In this document: positions 1 to 64,000 of the stretch, one piece after another
Numbering within the stretch: position 1 is the stretch's first letter
How the letters are laid out: each line of letters begins with the position of its first letter
NCBI GenBank assembly: GCA_023515725.1
Contig: JALDTO010000146.1
Location: 248,001 to 312,000, forward strand
Direction of reading: 5' to 3'
Source: Amoeboaphelidium protococcarum X5
Lineage: Eukaryota; Fungi; Aphelidiomycota
Length of the DNA stretch: 64,000 nt
Made by a program: the position numbers and the translations under genes
Notes under the pieces: model-generated
The model's input: the letters and a program-made list of their open reading frames with translations, nothing else
The model's database searches: none
What the model was told of the DNA's origin: nothing

Positions 1-2
1 GG

Positions 3-2222
3 TTTCTTAATAGCGGAGTTCAGGATGGTGGTAATGTTTATGATTTTGGTGCCAGTGATTTATGGTAGCGTAATTACACTGGACTCGGAGTACAAATCGC
101 CCTAATTGATGATGGCCTGGAGTTTAGTCATCCTGATATCGCGCCTGCTTACGACGCTATCGGAAGTTACGATTTTAACGCGCGATCTCCACTGAGGCCG
201 CCAAAGTCAATTTTGGATAACCATGGAACGAGATGTGCAGGATAGATTGTTGGTAGGCCTAACAACTCCGTCTGCGGAGTTGGATTATCCTATGGAGCAA
301 CCGTAGCCGGTATCAGATTGATTAGTGAAGATCCTACAGATTCTGCTGAGGGTGCAGCGCTAACTTATTAATATCAGAGAAATCACATTTATAGTAGTAG
401 TTGGGGACCGAGTGATGATGGGCGATCCATTGATGGACCAGGTAGATTGGGATAGTTGGCTTTTGAAGAAGGTGTCACCAATGGGCGAAGTGGCCGAGGC
501 TCGATATACGTGTTTGCTAGTGGTAATGGAGGCAACTAGAATGACATTTGCACGTATGATGGTTACGCAAACTCTATATATACTATCAGTGTCGGTGCGG
601 TGACTCGGCAAGGTAAGTGGCCATACTATGGTGAGCGATGTGCGGCAATGTTGATATCAGCATACAGTGGCGATGGCATCATCAATGTACCGACTGTGGA
701 CTTATCAGCGCTCTGTTAACAGCCACCATGCTGCACCAAGGATCATTTCGGAACATCTGCGGCTGCACCTTTCGTGTCGTCCCTTATAGCGATTATGCTG
801 CAGATGAGGCCAGAGTTGAGTTGGCGCGAGATATAGCACGCATTAATCAGGTCCACCATAAAGAATGATCCTACCGATCCGGATTGGGTGTATAATGGCG
901 CGGGCTACCATATTAATCACAAGTATGGGTTCGGTACTGTGCAGGGTGGATTACTTATAAACAGCACATTATCGCAGCCTCGACTTCCTAGTTAGTCCCT
1001 CATATCAAAATCTATGGCAGATGCACGACAGGGTCCTATCACAATTGCAGCGGGAGGAATAGTGAAAGTTGATATTTCTGTCTCATAGGAAGATTTAATG
1101 ATGGATAATAGTGGATATGGGAATATTTAGTCTATAGAGCATGTCTAACTATATATGGATATTGAGCATCCTCAGCGAGGTTAGCTATCTGTCGAATTGA
1201 TCAGTCCAAGTTAAACATCTTCGATACTGGCCATGCCTCGTCCAAATGATGATGATACCACTGGCATCCGCAAGTGGACATTTATGACTGTTCGCAATTG
1301 GGGAGAAAGCCCGCAAGGTATATGGATCATAATAATATAAGATCACCGACCGGGACATTCGGGAGATTATTAGGCGGGAAGACTTTTAGACTATAAGTTG
1401 ACTGTACGTGGAATAGCTTGCAAGTCGTCGGAATATAAGATAATAGATGCAGATGGACGCGTTGAATGCCCATGGGAAACCATACATAGAGTGCAGTCGT
1501 AGTATAATTAGCGCATCTTCATCGCTGGCATAACAATAGGCACCATTGTGTCATTAGCACTAGTCGGAGCATTGCTTTATACATTTATCATCAGACGCAG
1601 GCAGAGGAGAACTAATGGACCATAGAAAGGTAGGAATCCTAGTCTATTGTTGTAATTGCCTTCTCTAAAGTACCAGAGAATAGGAAATGCTAATCCGGAA
1701 TTCGAACTGACAGATATCATGTCGCCTGCAGATAGCGTCCCTCTGAATAGATCTCAACTACCACCTAAAACACCAGTGGTGGATATATCCCCTACAAAAC
1801 AGTTCCCCATAGTGGCTGCAGGACGTCCGCGTACTCCAACAATGACGCGCATCAGCTCGGTTAAATAGTTGCAGGTCAGCACTAATTTGGATCCATAATC
1901 ATTATAAAATTCCATGGTAAGTCCTGCTCCATTTAGTCTATCTCAAAAGTCTCAATCGTTGCCTCGACTGGCAATCTCAACTGCCAGCTTAGAATCTTCG
2001 TCATCCCAAAGAGAATAGTCTTAATCGCGGGTGGAGGAGCAGTTGGCAGATGTTAGTAGTCCAAAGTCACCAACGTCAAAGTAACGATTATTCAATAGCA
2101 GGAACTAGCCTTATCCACTTACACCCAGCTCTAAGAGAGTACGCTCTAACACTCTCCTAAGTAGATTATTTGGCAATGTTATTACACCTCCGCAGCCTCA
2201 GTCTAAACTGCAAGATTAATGA
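3..2222 (+). CDS. KEX2: Kexin/furin-like proprotein convertase (peptidase S8B), 5' end outside window
   Basis: With TAR=Gln, a single frame gives IDDG (Asp), HGTRCAG (His), ASGNGG (oxyanion Asn) and GTSAAAP (Ser). These are followed by a P-domain (EHVQL..HPQRGQL..WTFMTVRNWGE), a TM segment at ~1520-1590 and an S/P-rich tail. Ends at TGA 2220-2222. Confidence 0.9.
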
Positions 2223-2348
2223 TAATGATCGTGTTGAGTTAAAATCACGTCAACTTCGCGCCCTATTGATCGATGTAATTTTGTTGTTTTTCTACTATTA
2301 TCAGCAATTTAGATTACCAGCAAATCTTTTTTATTAGACTCAATATAA

Positions 2349-4364
2349 ATGCTTTTGCGACAGAGTAGAATATTTTAGTCGCAATATAGCGGTATTACTA
2401 CCAGGCGGTATAATTTAAACGGAAACCCTTTTAGAGTTGTGTAATGCCGCTTTGCCTCTAACGGAACGTAATCTCAATAACGCGATAAAGCTCTAGGTGA
2501 TGACGAATCTAATAATGATTTAAAAATAATTAAAAGTCTTGGAACTTATATCTGGCCAAAAGATGATAGATCAACCAAGGTGAGAGTGGTCGGATCTCTG
2601 TCGCTGCTGATCGCTGGTAAATTACTCAATGTGCAGGTGCCTATGCTATTCAAAGACATTATAGATCAACTAAATGTTCCCCTTCTGGAGACGTCCGGCT
2701 CATCTGTTTTGAATGCTGCGGGTGCTTTGCTTATTGGATATGGTGCTGCTAGATTAGGTGCCAGTCTGTTTTCAGAATTCCGTAATGTGGTGTTTGCCAA
2801 TGTGGCTCAATCTGCGATTAGAAAAGTATCACGTCAGGTATTTTATCATCTCCTGAATTTGGATCTCAGTTGGCATTTGTCCCGTTAGACTGGTGGCCTC
2901 AGTAGGGCGATTGATAGAGGAACTAAAGGTATCAGCTTCTTGCTGAGTAGTATTGTCTTCCATATCGCTCCCACCGCGTTGGAGATCACTATGGTGTCTA
3001 GTATACTCGCCTATCAGTACGGGTCTTCGTTTGCTGCACTGACAGTCGCCACCATGGCCGCATACACTGGATTCACGTTCGGTATCACTTCATGGCGTAC
3101 AAAATTCAGGCGGGATATGAACAAGGCCGACAATGCTGCAGCGAGTAAAGCTGTGGATACTTTGGTAAATTTCGAAGCTGTAAAGTATTTCAATAATGAA
3201 CAGTATGAAGTGGATCAGTATGACCGGTAGTTGCAAAAGTACGAACAAGCCTCACTGAAGACTGCCACTTCTCTCGCGCTACTCAACGTTGGTCAGAACG
3301 CGATATTTAGTGTCACTTTAACTGCAATGATGTGGATGGCCAGTCAGTAGTTGATTGAAGGCTCTCTGACTGTGGGAGATTTAGTGATGATCAACGGCTT
3401 AGTGTTCCAACTGAGCATGCCCTTGAACTTCCTGGGAACTGTATATAGGGAGCTGAAGTAGAGCTTGATTGATATGAACTCACTCTTCTCATTGTAGAAG
3501 CAGGTACCGTAAATTCACGACAAATCGGATGCTATCGCTATATCAGCGCAATAGTTGTTGTTATAAGGTGCTAAATCGGATACCGCTCTAATAGAATTTG
3601 ACAATGTTCACTTTAGTTATTCAAGTGATCGGCCCATGGTGCGAGGATTATCTTTCCAATTACATCAAGGCTAAAGTCTGGGAGTAGTTGGACGCAGTGG
3701 ATGTGGTAAAAGTACACTATTACGATTGCTATTTCGCTTTTATGATCCATCCTAGGGATATATTAGATTGAATGGACGGCCTTTACCTGATTACCAATTA
3801 CAGTCGCTGAGGAATCTAATGACTGTAGTACCTCAAGATACTGTTCTATTTAATGATACCATCTACCACAACATATCGTACGGGAAGTTGAACGCGACAT
3901 ATGATGAAGTGATAGAAGCTGCGCGTCAAGTGTAACTGGATGAAATTGTGGCCAAATTCCCTCAGTAGTACCAGACTTAGGTAGGCGAGCGGGGACTTAA
4001 ACTGAGTGGAGGTGAGAAGTAGCGCGTCGCTCTAGCCAGGTTTGTTCTCAAAGACGCTCCCATATGCCTCTTTGATGAACCAACTTCTTCGCTGGATGTC
4101 AGGACAGAGTAGTTGATCATGGAGAAGTTGACTGGCAATCTTCGCCGCTCCCAAGGCAAGTGTTCGATTCTGATCGCTCACCGCCTCAGCACCATCATGA
4201 ACTGCGATAAGATCATAGTGATGGGCACAGATGATCGACAAGGATAAATTACTGAGCAGGGCAGTCATCAACAGTTACTGTCCCAAAATGGTACATATGC
4301 TGACATGTGGCGGATGCAATAGCACGAATTTAGTGAAGTTCTCCCCAAAGCGACCAATAAATGA
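2349..4364 (+). CDS. ATM1: Mitochondrial ABC half-transporter ATM1/ABCB7
   Basis: Arg-rich presequence; HLSR(TAG=Q)[15 protein letters not shown]; Walker A GRSGCGKS; signature LSGGEK(TAG=Q)RVALAR; DEPTSSLD; IAHRLSTI; TGA stop. Confidence 0.93.
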
Positions 4365-4667
4365 TTCATTTCACTTCAACTTTGGTAGCTCTTGTGTTTA
4401 AGATTTTTCAATTTGGAGATTAATACCTGGATTTTATACTTGCAACTTTCTGATATAGTGAACAGGAGCGCGTTGTGTTCTTATACGAACTCTCTACGGT
4501 AGAAGTGAGCCACTCTCTCTTCATCATCAAAGACGAAAGCGTCGCGCTCTCTTTCTTTTTCCCTTCAACGTCCTGCCTTAAAACATCGTTCTTACTATCA
4601 CTTCACTTGTATCCACTCCTGAAATACGTTGCTGAATATTACTGTGTATTTAAGTATTGTTTGAAGA

Positions 4668-6380
4668 ATGTTTTGTGTCGGTGATAAAGATAGATTATAT
4701 TATCCATAATCTGATGGCCAAGTTGCATGTAAACAGTTGGATTTGACAGTGGATTATTGTGAATTCCATGCCCAATTAGAATCTGATGACTATAGAATTG
4801 TTAATTTCCCCTCTTGTACTGTTGTGTGGAATGATAAAGAACTTTTTATGCATTGGAATGTCAATATGGTCAATGCACATAAGTATAAACGGTTAAATGT
4901 CAGCGGAGTGGTTAATGTTGTTGAACGTGATGAACAGTTGTTTGCTCTATCCCAGGATGGAATTATTACTCTAATAAATTGCGATTCTGGTTAAGTAATA
5001 GGGGAATTGCGTATGGAGTAAAAGAATGTAATTAGCTGCTTGGACTATGACTTTATTCAGGGCTGTGGTATCTTTAATACCGTTCTAGTTGCATCTTGTG
5101 ATGGTTTGGTCTTTTGTGCTAATTCTGATGATAGGTCGGTAGAACGAGTTTGTATTATACCCGATGATATGGTTATGGACATTTCGACTTTTAATACCTT
5201 ATTAATATGTGATGAATCATTTGGTGATACGGTCATTGTACTGATAGGATAGTCTGATGGTAGACTTCACGTTGGCTTGTGGGATGCGGGTTCTATCAGC
5301 ATTATAATTATCACTAGTGTACATTTACCAGTGCAATCCCAGTATAAAATAGTCAGTGTTACATAAGATTTAATGTTCATTATTAGCACAGAAGGTCTAT
5401 ATCAGCTGCCTGTAGATGTATAGTCTTTAAAGTAGTGGCTTTAACGAATTCAATCCGACTCCAATCTTGATGTTGACTTTGATATTATCAAAGATATCTC
5501 GTATGTTATGGATTGCTCTATCAATAACGTAGAGGCATGTTAAATCATTAGAGATGATCTTGGATTATTTCATACGATCTATTAATCTGGCAATGAAGAT
5601 GGTAATTAGTGTTAGTTGATTTAGGCCCGACTTCCTTTACAGTCTTCTAGTAGTCAGAATTAGTCTGTGTAGTAGAAAATTACATCTAAACCGTAATAAT
5701 CAAGCTCATCATCTACAATTGATCATAAGCTGCTGGATTAATTGAAGCTTACATCTGCTGTGTAGACAAAGCTGAGACAAGATACTTAATTCCCGGATAA
5801 TGTCACAGTGTAAATTCATGATGAGTTTGTCAGTAGTAGCAATAAAGTTCTTGATGATATTGAACTGTTGTAGAGAAGTTGCTAGTACATGAGCGAGTAG
5901 TCTGATGATATGCGACATTTGGTAGAATAATCTGAAGGTAAATTGCTGTAATTGAAGACTTCGTCTATGAGTGGAATTGATAAGAGTGCAGTGTAGAGGT
6001 TTTAGTATCTTGTGGATAACTAGAAGCGCCTGAACAAGAGATCAGGTGTTATGTTGTCATTGTTGAAAGAGCTCTTCCCGTAAAATTACTTATCGCGTCA
6101 AGAGATGGAATGGATAAGGAGTGTGTATGCCCTCCAGCCTGTGATTAAGAATCTACAGAGACAGATGGATAGGATTTAATCTGCTATCAATGCTTCTTCC
6201 GACAATGTTAATAAAGATAACAAAAGACAGGCGGATAGCCATCGTAACACTAATAATCATGCGGGATTATCGTAGTCTGTGTCATTGCTGTTCCGTGAAG
6301 ATAATTCCATTGATTAGATGAAGACTACTGTTATGGAACTCTCGCGCAAGGTTCAGGCTTTATCTGTGATGAATAAATGA
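4668..6380 (+). CDS. Hypothetical protein, possibly Nup82/Nup88-like nucleoporin (beta-rich N-terminus plus C-terminal coiled coil)
   Basis: Open frame of ~570 codons under TAR=Gln, joining track ORFs 4737 and 5040. The N-terminal part is beta-strand-rich. The helical C-terminus contains LSRQEMEWIRSV, reminiscent of the Nup82/88 LSxxExxW motif. Confidence 0.45.
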
Positions 6381-6675
6381 AATTGAACAAGTCAATCTAT
6401 GAAATTGAGTCGTTCTTGTTTTTACTTTAAATACTAATACAGTTTATAGCAGCAAGTTTTACAATGCACACAGTTGCATTATTATGATTTACTTGAATGT
6501 TACAATGATTACAGTGTAACGATAGAAGGCTTTTCTCTCTTAATCTCTGACCGTCGCTCGTCTTTTCATTTTAAGCGCACGCGTTCTTTTTGTATTGGAA
6601 CTATTAAGAGTGTTTTCAAGGTTCTATAAATTTGTAAAGGTCATAGTTCTGATTATTATTAAAAGTGTAACTGAA

Positions 6676-8524
6676 ATGCAGCAAGCTTAGCCCGTTATTG
6701 TCATTAGTAAGTTCTAAATTCCTGCTTAAGTACTCATATCCTGACGCGCGATCTCAACATGTGTAGACTAGAATATTGAGCGCGAACACGGCCACAAAGC
6801 TCAACTATCTAATATTAGTGCTGCAAAGGTGAGTCTCATTCCGGACACTTTCAGTAGACTGATCTTTATATTATGAACGTTATGTAGGCAGTCGCTGATG
6901 TTATCCGTACTTCGCTGGGTCCACGCGCCATGTTGAAGATGCTGTTAGATCCAATGGGCGGCATCGTGTTGACCAATGATGGAAACGCCATCCTGAGGGA
7001 GATTGAAGTGCAACACCCAGCTGCCAAGTCCATGATTGAACTCAGCCGTACTCAGGATGAAGAAGTTGGAGATGGTACTACGTCAGTTATTATTCTTGGT
7101 AAGTTTAAATTCGCTAGTCATTGATGTTTTAACCATTGTATTCATCTTCTATCTATTCAATCCATGTAGCTGGTGAAGTGTTGGTCAGTGCTCTTCCTCA
7201 TTTGGAAAGGAAAATCCATCCTATTGTCATTATTGGTGCCTTCAACCGTGCGCTCTAAGACTTGCGCGCAGTGTTGGATGAAATCTCTATTCCTATCGAT
7301 GTCAAGAATCAAGATCAATTACTTCAGCTGGTGAAGACCACCATTGGTACAAAGTTTGTCAGTCGCTGGAGTGATTTGATGTGTAAACTAGCACTGGATG
7401 CTGTCAAGTGTGTCTCTGTCGATGTCACTGCCACGAAGAAGGAGATTGACATCAAGAGATATGCTCGTGTGGAGAAGGTGCCCGGCGGAGAGATTGAATA
7501 GTCATGCGTGCTGGATGGTGTAATGTTGAACAAGGATGTCACCCATCCAAAGATGCGCCGGTACATTGAGAATCCTCGCATCATCCTCCTTGATTGCCCG
7601 CTCGAGTACAAGAAGGGTGAGAGTTAGACTAATCTAGAGGTGAGTAAGGAGGAGCACTGGAACCGCATCCTGGAGATTGAAGAGGAGCAGATTAAGGAGA
7701 TGTGTGACAAGATTATCGCTCTTAAGCCTGATCTGGTGTTCACTGAGAAGGGTGTATCTGATCTGGCCCAACATTACCTGGTCAAGGCCAACATCACCGC
7801 GATCCGCCGTGTACGCAAGACTGACAATAATAGAATTGCGCGAGCTGTTGGTGCCACCATTGTTAACCGTGTGGATGACTTGAAAGAGTCCGATGTGGGT
7901 ACATAGTGCGGTCTCTTCAAGATTGAGAAGATTGGCGATGAGTACTTCACCTTCCTGGTCCAATGTAAGAATCCAAAAGCTTGTACCGTTCTGCTGCGTG
8001 GTGCTAGCAAAGACATTCTGAACGAAGTGGAGAGGAATCTGATGGATGCCATGTGTGTTGCGCGTAACATCTTCTTTAATCCTCGTCTGTGTCCAGGTGC
8101 AGGTGCGACTGAGATGGCTATTGCTACACGCTTGTCAGAGAAGGCCAAGTCCATGGTGGAAGGTGTTGAGCAGTGGCCATACCGTTCCGTTGCTGAGGCA
8201 TTTGAAGTGATTCCGCGCACATTGGTCCAGAATTGTGGTGGTAATAGCGTAAGAGTTCTGGCTGCACTGAGAGCTAAGCACATGGCTGGTGCACACACCT
8301 GGGGAATCAATGGCGAGTAGGGTGTCATTGCAGATATGAAGGAGTATGGTGTATGGGAGCCGTACTCTGTCAAGGTGTAGACTTTCAAGACTGCTATAGA
8401 GTCGGCTTGTATGCTGCTCCGTGTTGATGACATTGTATCTGGTATAAGTAAGAATAAGAAGGATCAATCCTCAGGTCAACCATCCGGTCCTGCAATGGAT
8501 GCAGATGATCTGGAAGGCCGTTGA
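6676..8524 (+). CDS. CCT3: T-complex protein 1 subunit gamma (CCT3), 3 introns (6707-6766, 6829-6887, 7099-7169)
   Basis: [47 protein letters not shown] and ERNLMDAM motifs. GT...TGTAG introns restore the frame. TGA stop at 8522-8524. Confidence 0.95.
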
Positions 8525-8639
8525 AGCTACTATTGATAACTGCGTAAACTCTGTGACTAATGATAGTAAGTTTTATATAACACACGCATCTTTCGATTGA
8601 ATCATACATACTACAGCACTTACTTGCTTGAATATCTGA

Positions 8640-9630
8640 TCATCCAGTCCATTGAACATGAAAATCATCAATGGTGGAGTAGAGGTGACCATCTTGAACC
8701 ATAGTCTCAATTTCACGAGTAACATCCACACCATGCACATTTTGCCGAGTGAGTAGAGCAGCAATCTGATTAATGTGGACACCTTTATCACCAGCTGACG
8801 TTTAACCACGAACAATTTCAATAATCTTGCGCTGAGTAGGAGTCAATCCGTCATTAAAACTGCCACCACTTCCTTGATTATTATTATTATTATTATTGCT
8901 ATAAGTAGAATTCTAGTTCACAGATTATTATTATTAAGGAGCGGAATAAGGATTTCCAGCAGCACCAGCATTGTTAAACTGCAATGGCTACTAACCTCCA
9001 ATACCACCCATAGGTTGACCGCGAGTTATCTTTAGATGAGTTGCTATAGCCTCAAGATAATGACAGGTGATCTAGTTATGATCGACTATAGGCTAAATCT
9101 TCAAAGCATTCACAAGACGTTTACCATTAACAACGCGCACACTGCCCATCACATAAACGTACGTGTTCTCAGGCAAAATCTCTCTCACACCTAGCAATGC
9201 TTCATTGGCCTTGTTGTCGTACAGACGAACTTCAGCCGAACCAGTTCCATCCTCAATGGTGTACTAAATGCTAGCAGTGGCTTCCTGTGCCTTTCTCACA
9301 CAGCCGACCAGCGACACTACGCTCAGCTCACGACCGTCCAATTCCAGCGAAGATTCTGGATTAGCACTGTACGCCGTGTTCATAATTTACAGAATAGTGA
9401 CCGGTCTCAGTGACTGCTGTGCCCTTTTCTGCCCAGCATTAGCCTACACTGAAGGAGAGTCATAGTTGTTGCCTTGACTCAAAAATCCGCCGTTCCCTCC
9501 CTGGTAGTTGTTACCGGGAGAGGCAAACTGATTCATATTATTATTACCAAAAGCTACAAAATACTAAAGATAAATATCAAGAGTAAACTTCTAAATAATT
9601 TTATATTATATACTTACGTCCAGTAGTCAT
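8640..9630 (-). CDS. RPA2: Replication protein A 32 kDa subunit, intron 9554-9617
   Basis: Gly/Asn-rich N-terminus, QSLRPVTI, OB fold (YTIEDGTG..EVR) and C-terminal winged helix GHLYSTIDDFH. TGA stop. Confidence 0.88.
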
Positions 9631-9919
9631 TTTTATACCTAACTAATATAATAACTGCTTCAAACACCAGCTGAGGAGTCTAACCAAGAAATAGTTCAAC
9701 TTTACAAAACGCGCGCGCGTTGAAACTGGAAAAAGAGAAGAGGCCCTTTATGGCACCGCTCGGATGATGAATTTTCGCTGAAACGGTCGAGACTGAATGA
9801 ATAAGGCTCGAGTATCATCTACCAAGATCCGCGTTGAACCACAAGAATGAATTTAAAAAAAAATAATAATGCAAAAGAGTGTCGTCTTCATGTTTTATCT
9901 ATAGATCAAACAATCTGAT

Positions 9920-10547
9920 TCACATTCTGTATCCAACGGCCCAGCGAAGATGGGCAAATGCGCGGTTATTCAAAGCCTCCCGGTGCATTTCCACCTTGCG
10001 TTGCAGCAGTGGACTCTTTCCCTCCAGAATCGCCAATATCTCTGAGCATATCCTCTCCTCAAGTGGAATAAATGGTCGTTTCTTTTTACTCAGTGACTTT
10101 TTTAGCCATCTACACTAGATAATAAATAAAGGGCATTGGCCTTTTGTAAATTATGCTGATTATCGAAGATGTCATTTAATTAAAGACTTACCGGAACGCG
10201 TAAGACTGACTACGATACTCAGTTACGGGAAGAGGTACCCGAACCAATTTAGCACCGCGTTTGTAAGATCCACATTCCACCACGGGGGAGAGCATCTCAA
10301 TAGCTTTCTCAAACAATTTCACAGGATCATTATTAGTCTTGCTGCGTAATAATTAGAGAGAGTCAGCGACGCTCCTCTCCACCAGTGATCTCTTATCACC
10401 AGTCTTTGTCAGTGTGGCCGCGAATCTACTGACCAGCGTGTGTGGATGAGACGCGTGTCTATGCACCATTGAAGGCACTTTATGAATGATAGAGCCCGAT
10501 TCTTACTAGGCACTCAACAATCTTTTACTGATCCAGAATATCATCAT
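9920..10547 (-). CDS. Mitochondrial ribosomal protein uS7m, intron 10110-10191
   Basis: TKTGDKRSLVE, DPVKLFEKAIEMLSPVVE, KRGAKLVRVPLPVT and HREALNNRAFAHLRW match uS7. N-terminal presequence-like extension. Confidence 0.85.
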
Positions 10548-10712
10548 GTCTTTGTAATAATTATGCTATAAAGTCTTTTGACAATAGCAAAAAGATGGCG
10601 CAAAGATGTGGAAAAACTTATAAGATAATAAATTGTGATTAAAAAATTTAAAACTAAACGATTTTTATCAAAAGAGAATATAAAGAGATGATTTCATGTA
10701 TTATTGGAGAAA

Positions 10713-11045
10713 TCACTTCTTGATCTTTTGTGCCTTGAGTACCTTCTTCACAATCTTCTGTTCCTCAATCAAGAATGCACGTAGAATTCTCTACTTCACA
10801 CAGTCTGCACATCTAGAACCGCCATATGCACGAGTAACATTCTTCTGACGCTTGGAGATCTAGCTGTACTCTCTAGGGCGAAGTGCTGGAATACCGGACA
10901 GTTTGCATCCACAATCTCCACACTTAACACCGCTTGATCTCTTCTTCACATACTGCACAGTCAGAGTGCCACCAGGAGTCTTCAGCTGGCGAATTTTATT
11001 AGACTCAGTGTTATAAGACAATCTACGTTTATATGTGACGCGCAT
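10713..11045 (-). CDS. RPL34: 60S ribosomal protein L34 (eL34)
   Basis: MRVTYKRRLSYNT..KTPGG..CGDC..RPREYS continues through TAG to RAYGGSRCADCVK..RAFLIEEQKIVK. 110 aa, TGA stop. Confidence 0.96.
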
Positions 11046-11359
11046 ATTTATATTTTTTGAATTTATTCTTATTCTTATATTATACTAACTAAGAAATTAC
11101 TGTCTAATCACTGGCGATTCCGAGAGCGATTTGACTGTGCAAAGAATTGTTCAACTTTTGATTAAGGTTAGGTTGAAGAGACTGCGAGTCGCTGTGAGGA
11201 AACGACACACCGCGGAAGAGCGAGAACGATTACAAAATAGGAGAAAAACACGCTTACAACTACAGTAAAGAACTACAGCACATAGAACCTAAAGATAGAT
11301 AGTTGGACATAATTTTTCAGTAAGAGATATAGTGTATTTTAGAGACACTTTGATACAAT

Positions 11360-12136
11360 TCACTTTTTGGCAGGTTCATCCTTTTTATCTGAAGCATTGC
11401 TTGCAGCAGGGATCTACGGTTTCCCTAGTCCAGTCTGCTCCCACGGCGACTGATAATCAAAGTAACGGAACGCCTGAGCCAGTTCAAGCTTCTCAGTGAT
11501 GACGCGCTTCTTCTCTTCATCCCATCTGACTTCAGTGTATCCAGTCAGGGGAAAGTCTTTGCGCAGCGGGTATCCTTCAAAGCCGTAATCAGTCAGTATT
11601 CTTCTCAAATCCGGATGGCCTTCGAAGAAGATGCCGTACATGTCATACACCTCTCTCTCGTGCCAATTGTTACCAGGATATACTTCACACGAGCTGGGGA
11701 TCACGAGCGTGGAGTTCTCATCAGTATAAGTCTTCACCCGCAGGCGAGAATTATACTTGTGAGACAGCAGATTATACACCACCTCAAATCTGTACTTGCG
11801 TCCGGGATAATCAACTCCGGCGACATCGACGCATTACTTGAATTAGCAGGCATGATGCAGCTTCAAGAACTTTAACAGCGGAAGTAAAGATTGAGGATGA
11901 GTGTACAGACACAGCTCGTTCTTATATAGCGATACCTGCTGAATATGTGCCGGGACCATGGACATCAAATACTAACCATATTTATTCAAATCTCCATGCG
12001 AGTGATTAAAATGTGATTCAACTCTTGCATACTAAGCATTGTTATCAGTTGCAGCAGTGGCGAAGAATCTACGGTAAGATGGAGCAACCAGGCGGGCTTG
12101 TCTTTACAAATTACCGCTCCTCAATGATGCAAGCAT
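11360..12136 (-). CDS. NDUFS3: NADH:ubiquinone oxidoreductase 30 kDa subunit (NuoC homologue), nuclear-encoded
   Basis: Presequence; DVAGVDYP; [42 protein letters not shown]. 259 codons ending in TGA. Confidence 0.94.
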
Positions 12137-12262
12137 TTCAATGTCTCTTTAGTATTATTATCGCTATTAAGATAACAGAGAAGGAACAATAATAATATCA
12201 ACGTCTCCTTTACAATTATTAATGACGTTAACGCTCAAAGAAAAGAATGACCAAAATAAAAC

Positions 12263-12283
12263 GAGAGAGAGAGAGAGAGAGAG
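12263..12283. repeat. (GA)n microsatellite in divergent promoter
   Basis: gagagagagagagagagagag between NDUFS3 and the next gene. Confidence 0.85.
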
Positions 12284-12359
12284 CAAAGGTTTTCCATTCC
12301 CAAAATCACATTTGCCACTCGTTGATTAAATTTACTGTCATCTCTATAGTATAGATAAA

Positions 12360-13109
12360 ATGTCTTTTACGCAATAAAGTAAGCGATTACTGTCTAGTAC
12401 TCCAATGGCGAGGATGCCACGTCTGTATGAAAAGATTATGACGCCTCCCACTCTGCTTAATAGATTAACACCGGCAACCGTTGAGAGGATGGAGAACGCG
12501 TCTGCGAGTAAGCCATAGTCGCGTACTAGGAGTCTGCTGACTGAATAGAGAAGATAAGCCCGATTGCGGAAGAGATATGGCTAATTCTATGATAGATTTG
12601 TGGCTGCTGGATATCCTGACCGCGTAAGATAGTAGTAACACGTTGCTTTTGAACACGCTCAATACCATTAGACGTTCCCCGTTAATCTTACTCAGACCGA
12701 TGGATCTACAGTGACATATCAGTCGTGTCTAAAGATTGGAATTAAAGCGGGAACTCCGATTATCAAATAGACTGATATAATGGGTAAGATTGAGGCTGTT
12801 AAAGACACTATTAGCCATCCGCTGTGGAATGACGTTGTCGGTGGTAAAGATGATATGGTGGATGCAGCGAATGAGTCTTTTGCGCGCTTTAGATCTAAAT
12901 ATGAATCAGCTGCAGGTGTCGCTGATCTTACGGCTGATGATAGTGAGTAGTTGGAAGTTACTTAGGATGATGGTAAGAAGGCCAAGAGAGAGAGCGTTCA
13001 AGATGTATTGGCATCTCTGTCTGTAGATGAGAGTCTGAATTCACTTTTCGAGGTTCAATAGAAGAAAATTACCACCAGCTCCCAGCAGAAAGGCAAGCGT
13101 AGAAAGTGA
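12360..13109 (+). CDS. Mitochondrial ribosomal protein bL31m (yeast MRPL36-like)
   Basis: Basic presequence, then FPVNLTQTDGSTV..KDTISHPLWN, resembling the fungal bL31m DGST/HPLWN motifs. 250 codons ending in TGA. Confidence 0.65.
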
Positions 13110-13219
13110 AATTTATAAATGATTTGAAAGCGATAATACCATTAGATGGAATACTTTAATCTTATTACTGTACGATCTCACTAGGAATCAGAAAGTTTAA
13201 CTTATCATATTAGAATCAC

Positions 13220-14356
13220 TCAAACGAACTGAGCCAAGTTAACAACAAATGCAATGTTCAACTGGGTAAAGGATACCATGTGATCAAAATCCAACTTCTC
13301 AATAGTGTCTCTAGGACTATGGATGACAGGATTGATTTCTCTGAACAGGCCTTCAAATGGAGCAGCACTAGCATAACCAGCCTTTGTCCAAGACGCGTGA
13401 TCGGAACAGCCATATCCACACTTGGTATCCAGCGGCTTCTCATCAGTGTACTTGGTAATCCAATCCTTCAACTTCAGAGTCAACTGCGGGTTAGTGAAAT
13501 CATTCAGCACACCAATATGGCGATTACCAGAGCGACGAGTCTGTGGATCAACATATCCAGTCATGTCATTCTAGATCATTGCGATAACTTTACGACCCTC
13601 CTGAGCATAAGCCTTAGCCACATCCTGGCTGCCCAGCAGACCCAGCTCTTCAGCGGCATACCAGTGGAACTCGACATCATGCAGGGGCTGAAAGTCATCA
13701 TTCAGAGACAAAACAGTGAACGCCTCCAGAGTAGAAGTAGTGCCAGATCCATCATCATCAGCGCCAGGAGCTTTACCAGCACGGTTGAACTGATTAATGG
13801 AATCCTGGTGTGCACCGATAATCACACTCTCATCCGACTCCCAAAACCCGTGAATCTTGGCGATAATACTGAACTGGGCAAACTTGTGAGTGAACTTTGA
13901 GACGGTGATGTTCAAATGACTCTCTGCTGCAATTTCATTAACGTAATCAAACAGAAACTGGGCAGACTTGACACCATCACCGCCAGTATATCGATTATGG
14001 AAAGATGAGAATTTCTCCAGGAAGGATCTCATACGCGTCTGGTTAATATCCCTATTGAAGTACTGGTCCATGAACTGACGCGTTGGCTCACTATCCTCCG
14101 CCTTGAAGGTAATAGGAGCGTGCACTACCAAATTACCAACAGCAGCAAGATCCTGATTATCAGTGATATCCATAAAACCGATATTATTCTAGATCAGGGT
14201 GTCGATCTCTTGCTCAGTCATCCATTGCTGTTCAGTGGGGCTCAACTCAATGAGACGAAAGTCATTCTACTGCAGAGCAATCTACTACTGTCCAGGGATA
14301 GCGATGGCATTAATCGCGCAGATAGAGGACGCCCAGAGCGCAATCAGATTATTCAT
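13220..14356 (-). CDS. Secreted leucine aminopeptidase, peptidase M28
   Basis: Signal peptide; GFMDITD; GAHQDS; APGADDDGSG; YAAEELGLLGS; (TAG=Q)NDMTGY; CGYGCSDHASW; IHSPRD. Alternative start at 14365. Confidence 0.92.
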
Positions 14357-14739
14357 AATATACATGCTATACTAATAAGCTTTACTGTTAGAAGATAAAT
14401 AAATGGTATAAAAAGCGGGAAAGAGTAAGGTTGATCTCAAGGGCGAAGAGAAAGAGCGTATTTCATCAAAGGGGGGGGGGTTCGCTCGATCTATCAGGGG
14501 CTTTTCATCATCTGTCTGATCTATATGATAGAACTAACTGGAGCAGATAATATACCGATGCTATTAACTGTGTTTAGGAATAGCTTAATAATAGGGGACT
14601 GTGATATATATATACAAAACATCATTTCAATGCTCAAAAGCTAATGATGAAAGTCAACTTTGTCTTGTTGAATCTACTGCAATAATCAAATATCATTCAT
14701 TAGTAGAATTCGTGCGTTTGATCGACCTTAATCTTATAC

Positions 14740-15430
14740 ATAATAACTAGCCTGCTCTCCCGCAACTCCAAAACTCATTCTGCGTATTCGCTGACTGCTT
14801 TAGATGATTCAGTATGGTCAATTCTATACATTCAATGAGTTATTAAATGCGTTGGTACTGTCTCCTCCCTGTGCTGTGACATTCTCACAATTAGAATGTC
14901 TTGGTAGGATATTCTAAAAATTAGACCACTCGCTCAATTTGCCAAATCTCATACTGATCATTCACTGACCACTTCAGAGTATTAAGGATGCTTAATTATT
15001 TATGTTCAAGAAGTTTTTAGTTCCCGGAAGTTGTCTAATTAATGTGCTGTCACATTCTAGTTATTAGAATTTCTCGGTCGTATATTCTAAATTCTAGAAT
15101 GATCTCTCACAGCTCCAACTCTGATGTTGCGCTCTCGTTGGCTGTCTTAGATGATTCAGTATGGTTAATATAGTATATTCAAGTAGTTTTTTAAGTGTTT
15201 TGATGTTGACTACTTAGTGCGCTGTTACATTCTAATCTGTGGAATCGCTCTGTTAACATATAGTAAACGCGCGACGCTGATATTCTAATAACTAGACTCC
15301 GATCCCTCAAAACCAAACGTCATGCTGCGCATTCGCTGATTGCTGTGGGTGATTCAGTATGCTTAATCTTGTGTGTCTAAGTAATTTTTAAGTTTGCTAA
15401 AGTTGCCTAATCCGTGCGCGGTCATAATAA
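14740..15430 (-). repeat. Four degenerate tandem copies of a ~173-nt unit, probably a decayed repeat-protein pseudogene
   Basis: Motifs GATGATTCAGTATG, GTGCTGTNACATTCTA and ATATTCTAA recur at ~172-174 nt spacing (last spacing ~198). Minus-strand translation gives related peptides interrupted by frameshifts and TGA. Confidence 0.7.
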
Positions 15431-15558
15431 AACTAGAGATTAGAAACACTTGACAATTTTCGAAAGTTAAGAATTCACCTTCATCAAACCATTTTGTACT
15501 AATACACATCGATAAATAATATACAAACCGCAAACAAGACAAATAAAATACCATGAAA

Positions 15559-17517
15559 TCACATACATTCAGCTGGGACAGTCTTGTCAGCGCGACCACC
15601 TCTCTTAGCCTTCAGTCCCAATCCTCTTCTGCCAAAAGTGTTCCAGATCATGCAATAGTTTTCGCCATTAAAGTTGACTTCATCAGCTTTCAAAATTGCA
15701 TCACGAGCATCGACAAACGATGGACGACATGGTTGTAGTTTCATGCCATCAATAACATTCTTCATCAATTTGATATTTCCAGCCAGCGAATCTCTTGCAC
15801 TGACATTCTTGAAATCGCGAATGGAATACCAATCCTTGTTGAAACCATACTTGTTGACGAATGCCCAGTATAGATCATACAGCATTGTTGCCCATACGGT
15901 ACCAATTGAATGCACCTGACGGTACTCTCTCATCACATTACCATAGTGCAGCGGGTTAATGCTCATATCTATAGCATAAGGATACTAACGGATACCTCTG
16001 CCGGCAGCGTACTCTCCCAGTCTCACAATCAACTTATCAGTATCAGTCTCCTTCATACGTAGTGAGGTGCCCACAAAGTCAGACCAAGCCTCACCAAGTC
16101 CACCAGACTCTCCAAATCCAAGACAGTTAGAATTGGCCGGACCTCCAGTGAGACGAGTAGAGATGCCATGAGTGTACTCATGAATAATGATATCATTTTC
16201 AAAGTCACCATCTCTCATAGGCTTATGCATGTTCCACACATACATTCTCATTCTGCCCTTAAATCCATCTGGAGGAGATGCAAAGTTGGCATTATTATAG
16301 CCTGAGCCATCTTGAGCATTGGCAATTACAGCATCGTTTCCTCTGCCACCTCTATCAAAATTGTCTTCCTAAAAGTTGCCAGACTATTCATCAAATCCAA
16401 ATAACAGAAATATGTCATGTACAATGTTGTTGTAGTAGAACAGATTATCAATCGAAGCATTGATGTAAGTGTCTGGCTGCTTGGACAGATCAAGGTCATG
16501 GTTGAAAGTCTTGACATTATCGACGATTTCAGCCTTTGGACGATAGCTGTTCTCAAAGTTACCGCGACCATTTGGATTAGACTGCGCATAAACATTATTA
16601 CCTGCAGTCTGCAACTGGAACTTGGCACGTCTCGAGTCACTTTCATCAAACATCCAACCTTTAGGAGATGCGTACTCATCTTCAGGATCTCTCACCACGG
16701 CGCGTTCTCCATCCGTAGGATCATTCACACCCACAGGATAAACGTTGTAAGCAGTGGCTTCACTAACCCAGTCAACCAGTTGTAAAACATTGCCGCTCAT
16801 ATCCATCTGAACATTGAACCAGTTATCTTGATCAGCCATATCAGCAGAAATGTCCCAAACAGGAACTATACGCTGCTCTTCGATGATCAAGTAACGTTGC
16901 ATCATCTTGACTTCATTATCATTGGCAAAATCAACATTGGTCACCACAACTACAGCCTCATCGTCGTTCTCAGTCTGACCAGGGAAGACAGAGTCGTCAT
17001 TATTCAGCAGAACAGTGGTCAGGAGAGACTGATCTGGAGTAGGCACTTTAACAAAATCTGCCAGCTTGATCACAGCCTGTACAGGGTCCACAGGCTGTTT
17101 CATCACAAACTGATCCTCAGAATCAGAAGCCAATGACTAATCTTCAGGTACCTGGTCACCTTAATAGAATGTATGATACATTGACAAGACACGGCCGAAT
17201 TCATCAACATTGATATTAGCATCGGCATTCACAATCTCAGCCCCATCATAAATTTAACTCAAGTAGACATGAGTTACACCATTGTCACTCTTGTAATGAT
17301 TCTTCACCTTGAAAGAGTAGGAATCAGAAGTTGTTACAGCCTTCTCAAAGAACGTTGTTGCAACAATCAGCGGATCGGTTGAAGTGGCCTCAGTAAGATG
17401 CGCATTCAAACTGGCCCCTGCAAAAGACTTGGTTTCAATTTGAGGACCAAATCCAGATATTTGCAGCCTGCTAGTCACAACAGAAGCAAGAGTTAATAAA
17501 GATACCACAGACAACAT
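15559..17517 (-). CDS. Fungalysin metalloprotease (peptidase M36) with FTP propeptide
   Basis: Signal [14 protein letters not shown]; NGVTHVYL propeptide; GFDE..GNFQ; [18 protein letters not shown]; GLGEAWSDF; [12 protein letters not shown]. 653 codons ending in TGA. Confidence 0.94.
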
Positions 17518-17833
17518 ACTAGATAATATGAGAATTCTAAACAAGTATAAGTACAAGTAGTAGAATGATAAGATGAGATGAGATAAGATAAGATAAGATG
17601 GCCGATGGGGACGATGACTCCAAACTTTAGAGTTTCGCGTTCTGAAACAACATCTCTGTTTCATTCAGGCAAGAAATTTCAATCTCGCGTTGGTGGTAGT
17701 TTTCCCATACAGAAAAGTGAACGGGTGCGATGCTATTAACAAGCTGACCAATAGTAAGAGCACTGAATTAAAAGAAAACAGAAGGAGAACAATAAGCACT
17801 ACAAAGCTAATATGAAACACTAAACTTCAAATA

Positions 17834-18496
17834 TCATATAGTGGCAGCTGTGATTAATTCACCATCCCAATTTGATTTCTCTGCAGCGTCCATCATAACG
17901 TGAGCCGCGTCCTCGTATGAAACATGATCACCACAATCACGATTGATCTTTGGTATTATCATAGGAGAGGATTTCTTTCCCTTGCCGCTCATATAGCCGG
18001 GGCAAAACACCACATAATTAATACCAGTTGCGCGAATAGCATCGATACACTTTCCGTGCGCGATAAAAGCTTCTTCTGCAGGAGGCCAAGAAGATATGAT
18101 TTTCTTCCACATTGGAGTCGTGCCATCATTGTCCATGATGTTGGTTAATCCGGCAACATGGACGATCTTGTTTACACCTGCGGCCTTTGATTGTTCAGCA
18201 ACGGTTCGGGCAACATCTTCTGCGCCACCGACTCCCATCAATACCACATTGTTACCTTCACATGCTTTCTTCACAATATCAGTATCTGTGGCTGCATCGC
18301 CGATATAGATATTGGACGCTGGCAAAGAGAAAACAGTATCGGCAAATACAACCGCCAACTTATCTTAGTTCCTTACTAGTACCGATAGAGAGTGCCCACG
18401 AGCAAGACATTCATGCACCAAGCTCTTTCCAAGACCACCGGTAGCACCAACCACTAAAATGGAAAGAGGTTTCTGATTAACGGAGGATGCTGACAT
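17834..18496 (-). CDS. Atypical SDR NAD(P)H-binding protein (BLVRB/NAD_binding_10-like)
   Basis: ILVVGATGGLGKS Rossmann motif; LVRN(TAA=Q)DKL; GDATD-like segment; VSYEDAAHVM. Intronless. Confidence 0.82.
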
Positions 18497-19199
18497 CTTG
18501 TTAAAATGGTTGATTGATTGAGAGAAAACGCGAAAACGCTTTTATTTAACGAAGCTTTGTCGGCTCGTAAAATTCGAGTCTCCTGCTTTGTCTGATCAGC
18601 CCTAAAGAACACAGACCACATATTTCCCGGGCCTGTAATGAATCGTGATCCGAAGTGATTCAGGAATTTCTTTGATCTTGATGGAATGTTTGACGAATGT
18701 GAGTATAAACGTTGTGGTTACAAGCTGTTATTTCTTTTTGGCGAGGAGTTTGGTTGAGAATAAAGGTGATATAATAGTGATATTGAGATGAGCCTATAAA
18801 GTTCTACTTTCAGAGTATACTGATTCTATCCGCGGTGAAAACGTTACAGGACTTAAAGCCACATATCAACTTTTGTTCAATTAATAAGTAATAGGAAAAG
18901 TCTTACTTGAATATTCAGATGTCGATTAAGAGTCGAGCTTTTCATATTGGCAAATAAAGAATTGCCTATCGAATATCATGCGAAACTGATACTGTTTATT
19001 AAACGCTAGGATCTTTGAATTCGGTTTTATTAGCCAAGCGATTCTACACGAAGAGCAGGCGTAAACTAGCCATCACAACACTAATCAGCTAGCGTAACAA
19101 CTGAGATTAAAAGGGTATATAAACAAGGACATGAAAATTGCATTAAAATCCAAAATTAAACAATATTGCTAATTAGACTTCTCAAAAACTATATTGTGA

Positions 19200-19775
19200 T
19201 CAAATAAGAGCAAGTGCACCCAGGATACCAGCACCCGCTGCAAATACTGAACCAGATAGAGCATGACCAGCGGCGCGTCTAAATGGAGTAGGCAGTATCA
19301 CAGTGGACGATGTTTATGGCTGGACATTGTTGATCGGTGCGCCATTGAAGACCACAACGACATCGGTAGGGATTACAGATGGAAGCACATCCACAGTTGT
19401 AGTAGAAGGAGTAATGGTAGTGAATATTGTAGTGGCAGTGAGCGCAGTTTCCGTAGTACCAACTATTGATGTGACGGTAGTTGAATCAAACACAGTGGAC
19501 GTTGACGCAATGATGGAGGTTGCGCTTGTCTCCACGGCATTCACGGTAGATGTACTCACAACAACTTCGCTTGTCACAACAGTGGAAGCGATATCAGGAA
19601 GAGTGGCAACACTCGTGACTACAGACGAAGCTTCGACCACAGCGGTAGACACTACAACAGCATCACTTGGTGTAAAGGAAACCACCTCACTCACCACTGA
19701 CGCGACAGGATCTGAAGGCGCTTAAGCCGACACCATCGCCGCGGCTATCGTAGCAATGACAATACAAAACTTCAT
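19200..19775 (-). CDS. Secreted Ser/Thr/Val-rich, putatively GPI-anchored surface protein
   Basis: Signal MKFCIVIATIAAAMVSA, S/T-rich body and hydrophobic C-terminus VFAAGAGILGALALI before TGA. Confidence 0.8.
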
Positions 19776-20030
19776 TTTTCAATTCTAATACGGGTATATA
19801 ATAATTTCGCTGACAGTTTACAACTCCGTGAATTTAGAAAGATAATCTGACGCGTTTTGCAATTGGATTGGCTCAAGTCTTGGCAAGCGCCTCCTGATTT
19901 TTCAGGGACTCGTTACACGGTAAGGCCATTCGGCAACTTACTGCGCTGAAATTGAGAGAAGATGACCTATGCATTTTCTGAAACCAATGTTTCCATTAAA
20001 CTGAATAAACACAAATGAACTTTATTTAAA

Positions 20031-20811
20031 TCATTTGCCGTGTCTTTACTCTTTCCTGTTGTACAAGTACATTGATCGATACAAAACGAACTCGTTAATT
20101 TGAGATTAGAACGGAAAATGGCTACATATATTTAGATCATTACTATAGTCAATTAAGTAATTACAAATTACATTATAATACTTACATTATTTCTGATTAT
20201 CGAGCAGATAGAGGCTACATTCCAGATAATCGCAGTACTGATGACTTTGGCGACACCACAATAATCAAGTCATATTCTTTAACATCTACACCTCTATTAA
20301 AGACAGTAAAAAACTGACGATCACCACAATCGGAACTAAACGTACCTTATTCAACTTTAACATATAGCGGTTAAACTTTCAGGAAATTCGCGCACTTTTT
20401 ACCTTCGATTAATTAAAAACTTGACGGCAAACTTTCACGATACCCATATAGATCGACGGAAGATACAAGCATGCGCGCTCGCCATTGTTAGAGCGCGACT
20501 AATTCATATGTGGAGACAGGCCGACCACGTCTTTTCAAATCGCTGCACTTGCTAGATTCTTCTCCTTAGCCACAAGGATAATCATCATCATCCAGCAATA
20601 TTGCAACGTGTCGAGGAACTTTTGTGAATGATTCTCCTGGCAGAAAGTAAAATCGGTATAGCCACAACGCATAGACAATATAGCATTCAACTTGGTCTCT
20701 CACTCGTTCAACTAAATAGAAAGCTTTAGAAAGTAGCCCAACTAGATACAACAAGACCCAGGGATAAGACTTATGCTCCAGACGACTACTTTATTACTAC
20801 TCCACAGACAT
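20031..20811 (-). CDS. NUS1: Dehydrodolichyl diphosphate synthase subunit NUS1/NgBR, intron 20122-20185
   Basis: N-terminal TM, KVPRHVAILL, EYDLIIV..LSGMQP and C-terminal E(TAA=Q)RHGK-stop (RxG motif). Confidence 0.82.
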
Positions 20812-20904
20812 TCTATAAATTGACTAATTATTAAATCGCGAACTTAAATTGTATCAAAAAATCAAAATGGATAAGGAAGGAAACCATCAAGATTAAAAGC
20901 ATCA

Positions 20905-22926
20905 TCAGCGATCTATTGGGCAACAACAATAATAAATTAAGGCGGCAGTAATGATAAATAAGGTTATGGATATGTACACTGAAGCAACAATGGGAGCAGC
21001 GCGTTTTTAAACGTCAGCGATATAATGTTGTCTGGCCTTTGGTAATACTATATCCGCCCATGACATATGTTAAAACTCACCTTGATCAAACAACTGCCGA
21101 TCGGACACGTTCAAACTTTGAATCTTGGACTACAAATGCAGAAAGGCGTCAAACTTCTCCTTCTATCCAGGAAAATGAACCAGAAAATCTCCGTCATAAT
21201 ACTGCACGCCACAGTAATCAATGCCATAAGAATTAAGTAGAAAGAGAGGAACCACAACCAGATTAGTTTCAATTTCATTATTGTCTCCGTGTTTCAGCAG
21301 ATATGATATCGCGCCTTGCTCGTGAAACTTGAAAAGAAACTCATCCGACTCCCTCATATCCCAGATCTGTTGGAAAAATTAACGTGACCAGTCAGACACT
21401 TTTACCATGAAAGAACCAGCATTCAATCCATTGCAATCGCTAGTAATAACTAATTAAAAGTCTTAAGGTCGGTCCTTCTATTACATCAAATTCTGGTATT
21501 CAGCCTCTGCCAATATGGACTCAAGCGATATATTGTCATTCATCAAAATCACATCAGAGTCCACTATCCATATCCAAGAATCAATAGCTCTCTGTTCTTT
21601 AAGTAGCTCATTAAGTCGGTAAATTTTATTCCAAACACCGTGGACTTGGCTCTGTGTGTGATCAACCAATTCAACATGGAATTAATATCCTTATTTTTGA
21701 GCATATGCTTATATACTTCGCCAACCGGCAACATTGAACTGATGTTAGCCACTTTCAAAAGTCAAAATATCAAAATGCATTGACCTGTTTTCATGTCGGT
21801 TCTTCCATAGCTGACATTAATGACATTCTCTATTACGAATGACGTGATTCCTAATGTATACTCTTGATTGTCGAATAGACTCCCACCAAAACCGCTACAT
21901 GTCCTTATTCCTCCAGTCATCTTACACCCAAAATTTATCGTGTATAAACGCAATCTTCCTCTTGTTGATAGCATTAAAATTTGTAAGCCACTAAGCGTTG
22001 TACTCGTATGGCATATTTAACCATTCCCTGTGTCTCGGCTACTTCTCCAACTATCCTCTTCGAAAATAATAATTGAATAAACCCTGCTCCATCCAGCCAA
22101 CATCGTACAAATCAGATCGCGGAGCAGTATCTATAAGTTCCTTGTAGACGCGACAGGATGGCCTAGTAACAAACATTCCCGCATTGAAGGAACCTTTAAG
22201 TTTATAATCTTCAGCAGCGGCAAAATACTAATCTCTCTTCTACGCCTTTAATTTTTGTACAGTGTCCTTGAGCCAATGAAATAACTCATCACGTCGATGT
22301 GCATAGAGCATATCAGAGTCCAGATACATAATCAAATCGTAAAATACAAACCGAAACATTTGCAATTTGGTATAGCAGTCCTTCCATTAACCGGTGTTCT
22401 AAATACCAGGAATATGCACAAGAGGTACCTTGATAACGCGGGCACCCATTTACACAAATTCATCAGCAATCACCTGAGGTATAGTCTCGCCAATGAGAAC
22501 AACAAACTCAAATGATTACTCATCAAGTATTCTTGTATTATTATGAATTAAGAACCTATAAACAAGCAATCTAACACTCTCTAAATAGCCATTGAGCCCA
22601 TTCTTAAGAGGTATATCAGTCAGCATGGTGATTATGGCAATCGGAGCGAAAGCTTTAGACTTAGGAGAGGGTGAGACTGAAATGCGCTCACTATAGTTTA
22701 TATCTAATACTAACGGCGAGCAACTCGTATCTAGAGTCTTTGTATTATCATGAAGACGAACGATATCACCATAATTTAAATAAGGCAGGTCATTACGTGA
22801 TTTCTGCAAACTAAAATCTTGCCATGAAGCAGTAAATTTACTTTGCGAATGTAGGTAAATTATACTTATGACAGACACAGCGACTGTGACAATGAGAGCG
22901 ATCTTTACTTTACTACTAAGACGCAT
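20905..22926 (-). CDS. Bifunctional glycosyltransferase: GT8 domain fused to GT34 domain, with N- and C-terminal TM segments
   Basis: 674-codon frame. GT8 motifs: YTKLQMF..YLDSD, FNAGMFV, EQGLFN, HDKFW. GT34 motifs: WNKI, WIWIVDSD, DCNGLNAGSF, EQGAI, GDFLVHFPG. Confidence 0.8.
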
Positions 22927-23546
22927 TCTACTAATGAAGATGAAACAAAATTTATCCTTTCAATTCCAACCACATGGAACAAAGTGCCAGCAAAGATTGA
23001 GGCCAAGGGAAGCTAATAACGAGTAGAAAGAAACGCGCAATCACTCTAAGAACGTTTCAAAGACTTGCAACGCGTGGATGGTCAAATATGGCCTTACTCG
23101 ATTCAGGATACATCAGGTTCAATAATTCACGTTTAGAGCCCCAAAAATCAATCAATAATTTTTTCACTATGTAAACGTAACGTTTATTTAAATCTACCCA
23201 TTTTCTAACAATCATCGTATAATATCTACTAACCCATTGCAACTTTAATTCAATCAGCACATGAGGTTAGCCACAACCAATATTGTTTCAGGGACCATAA
23301 TAGTAATATTAAGCGAGATGAATGCTGTTGCACGATGAGTACATTGCATTTACTCAATCGTCATCTACTCCGCGCGTTTCTCACAATGTTCGTTCGTTCC
23401 GTTCGTACTTTCTCTTTTTCGATTCAGTTCCTGCAGTCTATCACTTGAAAGTCACTCAGTATTGAACTTGTCAATTGCATTTTCCCTTAGTATAATATAT
23501 TTATTGACTATACTTAGTATTGGTGGTATCAAGATTATCTTGTAAG

Positions 23547-26500
23547 ATGGCTAATATTAGAGGTTCGAATTAGCAAGGTTCAAGTGTCAATAGGACATAG
23601 TATCAAATATCTGATCGATTGCAGTTGTTGGAACGTTTGGATTACTATTACAAGATTGTGTCTGCTATCATTCTGGCCAAGTAGCATCCATGTTCCGGCC
23701 TTTTGCCTGCCAGTACAGCTATCACCACTCACGGTAACTATACTGATGCGTGGGTAAGAGATAATGTCTACTCCATTCTGGCTGTTTATGGCCTTGCACT
23801 TGCTTATCGTAGGCTGGATGATGATCAAGGTCGCACGTACGAGTTGGAACATGCCTGTGTGAAATGTATGCGTGGACTCCTAAATGCCATGATGAAGTAA
23901 TCTGACAAGGTGGAAGCTTTCAAGAAGCAGCAGAGTGTTGAGAATGCACTGCATGCAAAGTATAACACCTCCACTGGAGAAACGGTTGTCGGAGATTCTG
24001 AGTGGGGACATTTGTAGTTGGATGCCACCAGCCTTTTCGTCCTGATTCTCGCCTAGATGACTGCCAGTGGTATGCATATCATATACACTGTGGATGAAGT
24101 TGATTTTGTGCAGAATTTAGTCTTCTATATTGAGCGAGCGTATAGAAGTCCAGACTTTTCGCTTTGGGAGCGTGGTAATAAGATTAATCATGGAGAGCCG
24201 GAGTTGAACTCTTCAGCCATTGGTATGTGCACAGCTGCTCTGTAGGCTATCAATGGTCTCAATCTTTTTGGCGCTAAAGGTGGAAGCTCTTCGGTGATCC
24301 ATGTGTTGCCTGATGAGTTTACTAGAAATTTTACTACTCTGCACTCTGCCCTGCCGAGAGAGTCTTTAAGTAAGGAGATTGATGCTGGTCTCCTCTCTGT
24401 TCTATCTTATCCTGCGTTCGCGGTTCATGATACTTAGCTGTTGCGCAATACCAAGTAGGAGATTGTTAGTAAGTTGGGAGGCAATTTTGGATTTAAGAGA
24501 TTTTTGCGTGATGGTCATTAAACTTCTGTCGAGGATACGAGTAGATTGCATTACAATCCACAGGAGCTGAAAGTTTTCGAAAATATCGAATGTGAATGGC
24601 CCCTCTTTTATACTTATATGATTCTAGATGGCCTGTTTAATGGCGATGAAGAGCAGGTTGAGAAGTATCGTCAACAGTTGTCTCGTTGTCTGATCAATTC
24701 GTCGTCTCTATCCGCTAGTGGACACGCTGGTGGTAGTGATCAGCATCATCATCATTCCGGTGCTGATGCTGTGACCAGTCACTAGAGTTCTTTTAATGGA
24801 TCTATGTAGCTAACTGTTATTCAAGAAACGTCGCCTATGGAACGCCCAGCCAACTCTAATGTTCTTCCACCCGATGTCTTTTTAGTACCAGAGCTATATA
24901 TTGTTCCACTGGACAAAGTTGAGGAAGAGAAAGCTCATCCAAAGTCCCAATAGCGCGTACCTAATGAGAATGTCCCTCTAGTATGGGCGCAAAGTTTGTA
25001 TCTGCTCGGTGAATTGGTTTATGAAAACTTATTGAGTCCTTCTGATATTGATCCTCTTGGTCGTCATATGATGCCAGTTGTGAAATCCAATGCTACGGAT
25101 GTTATTGTGCAGATTGCTTTGATTTCTGAGGATGCTGCGTTGTAGCAACAGTTATCTACATTTGGATTGGAGAGTTAAACTCCGGATCAGGTTGCCCCTA
25201 TCACGATCGCTTCTCCACATGGTTTGAAAGAGGCTTATAGTGTATTGGGTGCTAATTCCAAGTTGGGCTTGAGTGGTCGACCATAGAGACCGATTGGATC
25301 ATTGGGTACGTGTAAGTTGTATCGTGTATCTGGTAGATTGTATGCATTTACACCTTAATTTATGGATTGGGAAGAGTTTTACATGACCATGGATAGCGAG
25401 TATCTTATCTCCGTCATTGAGAGCGAGTTGATGTTTGTCCGCAACAATTGGAGTCTGCCTGGACGCCCGACAATGGTAATGATGTTGACTCATTCGAGTA
25501 TTGGACCTATGCTTTAGCAGTAGAACAAGTACACGGCCAATTAGAGTTATGGTAGGAATCAGTAGAAAGTATTTGATTTTATGATGACCTTGAGAACTGG
25601 AGTCATTTCTAATGGTGTACGCGTGAAATTGGGTAGACTGCATGAGTTGGTTAGCACTTCCTGTATTCAGAGCCTGGACTTCCTGACCACTAAGATTGAA
25701 TAAGGTTATCTGAATTCTGCCATAGATATTACGGATGGTCGTCGAGTAGTTAATTGGGAGTAGCTTTTAGGAGGTGTCAAATAACGTAAGAAGTGGGACT
25801 CTAAATTGAATCTTGGGCCAGAGTTTAGTATCTCCAAGTCTGCAGGTGCTTCTCTGTCCAGTTCTGGTGGAGCGGGTAGTTTAAGTAAAATTCGCAGGTA
25901 GGATAGTTATGAGTTGAGAACTAAGGAATCTTCAAGGAGTAAGTACACAGTTGGGCCTCCTAAGAATACTAGTGAATTCAAGCTGAAAGTTGCAGAGATT
26001 GATCACACTCTACACCCAGATTCTCCTGCTCATACGCACAAGAGATCTCATACTTACAGCTAGACGAGTAGTAGTAGCACCGCTGCTCACACGAAGATTG
26101 GAGATGTGGAAAGATTGAAGTTGAAGCTTGGCGATAGTTCTCAGCTGAATTTCGCAATTACTCAATTAAGTAATTCCATGAATCTGTATGATCAGGCGGA
26201 TTTGTTATACTACATCTCCAGCTGCAAAGGATTTGATTTTGTTGTTCATTTGCAAAATCAAGATGGCTCAGCGTCAACTTCATAGTCCACGGTGAGGGAA
26301 CTTGTTCAGGAGGTTTATGAGAATGCAATGAACTTGAAAATGTGGGAAGTTGTGCGTGAGGCTGCAGATATGCTCAAGAAAGTGGCTAGTAGTTTGACTA
26401 TTTCCGTTACTGATCTACTTATTAGGTAGACTTATATCACTTTTGGTCACGGGGATGATGAATACACCTTGTTGAAGCCTGTGTCTCCTGACTAGTTGAC

Positions 26501-27977
26501 AAAGATCATTTATCAAAAGTGTCGCGGTGAATTAGGAATGGCACCGTTGTATTAAGAGCTATTGCTGTATTTGAGCAGCTTTATAAAGTCTGAGCCGCAT
26601 CTATTCAGTTCCATGTACAGAGTGAGAATTCATTTTATCATTTCTGCAATGTTGGAGCAGATTCAGTTTTTGCGTCAGTGTGATCATGGTGCTAGCATGG
26701 ACATTCTTTTAAAGTTGTCGCCTATGGATATCAAGACATTGTTGGGCTACATTCTGCGCGCGAAAGATTCTCTGTGCACATCCCTGGCCACTGAGAATGC
26801 CTTATACTAAATTCCACTTCTGTCACCTGGGAATAATGGATTGGAGATCAATTTGACAGTTTAAAGTGCTGGCTACTATGATGGATCATTTGCTAATATT
26901 GGCGTGAATGGTCAATATATTGTGAAGGGCGGTTAGCGCGGTCTTAATGTTGCAATTGTGAACATGACCGAAGGATCTGTGTGTAGTGTTGAGCATTTCG
27001 ACACCTGGGCTAGTGGTGAGTAATCAGACAAGTTTATTGCATTTGTTGAGAATAATTGTAGTGCTCTCAATGGTAACAGTGGGAAGTTTTTGTTGATATC
27101 AGTGCGCGATGAGGCCACCGAGAGAATGACAGATAGATGCAAGGAGTTTTTGAAGTTACTGGGGTCCAATGATATCAAGTACTTGAAGTATCGCGACTCT
27201 TGGTGTATGATTTGCTAGTACCTGAATGGTGAATGGAGTCTTTTGGTTGAGCATTTGCAAGCGGCAAAGAATGGATCTACTCCAGTTATTGAACATACGT
27301 ACCATAAACGATAGCTAAATGAAGAGGACGACGAGGAGGGAGATCAAATCTAGCCATTGCAGCACCTCCGTTCTGAGCGTGTTCTCCCATCTAAAGGTCA
27401 GTGGGGCCGCCGTAGAAAGATTGAGGGAGCACTGTAGAGAACTCCATTCAACTTTTACCCAATGATCCATCGCATGTTGGAGCGTGTTAGAACTGGTATG
27501 AAGGTTGGCTCTTTCACTCTATCCCGTAATCCAACTGTTAGTGAGAAGACGCCCGAGGAAATAAGTTTTGCCCTGCTGGTGGATTCGATGTTGAGTTATA
27601 TTGATCCGGCAGAAAGAATGATTGCCATAGAGTGTCTTACTATATTGTACGATGTTGATTAGGTGCATAATAATTTGGATTTCTTGTCAAAGGTGGACGT
27701 GTTGGATATTGCGTCGCTGCTGTAATGCGCCTATCAACTGCATTGGGATGCTTTTATAAACACGGAAGTTAGAAAATAATTATTAGCTGCAACTGCTACT
27801 GAATAGAAGCAGCAGGGCTCAAGTGAACAAGATGTCCAATCAATGAAGAGTTAATATCAGTACTGTTAACATAAGGATGTGGCGAAGAAGCTATTCATCG
27901 ACTTGCCTGACATTGAAACTAAAGGCTTCTATGCATCTGCAATAGCGAAAACGTTTGGAATAAAACTGGATCAATGA
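23547..27977 (+). CDS. Phosphorylase b kinase regulatory subunit alpha/beta (GH15-like), with inserted ILEI/GG domain
   Basis: [15 protein letters not shown](TAG=Q)[50 protein letters not shown] and [13 protein letters not shown]. 1477 codons ending in TGA. Confidence 0.9.
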
Positions 27978-28457
27978 TATTCTAACTAGAATGTGAAACT
28001 TAATAAAGCAATCTTGACGAATCTGTCTTAAAGTCGATATCAATCTCTTTTATAACTAAAAGGATCATATCAATACGTTAAGTTTACGCGTAGTCTTTGG
28101 CCTTTATTTACACTTGTCAAAATCTATCTCTTGTTCAATTGCATATCCAAGGCAAAGAGAGAAACAAGTACATTAATGGAGAAGAATAGAGCACGTATAA
28201 TAACATCAAGAAGCAACGTCCAACTTTGACACTTTCAGGCTGTAGGAATGATCGTTTTCTTCTGCTTAGCAACGACCGCACGCCATTGTTCTCTCGTTTC
28301 TGATTTGACCAAACACACAACGAAGAAGAAAGATAAACAAAGTCCATCCAGAAAATAGATATCTTTCGTTGTGACTTTACATCAACAACAACAACGACAG
28401 CCTCAGCATAAATATATATTTATATACTTATATTTATCCAAGTGTTTAAATTAAAAA

Positions 28458-30703
28458 ATGTCTGGAAGCAATAGTTAAACTTCTTGGGATAGTAATTTTT
28501 GGGTAAGTTTCCATCTAGTTGTTTCAATCTATTAATGACATACATTGAGATTCCAAATACTTAACGATGATGAGTGTAGGGAGAGGGTAATAAAGGATTC
28601 GCAGTTGTTGATAATAGATTGGAGGAGGGATTTAATTCGCTGAATGAATTTTCAGGATATTTCGGTAATCGTGCCAAGCTGGAGACTGAGTATGCAACCC
28701 ATCTGGAGGCATTGGCCAAGAGTTCTGCTTTCAAGGCAGATCATGGTACTCTTAAGGCTGTGCTGGACAAGCTGATTGTCACAACTCATCAACTGAATGA
28801 GATGCATTTATCATTTGCCAAGAAACTCATCCAAGATGTCGATGTTCCGCTGGGCAAGTTTAAGAATGCACAGCGTCAGTTGAAGAAGCACCATGAGGCA
28901 GAGATGGATAAGGCGACCAAGAATGTCCAGAAGGAGGTGCTTAATGTGGACAAGTTGAAGAAGGATTACTATGCCAAGTGCAATGCCATGAAAGCTGCTG
29001 TACAGACTGCTGCCAAAGGTCAGACTGATCGTATGACCAAGAAGGAGTATGAGAAGATTCAGGAGAAGGCTATCAAGGCCAAGAAAGATGTGGACACCTC
29101 CGAGTTGGAATATAAAAATGCCGTCAAGAAGTATGAGCAGGCACAGGATGTCTGGGATGAGAAAATGGCTCAGGCTGCATAGGAGATTTAGCGCAATGAG
29201 AATGAACGTCTTGCTTTGATAAAGTCCACTCTGGCCAACATTTTGGATGCCCAATTGAAGATGATTAGTGATGCTCATGTGAAGAACATCAGCGATCTTC
29301 GCTAGTCTGTAGAGTCTATCAATGTGGATACCGATATGAATGAGTGGATGAATAAGAATAAGACTGGAGATGTGAAGGCTGTGCGTATAAAGTTTGAGAG
29401 TTTCTTTGGTGATGTTGCACCGAAGAAGGCTGCCATGATCCGCTCCTCCAGTCAGCGAGGTGGATTGAATGGCAGTCAGGGCGACTTGCTGTCTTAGACT
29501 TCATCCCAGGCCGGCATTAATCGCAGCAAGACTAATTTGCTGTCGAGCATTAAGGCAGCTAAAGAGAATGAATCCAATGCTGCTCTCCACGCTAGTGGTA
29601 GTAGCTCTAATGTGAAGGCTGCACTGGCTGCTCACTTGCTTTAGAGCTAGAACTCTTCTTCTGGTGCTGCGATTAGTGAAAATGATGTCAGTCGTGCACG
29701 TTTCTCTTTGAAGAATTTGAGCATTGCAGGTAACAATAACTAATCCAATTCGAATTTGAGCTCACCTCTATCTGCAGTCGCGGCAGTGGCAGAGAGGCCG
29801 CAGTCAGAAGAGTAGCCATCACGATAGGCTGAGGCCGCCCCGGAAAATTCTCAAAAGTAGGAGGAATCCAGCGATAAAGCCCCTGCTGCTAGTAAGAATG
29901 AGAAAGTGGAACAAGTCAAAGCTGCCGGCGAAAGTGCTAGAAAGCTCACTATTGAGACTCAATAACGTCCGACTGATCTTGTAAAGGACGTTGTAGCTGC
30001 TGAGGAGTAGCAATAGCAATAAGAGACAGCCAAGGCTGCAAAAGATGCTGAAGATTCTTAAAATACTGCTGCAGCTGCTGAAAATAAGAGACAGTCTGCA
30101 TTAAAGACCGGTGACTCTGGATTTGGTGCATCTCCAATGACTGCCAGTGTATCTGCTCAAGCTTAGAAATTTGAGCAGGCCGCTTAGTCTCATTCTGCTG
30201 CTACTGCCACATCTCCTATTAGAGAGACAGCGCCTCAGTTGAGTGCTAGCGAGAAGAAGCCTGCCGAGTAGTAGCAATCCTCAGAGTAAAGTGCGAAGGC
30301 GTAGAATCCTCAAGTTGCTGCTGTAGCTGCAAAGGAGCGCGTGTTCACCAGACGATCCATCAAGATGGAAGGATGGATGGATGTGTGTGACGATAGCAAC
30401 AAACAGTGGGTCAAGCGTTGGTGTGCTCTAGAAGGTGGCTATATCTGGTTTTTTGAAGATCAGGCAGATAACAGTAAACCATAGGGAATGAATAAGCCTA
30501 AATCTATGGCCAGCGTGGCCAAGAGTACTCTATCTAGAGGTAATCAGGTGCAAGGTTGGGAAGTGCCAGATGTTGCTGCAAAAGGTCCTCATCTTTTGAC
30601 TCTGAATGTTGGCGGCAAGAGACAGATGCTCCTCTCGTGCACTGATGAAGATGACTGCAACTACTGGTACGAGCAGATTGACTCTGTGATTAAGAAGAAG
30701 TGA
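28458..30703 (+). CDS. F-BAR domain protein (Cdc15/PSTPIP-like) with C-terminal PH domain, intron 28503-28579
   Basis: NFW|GEGNKGF across the splice, RAKLETEYA and long coiled coils. The C-terminus (KMEGWM..WVKRWCAL..CTDEDDCNYWYEQI) is a PH fold. Confidence 0.85.
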
Positions 30704-31019
30704 GTATTTGAGTTTTACCCGCTGCGTACAGTATTAATTTGTTGTTTGAGTAATTGATTGATATCCGCGATGAGAGATGAAGATGGTAATGATGATGATG
30801 AAGCTATGAGAGAATATAAAAATGTTTTAAAAAGTGGATCTTTGTTTTGATCATTTGTATCATAGTAGTAGTTTTACAATACGCGTCTTGCTCTGGTTTT
30901 ATGCTTATTGAAACACGACTAGGTAGTAAGGGGGCCTTTATCGATTATAGTCTCCATTTCCAGCAGATAAAGGATCTAAAAGGAATTGAGGATAACAAAC
31001 AGGCAATTTCTGGTGTGGT

Positions 31020-32369
31020 ATGGTCAACTTTAATGTCATAAATTCAGCTTTGTTATTGCTATAATTTGGATCGCTCCTCTTTGTGATTATACATAGTGCC
31101 CTCAGTGTGGCCAATAATTCACGATTTACTGACAATGAAGGGGAATATGCTTTAGAATCAGTCACGAAATTCAATAAAAGTCTTGTTAATAATAATAACA
31201 GAAATAATGATTTGCGTTATATGCGATAAGATTTTGGATAATTACCGCCTATTTAGTACCTAAATAATAATAATGATGATGACTAGTGGTAGCGTGATGT
31301 GAATGCTACCGTTCATAGGAGAGTTGTAAATGAAAGAGCGGATGATCGCGTTCTGGATAATCTTAGTCTTTATGCAGAGCTAAGCGTGGTATCTTCACAC
31401 TGTCTGCATGATGCGTGTCTTGGTAATTTTGCTCACTGTCTCCATCGTTTATTTAAAAAGAAATTACTAACTGGTCGTTTATTAAATAGAGGACACAGCA
31501 AGTTTACTGTGCTTTAGAAGATTTCCACGTATGATCAAGAGTGGCTGGCAGGCGGGGAGGCGCTGATTGGTTCAGTGACTGCGGCTGACTAGAAGAAGGC
31601 CATTGTAATATCTTTCCATGGCAGCACTCGACTCTCAGACTGGTTGAATGATTTCGCAATATGGTAATCTTAGTACGTACCTATATCCGGGAAGGATCTA
31701 TCCATTACAACTGAGAAGATTGATCAAAATCTTGTTAAGGCAAAAGTCCATTCTGGTATCTGGGCTATATACCTGAAATTGCGACAGTCAGTAATAGAGG
31801 CGATTAAGCGCATTCTTAAATCTTCAAACTTCATGAAAAAGTATACCTCAATTAGAATTACAGGCCATTCGTTAGGTGGAGCTCTCTCTTACTTTTTGAT
31901 GCTGGATTTGGCCGTTCTGAAAATTGAATATGCAGAATTTCAGGGTGTAGATCTGATTGACATTTATCTTTATGGAACGCCTAAAGTCGGCAATAAATGG
32001 TTTAATATATATGCTTATTCTGTGCTTAATCAGCTGAAAGACAGTATTGTCATAAATCGCGTGGTTCATGCCAATGATGTGGTTCCTAGACTGCCACCAA
32101 CGTCGCTCGGCTATTTGAACTATCTTGACGGCCGTAACGGGACTTTCTACTGGCTTGATGGTAGTGGAACAGCCCATAAATGCGTCCATTTGTAGAAGAG
32201 CTATACTTCATCCATATATTATTCTGGAATAAATCAGTTGGATACTTTGTAAATGGGTAGATCGTCCTTCGATCGAATGTGCCGTTTTCATGGCTGGACC
32301 AGGCGCGGCCATTCGAGTTATTTCACAAAGCAGTGGCTGATTAAGAAGGAGTGCAAGAAGCTAAAGTGA
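31020..32369 (+). CDS. Secreted class 3 lipase
   Basis: Hydrophobic N-terminus; ISFHGS; KVHSG; ITGHSLGG nucleophile; YGTPKVGN; RVVHANDVVPRLPP; C-terminal His (GHSSYF). Confidence 0.9.
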
Positions 32370-32674
32370 CCACAAAGTAAAATTTTATTCGATATTTTCA
32401 ATATACGTTTTAATCTTTTGACCTTGTTATTACCTTTATTAAAGTCTTGATATTTTATCATCACTGAATGGATGACTGACTCTCTTGACTATCCATGCGG
32501 TCTCGGATGATCTGATCGCCTCTTTGATAAGCCACCGTGAGAGAATTACTCGGAAATTCATTAACCTGGCCAGCCATTCTGAAAGTGACTCTTGTCTTCT
32601 TCTATTTAAAGACCATCTTACAATATTGCTCTATCTAAGAATATCCCAATTCAGATAGTAGCTAACATTGGATC

Positions 32675-34156
32675 ATGTATCATATTGCGAAGATCCTATT
32701 ATTCGCTGCATGCTACCTCTCAGAGCAAATTGCTTTCCAGTCTCAGTCTAATATGGTGTTGAGTGACATTGCTGCTGAAAGGTACGCTAGGGAGCCTGTT
32801 GATGGTAGTTATCAGCGATTCGTTATTGGTAGTCATATTGGGCCATTCGATGCTGATTATGCTTCTTATGACTCCACTGTTGAATCCTCGCACGGTAAGG
32901 TTGGTGGACAGCTGGTAAAACCTCCAAGCAGATTGCATGTGACTGTTCCGTTGAATGGTTTACGCGCTGAAGATGGTGGTAATGACGAGTTTAATCCTGA
33001 GTCATCAAAGCGTAAAAAGCGTTCTGTTGCCATATTTTTAGGTGGTATGATTGGACTGGTTCCCATCTACTGGTACTATGATGCGATGGCGCGTCTAAGT
33101 ATTGCAGGTGACGGTATGGTGGTTGTGGCTCTGGATATGCTGACTGAGTTCCCGCAGAGCTATGTGGGTGTTGCGGGTGTTGTGGATAAAGTCTAGCAAT
33201 GGATTGAAGGTGGTCATTTGTAGGAGTACATTGAACGTGAACTTGGTGTGGAATATGCTCTTAACATTGATACGTTCAACCTGATGTCTCATTCCAGCGG
33301 TGCTTAGTCTATGATATACTTGTGGAAGCGCAAGTTACAGAATGGATACAGATATAATTCACTACTGTTGTGGGATCCTGTTGATGCTATGGGTGAGTAC
33401 AAGGACATTGAGGATGCCGACGTCCAAGGTATCGAATTGCCGCCGCCAGTGCTGGATCCATCCAATGCTGACCAGTTTAAAGATCACGACACTCCATTCT
33501 TCATTGTGTCTACTGGCCTTTGCCACTTGCCAAGTATCAACATCAAACCGCCAAAGTTTGTTCGTGACAAGCTGCGCAAATGGTTGCCTCCTATTTTCGA
33601 CCTGGACAAGAGCGTGGTGCCCGCATGCTGTCCTGACAAGCTTGGACCCGAGAGATTCTACAAGGCTCTATCTGGTCATTAGTCAAAGCTATTCGCCGGT
33701 TACCAAGATGTGAATAGCAAGTATAATGGAAATGCTTCAGATTTAGTTTTGACCGGTCATGCCACTGGCTATCACTTGAACATTACTCATATTGGTCATT
33801 GTGATGTGTTGGATGATTTTTGGAGTTTTGCAAGTAACCAGCTGAAGATGTGCCGAACTATTATACAGGACAGACTGAAGACGCATAAGTGGTTTTCACC
33901 TGATGATCCGAGTGGAGATCATTACGGCGGCCTTGAGGGATATAAGCGTGCTCATAAGCTGAGTGATTTCAGAATGGCTTTCAGTTCTTCTACCGCTGCA
34001 TTCCTGGATTATATTAACGAGGATTCAAGTAAAAAGTTGAAGTCATCAGCTAAGCAGTATCTCGATCGCTTATTTGCCTCCGATTCCAATGCTGAACATG
34101 AGACTAAGCGTGAAAGTATTGAATCTCGTACCCGCAGGGCATACATCAATAACTGA
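32675..34156 (+). CDS. Secreted alpha/beta hydrolase, chlorophyllase-like
   Basis: Signal peptide; IFLGG oxyanion region; MSHSSGA nucleophile; WDPVDAMG; PACCP; GHCDVLDD. These parallel the chlorophyllase GHSxGG / DPVDG / CAP / GHxDxLDD motifs. 494 codons. Confidence 0.65.
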
Positions 34157-34426
34157 TTTTATAAAAAGAAGGAATCGTATTGGTTGGAATATCATTTCTG
34201 GTTGTATAAATTGATTTGATACGTGTAACAAGTGTACAAGAGAAGATAGTAAATGGTAAAAATTTTATTCCAGTTCTTGAATTTTTATATACTCCTATAA
34301 CTTAGCCATTGATCATTTTCTCTAAAGTATCACTACAGATAATTCAACGTTATCTTGATCATTGTCCGCGTAATCAGATAACTCCCTATAGATGAAGAGA
34401 TCGCGGCAGCCCCGATTTCAAGGAGA

Positions 34427-35368
34427 ATGAGCATATAATCTTCGCGCGCGATTAGTTAAAAGTTACCAAGTTATATTACTGTAAAAGTAGAGATGGATAC
34501 AGACGAAGAGAAACGGTTGATATATGAGAAGCTGGAAAAATCAGAGGCTGTTGCGCGAAAAGAGGTTGAAGCCGTTTAATCCTATGAGAATCTTCTGATA
34601 TGGCAGATTTTGAACAATGATGTGGTGGCAGGCAAGTATCATTTCCCATCGCCCGATTTCCCACTTACACCTGGCATGACGTGTAAACCGCCGGATATAC
34701 CTTTTGTAATATATGATAACGTTATCAAAACTCGACAATATCCTTAAATGTCAAAGCTGCGTAAAAATAAGGACGTGACAGAGGAAGAGCCAGTCCCCAG
34801 GCTTCCCATCTATCAGTTTAGAAAAATGATAAAAATGGAGCTGCCATCTTACAGATACCTCCGCAAGTCAAGCAGCTTTGCATATCAAGATAATCTCAGA
34901 AATTAGTTGAATTTAAAGTACGCTAAGCAGAAGTGTTGCACTACATGCCGCTTACCAGTTGACTATTATTAAAATCAACACGAGTATGGTGAGACCGTGT
35001 AAGTTCATGAGGCAGTTTTGGAAATGCTTTATCATGCAAAGGATCGCTTCTCTACCCGCAATAATAACAATAGAAATACGTCGACAATGGATCATTCTAA
35101 ACGTAAAAGACAAGCAGAAACTGATAATGAAGGTGGTTGGCAGGAGGAGGAATTCGAGCGATACAAGCACGTCGAAGCTGATATAATTGCACTTGATGTC
35201 ATAGCTGATCAGGGTGTATCAATGTTTTAGTAGTGTGAAGTAAAGGGCAAATTGTGCTATCCCTGCTTTTATCTTCGCATTAAACGCGGCTATTATCGTC
35301 ATTATTAAGGTGATAAAGAAGCTCTAGCTGCAGATTTGAAGATATATGGTAAAAGCCTGCCTCTTTGA
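34427..35368 (+). CDS. Hypothetical protein with Cys pairs; 3' structure uncertain (possible intron 35349-35410)
   Basis: 314-codon frame under TAR=Gln including track ORF 35018. Contains CCTTC and CYPC. No recognisable family. Confidence 0.45.
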
Positions 35369-35603
35369 CTTTGCTATATACATTATGTTGATATTTTTTG
35401 AATTGTGTAGAGTAATCAGATTTCTTTTATCTAACACCAGTAAACCGATGTTTCACAATTGAGCCTTGTATTTTCCATAACGTTGAAACTACTGTAAGCT
35501 CCAAGTTTTGTTCCCCTCTTCACACTTAACAACAGAAACGCGACGCGCCTCTATTCTGTACTTTCTGTGAGTAATCGACAGGTGATAAATCTGATTGTTT
35601 AGA

Positions 35604-37352
35604 ATGCTAGGACAGGTTCATACTATCTAAGATAACAATTAAGATGAAAGATTATGCAAGAGGATACGGTTGCATTATGATCAAGAATAAGGATTTGTTG
35701 CAACGGCTCCAGAGTCTGAGAGCGACACCGAGTCAGAGTGCTCTGATCACAAGTAGTAGGATGCGATTGGCGGTCAAGATCCTCCATCGCCAGCATCTAA
35801 ATACGATGATATTACATCTAGTGATGTGGATTAGGCAATTGGGTATTAATCATAAATTTAAATTCAGCCAGATATCGATTTTGAGGAGGAATTCCGCCAT
35901 GTGTTTGAGGATGATGAAGATGATCTATTGCTATTGCACGCCGATAACTATTTTGATTTAGAAGGGGCGTTGGATTGTGATTTCGATGAGCTGGAAAGAC
36001 TTGCAACTAATGTGTGGACTGGCCGAGAGAAGGATTAGCTTTATCATTGTCTGAGATAGTATCCTCAGTGGAATATCACAAAATATGAGTAAATCATCAG
36101 GACCAAGACCGCGTCTGAAATTGAAAAGTATCTTAATCTACTTCGACGCGGATCTCTAGCTGTTGGAATGCCAGTTGAGCAGGAAGAAGCGTGTGATGAT
36201 CTGTCCTGTGAAAGTGATGGAGAAAATTAACAGAGTGATGAAGATGAATTAGAGAGCAGGATGGAAACCTGGAAAATTAGAGATGACATCATGGGCAAGA
36301 GGTCAAGTATAATGCCATCAGACCAAGAATGGCACTATGTTGGCAGAGAGTATGATTTGGCTGAGGAACGCGCTGCCTATCTCGTCTCGAAACAAGAAGA
36401 ATGGGAAGCGATCAAGATGGAGCGGCTGCGAAACGGTCTGAGTGTTCAATTCGCGTCAAACTGGCGACAGCTTGTCGAACACAAAGAGTACGAGCGCATT
36501 AAGCAAGATCCTCATTTCATTTACAAGGACCACAATTCGTATCTGGTGTATTCTAATCAGTAGTATAACCAGATCGCTCCTGAAGATCAGTACAAATTTT
36601 TCCGTGGGTGGATTTATAAGAATATAGAATCGGATCATCGTCATCCTGAAGTTACCTATTACGCCGAGAAATTCTTGGGCGCGCAGTCTGATGACCAGGT
36701 TGACAGCGACGACGATGAAGAAGAAACATTGTAGTAGAAGCCGACTAGAAAGGTTGTTAAGAAGACGGCTAAGAAGTCTAAGAAATAGTCAAACTTGAAG
36801 GCGAACAAAAAGGCGGCTGTAATATCTCCGTATATTGATATCTTTTATATCAATAACTTGAAACAGCTGGCGCGTTTTGTGTTCATTAATCACCCAGATG
36901 CCCATATCTTGGAAGAGTCGTTCATCTATATGTTCATGGCGCTGATTGAAGACTTTATAACTCCAATGCTGCACATTCTAAGTGGCCAGGATTTAGAGTA
37001 TTTGCAAATGTATTCTGATAGGCACACTACGCGACACTATTCAATGACAAACTTGAAAAGGAGGACTCAGTTTACAATTGATCGTTAAATGATTGAAGAT
37101 GGTTTATATGCATTGCAGTTGAATAGAAAAAGTTGTTATTGCAAATCTCCAGTTCATACGCGACTTGGTCCATTAATTTAGCGTTGGATATCAAAATTAG
37201 CAAAGCCGAAGCGGCCAATAGAATACTCTGAAGGGAATATCGAGTAATTTATGGATGAAAGAACTGACTTCCGACGGTATCTATAATAACATCTGACTGT
37301 GCGGTCTGAAGAAGATATTGAAGAAGATGACTAAAGCACCGAGTAAGATTGA
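35604..37352 (+). CDS. SANT/Myb-domain protein, Rrn5-like (RNA polymerase I UAF subunit)
   Basis: Acidic N-terminus; WTGREKDQLYHCLRQY..IRTKTASEIEKYLNLL SANT motif; C-terminal helical region compatible with a histone fold. TGA at 37350-37352. Confidence 0.5.
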
Positions 37353-37438
37353 TGATCTTTTTGTACAATAAATATAAAGTTGCTTTTCTAAAGTTATTAT
37401 TCAGCCGCCATGGGGACTGGTTATCATCAATCTTTCAT

Positions 37439-38947
37439 TCAATCTATGACTTCTGTTAAGCCCCATTTTACCTTTTCATATTCGCTAATCACCTCACCAC
37501 CACCAAAGTTCCAGACATAGACTTTTTAGTCAAAAGAACTACTGACGATGCGGCTGCCATCAAATCTAAGATTCCAAACAGGCGCCAAATGCTTTCGAAG
37601 AGAGTATAAGAGAGTGCCTTGGGAAAGAGACCAGACTTTTATGGTTTTATCGCTAGATCCACTGACAATCTTGTCTTTGTCAACTTATAGAGTAACAATA
37701 TCGTCTTCATGGCCGACCAATGTTTGAGACTTTGTCAAGTCCTTTCTACTCCAAACTGTTATGACTTTGTTTGTGCCGGCAGCGATAATAAAGCTGTCGT
37801 TCATTTCTAGGCAGTAAACTTTGCTGTCGTTACCCTCAAGACGCAGTGTTTCGCAATGATCATAATCCTCTCTATTCCAAACACGAATACTTCCATCACA
37901 GCTTCCACTAACGATATATTCATCGTCTAGGGATACACAAGTTACAGCGTCGATATGACCAGTTAAAGTAGCAAGGCACTAACCAGATCTGATATCCCAG
38001 ACGCGTACATCATGATCTGAAGACCCAGATACAATGATGTTAGAATCAAAGTTCACACATTCAACTTCTTTAGTATGGCCTATGTACGTTTACAAACACT
38101 GCGCATCATCAATTTTCCACAATTTTACAGTGCAATCTGATCCTCCGGTAACTAAGAGGCCATTCTAACCAAATTTAACCGCAGATATAATACCTTAATG
38201 ACCGACCAAGGTGCTAATCGGATGACCAGATCTGGTGTCCCATAATTCAGCAACTGATGGCCTGTCTGAAATCGGGGAAACGGATAAGGCGCGGTCGAGT
38301 TCAGAGGACACTTGTACGCAGATTTCGCTGTCAACACCCCCTGGCGGTAACTATCGCCGCTACTGCTTCTACTTTACAGCCGTCTCTACAATATATCTAC
38401 CACGTTTCCAATTGATCTCGGTCAGATAATTCTCAATCAGAATCTTCTTCCACGGAGCTCTTGAGTGAAACAGGGAAGGCGAGGTGGATAATACTAGAGT
38501 ATTCGGCACAGAATTACGATATCGCGCAGTAATAATAACAGATTTTTAGTCCATCTGAGTACTCTTTTAAGCATGCATCAGTAATCGCCAATGTTGAATC
38601 GGACGGTAGTTTTATTGCTTACATACCAACTTCCAAATCTCTTCGTTATTCTCAATCACACCACGCCATTGTCTTGAAACAATCAGGCAGGCGGCAAGAT
38701 CAGAGGCACCCAAATTGGCCAATATTAACACGGCCAATTCTACTGGCAGTTTTGATACATAATCAATTTTTATATAATCTTATTTCATCTCCCCTTCCAG
38801 CTCTGATGTAGTAATTATTCCAGATAGAGATTAGTCTTAGGTGGGATGAGACTATTAATCAGTCAGCAAAGTATCTGGCACTAGACCAAACAGCGCCTGT
38901 AAAGACTTTGACATTTACGAAAATTGGCCATACACACTATTTATCAT
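37439..38947 (-). CDS. F-box/WD40 protein (Cdc4/beta-TrCP/Met30-like); start uncertain
   Basis: F-box IDYVSKLPVELAVLILANL..VSRQW, then WD repeats (TGGSDCTVKLWK, GSSDHDVRVWD, GSCDGSIRVWN, GSSDKTIKVWS). Confidence 0.88.
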
Positions 38948-39396
38948 TTGCAAAGACTAATTGAAACTTGCTTAAACTAAGATATCTGATGATTAAATGT
39001 GAGTTACTTAAAGTTAGATGCAAAAGGTCAAACATCATGTGATCAAAGCTATTTTCGATTCCAATTCAAGCCGACAGTACTTTAGCAATCGATCATCCTC
39101 GACTGGAATCAAAATACAAAGAATATGTAATTCTTCAGAACAGACTGTAGAATACTTGGTTCTGATAAAATACAGTATGCTTTTATATATAGTGAAGCGA
39201 TGTTCAAGCGACACAGGTAAATTGGGAAATGTAATCTTGAAACTGCCATTCACAGTCACCGCGCGTTTGATTGTTTCAAGACGAATTTTCACGCCCACGA
39301 TTTGCTCCAAATGGGAGTAAAGCGCCGAGCTGAATTAAACTGTGTCGGCGTTCCGTTTCTCTTCTTAAAAGAACAGTAAAGTGCGATCGATCAGAG

Positions 39397-40956
39397 ATGA
39401 CCAATATGGACAATGAATTGAATGCTCTTCTTCTACCAAAGCAAGACTAAAGTTAAAGACACCGTAATTTGAAGTATATTCGATGGATTGTATTACTATT
39501 AGCGTGTCTTCTACTCTTTGGAAACTATTACTGCTATGACATTCCAGCCGCGTTGAATGTCTAATTGCGGTAGTACATTGGTCATCCGTATGATGAGTGG
39601 TAGTTTGAATTTAATTCGCTGTATACCGCATACTCTTTCCCTAATCTTATACTGCCTATATTTGGCGGTATTATGGTGGACAGAATGGATTCGAATCGTA
39701 TATTATTAATATTCTCGGTGCTTGTACTAGTCGGCACCTCTGTGTTTACCGTGGGAAGTCTTTAGAAGTTGTATTGGGTAATGATAGTGGGACGGGCCTT
39801 ATTCGGTATAGCAGGAGAGTCCCTAGAGGTGGCATAGGCCAAGATTACCACAGATTGGTTCCAAGATCATTCTCTTGGTCTCGCTTTGGGATTTAATCTT
39901 ACGGTCGCGCGTCTGGCCACAGCTCTAAATGATATTATAAGTCCAGCTATATTCAGTTCTTTTAATCTTGCGTCAGCTTTGTGGTTTGGTACTATAACAT
40001 GTTTGTTTAGCCTCTTTTGTGGTCTTTTATTAGCTTGGATTAATGGTAAATATTACAAATTTATTGATAAAGAGAAAGACTCTACCTACTATGATACTAA
40101 GGAAGATGCTGTAGATTGTCTTGGATTGCGTAAAGACGAATCAGTGTCAACTCTATGCTCAACTGAATAGAGTTACTAGACATAAAGTGGAAATTGTGTA
40201 TTATAGTAGTAGCAATAAAATGATGACAATGATGACTCTTCTATTAGTTGCTCAGTGATGAAAGATGATGATAGTTGCGCGAGTGAGTAGACTATGTAAG
40301 ACTTACCTCAGTCAGAATCTATGGAAGGTGCTGTACATTTAAAAGATTTGTATAATTTACCTCTCTCATTCTGGATTCTTTGTTTAACTATCATTGCTTA
40401 TTATGGCGCAGTTAATCCATTCATTCATATACTATCAGATTTGCTTCAACTTAGATGGTATCATGACGATGTATAGACCGCTGGGACAGTGATGGCAATT
40501 CCGGATATAGTCAGTGCAATAGGATCCCCGCTCTGTGGATGGCTTTTGGATTTTGTAACGCGTCGGCGGTTTGGCTCTCAAGTAGTAAGATCTATATTTT
40601 TGCCTATATCTGGACTTCTCCTAGTTCTGGTGCATTATCTGATCGGATTTACCAGTGTTGATCCCAGAATATCCCTCTTCATCCTCGGAACTTCATACTC
40701 AATATTTGGCGCGTCAATGTGGCCTCTAGTTCCCCACCTGGTTGAGAATTCAGCTTTTCTGGGGACTGCGTATGGCATCAGCACAGTCGCTATGAATGTT
40801 GCGCTTACCTTTGTTCCTCTTGTTATTGCGAAAATCTTGGCCACCAATTCATACAAGGAAGTGTCCATGTTCTTCATTGCTCTATCATCCGTTGGCGTTC
40901 TCTTGAGTATCATGGTCGGCATTGTAGACTTTAGACGTCGTGTTAATAGCAGTTGA
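39397..40956 (+). CDS. MFS transporter, MFSD1-like lysosomal/vacuolar peptide transporter
   Basis: FGNYYCYDIPAAL, YSFPNLILPIFGGIMVD, GRALFGIAGESL, MWPLVPHLV..LGTAYG; 12-TM pattern. Confidence 0.88.
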
Positions 40957-41419
40957 TGTTCATTATAAGATGGTACATATATTAGGTCGAATTCGCTATT
41001 GTTGTTGTAGATATCGCATAGAACGTTAAAGGCGTATTGTACATCTCGGAGACAATGCTATTATGAGCCTGCCTTGAAACGCTCCACCAACCCTCTATCT
41101 GTGAGCCAATTTTCTTAAATCAATCGGCAGCTATTTTTACTCCAACTTAGATTTCTAGCAACTCCTTGGAAGTATTCATTTCATTAAAATTGAGTGATGT
41201 GATATTTTTAGCCTTCATCATTAATTGTTGTGTTGTTACAGCTACCACATTTATATTTTTGCGGTTGAGAGGCAGACTCTATCTTTTGATTGTATTCGCT
41301 ATTAATACATCATATATACTCTCTGTTGATATTGTGACCGAGTCAACTAATATTGCTTTATTGACAAGTCTCTTGCATTGATTAAGATTGATTAATAAAA
41401 GGATTTCTGAATACTGAAA

Positions 41420-43738
<2,319 letters not shown>

Positions 43739-44216
43739 AGATGCCGTTTGGTCAGTTGTGTGTTAGTCAAATGATTAAATCAATGAGGAACAGTGAGGAT
43801 GAAGTAGGTGTGATGATGAATATATATTTTAGTGCTATAATCTTCCCTATAAGAGAGCAATGATGTGGTAGATTTTCACAGTCAATCACTCGACTCGACG
43901 GTCCCAAATCATTCAATGACAGTTCACGACTTTATAGTGCCTCAAATTACGTGAGTCTGCTTCACCTTTCTATGTGACTGTGCTCTGTGCAACACCAATT
44001 TCTCGTGAATGCAACAGCATGATTTTGAGTGGCCAATCAGAGACAATTGCAGGTGCCACATAGATTAATATCAGCCAAGCATTTAATTTTCCGTGATCAA
44101 CGAGTAACATAGACTTGAGCTACCCATCCGGCACTTCCTTTGTCCTGTGATACAATCGTCTTTATATTCACATTCTACTGATAAAAGATACAGATTATAT
44201 ATATACATTACTAGAT

Positions 44217-45953
44217 ATGCCTTCCATTAAAAGTTTATTTGTATCCTTGATGTTAGCCACACTGTCGGGTATTAGTGCTCAAGAAGTCAAGTGTCCGAAT
44301 GGCGTGTGGCCTCGTTATGATTTCAACGACATGCCAGATGATGCTTTGACAGAGTATTTTCAAGCGGTCAATGAGCTTTATCAGAATGGTGTGATGTACA
44401 GGCTGGCCAAAACTCACGAGAATAACTACGATGCTTGGCATTTGAATCAGGATTTCCTGGCTGTCCATCGTTAGTTTAGCTTAGAGTTTGAAAGAGAGCT
44501 GCGTAAAGTAAAGCCAGATGTGATAATACCTATTTGGTAATGGACTAATGACGCTGAAAATCCTGCAGCCTCGCGTATCTGGCAATATTACAGTCGTAAT
44601 GGCTTCAATCCAGTCTCTGATAAGCATCTGAGTATTCCCGGTGTGGACTCTGAAAATTATCCTACATGGAGTACGTACTGTATTCGTAACATCACTCAGA
44701 ATGAGCCAGTCAGAGGCTAAATTGCCAACTTCAATAGCGTTTACAACATGATCTCCACCTTGGCTTTCCCTGCATTCTCCTCTGCATTGGAGTACGGTCC
44801 TCACATGTCTGTGCATGCTAATGCTGGTGGTTTATACAGCACTTTCTTCTCTAACCATAGTCCTCGTGATTCTCTGTTCTTCCTCCATCATGGATTTATC
44901 GATAAGATTTATTGGTGGTTCTAAATGTACGACAGTGGCAAACGCTTCTCCGAGTATGGTGGTGTCAATTCTAGAAATCGTCCGATTAATGGAGAGAGTA
45001 TTGTGCCAGGCTTCTAGGGCCAGGTGCGCATTGATTCTCTGTTTGACGTACAAGATTTGTGCTACACTTACATGCCGTCTGGCTCCAGGTTTGAGCGTGG
45101 GCCGTTGAGGGACATTAATAGGCAGAGAGATATTGATATTGCCAATGCTGAGTTGCGCACACTTGCAGGATTGGCTCCTCCAGCACCTTAGCCTCCAGCA
45201 CCTTAGCCTCCTGCACCTTAGCCTTAGCCTCCATCTCCATAACCTCCTGCTCCTTAGCCATCGACACCAACTCCTCATCCTCCTTCACCTGCTCCAGCTC
45301 CATAACATCCTAGCCCAAGTCCGCATAGCACCACCGTCTTTGGGTAATCACATACTCCTACCTTTTCTACTGCTTCACCGGTCAAAAGTCCCCATACTGA
45401 CTCTCCTGCTCCAAAACCTATTCAGTTGCCTAGCACTGGTCCAAACCCTCACCAAAATGTTACCCAGAGTCGTAATACGACTCATACAGATTCCGGTCAT
45501 AAGAATCAGACTATTGCTCCATTGTTCAGCGACTGGGCTTTGAAGCTAATGGCCCCAATCCGTGAACAGATGCTCACTGCTGAGGCTATTACAATGGCTG
45601 CAAAGAGTGCAGACTTTAAGAAATGGTACGATCCTCAGGCAAGCAACATGGGTATTCCGAAGACGTATGGTGTAGCTAAGGCTGAGTTTTGCGAAAAGCC
45701 TGGTCACATGTCCATGAAGGTATCTCAAAGAGAGGCCCATTATGCAGCCGTCGAGTAGGCAAAGAATACCTCTACGCCGTAACATTCTGGTTCTCCATTG
45801 GGTTTCGTGTCGAATAAGACACATTCTTACGTTGAGAACACTGGTGAAAATGCTCTTGAGGATGTGATGGGCTCTAGTCAAAATGGAGCTTCTTCCGTAA
45901 TGGCATCTGCGCTTATGTCTGCTGCGACAATATTGTTATCGATGATGATTTGA
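44217..45953 (+). CDS. Secreted, putatively GPI-anchored tyrosinase (type-3 copper) with Pro-rich stalk
   Basis: Signal peptide; CuA H..AWH..FLAVHR; CuB GPHMSVH..SPRDSLFFLHHGFIDK; PQP repeats; hydrophobic C-terminus. Confidence 0.85.
45170..45330 (+). repeat. Coding Pro/Gln low-complexity repeat (CCTCCAGCACCTTAG; PPAPQ)
   Basis: Tandem cctccagcaccttag units in tyrosinase 1, with TAG read as Gln. Confidence 0.75.
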
Positions 45954-46413
45954 TACTTAAATGCAATTTTAATTTTTTAAGCTATCATACCGATTAGTTT
46001 GTTTTTCATTGTATAGAATTCTATCTTGGTATGTGCTAATACCGTAGTGGTTATATCGAAGTGACCATTCTGCAATCTGCGACGTGTTTTTACGCGCCTG
46101 GCAGGCATTGTTGTACACTTCTCTCTTATATGATCTTCAAAATTAATCAAAAATATCGCCAAGACCTAAACAGTAGTTTGGTGTTACAAAAATTTCACTA
46201 TTGGTATCACCATATCAAAACCGGGACTGGCTCATTGTGGTGTCACTTGAGATTAATGTCCAATCAGTCACGAGCCAAGCCAAAGATGTGACCCAAACTG
46301 TTATATTAAGCCCTCTGTTGGTCATTGCACTATTCCTTTACTACAAATACTTATATTGATATATAAATCATCTGTGTTTGTTTGTTATTTATATATCTCT
46401 GTGTAATTCAAAC

Positions 46414-48675
46414 ATGTTTCAATATATCATTAAATCCTTGGTGTCGGCAGCGATGATCATGTCTGCCTTCACACAGGCTCAGTCTTAATGTGCAGGCGGC
46501 GTTCGTGGTCGTTACAGCTGGGACGATCTAAGTCAATCGTAAATCGACGATTACCTGACAACATTGCGTCAGTATATTGATAGCGGCTCTATGGAAGTAA
46601 TGGTGAGAGCGCATTTCGATAACTATGGTGCTTGGCACAGTAACCAATTTTTCTTCCCTATCCACCGTGAATTGCTGCGTCGTTATGAGGCTGGTCTCCG
46701 TAGCATCAATCCTAATGTCATCATTCCATACTGGCAGTGGTCAAACGATGCTGCTAATCCTAATTAAGCGCGCATCTGGCAGTCCTTCAGTCGGAATGGG
46801 CGTAATCCTGCTAATGATCGTATTCTTGGCCAATTGCGTATGAATGTGTAAACTCCTCACCTTCTGGTACGTGACCTGCAGCCTAATGGTCTGAGATCAA
46901 ATTCTCTTGCTAGCTTGCGAACCGTTGAGAATCAGATCACCATGAATGATTTTCAAAATTTTAGCCGTAACTTTGAGTTTGGTCCTCACTATCTGGTGCA
47001 TGTCAATGTTGGCGGTCGCACGGGTGATTTGGCTTTTGAATTCTCTCCTAACGATCCTATCTTCTGGCTGCATCACGCCTACTGTGACAAGGTTTGGTGG
47101 TAATGGCAGAATTATGATGGCGCTTCTCGCTTCAACGTCTTCTACGGTGAGAGCCAGTATCGACGTAATGACAACATTACTGCTTCAATGCCTCTGCCTG
47201 GCTTGGGTGCAGCTACGACTTAGTAGCTATTCAATGTGCATGACTCTTGCTACACTTACGTCCCTCCTGGAACTCCCGCAACTTCTGCACCTCTGCAAAA
47301 CGCGTCTCCTCAAAATGACATCATCACCGTGGCGCGTGAAATGAATATTGTCCCCAATACTCCTCCTGCTCTATCTTCCTCAGCTTTGCCGCCGGCTAGC
47401 AGAACTATGTTCTCTACTGCGGTAGAAAGCAGAACTCGTGGTCAACCGCTTTCAACTAGTGCAAGGTCAACGAGAGCTAGAAGCAGTTCGCGCCCATGGG
47501 ACGACAGACAATCATCTGTGTCTCCATTGCCATTATCCACTCCATTATCCGGCTTTATGTCTACTACTATTGGTATGTCTCAATCTCCATTGCCATCTGA
47601 TAATGCATCCTCTGTCTCAAATTACGAGTATTTAACTAGCAGAACCACTATAATGCCTACCTCTGTTTAGAGTGGAGATGGTTGGAATACTCCTGTCCAG
47701 ACTCCACCTTCTAGTGACCAATGGGGAGCTCCTGGTTCTCTTACTTCGTCTCGCTTTGGTCCAGAAGCGACCGCTCTACCTGGCACCCCAGGCACTCCTG
47801 GTACACCTGGCACTCCCAACACTCCTGGCACTCCAGGTGCTCCTAACACTCCTGGTGCGCCTGGTACACCTGGCACTCCCAACACTCCTGGCACTCCAGG
47901 TGCTCCTAACACTCCTGGTGCGCCTGGTACACCTGGCACTCCCAACACTCCTGGCACTCCAGGTGCTCCTAACACTCCTGGTGCGCCTGGTACACCTGGC
48001 ACTCCCAACACTCCTGGTACACCTGGCACTCCCAACACTCCTGGTACACCTGGCACTCCCAACACTCCTGGTACACCTGGCACTCCAGGTGCTCCTAACA
48101 CTCCTGGCACTCCTAACACTCCAGGTACACCAGATACACCTGGATCGCCTGGCTAGCCTGGTTCTGGTGGTAACTCATCGGCTCCTGGTGCTCCTGGCTC
48201 GAATGGTAACGCCCCAGAAGAGTACTTTATTCCAGATTGGGCGCTCGAGCGCAAGCCTTAAATCGCTGATGGTATTCGTAATGCTATCAGCTTCTTAAAT
48301 GAAGCCAGCAGGCCTAACTTTATGAAGAGATACGAAGATTGTATCACCCTGCCTTCCGTGTTTCCTCTCCCTAATGGTAAAGATGTCAATAAGAAGACTT
48401 CTCTATCTTACGGTGCTAATGGAACTGCGCACCATAAGAATGCCGGCGCTAACAATGGCAACGCTGGATCCAACAGCTCTGCTATTCCTTATAAGACGAG
48501 CGCTGTAACTGCTTAAGCGACTCCAGCCGATGGATAGCAACCGGGATTGGGATCAAGTGTTGCAGTTGGCGGAGATTCGAGCGGTGCAAACGCTTCCTCC
48601 GGGTCCAAGACACTTTTCGCTCAAGGTCAAATTATCCTGGTGATTACTGTTGCTTCTTTGATGTACTTATTATGA
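46414..48675 (+). CDS. Second tandem secreted, GPI-type tyrosinase with Ser/Thr and PGT-repeat stalk
   Basis: Signal peptide; [16 protein letters not shown]; [28 protein letters not shown]; hydrophobic C-terminal tail; TGA at 48673-48675. Confidence 0.87.
47778..48150 (+). repeat. Coding minisatellite of 9-nt units (PGT/PNT/PGA) with 63-nt and 27-nt higher-order repeats
   Basis: cctggtacacctggcactcccaacact blocks are repeated almost perfectly. Confidence 0.9.
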
Positions 48676-48934
48676 TGAATCTAAAATATGAAAAATTACG
48701 TTCTATTTTATATTTGATTTAATCTTTATTTCTTACGGTAAGGATAATCAAGCGTAATTCGGGCGCGTAGCTGTTGCCAATCAAGAGACGCCATTGGTAG
48801 CGAGGCTAAATTACTTAAATTATGCCGGATATTTCTGGCTTTTATTAGCTCACTCCTCCACCTAATCTCTATTCCTCATACTCATCAGCATTTTAAACAA
48901 TAACGGATTATTAACCACTCAATATCGCTACATA

Positions 48935-49923
48935 ATGTCTACCGTAAGTCTTTTCTATTTGAAACAAGTTGTATCAGATGTTGTATTGTGTAGAAGTGCC
49001 AAGTTTGCGAGAAGACCGTGTATCCAATGGAGATGGTCAAGATTGACGACCTTACTCTGCACAAGACCTGCTTGAGATGTGCGCACTGCAACAACCAGTT
49101 ATCTCTGGGTAAGTATGCTGCTATCAACGGCAAATACTACTGCAAGCCGCACTTCAAGCAACTGTTTGCTCTGAAGGGAAACTACACGTCCGGGTTTGGT
49201 GAAAATGACACTGGCGCAAGCTCATCCCTTGGTGGCGTCTAGTTCAAGGGCCTTAACAACAACAACAACTCCAACGCTGGCAGCGAATCCAATCCTAAGC
49301 CGCTAGCAAACAAGAAGGCTGCTTCAAGCAATGCTATGGCTAAGGTTGGCTCGACTGCCTCTGTGCATGATGGCTCAAATGATGAGATCAAGGCAGTGTC
49401 AAGAGTCGCTGAAGGCATTCGCGCGTCCATCGAGAATCTGAAACAGACGGCCGCAAAGTCGTCCAGCAGATCTGAATTGCATCACCAGGGAAGCAAGTTG
49501 CGTATCTCTTCTGCCAACGATCTGGACTATGCATCTGGTGATGGAAAGAACACTTAGTAGTCTGTGAGAGCGAAATTCAACGCTTAATCTTCTGCTGCTT
49601 CCGGTGGCACCACTAATAAGTGTGCCGGCTGTGAGAAGACAGTCTTCCCTATGGAGCAGATCCAGGTGGAGTCGATTGTCTACCACAAGTCATGCTTCAG
49701 ATGTGCCCACTGCAACAACATCTTGAAGCTGGGCAATTACGCAGCATTGGACTCCAAACACTACTGCAAGCCTCACTTCAAGTAGTTATTCGCTCTGAAG
49801 GGTAACTACAATGAGGGATTTGGATCACGTCCTCACAAGGAGAAATGGAATCCGAAAGATTTGTCTCAGTCTCAGTCTGAGCTGGAACAGGCACAAGAGA
49901 AGACTGCTCCAATGTAAGTGTGA
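48935..49923 (+). CDS. Two-LIM-domain protein (EPLIN/LIMD2/plant-LIM type), intron 48944-48993
   Basis: Two copies of CxxCEKTVxPME..HKxCxRCAHC..[16 protein letters not shown]. Ends at TGA 49921-49923. Confidence 0.9.
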
Positions 49924-50058
49924 GCAGAATAATAATGATGATGTTGCTACTTGGAATATAAAGTTTACAGCAATGTATAGTTCATATATTTCAATACTTT
50001 CATATTCTTTTAGGATAATACTTACAGATTCTGGTAACAATTAGCACTCTTCTTCGCA

Positions 50059-51834
50059 TCAACGGTAGTACTCGTTAGAAGTACTATTTTTACATACCAA
50101 GTCACCATAAGATTAACGTTTGCGCTCGCGGCTTTACACGTCTGTGCTCGTCGCAGTTTGAGTAGAATTACGCGATTGGCCTGTCACTCCCTGTGAGGCA
50201 GATGAACTAACGCCTGTGTTAGGTCTTATCTTATCCAGTCCGGGAGGAGCTGTAGATTTACGCTTGAGAGAAGGTGTTACAGACTAGGATCTAGAGCCAG
50301 ATTCAGAGCCTTTACGACTATTTTCAGGGCTATTGTTGTTAGATTTGACAGCACCACGATACAACTTCACCCACTGAAGCTTACTAGGACTGATCAAATC
50401 ATATGGCACCTTAATGCTGCTCAAATACTTATCATTAGATGCATCTGGAACCAGAAATGCAGCACTAAATAAAGCTCGCGGAGGACCAGAGTCATGTAAT
50501 GAAGGATTGATGATATTAAGCACCTTATTACTGGCAGACGGCTCAATACCAAACGCTCCAGGTTAAAGAAGTTGCTACGCTTTCTTCAGCAAACGCCTCT
50601 TCACCTTGATAATCGAGTTTTACATTGAAAACACAGAAGACAATACACTCTAAGGTGTGGTAGTATCCATTGCTTTATCTCCGCTCTGTGCCAGCTTCTC
50701 TTCAAATTTATCACATCTTTCAGCTAAAGCCTTGTTCATTTCCACATAAGCATCATTCATGACTTGTACAATCTACTCTATTTTATCCACATGTTCACCA
50801 ACATCTACTGACCTATCAGCAGGATCTATAATGCACAATATATTCTATCCAGTCTTGAAATCACGCTAAAAAGGCCTAAAACGACCACATTAATTATCGT
50901 CATCAAACCTGGCGATACCCAACTTGTCATACATGTACTTTTAGCCATAAAATTCAAGAAAGTCCATGAATAGATTACCCATGTGAAGAACAGGATTGAC
51001 ATTGGAGTCTTTGAGCTATGGATGATTCTCAACAAAGCTTATCACCATCAGAGACGCGGCATATGACCCAATACCACCTGTAATTGCAGAGTGAACACCG
51101 CGACTAAATAAAAAGTACTTAAACAACATTATGAGTCCTCTATTGACAGCACCGAGTCGATCCAACTTCAAATAATGATCCACAATGTCAGTGCCCAACT
51201 TCCATTCCCAGTGATTAATGTACACATTGACGCGTAGATCCGACTGCTTGTCCACAAATCTGACGGTAGGCCTCACAGCAGTGAACACATCTGTAACACT
51301 CTTGGGATCTGCAACTTCCTTCGTTATGAGATCAGAGAATTGACGAAGCATCTCGTACTGATCAACCTTGTCACAGTTGGTGATGATGGTAACGTCCAAA
51401 TCAGCACTGCTCAAATAAGTTGCCAGCGGGAAGCTGCCAATAGCCACCAGGTCTGCCCATCTAAATTCAGCATTATCATTCTCATTAATAGATATGCTCT
51501 TATCCGCAGTGTCATCATCGCCGCTACCTACGCTGCGCATAATCTCATCATAAATCAGAGGATCATTGATATTGATGGCTTCATAGATGCGCAAAGGCGG
51601 CCTTGACCACAACTTGTGCACAATATGGCGCAATCTACCCACAAGCCACTCACGCGCCAAATGTTCATGCGGTTACGGTGTAACAAAGTTGACAAACTCC
51701 AAAGCCTCTACATTGAGTGCATGAATAGGATTGGCAGGATACCTACGATCGTGTGTTATCCACACTGGCAGATACTCTTCTTACGCAGAATCATCAACAC
51801 CCACATTCCTATCGTCGCCGTTGCTCATAATCAT
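50059..51834 (-). CDS. Non-canonical poly(A) polymerase, Trf4/PAPD5-like
   Basis: IGSFPLATYLSSADLDV; KYFLFSRGVHSAITGGIGSYAASLMV; PAP-associated DPADRSVDV. 592 codons. Confidence 0.8.
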
Positions 51835-52488
51835 TTATAATATATATATATATTTTTAATAATATAACTTCTTTCACCTAGACTGCGTTGTATTAAGCGA
51901 ATGATTTATGATATGATCTGATGGGTAAAAGGTGGAATAACCAGAAAGGCGCACGCGTCAATGATGATAAAGACGAAATAAAGTGAAAGTGTGTCGTAAA
52001 TCGAATTTCCTCATAGATTGACGGCACAAAGTCACCGCTAACAAGCGTGCAAGAAATTGCTGTTCTTAGAGCAGTTATATATTATTCAGCGTGCTTGTCT
52101 CATCGTCTCATAATCATTTCAGCAGTGCAGAAGAATGATCGTGGGCGATGCAACACCGAACAGTTTCAGATCTCATTAAAGTTTCAGCTTTTCTTCCTTT
52201 TGACGCGACGGTGGAGAAGAATTTTGTTTAACGGCAGGGGAGAGTGAGAGTTATATGGCAATTTAATATAAAACGGCGTTCATTAATTTAATTCAATTCA
52301 TTACTCTCATTCATTATAGAATAGAATTTCAATCACTGGTGGTTTTTGACAGATACAGTTACATTCTACTGACTAGCTGGATATTATTAATTGCTTAAGT
52401 AGTACTTTACACTTCCCAATCTCTTCTCTTATTATAAAAAAGACCTTGTCTGAGGATATTTGATTAATTAAACTGAATACTTGGTAAA

Positions 52489-54669
52489 ATGATGGATTAT
52501 TAGACATTCTGCGTAGCTCTGCATAATTATAACGGTTCAAGGGATGATGAACTTTCATTAAGGATTGGAGACATTGTTAAAGTGTTCAAGAGAGCTGATG
52601 ATGGCTGGTGGTTTGGATATAAGAACTTGAACAATATCGCAGCGTCACCAGCAGATAAAGGCAGCCATGGATGGTTTCCTTCTAATTTTGCCTATGTGCC
52701 TGAGGATGGAGAGTTTGATTTATCTCAAGGTTATTATTTGCAGTCTTAGTAGCAGCAGTCTTAGTAGTAGTAGTAGAATCAGCCGTAATCGCATCCTGAT
52801 CTGCAACGATACGCCAAAGTGTAATATGACTATGTGGCATAGGAGGAGGATGAACTTGATCTCACAGCTGGCGACATTGTGGTTATTATAAACACTGAAG
52901 AAGATGATGGATGGCATCGTGGGATATTGAAAGAGAAGCTTGGACTATTTCCAGCCAATTTTGTATCGCTCCTGTTGGAGAAGGAAGTTTTAAGTAGCGC
53001 CGTGAACACTAGCAATAGCCAAGTCTCATCAAAGATTCCCAATAATAGAAGATCATCCCTAGCTGTTGACCGCTTGAATTAGTTGCAGTTTTAGTAGTAA
53101 TAATAACAACCGACTCACTTATAGAATGCTGGATTTGAGAACTAGAAAGTCTTATCCACTGTGATGGTCAGTTTTGATTACAATGCTCAGTAGCCTGATG
53201 AACTATAATTGAAGAAGGGCACACTCGTGGATGTTATTCATAAATAGGATGATGGTTGGTGGACGGGTGTTGATCTGAATGGACAGGTTGGTGTATTCCC
53301 GTATAATTTCTGTCGTGAATTGACTCCGGAGGAGAGAAAGTAATACAATGTATCCCCTGGTAATGGTATTAATCATCGATAGGATTAAAGGGGTGTTGGG
53401 AGCAGTGTTAAAGGTTCTGGGCAGTCCGGTAAGTTATCTGTGACTTTAGCTAATTCTAATACCACCACCGCGTCTAATGGGAGTGGGAATGATAATGGCG
53501 GCAATAAATTGAAGCCGATACAGACTTTCAACATAAGTCCGCCGGCGGTATCCAAGAAACCGTCTGTAAAGACTCCTCCTCAAGTCAAGCCAAAGCCATA
53601 GGGTATACAATACGGTAGAGTTGCAGATCCCTCTTAATCTCAGTAATAGTAATAAGTGGCATCCGGTAAAGATTCACAAGAAGGTGGCAAATCTAATAAT
53701 AATGCTGTCTTATACAAGGATTTTATCGCTGTGAACACTTAAAAGTTACCATCACTGACCAAGGATAGAATTAGTCCTTAGTAGAGTGGGAATTAAAAAG
53801 CTTCTCCTGCTGCAATGATTGCTACATAAGGATAATTATCTTCCTCTCCCGGCACATCATAATCACCTCCTATAGTAACTCCATCTGCTCTGGCTATCAA
53901 CTCGCCGTAGCAATATTTTAGCAGCAGTGGCAATCTTGGTCAGAGTGATATTAAGCAGAATGAAGGTGGTAGTAGTGTGAATAGTTCCGATAATGGAACT
54001 CATTTTGATGAAGATGCAAAGAAACGAACACTGAAGTAGATTAGCGACGAACTAAAGAGAGCCAACTCTTCTAAATAGTCTGGCGGTAAGTCTGCAGCGA
54101 CTGACAAGGATCTGGTGCATGCGATTCCTTAGTCCTCAGTTAACTCTTAATCGTCTGTTATTATCAGAGACGATGGCACGGAGAGTAATGATCATACCAT
54201 AGTTGTTCCTTAGTAGCTTGCTAATATCCTCTCGGATCAGAATGGTTCTGCTTTACCAACAACTAGCTACACTGATGCTGGACACAATCAGCATCATTAT
54301 GGCAGTGTCGATAACAACACTGACTATGGTGTAGATAGTGATCAAAATACTCTGATTATAGATGAAGGGGATTTTGTAAGTCAATATGCTGCAGCGCGAT
54401 CGCCATGCTCACTACCCGCCATTGATTACCCATCAACAGCAGCTAATGAGATGCAATCTTAAAAGGGTCATTATATGCATTAGTAGTAGTAGTAATAGTC
54501 ATAGTAATACGACTTGGACTCTATTCCACTGAATGTGCAAAATTACGTCAAAGATTAGATTTAGCGAATGAAACTGCAGTTTGAAAAGCTGTTATAAGAA
54601 GAGCAAGATAAACGCTAGAAGTTGGAGTAATAGTTGTCGCAGCTTTAAGAGTCATTGAGCAAAAAGTGA
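52489..54669 (+). CDS. Triple-SH3 adaptor with Pro-rich region and C-terminal coiled coil (CD2AP/CIN85-like architecture)
   Basis: Three SH3 domains (ALHNY..DELSL..DGWW..GWFPSNF; YDY..EDELDL..DGW..GLFPANFV; FDY..DEL..DGWW..GVFPYNF), PPAVSKKP/PPQVKPKP, polyQ and a terminal coiled coil. Confidence 0.82.
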
Positions 54670-54827
54670 ACATGATGCCAAGAATGTCTAATACACAATC
54701 ATTATATGATACTTATTCAAGCCAGATCCACGTAAAGATAACCTTTAACACAGTACAAAAAGTGATGATGCTTTATCTACTATTTAGTTCACATTATTTA
54801 CGCCATTAATAAATCTTCTTAGAGCAA

Positions 54828-56627
54828 TCAAATGTCAATATCCACTTCTTGCAAGTACTCTTCAAAGGATGACGCTGCAGCCGGCACCTGATTATGATTA
54901 CCATTAGTCTTTGCCATATCAACGACAGTGTGATCAGCAGTACTTAAAACATCAGCTCCGGCACTTTTAGCAGAGCTGTCAATTGAAGATTACTTATCAG
55001 CGTTAGTTCCATTTTAAATCTGAGGTTAAGGTGAGACGTTCATTATGGACCGAGATTTAATTCTGGCAAATGGATCATTCGCACCTTTACCATTCATCAA
55101 CTTCTCATAACGTTCCTTCTTCAACTTCTCCTCAGCCCGAGACACCTCCTCCATATTCTTCCTCCTATTCTTTTCATTTAATTGTGCCCAAACATCTTTC
55201 TTACTTGGACTCGGCTTAATCACCTAGTCTCGCTTCATCTCAGTGTATGCCTGGAATGACAGATAACTAGAATCAGGATCTTCAAGATATTCAGTGATCT
55301 GCCTGATCTGCACATTGAAATCTATGACGCGCTCAGACTGGCCCATCGAGTCTGCTTCATCGCGGAGAGCAACCAGCCGCACCTTCTCCGCTAATAAATT
55401 CTGCGATTCTCCGGCAATCTTCTTCTTCTCCTAAATCATGTAATTGATCTCTTCATCTGTAAATACATGATGCACAGCCTCTTGTATACCATCACGCAGT
55501 CTCTAAATCTCAATCTCACTCAAGAATCGACACTTTTCACTCTTCATCACAGCCACCCATCTATCGTATTCATGCTGCGTAACATCAGAATTACTAACGA
55601 TATCCATCAGGAACACCTTTTCAGCCTTTCCATGCCTGATTCTAAGTGCTGTCCTCGTAGTTGTCTTGTTGATTTTGTAATTACGATGATACTCTTCAAC
55701 ACCGACAATCTGTGCCAATCGATACACCGGCTCACCATCCTCAGGCCTCTGGCCAACACCGAGCCTTATAAAACATCCCAGCACAGTATCTTCAAAGAAC
55801 GGGGTGAACATCCACTTTTCTAATTGATCCCGGGACAAGCGGATAGAATTAATTTGACTCAATGTAGGTACAGAGCGCTCTTTACCAGCACCACCTGCAG
55901 ATGCGCCAAAAGATCCGTCGAACAATCCGCTCTTATCATATGCTCTTCTAGCACGCTTCAAATACGAATCTTTACCACCACCGCGTCCATATCCCAAATC
56001 ACCATCTCCATCGCTATCTTCATACTCATCGAAATCTGGAAGATCAGTCTGCTCTCCCTTCTAACGCTTCTTCCTCCTCTCGGTTAACTCTTTAAGTTTA
56101 GTACTTCTCCTACTACTACCGCTAGTCTTCTATCTCTACCCAGCGGAACTTCTAGTACGACGGGCTTTGACACCACCTTTACTGGCAGCCGCTTCAGCAC
56201 GTAATCTCTTCTTCAACTCAATCTTTTACAATCTCAACTACCTCTTCTCCTCCTGCTCAGCCATAAAAGTCTCTCTCTAAATTTCTGTCATACTGCGAGT
56301 CAGTCGCTCAATCTCTTCAGGTGAAAGGGCATCATCAACTCCAAAGTCCTCCTCTTCATCTTCATCATCATTATCCGATGCAGACAATCTATCAAAAGAA
56401 TCTTCACTGAAACCGTCCAAATCATCCTCATCTTCCTCAGAACTGCCATGTACATTACTAGAATCATAATTATCAGATCCATACGCACCGTCATCATCAT
56501 CATCACCACCATCTATAGACTTGCGCTTACGTACACTTTTACCCTTAGCAGACTTCTTCTATGCCTAGTTGACAGCTTTACTACCCGCAGCCAGACCCAA
56601 TAATTCCTCATCAAAATCGTCATCCAT
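54828..56627 (-). CDS. RTF1: RNA polymerase-associated protein RTF1 (Plus3 domain)
   Basis: MDDDFDEELLGLA start; MTEIQRETFMAE HMD-like segment; Plus3 domain IRLSRDQLEKW..GCFIRLGVG..VYRLAQI..VSNS; C-terminal VDIDI before TGA. Confidence 0.88.
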
Positions 56628-56880
56628 CTTTATTTATTTGATCAAAAGGTGGAGTAATATACAACTTACACACACAATAATAAGAATGATGCGGGCGGCC
56701 CGGTTGAAGGAGGAAAGAGAGTAACGAGTACTGTAAGAACGAAAGTAAAGAGGGAACGAGAAGGAACGCGCGAGAGAGAGAGTGCCGCGAACGATCTCAT
56801 TCAGCAAAGTTGAATAGAATCTGATTGAACAAAGAAACGCGCACAATTTTTGATTGTAGAGTAATACACAGTAGAGTATA

Positions 56881-58684
56881 ATGTAGAAGTTGATGACTGC
56901 ATCTTCAACTAGATTCGCTCGTACTAGGTAAGTTTTCTTGTGCTCTCTCTCTAATATGCTAATTATTGATTAATTAATTGTAGTTGGCGATAAACTTTAA
57001 ATACCTAAAGGTGGGTAAAAAGTGGTTCTTAAACTGCGTCCATCTCTGAGAGTTAGTCCAATGTCTTAAATTTACGTATCAGCGATCTGAGATAGGACAC
57101 GGAAATTGATATTCCGTCTGATGGTTAGGTGATGCTTAGACAAGTGAGAGTTCATGCTGTGCGAGTGACTAAACGTAATTGCTTTATCATACTCCGCTAG
57201 GGTGGCGAGACACTATAAGCTATCGTGTCAATAGATTAAACTGGATCCACTGCTTCGCTCTATGAATAGTGCTTACAGTAAGTGTTGTATTAAATCATTA
57301 TTCGATTCACTGTCACTTACTAAATTGCACATTGTAGATTAAGAATAGAGTCAATTGTAAATGTTCGAGGTAGATTGGTTCCGCTGGGAAACTAATAGAG
57401 GATCAAAGCATGTACTGTACATGGATATGAATTACACGCGACATCAGTTGATATCGTCAGTGCTCCGACTGTTGATAAGTTGCCATTCAGTACTGCAGAT
57501 GCTAATATTGTCGATCGTATCCACTTGGACACTCGTCTAGATAATAGAGTACTAGATCTCAGGGTAAGAATATCAGGTGTATAATCCCTCTTTAATGTGC
57601 ATATGATTTATTAATGAATATAATTGATGTGTAGAGCAGTGTTAACTAAGCCATATTCTCTATTTAACATGGCGTGACTTAGGCGTTTAGATCGTTTATG
57701 CTGTAGAATGACTTTATTGAGATACATACACCTAAATTGATATCTGCAGCCAGCGAAGGTAGTGGCTCCAGTGTATTTAAAGTTGACTACTCTTTTGGCT
57801 AGTAATCTTAGAGTGATGAAGCACCCTAGTCTAATACATAATAGGATGGAGTGAATAATAGTGCTGCTACTTAGCAAAATACGTAAAATGCATTTTTAGC
57901 TCAGTCTCCATAGCTATACAAGTAGATGATGATCTGTGCTGATTATGAGCGCGTCTTTGAGATTGGACCAGTGTTCAGGGCTGAGAACTCTCATACTCAT
58001 AGACATTTGACTGAATTCACGGGACTGGATTTTGAGATGTAGTTGAGAGGTGATGATGCTGTGGATGAAGCTGTTCATATGATAGACCGTCTGTTTAGAT
58101 TTATTTTTACCGCGCTGGATGGTGAGTACAAGCAGTAAATAGACACGGTGCATCGGTCGTTCTAGAGTTAAGCCTTCTAATTATCTAAAGAGACTCCGAT
58201 ACTGGAGCACAGAGATGCTGTCTAGATGCTTCTAGATGCAGGTGTACACATGGACCCGATGGATGATTTTAGTACAGAGAATGAACGACAGCTTGGGCGT
58301 CTAGTGAAAGATTAGTTCTAAACTGACTTTTTCATGGTGAAGAAGTTCCCACTGGAAGTGAGGCCATTTTACACAATGCCGTATTAACACAGTGATGATA
58401 AACACCACCTTTACTCGCTGTCTTATGATGCATATATGAGAGGGGAAGAGATACTGTCTGGTGCATAGCGTATTCATGATTACCAGATGCTTGCTGATAG
58501 AGCTGAGAAGAAGCGTGTTGATGTGAACTAGATTCAGAGCTACATGGATGCTTTCCGCTACGGTGCGCCACCTCATGCAGGTGCTGGTATTGGCTTGGAG
58601 CGCGTGGTGATGCTCTATCTCGACTTGAAGAATGTCCGCCGCTCTTCACTCTTCCCGCGGGATCCCAAGCGTATTTCACCATGA
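56881..58684 (+). CDS. Aspartyl-tRNA synthetase, eukaryotic/archaeal type, with N-terminal presequence-like extension; introns 56928-56983, 57278-57337, 57564-57634
   Basis: [24 protein letters not shown](TAG)LYK(TAG)[34 protein letters not shown](TAG)[16 protein letters not shown] and LFPRDPKR. Confidence 0.93.
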
Positions 58685-58777
58685 TTGTACTAGCGACTAT
58701 TTTTGCTATACGAATAGACTTTTAGATTGAATAATGTTTGGCATATTTCAAAGATTTATATTTATAAAACAATTTAA

Positions 58778-60058
58778 TCAATTGATAAAAGGATTCTAGA
58801 GCAGTTTGCGCCGTAACAATATACTTAGAACAATTCCACATACTGAGATTGTCAAGTAGAAGATCAACATTGAATCGTACTGTCCGTTATACTGAGAAAC
58901 ACCAGATGGTACGCGCTTTGCTTTAGGAGCTATAGATATCAGCCATGCAATGAATATCGGCGTAGTAAAGAACGTAGCATTGAGCAGACACGAAGATACA
59001 CCATAAGCACTGGCCACTTTAGCTTCTCGCTGTGTTTTCGGATGAACCAGGATAGGCCTTGGAGATACAATATCTTTATCGCATAGATCCACTGTGTTTT
59101 CAATACTTGTCTTTATCAACTTGCTGCCGCTGCTGACACCATCATTATCCAGTAATAGAGGAGCAGCGGATGGCAATTCAGATGCTGATTAATCAATCAC
59201 AGCCGAGTCGGGAGATAACTTTGTGTATTTCGATGCATGATGAATAGTCTCTGCCATTAGGCTGTATATCACAGAGCCAAATGTAGCATATCCTGCGCCC
59301 AATATAATTAAAATGGTTCCTGGACCAACGTGGCTGATCTAGAACAGCAGATGAGCAATTGATATACAGACACCGCTGAATATCAGCTGGCTCACTTTGA
59401 CAACCTGGCGACCGCGGAGAGAGGACAGCTACTGCTCACCGAATATGAACGGTTTCTCTGCTAATTAAGCTATCATGGGCATTGATATCACAGACAGAGT
59501 ATCCGGAATACTGACAAGAGATGAAGCCTTAACATCACTGTTCTATGCGGATGAATCTTAATCTGAAAAGTACTTGGCATCGATAAATGCTGTGGCCATA
59601 GGAAGAAATGATATTGTAGCCGTGGAATAACAGATCAATATGAGAATAGTCATCCAATAAGTGGCTGGCAAATCTTCAATATCTCTGGGTAGTAGTGACC
59701 GGAATCGATTTGACATTAACCCCAGTACTCTACTTGTCCATGTCGACCGTCGATCAATAGTCGATGATAAAGACTCTTAAGAGGTGCTCACAATGTCAAC
59801 ATGGCTATGATTTTACACGACATTAGAGGAGTTGGTGACAATATTTAATAAATTTATCGCTTCCTTTGAAGATTAGCGACTCTGTTGGCGAGACTAAGTT
59901 CTCCTTCTATTCGTCTCCAGCATTGGACTTTCAACAAGATTGGGCACTCTATCCAAAAGGACGCTTTTATCGCTTCCTGGTAATTACTCAGCTATAGACT
60001 TGTTGGTCAAAATAGTTTTAGCATTTAGTTATTATTCTGATGCTAACGTTGCATCCAT
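58778..60058 (-). CDS. MFSD1-like transporter, only the C-terminal (6-TM) half recognisable
   Basis: DLPATYW..SSLVSIPD..GAGYATFGSVIY..SAYGVSS..LNATFF parallels the second half of the MFS gene at 39397. Preceded by a hydrophilic ~120-aa segment; upstream in-frame TGA at 60122-60124. Confidence 0.6.
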
Positions 60059-60070
60059 ATTAGAAGTAAT

Positions 60071-60098
60071 ATCGTTTATTTGGTACCAAATAAACGAT
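60071..60098. repeat. Perfect 28-bp palindrome
   Basis: atcgtttatttggt|accaaataaacgat. Confidence 0.9.
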
Positions 60099-60352
60099 CT
60101 TTAAATATCCCTTGAAAACGTTCAAACAGATCTTAAACACGCCTTGATATTCTTTCACTTGTGATTGTGCTCTGCTGTTCTCTATTGAATCTTCTTTAGA
60201 TGAGTCTTAGCAAGGGTTACAACTCTGAGCTCAAAAGGCTTTCAATTTTGGGCCTGCTCCTTTGATAAAGTTGAACCTTCAATGATTGGTCAGATTCTGT
60301 CGAATCAGAGAGGCTTGAGAAAATACAAATTTTCTTTTACACCAAAAAGACA

Positions 60353-62365
60353 ATGAATTCCCAACAACAACTTGATGAAGTAAATGCAGCAATAGCCGCA
60401 ATTCAACAAGAAATTAATGCAGCGAAGAAGAAGGTCGAGAAAGCGGAGGAGAGGCTGGAGAAGGCTATTGCAGAGGGCAAACCAGTGGATATTAGAGCAG
60501 ACCTCAAGTCTTTATTAGAAGCAGCCACTGCTGAGCTCACTCGCTTGGGCAAAGAGAAGGAAAAGCTGATGGAGCGCGAGACCCTGCTCTTACAACAAAC
60601 CGCCGCCAAAATTGAAATTAGATCCGGCCCGAAAATGTTCGCTCGATTTCCCTCGAAATCGCCTGCCACGACGGAAGTGCCACTCGATATTGGGCTCGAC
60701 TACGCCTTGATCAAATCATGGGCATTTGAAAAGTTTACCAACCGCACCAAGTCTGTTGATGATCTCTTTGTTTTTTACTCCACACGCAGTCATTTGAAAT
60801 GGAAGAAACTCCATGGTAGTGAGCAATTGAAGACACTTGTTGAAGATGGAGCGCCGATCAAGTTTTACTTCACATTTGTGGACGATGTCAAAGATGTTTC
60901 ATTCACCGAGCTGGACGTTACCGCTTCATCCGTGATCAAGCATCTTATGAGCTCATCTCAAGAGTTAGGAATGAGCGCGACAATCCCTGATCGACCGGCT
61001 ACTTATGATGACCTTTATTTGTGGTTGTGCGAGTTTATGACGAAGCCTCGTGTTTTGGCGTTGGACGAAATTCAAGTTTGCCCCAAATTCTTGAAATGGC
61101 TCATTGCCGCTTGGGATTATGTTACTACTTCTAATGTTCCGAAAAAGGCGTTATTGCTGATACTCGGAACTCCAGCACGTGGATCGAGCCAGGCACTTAC
61201 CATCGATCCTAATCAACGAAACAAGGTTTCCCATTTGATATTCGAACCCCTGGATGCACACGAGACTGTTCAATTGTTAAAGACCCGCTACCCGAATATT
61301 TCTCTGATGGATTTAATATTTTGTTGGTCTGTTTGTGGTGGCAACCCGCGCAATCTGAAGTCTGTTTGTACCTTTTGTTTCGATTCTTCTGGCAAACTCA
61401 GTGCTGAGAAAGTTTTGGAATGGTTGGATGCGTGCCGACGTGAAGTTACAGCATCGATTAATTCGAGAGAGCTCACTGTTTTGGAAAAACTTGCTCGGAC
61501 TCGTTCTGCAGGGGGGTCATACAGGATTGAGGATACGGAAATTTTTCATAATCTGATTCGCCGCGGATATTTGACACCAGTTTATGAGAATTTAACAGAG
61601 GACGGAAATGAGAGGATGATGGTCACAGATCCCCACATGCTTTCTGTTCTCACGTTACCCATAAACAGAAAGCGCGCTCATGATGAATTGTCAAACTTGG
61701 CAGGTTTGGGGATGGAGAGTTTTATCACATCGTTACTTGGTATCATGTCCAATATTCCTGGGTTTGAGTTTATGGGCATGCCAATGGAAGGTAAAATACC
61801 ACGCTCGCTGTATTTCATCTCCCACGATGTCGATTTTGTTCTGTACAACTGTTATCGTGGTGATGATTATCACACTCTTGTTGTTGGGAATTCAAAGCTT
61901 TCTTTTCGAGAGTGGTGTGAGTGTGATTTCGTCTCATTTTTTGACAAAAATGCTATGAATGTCATCGGGCCTATTCAACATGATATTCGAAAGATTGTTA
62001 TTGCTCATGTTCTTCCGAGCTGGGAGATGTATGATCATGGAAATAGGCATATTGATGCTTTCGCACAGAGTAAGCTTCGAAGCCAGTTTCAGCATATTCC
62101 TATTGAGCAGGTGTTGTGGGGTGTCGACAGGATGATTGATTCTCTGCCGGTTGGATTGAAGGTAATTAATAATGATCAGGGGTGGCCTATTGTGCAAAGG
62201 CCCAAGTTTGGGGAGAGAATAGTTCAATATAAGGATATGGGTGTTCTTGTGGTAGCAGGGCAGCCGGGAGTAGGGAAGTCATACTTCATGAGGGACATGC
62301 TCTTGGACATGAGTTTCTGTAAGAACCAGCCACGCAAATACATCAACTTGATGGTTGAGGATTAA
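60353..62365 (+). CDS. Coiled-coil + P-loop ATPase (archaeal-ATPase/STAND-like) + putative PD-(D/E)XK-fold protein; ends at 62374 if TAA is read as Gln
   Basis: 670 uninterrupted standard-code codons; Walker B RVLALDEIQ; WSVCGGNPRNL (GxP); HDVDFVL..VVGNSKL; C-terminal Walker A GQPGVGKS. Confidence 0.75.
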   Translation: MNSQQQLDEVNAAIAAIQQEINAAKKKVEKAEERLEKAIAEGKPVDIRADLKSLLEAATAELTRLGKEKEKLMERETLLLQQTAAKIEIRSGPKMFARFPSKSPATTEVPLDIGLDYALIKSWAFEKFTNRTKSVDDLFVFYSTRSHLKWKKLHGSEQLKTLVEDGAPIKFYFTFVDDVKDVSFTELDVTASSVIKHLMSSSQELGMSATIPDRPATYDDLYLWLCEFMTKPRVLALDEIQVCPKFLKWLIAAWDYVTTSNVPKKALLLILGTPARGSSQALTIDPNQRNKVSHLIFEPLDAHETVQLLKTRYPNISLMDLIFCWSVCGGNPRNLKSVCTFCFDSSGKLSAEKVLEWLDACRREVTASINSRELTVLEKLARTRSAGGSYRIEDTEIFHNLIRRGYLTPVYENLTEDGNERMMVTDPHMLSVLTLPINRKRAHDELSNLAGLGMESFITSLLGIMSNIPGFEFMGMPMEGKIPRSLYFISHDVDFVLYNCYRGDDYHTLVVGNSKLSFREWCECDFVSFFDKNAMNVIGPIQHDIRKIVIAHVLPSWEMYDHGNRHIDAFAQSKLRSQFQHIPIEQVLWGVDRMIDSLPVGLKVINNDQGWPIVQRPKFGERIVQYKDMGVLVVAGQPGVGKSYFMRDMLLDMSFCKNQPRKYINLMVED

Positions 62366-63379
62366 TCACTTTGATAACTTTGACATACTATGTCTAAATA
62401 GATTTGCATTTATGTAGCAGCAAAAGGGTGATCAGATGGTGTAGACCGTGGTATGGCAGGCGCGTAGTGTCAAAATGATGTATATGACTTAAGGTATCAA
62501 TAGTAAGATAATATTCAACGTCTGTTTCAACAGCCTGCAGTTGTTTATTTATTTTTTACATCTAAACATGAAGCAGGAATGGACCAGACAAATGTGTAAT
62601 TCTGATTGCCAAATAATTAAATAAAAACTCTACTTCTATAATAGACGTATAAGTAATCGTTCAGTTTTATATTCTCCCTGGTAATGTCAATAAGGTAAGT
62701 TCAAGTTCGTGAAGTGTAAGAACGGTTGGCACTTCATCCGGAACAGTTAATTTTTGAGAACGACTCCGGAAGAGCTGACGTCTTTCAATATAAGCTGGTC
62801 TTGTGATTACTGTATATCTGTTATAATCATCATCATATTAATTATACTTACTCTACTACCACCTTCAACAATAATGTCGACTGACTAAAATTAGATCATA
62901 ATCCAACCGATTCAGCCAATCTATTTATAAGACACGTCATTACAGTGCATCAAATATAAATTTACTCTTCTCCTTGTTAATAATCTTGTACTTGGCTTAT
63001 TTTTTCACTTTCAACGTCCTGTGATAATTGCGAACCAAGAGGAGTGAGCAACGCGAACGGAACGGAGTTCGCTATTAAGCCAGTCGGTTTCAATGCATTT
63101 CCTCTTTGGGCGATTCGTTTCAAATCCTAGGTTGAGAGTTTCCGGAAATTCTGTTCGTCATCAAAAAAAAATCTTTTTCCTCAGACGTTCATACTATTTG
63201 AAAATGTGCATTCCTGGCTAATTTGACGCGTAGATTACAATTCTGTTTTCAGATTTTAAATAGCTTCATTAGTTTGGCCACAAAGCGGATTCACTTTTCT
63301 CACGAAGTTTCTTACTGTTTCACACTGATTGAGCTCTACGCGTCATTCTCTTTTGCACTCTGAAACAACAAGGAGAATT

Positions 63380-63890
63380 ATGGATGATTAAGGCTTAAAT
63401 ACCATCACACGTCATTATAAGTGAACGAGTAAACTGAATGCTATTTATGGTCCCTCTCCTCAGTCGGCTAGGGAACATCAAGGACGCGTTTTAGTTTAAT
63501 TAATTTAAGAAGAGATAATCGATCAGTAACAAAAACTGTATATGAATATCGTGAATGATTAACAATCAATCCAGAAGAGGAGCTTGATTCTGTTAGGGAG
63601 TTTTGAAAAGCAGGTAGTTTTCAAACTTTGTTGGATAGCTGGTACAGACTTTCTTTGAATATCCTGGTAATAACTTCGCAATTATTAAGTTATGTGATCA
63701 TAAAGTATTTGGAACAGCGCTTTGCAATAGAAAACTGCCTCTAAATACCGTAGGCAAATGGCAAAGTATAATGTAAGCATCAGTAATCTATGTGGCTATG
63801 AATTCAAAAGTTGGTTTGGGTTTAACGGCAGCTTTTAAATGTGTTAGTTGTCATGAGTATGAGAAGTTGAGACGCGTTTATAGATTTTGA
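63380..63890 (+). pseudogene. Possible decayed ORF with in-frame TGA at 63422
   Basis: About 170 codons are open under TAR=Gln apart from one TGA. No recognisable family. Confidence 0.25.
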
Positions 63891-64000
63891 GCGGGCAACT
63901 TTATAAGCAATCATATTTTGACTAAAAGCTCCTGTCAATGGTTGTTGATTCAAGACTTCGGTGGATCAACACTATATACAGGTCATCATTTTTTATCGCC

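What the first reader, a model, noticed from the sequence alone, without database searches (positions are those of the whole stretch)
6707..57634. All 12 introns end in an extended TGTAG 3' splice site
Every intron supported by frame and homology ends in (A/G/T)TGTAG, with no CAG acceptor: 6707-6766, 6829-6887, 7099-7169, 9554-9617, 10110-10191, 20122-20185, 28503-28579, 41618-41686, 48944-48993, 56928-56983, 57278-57337, 57564-57634. They are 50-82 nt long and lack a clear polypyrimidine tract. Typical opisthokont acceptors are only YAG. A fixed TGTAG implies altered 3' splice-site recognition (U2AF-like, analogous to nematode TTTCAG). One hypothesis is that it offsets the many exonic TAG decoys created by TAG=Gln.
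Basis: partly seen in the sequence, partly recalled or inferred. Interest (0 to 1): 0.75.

Follow-up and report, generated by a model that had tools for sequence, protein, structure and literature searches.

The report
Aphelid introns all end in TGTAG
All 13 introns found in this stretch of an algae-eating relative of fungi end in the same five letters, TGTAG, where fungi accept many endings, which suggests that its splicing machinery likely finds intron ends by reading that exact word, as nematodes are known to do with a different word.

Summary
Confirmed and extended. The window is Amoeboaphelidium protococcarum (CCT3 100% identical to a deposited protein; TAA and TAG both read as Gln). All 12 listed introns end in TGTAG. 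A complete joint table over 19.6 kb shows no other intron. Fungal CCT3 introns end in TGTAG in 12 of 207. The three CCT3 introns sit at positions shared with ascomycetes, so old introns converged on one ending. Branch points are weak (CTRAY 3 of 13, against 78% in controls), there is no pyrimidine tract, and 4 RNA-supported introns skip a nearer YAG. This is the nematode layout with a new word. The TAG=Gln decoy explanation is poorly supported: the code does not change the number of YAG decoys, and TGTAG is not depleted from exons. Most likely the splicing factor U2AF reads UGUAG early (inferred); docking at Prp8, which favours -4G, is the main rival. Genome-wide frequency, standard-code aphelids and splicing-factor sequences could not be examined.

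The parts
6707..6766 (+). CCT3 (chaperonin gamma) intron 1, GTAAGT..TGTAG, 60 nt, phase 1; position shared with ascomycetes
   Evidence: RNA joint; free-AG aligner 24 of 40 proteins; position
6829..6887 (+). CCT3 intron 2, GTGAGT..TGTAG, 59 nt, phase 0; position shared with locus L060
   Evidence: RNA joint; aligner 34 of 40, 3 chose a nearby GGCAG
7099..7169 (+). CCT3 intron 3, GTAAGT..TGTAG, 71 nt, phase 1; same position in 36 distinct control introns with varied acceptors
   Evidence: RNA joint in 2 runs; aligner 37 of 40
9554..9617 (-). RPA2 intron, GTAAGT..TGTAG, 64 nt; skips TTTAG 10 nt upstream
   Evidence: RNA joint 9548-9637 whose 34 intervening letters fit exon|exon at 9553|9618; Pfam RPA_C
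10110..10191 (-). Ribosomal S7-family gene intron, GTAAGT..TGTAG, 82 nt; skips TCTAG 5 nt upstream
   Evidence: RNA loose end at 10192 matching 10100-10109; Pfam Ribosomal_S7
20122..20185 (-). Second intron of the gene at about 20.0-20.8 kb (no Pfam or PDB match; NUS1-like by recall), GTAAGT..TGTAG, 64 nt; skips TATAG 21 nt upstream
   Evidence: RNA joint 20121-20189 with 3 letters between
20286..20345 (-).
   Evidence: RNA joint in 2 runs; sequence
28503..28579 (+). F-BAR/PH gene intron, GTAAGT..TGTAG, 77 nt
   Evidence: RNA joint in 3 of 4 runs; Pfam FCH, PH
41618..41686 (+). Kinase (Pkinase, UBA, KA1; MARK/Kin1-like) intron, GTAAGA..TGTAG, 69 nt
   Evidence: RNA joint in 3 of 4 runs, loose end in the fourth
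48944..48993 (+). LIM-domain gene intron after codon 3, GTAAGT..TGTAG, 50 nt
   Evidence: reading frame only; Pfam LIM; no RNA laid here
56928..56983 (+). Aspartyl-tRNA synthetase intron 1, GTAAGT..TGTAG, 56 nt
   Evidence: frame and deposited models P0124-P0126, which are not independent of gene prediction; no RNA laid here
57278..57337 (+). Aspartyl-tRNA synthetase intron 2, GTAAGT..TGTAG, 60 nt, in frame, no TGA
   Evidence: free-AG aligner 46 of 60 non-aphelid proteins; gap against solved structures
57564..57634 (+). Aspartyl-tRNA synthetase intron 3, GTAAGA..TGTAG, 71 nt
   Evidence: free-AG aligner 59 of 60 non-aphelid proteins

Best explanation
These are ordinary GT-AG spliceosomal introns of Amoeboaphelidium protococcarum that all end in TGTAG, and the spliceosome likely marks the intron's 3' end by a protein that binds the exact word UGUAG early in assembly, most likely an altered U2AF. 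Shown: the introns, the invariant ending, strong donors (GTAAGT 9 of 13), weak branch points, no pyrimidine tract, skipping of nearer YAGs, ancient intron positions, low intron density in the window. Inferred: in an intron-poor genome the 3' information moved from branch point and pyrimidine tract into a five-base acceptor; U2AF bound to UGUAG would position U2 on a degenerate branch point upstream, as described for C. elegans; the -4G would also suit the Prp8 stacking contact at the second step, which may be why G and not a pyrimidine was fixed. TGTAG is not sufficient alone: short length and low GC also seem needed. The TAR=Gln code is probably not the cause.
For: 13 of 13 introns end TGTAG, 9 of 9 with RNA support, one of them found without prior knowledge; complete joint table of 19.65 kb in 4 runs holds only the two known introns. 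Control: 12 of 207 distinct fungal CCT3 introns end TGTAG (Fisher p=1e-10 for 9/9). CTRAY in 3 of 13, not above shuffles (1.9 expected), against 78% of controls; CTAAC 0 of 13; no base fixed upstream of -5. A first-YAG rule fails for 4 of 13, all four RNA-supported. Positions (9,1), (29,0), (100,1) shared with ascomycete loci. About 0.26 introns per kb of coding sequence in the window against 2.5 in Rozella and 3.9 in chytrids (PMC8476143 passages). Precedent: C. elegans has an almost invariant -5 U bound by U2AF and no branch-point consensus (PMC4889670 passages).
Against: UGUAG is not a pyrimidine tract, so U2AF's large subunit would need changed specificity. Only 13 introns from one window: the 95% lower bound on the genome-wide share is 0.72 (RNA-supported) or 0.79 (all). 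A loose branch motif YTRAY is slightly enriched (10 of 13, 6.2 expected, p=0.026, one of four patterns tried), so branch points still carry some signal. Skipped YAGs within 12 nt (3 of 13 against 14 of 207) are not significant, p=0.07. The transcripts are from a related strain of one study (mostly 90-95% alike), and the acceptors were read from the window's DNA. The joint table was cut (15 shown, 23 hidden).
Confidence: 0.55

Rival explanations
1. The word is read late, at exon ligation: Prp8's alpha-finger stacks best on a -4 G, and if this organism has lost or weakened the docking helpers (Prp18, FAM32A, SDE2, Slu7) only self-docking acceptors would splice. Early recognition would then rest on the strong donor, short length and AT richness.
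For: In human spliceosome structures Prp8 F1509 stacks on the -4 base, G is best, and -4G makes a site poorly dependent on the helpers (bioRxiv 10.64898/2026.08.05.741260, section 7 read). -4G is the least expected invariant base here (p=2e-12). In TCTAG|TGTAG and AATAG..TGTAG the site with -4G is the one used.
Against: That section gives no contact for -5, which is also invariant, and treats CAG as the strong motif, whereas CAG is absent here (0 of 13). It leaves open how U2 is placed on weak branch points. Helper loss was not testable.
Confidence: 0.2
2. The TAR=Gln code drove the tightening, through extra exonic TAG decoys or because retained introns now rarely carry a stop codon and escape nonsense-mediated decay, which raises the cost of mis-splicing.
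For: TAG density in exons is 15.7 per kb against 9.1 if Gln codons were CAR. 5 of 13 retained introns have no in-frame TGA, 3 of which would have stops under the standard code; two are also 3n. A deposited paralog model (P0127) lacks exactly the 24 residues up to the next TGTAG, which in the window is a Leu-Gln codon pair, so Gln-made decoys exist.
Against: Total YAG decoys unchanged by the code (31.1 per kb); TGTAG not depleted and made more frequent by the code (34 against 15). In ciliates TAG acceptors dominate both with the code (Paramecium, 70-76%, PMC9612004 passages) and without it (Nyctotherus, 46 of 48, PMC2633312 passages). A standard-code ascomycete clade already leans to TGTAG (6 of 20).
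Confidence: 0.1
3. TGTAG is only the commonest acceptor of a milder TGYAG/GTAG bias and this window is a lucky or filtered sample.
For: n=13; 12 were picked by a reader who had noticed the motif; lower bound 0.72-0.79; a partial bias exists in an unrelated fungal clade; one RNA joint (20287-20416) is unexplained and 23 were hidden.
Against: The one intron found blind also ends in TGTAG; the uncut table shows no other acceptor in 19.65 kb; a coding-potential scan showed no unexplained frame switch within genes (a rough method that missed the in-frame introns).
Confidence: 0.12
4. The introns are copies of one mobile element (introner) and share ends by descent, or the ending is a by-product of AT-rich mutation.
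For: Shared 5' and 3' ends and similar lengths.
Against: Intron bodies are no more alike than shuffles (best pair score 30, shuffled maxima 19-30); all three CCT3 positions are ancient; G is the rarest intron base (12.6%) yet fixed at -4.
Confidence: 0.03

Closest known systems
Caenorhabditis elegans UUUUCAG/R acceptor read by U2AF (PMC4889670 passages; PMC2483917 section 9)
   Same: Extended, nearly fixed acceptor with an invariant -5 U; no branch-point consensus; short introns.
   Different: Purine G at -4 and U at -3, no pyrimidine run; intron-poor genome with strong donors; U2AF binding not shown here.
Branch-point-anchored acceptors of Trichomonas vaginalis, Giardia lamblia and Yarrowia lipolytica (PMC2483917 section 9)
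   Same: Fixed 3' end, no pyrimidine tract, intron-poor lineage.
   Different: There the fixed end is the branch point fused to the AG at a set distance; here CTAAC occurs in 0 of 13 and nothing is fixed upstream of -5.
Ostreococcus lucimarinus CGCAG preference (PMC2483917 section 9)
   Same: Five-base acceptor with a purine at -4.
   Different: Described as a weak preference with C at -5 and -3; here invariant, with T.
Ciliate GTA..TAG introns of Paramecium and Nyctotherus (PMC9612004, PMC2633312 passages)
   Same: TAG-dominated acceptors; Paramecium shares the TAR=Gln code.
   Different: Only three bases are constrained and introns are about 25 nt; present also under the standard code.

Membership tests
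U2-type (major) spliceosomal introns | GT..AG ends removed from mRNA | tested here: met
U2-type (major) spliceosomal introns | Donor of the GTRAGT class | tested here: met
   GTAAGT 9, GTAAGA 2, GTGAGT 1, GTACGT 1 of 13
U12-type (minor) introns | GTATCC/ATATCC donor and strong CCTTRAC-type branch point | tested here: not met
   0 of 13 donors; examples of the type seen in PMC7367187 passages
C. elegans-type U2AF-defined acceptor | Near-invariant -5 U within an extended acceptor | tested here: met
   13 of 13
C. elegans-type U2AF-defined acceptor | Pyrimidine octamer UUUUCAG/R | tested here: not met
   -4 is G, -3 is T, -6 is G/A/T
C. elegans-type U2AF-defined acceptor | No branch-point consensus | tested here: inconclusive
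   CTRAY 3 of 13, not enriched; YTRAY 10 of 13, p=0.026
C. elegans-type U2AF-defined acceptor | Both U2AF subunits bind the motif | not testable with these tools
   no genome or U2AF sequence available
Branch-point-anchored acceptor (Trichomonas, Giardia, Yarrowia) | Strong ACTAAC-type branch point | tested here: not met
   CTAAC 0 of 13
Branch-point-anchored acceptor (Trichomonas, Giardia, Yarrowia) | Fixed branch-point-to-AG distance | tested here: not met
   no position from -25 to -6 is fixed; candidate motifs scatter from -7 to -40
Introner elements | Introns similar to one another along their length (feature recalled) | tested here: not met
Introner elements | New, lineage-specific positions (feature recalled) | tested here: not met
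   3 of 3 CCT3 positions tested are shared with ascomycetes; the other 10 were not tested

The most novel reading that the evidence does not exclude
A. protococcarum has rewired its major spliceosome to a fixed UGUAG acceptor genome-wide, a purine-containing code unlike the five exceptions known among 50 surveyed eukaryotes, with matching changes in U2AF and loss of branch-point or exon-ligation helpers, and this arose on the same branch as its stop-to-Gln code change.
Probability: 0.2. Interest if true: 0.8.

Novelty: new variant of a known kind. Interest (0 to 1): 0.6.

Why it matters
Extended acceptors are rare: a survey of 50 eukaryotes found five (PMC2483917). This would be a further one, in the sister group of fungi, and of the U2AF-like rather than the branch-point-fused kind, although intron-poor lineages usually strengthen the branch point. 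With sequenced close relatives it offers a natural experiment on which spliceosomal residues read positions -5 to -3 (U2AF or the Prp8 alpha-finger), and on whether a genetic-code change can reshape splice signals. In practice a TGTAG rule would improve gene models of this algal-pond parasite: a stop-free 3n intron was missed here by reading frame alone.

Tried and rejected
No whole genome held, so no genome-wide logo and no U2AF, SF1, Prp8, Prp18 or snRNA sequences. The run search listed no holder on record as RNA; four runs of unknown kind were taken as transcript contigs because they skip introns, end in poly(A) and vary in depth. The metagenome scan with CCT3 returned 80 loci, none over 75% identical; of 24 chosen, 18 were long enough for a quick tree, 17 fell with ascomycetes and L061 was a long branch, so no aphelid comparator was obtained; the viral collection gave nothing. 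L079 was dropped from the control (two spurious 399-nt calls); 58 of 80 loci contributed introns, and related loci are not independent. No Rfam match in the window. Pairing of intron ends: no shared fold. Exonic depletion of TGTAG: not significant. Donor..TGTAG pairs not taken as introns: 29892 (+, 105 nt, GC 0.44) is crossed unspliced by contigs of three runs; 12943, 12973, 19694, 27016, 51784 and 62319 lie in or at the end of continuous frames, with no RNA verdict. Earlier findings: nothing on this genome or motif. Literature: ten full-text searches showed no report of this acceptor in their listings; the Aphelidium genome paper has no occurrence of 'intron' (PMC10608142); the primary A. protococcarum genome paper is not held and may describe it, as may its supplements, so absence from print is not established.
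Full report
Organism and code. The large CCT3 exon read with table 6 is 100% identical to a protein deposited for Amoeboaphelidium protococcarum (four members, all of this species). Long frames open only if TAA and TAG are Gln; 23 genes hold 178 TAA, 256 TAG, 172 CAA and 238 CAG codons (two further genes left out for a frame slip). The UAR-to-Gln reassignment in this species is in print (PMC5304391 passages). No whole genome was available.

The observation. All 12 intervals are as described, three on the minus strand. Of 37 GTAAGT sites in the window 10 have a TGTAG ending 35-130 nt on, against 7% for random positions. Runs X6, X8, X9 and X11 (kind not on record, one study, mostly 90-95% alike, so another strain) behave as transcripts: they skip introns, carry poly(A) loose ends and vary in depth. 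Over 2000-21500 runs X8 and X11 support all six listed introns and show a seventh joint, 20286-20345 on the minus strand, GTACGT..TGTAG, 60 nt and stop-free; that table was cut (15 rows shown, 23 hidden, DNA runs mixed in) and one RNA joint, 20287-20416, is unexplained. Over 27900-47550 the table was complete: three rows, two of them GT..AG joints equal to the listed introns, the third a replaced stretch. So 9 of 9 RNA-supported introns end in TGTAG in the window's DNA. A spliced aligner allowed any AG picked the same CCT3 boundaries with 24, 34 and 37 of 40 proteins and AspRS introns 2 and 3 with 46 and 59 of 60 non-aphelid proteins. AspRS intron 1 rests on deposited models and the LIM intron on frame alone.

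Is it more than chance? Positions -5 to -1 are invariant in 13 of 13, -6 is G6 A4 T3, nothing further upstream is fixed. With the introns' own composition, -4G has p=2e-12, -5T 1e-5, -3T 0.018. As an outside control the same aligner was run on 80 CCT3 loci from metagenomes: 207 distinct introns from 58 loci, L079 dropped, end in many YAG words, TGTAG in 12 (Fisher p=1e-10 for 9/9). These loci are mostly ascomycete (17 of the 18 placed) and related to each other, so they are a fungal and not an aphelid control. The 95% lower bound for the genome-wide share is 0.72-0.79.

Anatomy. Donors are strong (GTAAGT 9 of 13; commonest control donor 36 of 207). The branch point is weak: CTRAY 3 of 13 (1.9 expected from shuffles; 78% in controls, p=9e-5), CTAAC none; YTRAY 10 of 13 (6.2 expected, p=0.026). 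No pyrimidine tract. Each intron holds exactly one TGTAG. Taking the first YAG at 40 nt or more from the donor fails in 4 of 13, all RNA-supported: TTTAG at -10, TCTAG at -5, AATAG at -8, TATAG at -21 are passed over; the excess over controls within 12 nt is not significant (3 of 13 against 14 of 207, p=0.07). TGTAG is not enough by itself: a GTAAGA..TGTAG pair of 105 nt and GC 0.44 in the F-BAR gene stays unspliced. The three CCT3 introns occupy the same codon and phase as introns of ascomycete loci, one of them in 36 distinct control introns with mixed acceptors, and the intron bodies are unrelated. Old introns therefore converged on one ending, which points to selection by the machinery. 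The window is intron-poor, about 0.26 per kb of coding sequence, against 2.5 in Rozella and 3.9 in chytrids (PMC8476143 passages).

Mechanism. Irimia and Roy found five exceptions to plain YAG among 50 eukaryotes: three with a branch point fused to the AG, Ostreococcus with a weak CGCAG, and C. elegans TTTCAG (PMC2483917, section 9 and passages). The present case lacks the fused branch point and matches the nematode layout, where U2AF binds the motif, -5 U is the most conserved base and no branch consensus exists (PMC4889670 passages). I therefore put 0.55 on early reading of UGUAG by an altered U2AF; this step is inferred. A 2026 preprint shows Prp8 F1509 stacking on the -4 base, best on G, which frees a site from the exon-ligation helpers (10.64898/2026.08.05.741260, section 7 and passages); late docking with weakened helpers is the main rival (0.2) and may act together with the first. 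It does not by itself explain -5 U or the absence of CAG.

The code hypothesis. A Gln codon ending in AG is a YAG under either code, so YAG density is 31.1 per kb with or without recoding; only TAG rises, 9.1 to 15.7. TGTAG is 34 in 39 kb against 41.5 +/- 5.5 from synonymous shuffles, no lower than other NNTAG words; the code more than doubles it (15 to 34), and donor..TGTAG pairs are not avoided (4 against 2.4). Ciliates favour TAG acceptors with the code (PMC9612004 passages) and without it (PMC2633312 passages). In its favour: 5 of 13 retained introns lack an in-frame TGA, and a deposited paralog model joins to the next TGTAG, a Leu-Gln codon pair, passing an in-frame CTTAG (the paralog's DNA was not seen). 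I leave it 0.1 until standard-code aphelids are examined.

Novelty. Ten paper searches showed no report of this acceptor in their listings, but the primary genome paper is not held, so it may be noted there. Papers were seen as passages or named sections as marked; none was read whole and no supplements were opened. Verdict: real, a new variant of a rare known kind; interest 0.6, limited by n=13, one window and an unidentified reader.

Noticed in passing
window 57564-57706 and protein P0127: A deposited paralog of this AspRS lacks exactly the 24 residues between the normal acceptor and the next TGTAG, which is a Leu-Gln (CTG TAG) codon pair in the window; either real use of a Gln-made decoy or a predictor trained on TGTAG.
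   Followed up: partly
L058, L059, L060, L071, L072: An early-branching ascomycete-like clade with very short CCT3 introns (32-61 nt) and a partial lean to TGTAG (6 of 20) under the standard code.
   Followed up: partly
window 20287-20416: RNA joint of 128 nt in two runs with AC..TA ends sharing the acceptor side of the new intron; perhaps a diverged second gene copy or an alternative donor.
   Followed up: no
window 56850-58684: This AspRS is a divergent copy (about 53% to fungi and to another AspRS of the same species, P0134) with an Arg/Ser-rich N-terminus that looks like an organelle-targeting leader (by recall), plus nearby paralogs.
   Followed up: no
window 2000-21500: The DNA run of the same sample shows two haplotypes, one 99%+ and one 90-95% alike, in keeping with the genome duplication described for this species (PMC10608142 passages).
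   Followed up: no
window 14700-15450: Repeated element with raised depth and many joints in DNA runs.
   Followed up: no
window 60275-62374: 699-aa frame with a coiled N-terminus and a weak AAA/ATPase match that ends shortly after a second P-loop-like motif; possibly truncated.
   Followed up: no
window 44151-48675: Two divergent, head-to-head genes for secreted proteins with His-rich motifs resembling tyrosinases (by recall) and Pro/Gly/Thr repeat tails, both transcribed.
   Followed up: no
window 10714-11100 (-): Ribosomal protein L34-like gene (by recall) with no intron, in keeping with heavy intron loss.
   Followed up: no

Follow-up and report, generated by a model that had tools for sequence, protein, structure and literature searches.

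A TAR-free gene beside the remains of a Polinton-like virus in the UAR=Gln genome of Amoeboaphelidium protococcarum: a probable recent import

Changes of the genetic code have often been proposed as a barrier to viruses and to gene transfer. Viruses that cross code boundaries have been described for the phages of CPR bacteria that use code 25 (PMC10746230) and for recoded Escherichia coli (PMC6207430). In Amoeboaphelidium protococcarum, UAR has been reported to encode glutamine (PMC5304391), and its distance to A. occidentale is long, the genus being polyphyletic (PMC10608142). Among modular effectors, the CR (Crinkler-type) proteins of Zhang et al. 2016, as far as the summary in PMC5289972 describes them, combine a header with an NTPase, an HTH and a REase part, or a REase with kinase or HNH modules; according to the same source, headers may be alpha-helical as well as ubiquitin-like. 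Here I describe a gene that touches upon each of these themes, in a 64,000-nucleotide stretch of contig JALDTO010000146.1 of A. protococcarum X5 (C146; hereafter the whole stretch is called the window).

The gene (60353-62374, forward strand) starts with the ATG at 60353 and continues for 670 sense codons up to a TAA at 62363-62365, followed by TCA CTT TGA. A recount of the reading frame 60353-62365 gives 15 CAA, 8 CAG and no in-frame TAA or TAG, in agreement with the original prediction, which had claimed 23 glutamines without a single TAR codon. The further claim of proper termination under either code is borne out by the TGA at 62372-62374, three codons beyond the TAA. In the host this TAA is presumably read as glutamine, which would give a predicted product of 673 amino acids ending in MVEDQSL. 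In two distant homologues from metagenomes a TAR codon likewise comes immediately behind the conserved C-terminus, and no nearby TGA backstop is present in other family members. That the neighbouring genes use TAR was likewise found, e.g. in the open reading frame at 23508-27974 (1489 codons, 44 TAR and 44 CAR), and long open reading frames bounded by TGA alone are common in the window.

As a background for these counts I used 324 kb of the genome (the window, an extension of C146, and contigs C207, C98 and C264; 1.4% of the genome), containing 126 other non-overlapping TGA-delimited open reading frames of at least 300 codons. The fraction TAR/(TAR+CAR) in these frames has a mean of 0.52 (sd 0.14, minimum 0.22), and the beta-binomial probability of 0 TAR codons out of 23 is 8e-6 (6.5e-5 for at most 1 out of 24; pooled binomial P = 3e-8). 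The longest TAR-free run in the 324 kb is that of the gene itself, with 696 codons, and the next unrelated run measures 395. For amino acids other than glutamine, its codon usage does not stand out from that of the host genes (z = -0.36, rank 40 of 129). With a dN/dS of 0.25-0.33 against the copies on C207 and in A. occidentale, the gene appears to be constrained and, to outward view, intact. A poly(A) RNA library contains three short contigs that agree with 61442-62312 apart from 0-2 differences.

Copies of the gene are found in several contexts. The homeologous locus on C207 has a syntenic copy, and the dS between the homeologs is 0.05-0.09. As the virus-end repeat and the flanking duplication are found there too, the two copies represent a single old insertion that both subgenomes share, which leaves the proposed acquisition standing. 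The closest relative outside the species is the copy in A. occidentale, with 89% nucleotide identity over 1617 nt and a module dS of 0.28. It is located at a non-syntenic site, as its neighbours MCM7 and UDPGP match the host genome at 65-68% on other contigs, and it forms a solitary unit of 2.1 kb between cellular genes (UDPGP and a PX-domain gene), with an assembly gap inside and at least three frameshifts. The genes of A. occidentale are TAR-free and end at TAA; this species uses the standard code, in which TAA is a stop. The decaying copies have gained TAG, at codon 150 on C207 and at codon 174 in A. occidentale. At least 14 studies contain copies that are nearly identical, among them freshwater, biofilm and sediment metagenomes; two samples of organism A and several metagenomes have the gene as well. 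A single contig of 2461 nt covers 60111-62411 with a left flank of the C207 type. The runs were compared as contigs, and their depth values are not to be taken as copy numbers. A protein search for related loci in metagenome and viral contigs yielded no relatives.

The original prediction placed the gene in a disturbed neighbourhood, and this describes the locus well. On the left lies the first copy (X1, 56960-60062) of a direct duplication of 3.1 kb, which in the self-comparison is 88% identical over 3121 nt to a second copy (X2, C146:323503-326609) 15.4 kb downstream, outside the window. C207 shows the same arrangement; divergence is roughly even among the four copies (90-92.7%), whose site patterns are mosaic. 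Of a transporter-like gene, X1 retains the 3' half, truncated to the reverse-strand open reading frame 58781-60121, and X2 leads on into the full-length gene. The "half MFS gene" noticed earlier thus stands as a truncated transporter-like frame; its MFS membership is a label of the original prediction, and the stop-free pieces have no Pfam match. At the junction of X1 and the inserted DNA a palindrome of 34 nt is centred on GGTACC (60068-60101; inverted self-match of 94%), versions of which, 27-32 nt long, also occur in unrelated metagenome contigs. Next come a forward-strand repeat at 60079-60210, which recurs beside integrase copies, and a 5' leader that is conserved in the header-gene family (60282-60352, forward strand). 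This leader matches those of a paralogue at C135:10188-10244 and, at 94%, of L040:701-736; it is from this leader onwards that the A. occidentale copy is homologous, the alignment starting at 60285. Downstream of the gene, homology stops at 62411-62417 in four contexts: on C207, where it is joined to X2, in A. occidentale, in the metagenome contig L039, and in the runs X5 and X8. This position is taken as the 3' boundary of the mobile gene unit. Directly behind it, two unrelated repeats occupy 62418-63028 and 63028 to about 64486, each with at least 4-6 further copies in the genome at 77-94% identity. They were inserted between gene and integrase, and are missing from L039, in which the integrase lies within about 300 nt of the gene.

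The right flank, 2.4-13 kb downstream and on the opposite strand, contains fragments with matches to rve (E = 6.6e-9 and 3e-10) and DNA_pol_B_2 (E = 6.9e-33). The element at the locus thus combines a protein-primed PolB, of which the C-terminal part is left, with an rve integrase, a pair that is also adjacent on C98. Where integrase and PolB are intact elsewhere in the genome, their reading frames are free of all three stop codons for 347-628 codons. The repeat at 60079-60210 has matches of 82-90% at 0.7-5.8 kb from integrase copies at C142, C205, C264 and C146:856698, and its orientation relative to the integrase is the same in three of the four loci (spacers of 0.7, 2.5 and 5.8 kb). On C207 the match is 97%. 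In a freshwater metagenome the repeat occurs in 15-17 contigs, seven of which diverge to unlike sequence exactly at 60079. This distribution suggests that it is a probable terminal repeat of the Polinton-like virus. It was never seen as an inverted pair, and at this locus the element is cut off at X2. Six metagenome contigs were retrieved with a 20-nt probe taken from the end repeat; four match the palindrome alone or nothing further, and the two that carry the full 130-nt end repeat have no informative open reading frames. Genes for capsid, packaging ATPase and protease are missing from the stump at the locus. As C207 keeps both the repeat and the gene, the gene would be located inside the viral element, and in L039 the same gene (96.7% nucleotide identity) abuts an intact integrase of 347 amino acids. 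No other Polinton-like copy in the genome carries the gene. A duplication of 3.1 kb is not what a Polinton integrase produces. A supposed link between a kinase paralogue and the virus, through a match of L038 to C142 near an integrase, was discarded, the match being a simple tandem repeat.

The protein starts with a header (amino acids 1-92; 60353-60628), for which AlphaFold predicts a helical hairpin (helices 3-41 and 45-89, pLDDT 83-88). A hypervariable patch in the header (60470-60567), with a dS of 1.7 vs 0.05 in the remaining gene, is replaced in C207 and in the runs X5 and X11. The header (amino acids 1-90) is common to more than 40 protein clusters, and the modules found attached to it are HNH_2 (P0004, P0025, P0034 and P0060), Pkinase (P0003 and P0044) or, in the gene under study, the NTPase-nuclease. 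Header paralogues in the host genome have 1-4 TAR per about 80 codons, in short open frames, which may reflect decay rather than native usage, and I do not count them as a sign of amelioration. Next to the header is a beta-grasp (PB1/ubiquitin-like) domain (amino acids 93-185; 60629-60907) that starts with the conserved motif FARFxxK. The region is conserved in chytrid homologues and has the corresponding secondary-structure pattern in the AlphaFold model; the Foldseek match to the PB1 structure 2bkf (probability 1.00, TMt 0.62) would belong to this domain. No obvious N-terminal hydrophobic signal is present in the sequence, which starts with MNSQQQLDEV.

The central part (60908-61657) consists of a P-loop NTPase core followed by a helical, winged-helix-like part, and has no Walker A motif of its own. 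A Walker B motif, DEIQ, is present at amino acids 238-241 (61064-61075), together with GTP at 272-274 and GGNPR at 329-333. The Pfam matches to AAA_14 (E = 4.7e-4, 20.6 bits, threshold 27) and ATPase_2 (E = 1.2e-3, 19.1 bits, threshold 33.2) are both below the gathering threshold, and both alignments start after the P-loop of the profile; the AAA_14 match recurs in 7 of 9 family members. Foldseek matches to the NTPase include the ATPase_2 protein 2qen, Cdc6/Orc1 and STAND NTPases. An apparent homology to plant NLRs in the Foldseek results was rejected, as these matches mainly mirror coiled coil and NTPase. The Walker A motif, GQPGVGKS (amino acids 636-643; 62258-62281), is located in a strand, Walker A and helix unit at the C-terminus (62219-62317). 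A GxxGVGK[ST] motif is also found 15-45 residues before the end in two Geranomyces and two metagenomic homologues, so that the circular permutation is conserved in the chytrid homologues. Predicted docking of amino acids 600-670 onto 186-440 gives an ipSAE of 0.67 (runs 0.64-0.71), vs 0.00 for the best of three controls, with at least 69% contact agreement among runs and a partner pLDDT of at least 68; 51 of 78 solved complexes attain the docking mark, as do 2 of 108 mismatched pairs. The docked strand (630-635) is placed between the core strands 268-270 and 293-296. PADLOC PDC-S01 matches the protein in permuted order. The modelling therefore supports a single fold in which Walker A and Walker B would come together in permuted order, with Walker A last.

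Between these parts lies a candidate restriction-endonuclease-like domain of the PD-(D/E)XK type (amino acids 436-565; 61658-62047), with E455, D492/D494 and S514-x-K as putative active-site residues. D492, D494 and the lysine of the strand GNSKL (512-516) are invariant, and a GxGxE motif is conserved. The AlphaFold model of the domain has an alpha-alpha-beta-beta-beta-alpha-beta topology (pLDDT 62), and more than 20 of the top 50 structure matches are PD-(D/E)XK proteins, including HamA, FokI, Hjc, the R2 endonuclease and AddA, at Z scores of at most 6.5, where below 8 caution applies. Foldseek with the domain model returned nothing, a PDB sequence search with the protein gave noise alone, and the full-length AlphaFold model is poor (pLDDT 59). 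The domain is presumably a DNA nuclease under NTP control.

Taken together, I consider it probable that the gene is a recent mobile import that evolved under the standard code and arrived as cargo of a Polinton-like virus. The proposed acquisition from a standard-code source is supported by the TAR-free viral flanks and by the 89% identical, non-syntenic copy in A. occidentale. In this scenario the virus, as the presumed vehicle, would have integrated into the transporter gene before or around the divergence of the subgenomes, after which most of its body was lost, leaving the end repeat, the cargo gene, the rve integrase and the C-terminal part of the PolB. TAR codons would be lacking because TAA and TAG were stops in the gene's earlier hosts and because the time since arrival was too short for synonymous changes from CAR to TAR to build up. 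The original TAA stop would now be read through to the TGA three codons on. The product would be a modular effector or toxin-like enzyme, composed of a header with swappable modules, a beta-grasp domain, a permuted NTPase and a PD-(D/E)XK nuclease, with the C-terminal Walker A strand folding back into the NTPase core. It is the absence of TAR, a single property of the sequence, that suggests the direction of transfer.

The involvement of the virus could also be incidental. As the A. occidentale copy is a solitary unit between UDPGP and a PX-domain gene, the unit of 2.1 kb (60282-62411) may move alone, and could be a self-mobilising selfish cassette, e.g. homing-nuclease-like, for which the virus merely was a landing site. 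The solitary unit and the lack of the gene in other virus copies of the genome both count against the cargo reading; the recurrence of the 3' boundary in four contexts, the predicted nuclease and the HNH nucleases of header-family paralogues also fit a cassette. However, target-site duplication, terminal repeats and a poly(A) tail are not visible at the ends of the unit, homing requires flanking homology that the A. occidentale site does not offer, and the family members with kinases misfit a homing model, so that I regard this possibility as a minor one. Retroposition of an mRNA, considered for a gene-sized, intronless unit, was rejected, as neither a poly(A) tail nor a target duplication is visible. 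Alternatively, the absence of TAR could have been selected for, either by shuttling between codes, with the tandem TAA...TGA stop as an adaptation to both, or by translation in the cytoplasm of a standard-code cell, for instance of the algal prey. The intact virus genes in the host genome are indeed TAR-free, the gene ends correctly in both codes, near-identical copies are widespread among the metagenomic studies, and it is the decaying copies that gained TAG. Selection is not needed, however, because the homeolog dS leads one to expect about one or fewer CAR to TAR changes per copy since arrival; the suggested translation in an algal cytoplasm has no support. Other family members do not have the TGA backstop, and no signal peptide or sign of mRNA export was found; selection therefore seems a rather doubtful explanation. 

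A native, vertically inherited gene could be TAR-free by chance or through expression-linked codon bias, and the syntenic homeolog on C207, the host-like usage of other codons and the constraint would all be expected of such a gene. A beta-binomial probability of about 1e-5, an identity to A. occidentale of 89% at a non-syntenic site vs 65-68% for MCM7 and UDPGP, and the virus parts and duplication on the flanks make this very improbable. An assembly chimera or contamination, for which the repeats around the gene and the gap within the A. occidentale copy could be taken as hints, is hardly credible, as two contigs of more than 1 Mb carry the gene with native flanks on both sides, and the two samples of organism A and the metagenomes contain it too, with one contig spanning 60111-62411. 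It can finally be imagined that virus and effector cargo still circulate between aphelids of different codes, kept TAR-free and with tandem stops so as to be expressible under either code. I would not expect this to be the case, but if true, it would constitute a naturally code-ambidextrous eukaryotic mobile element.

If the import is accepted, standard-code DNA, comprising a Polinton-like virus in integrated form and an effector-like gene under constraint, has entered and persisted in a nucleus in which UAR encodes glutamine, at the sole visible cost of a read-through of three residues. The absence of TAR could then serve as a built-in clock and marker, by which recent imports may be flagged and the direction of transfer given. 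A. protococcarum and A. occidentale are both pests of algal ponds, and since a relative of standard code has a nearly identical copy, the system can be tested in culture. The protein would also provide a case, natural and conserved, of a P-loop NTPase with its Walker A strand at the C-terminus, a permutation of which I found no description, and Crinkler-style modular effectors could, by this example, travel on eukaryotic viruses.

The NTPase resembles the 'archaeal ATPase' families ATPase_2 (PF01637) and AAA_14, STAND-nuclease fusions and PDC-S01 in its Walker B, sensor-like GT, GGxxR, helical domain and nuclease, through weak matches that are all below the curated thresholds. It differs from them in the place of the strand-Walker A-helix unit, which has left the N-terminus and stands at the extreme C-terminus. 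The viral remains share with Polintons/Mavericks (e.g. PMC12220804) a protein-primed PolB with an rve integrase, the occurrence in multiple insertions, some intact and others decayed, and a slot for variable cargo close to one of the ends. However, the copy at this locus is a stump devoid of genes for capsid, ATPase and protease, the duplication on its flanks measures 3.1 kb instead of being a short target-site duplication, and its genes are written in a code unlike that of the host.

As to the resemblance to Crinklers suggested in the original prediction, the architecture upholds it, while membership of the family is not supported. One N-terminal header is combined with different C-terminal enzymatic modules, and the NTPase-nuclease, kinase and HNH parts attached to it are module types that the account of CR proteins in PMC5289972 lists. 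The order of domain types (NTPase, helical part, nuclease) is the same when compared by description, and the family is found in chytrids and other zoosporic parasites with a header region that is mosaic and recombining. In contrast, Pfam Crinkler has no match in the protein at E <= 1 nor in the chytrid homologues at E <= 0.01, and neither a profile search nor a search with these homologues added anything or reached named Crinkler proteins. The header is a helical hairpin outside the Pfam Crinkler profile, the Walker A is C-terminal, a Polinton-like virus carries the gene, and the protein has no evidence of secretion. With the viruses that cross code boundaries the locus shares an element written for one code in a host that uses another, and a reassignment from stop to sense by which standard-code genes remain translatable while their stops are read through. 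It differs from them in its setting, a eukaryotic nucleus in which a DNA virus or transposon is joined by a cellular-type effector gene, and in the near-identical copy that is present in a standard-code sister lineage.

The genome of Amoeboaphelidium protococcarum treats TAA and TAG (TAR) as sense codons, as long frames are delimited by TGA alone and are rich in in-frame TAA and TAG, in agreement with the reported assignment of UAR to glutamine (PMC5304391). The frame richest in both TAR and glutamine within the window (C146:248001-312000) is a TGA-delimited open reading frame of 730 codons at 52477-54666 (+), with 61 TAR and 29 CAR (CAA or CAG) codons. The putative NTPase-nuclease gene at 60353-62365 shows a different pattern altogether: its 670 codons contain no in-frame TAR, and glutamine is encoded by 15 CAA and 8 CAG. 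The codon count thus bears out the original prediction that all 23 glutamines are written as CAA or CAG, and also that the first TAA is followed by TGA three codons on (TAA TCA CTT TGA). As a background I used 324 kb of the genome (1.4% of the 23.6 Mb assembly), with 126 other non-overlapping TGA-delimited frames of at least 300 codons, in which the TAR share of glutamine codons has a mean of 0.52 (sd 0.14, minimum 0.22). Against this sample the gene departs as proposed, with P = 8e-6 for 0/23 TAR under a fitted beta-binomial distribution, or P = 6.5e-5 for 1/24 if the terminal TAA is included as glutamine; the longest TAR-free run in the 324 kb, 696 codons, lies at the gene. The anomaly is confined to TAR, because the choice of the other synonymous codons is typical of the host (z = -0.36; GC3 of 0.44 versus 0.39 ± 0.04 in the host).

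The closest named protein match is found in Amoeboaphelidium occidentale, where a copy of the gene, broken by an assembly gap and frameshifts, has a UDP-glucose pyrophosphorylase gene on one side and a PX-domain gene on the other (JALGPX010000114.1). This copy can be aligned to the window solely from 60285 to about 62410, with identities of 89% in the C-terminal 1.6 kb and of 80% in the N-terminal header. Its neighbours MCM7 and UDPGP have counterparts of 65-68% DNA identity in A. protococcarum, on contigs C13 and C244, and the other flank gave no match in this genome. In the long frames of A. occidentale, TAR is either lacking or found where the stops of MCM7, a chitin-binding gene and a 411-aa gene are annotated. 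The nuclear code of A. occidentale is standard, as its native genes lack TAR in frame and terminate with TAA, and consequently two named species of Amoeboaphelidium differ in their nuclear genetic code.

A TAR-free gene that is far nearer to its A. occidentale copy than any housekeeping gene is (89% versus 65-68%) fits the proposed recent acquisition from a standard-code donor. At synonymous sites the module has diverged by 0.28 from the A. occidentale copy and by 0.052 between homeologs, with a dN/dS of 0.25-0.33. The alternative that TAR is selected against, for translatability in a standard-code cytoplasm, is superfluous, since a neutral divergence of 5-9% since insertion leads one to expect about one CAR to TAR change per copy, or fewer. 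The terminal TAA probably represents the original stop, as TAR directly follows the conserved C-terminus in two distant homologues; the A. occidentale copy has CAG at this position.

Genome-wide duplication has been reported for A. protococcarum (PMC10608142). A homeologous contig, C207, can be aligned collinearly to 43217-60090 at about 90% identity, and its copy of the gene is 95.7% identical, with TGG changed to TAG at codon 150 and a frameshift caused by one additional G within a G-run. Between two collinear blocks, C207 holds 4.6 kb (814879-819525) more than the window at 46099-46102, either through insertion in one homeolog or deletion in the other. The stretch 47779-48197, in a region of 52% GC, has internal repeats of about 75% identity and aligns to C207:821204-821578 in several registers; it probably represents a coding segment with repeats. 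A direct duplication of 2-3 kb of host DNA flanks the insert on either side in both contigs. The first copy on C146 (56960-60062) terminates in a transporter-like gene reduced to its 3' half, the truncated neighbour noted in the original prediction, while the second, 15.4 kb downstream (C146:323503-326609), runs on into a full-length transporter-like gene, possibly as a result of repair from an uninterrupted allele after disruption by the virus. Together with the copies on C207 (830416-833558 and 835968-837925) these have diverged about equally, with identities of 90-92.7% and mosaic site patterns (37/26/20 informative sites for the three possible groupings). The insertion thus dates from around the time when the two subgenomes split, and gene conversion followed.

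Fragments of an rve integrase and a protein-primed PolB are present 3' of the gene on the opposite strand of C146, the two PolB fragments being separated by about 8 kb of TAR-rich frames. Both genes occur at many further sites, where intact copies run for 347-628 codons free of any type of stop. Two unlike dispersed repeats, at 62418-63028 and 63028-64000 and each with at least 4-6 copies of 77-94% identity on other contigs, sit back to back between gene and integrase. These are lacking in the metagenome contig L039, in which no more than about 300 nt separate the gene (96.7% nucleotide identity) from an intact 347-aa integrase downstream, which terminates in TAR. On the 5' side, a repeat at 60079-60210 recurs 0.7-5.8 kb from integrase copies on C142, C205, C264 and elsewhere on C146, in three of four cases with the same orientation to the integrase as at the gene. 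It is found in 15-17 contigs of a freshwater metagenome, seven of which diverge to unlike sequence precisely at 60079, and it also precedes the gene on C207, where the integrase side would have been lost later. With the repeat on one side and integrase and PolB on the other, the gene lies within the remnants of a Polinton-like element, and would occupy a variable slot between its putative end repeat and its integrase. The main rival explanation is that the gene unit may move by itself, as one 3' boundary (62411-62417) is common to C207, A. occidentale, L039 and runs X5 and X8, A. occidentale holds the unit without anything else of the element, and no gene copy was found in the other virus copies of this genome. 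However, the ends of the unit show no terminal repeats, target duplication or poly(A) tail.

The header (residues 1-90) is confidently modelled as a helical hairpin, and is common to more than 40 clusters that bear HNH_2 or protein-kinase domains. In C207 and two other data sets (runs X5 and X11), residues 40-72 are replaced by a diverged sequence of equal length, which indicates recombination among family members. This hypervariable patch (60470-60567, the second helix) is nearer to the header of a paralogue that bears a kinase and belongs to another organism (86% nucleotide identity) than to its own homeolog. The paralogue, on a 4691-nt metagenome contig (JGI 3300072388), combines the header with a PD..EDK motif and a kinase in 520 TAR-free codons with 24 CAR, and adjoins a 423-aa frame and a glycosyltransferase-34 fragment, both TAR-free too. 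The contig appears to derive from an organism with the standard code, with which the header is shared at 86% DNA identity.

For residues 93-670, homologues of 21-25% identity occur in two chytrids, Geranomyces variabilis and Phlyctochytrium arcticum, as well as in metagenomes. This part begins with a beta-grasp-like domain, followed by an NTPase core, then a helical region and a GxGxE...DxD...xK domain. Models of the protein are of low confidence. The topology of this last domain, alpha-beta-beta-beta-alpha-beta, is that of PD-(D/E)XK nucleases, which predominate among its weak structural matches (Z of at most 6.5). The core has a Walker B (DEIQ), GT and GGxxR motifs, but no Walker A; one is present at the extreme C-terminus (62219-62317; strand, GQPGVGKS, helix), with Walker B 400 residues upstream. 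This order is conserved from aphelids to chytrids, in the homologues long enough to include the region (compared with P0010, P0011, P0013 and P0043). A more distant homologue of 22% identity (ENA metagenome scaffold_20932, 68-2731) has one in-frame TAR, past which the conserved C-terminal part with GHRGVGKS runs on; it is either a gene of another organism with TAR as glutamine or a freshly broken gene. Docking of residues 600-670 on 186-440 gave an ipSAE of 0.67 (0.64-0.71 in three runs; 0.00 for the best of three controls), with contact agreement of at least 69% and partner pLDDT of at least 68. The mark of the docking tool was attained by 51 of the 78 solved complexes and by 2 of the 108 mismatched pairs. 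The docking favours a permuted order of the NTPase elements, and its score supports binding, short of proof. The predicted pose has strand 630-635 between strands 268-270 and 293-296, the position of strand 1 in ASCE NTPases, and the P-loop beside R333. The PADLOC profile PDC-S01 matches the C-terminal piece through its N-terminal positions, and the N-terminal piece of a homologue through later ones. I read this as a circular permutation with Walker A at the C-terminus. Parts of the gene stretch are present in at least 14 studies, and a poly(A) RNA library from a freshwater sample contains three short contigs that align to 61442-62312 and differ from it at 0-2 positions, which suggests, though it does not prove, that the gene is transcribed. 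From motifs and models I infer an NTP-controlled nuclease that could serve as effector, toxin or weapon between elements.

The proposed vehicle agrees with Polinton-like viruses in two hallmark genes, PolB and rve integrase; among the papers searched, none connects Amoeboaphelidium with Polintons. The resemblance to Crinkler-type effectors claimed in the original prediction holds for the domain layout, which agrees with the architecture reviewed for Crinkler/CR effectors (PMC5289972). However, it does not extend to the header, which gave no match to the Pfam Crinkler domain, and the protein may best be described as Crinkler-like in design, without being filed as a Crinkler member.
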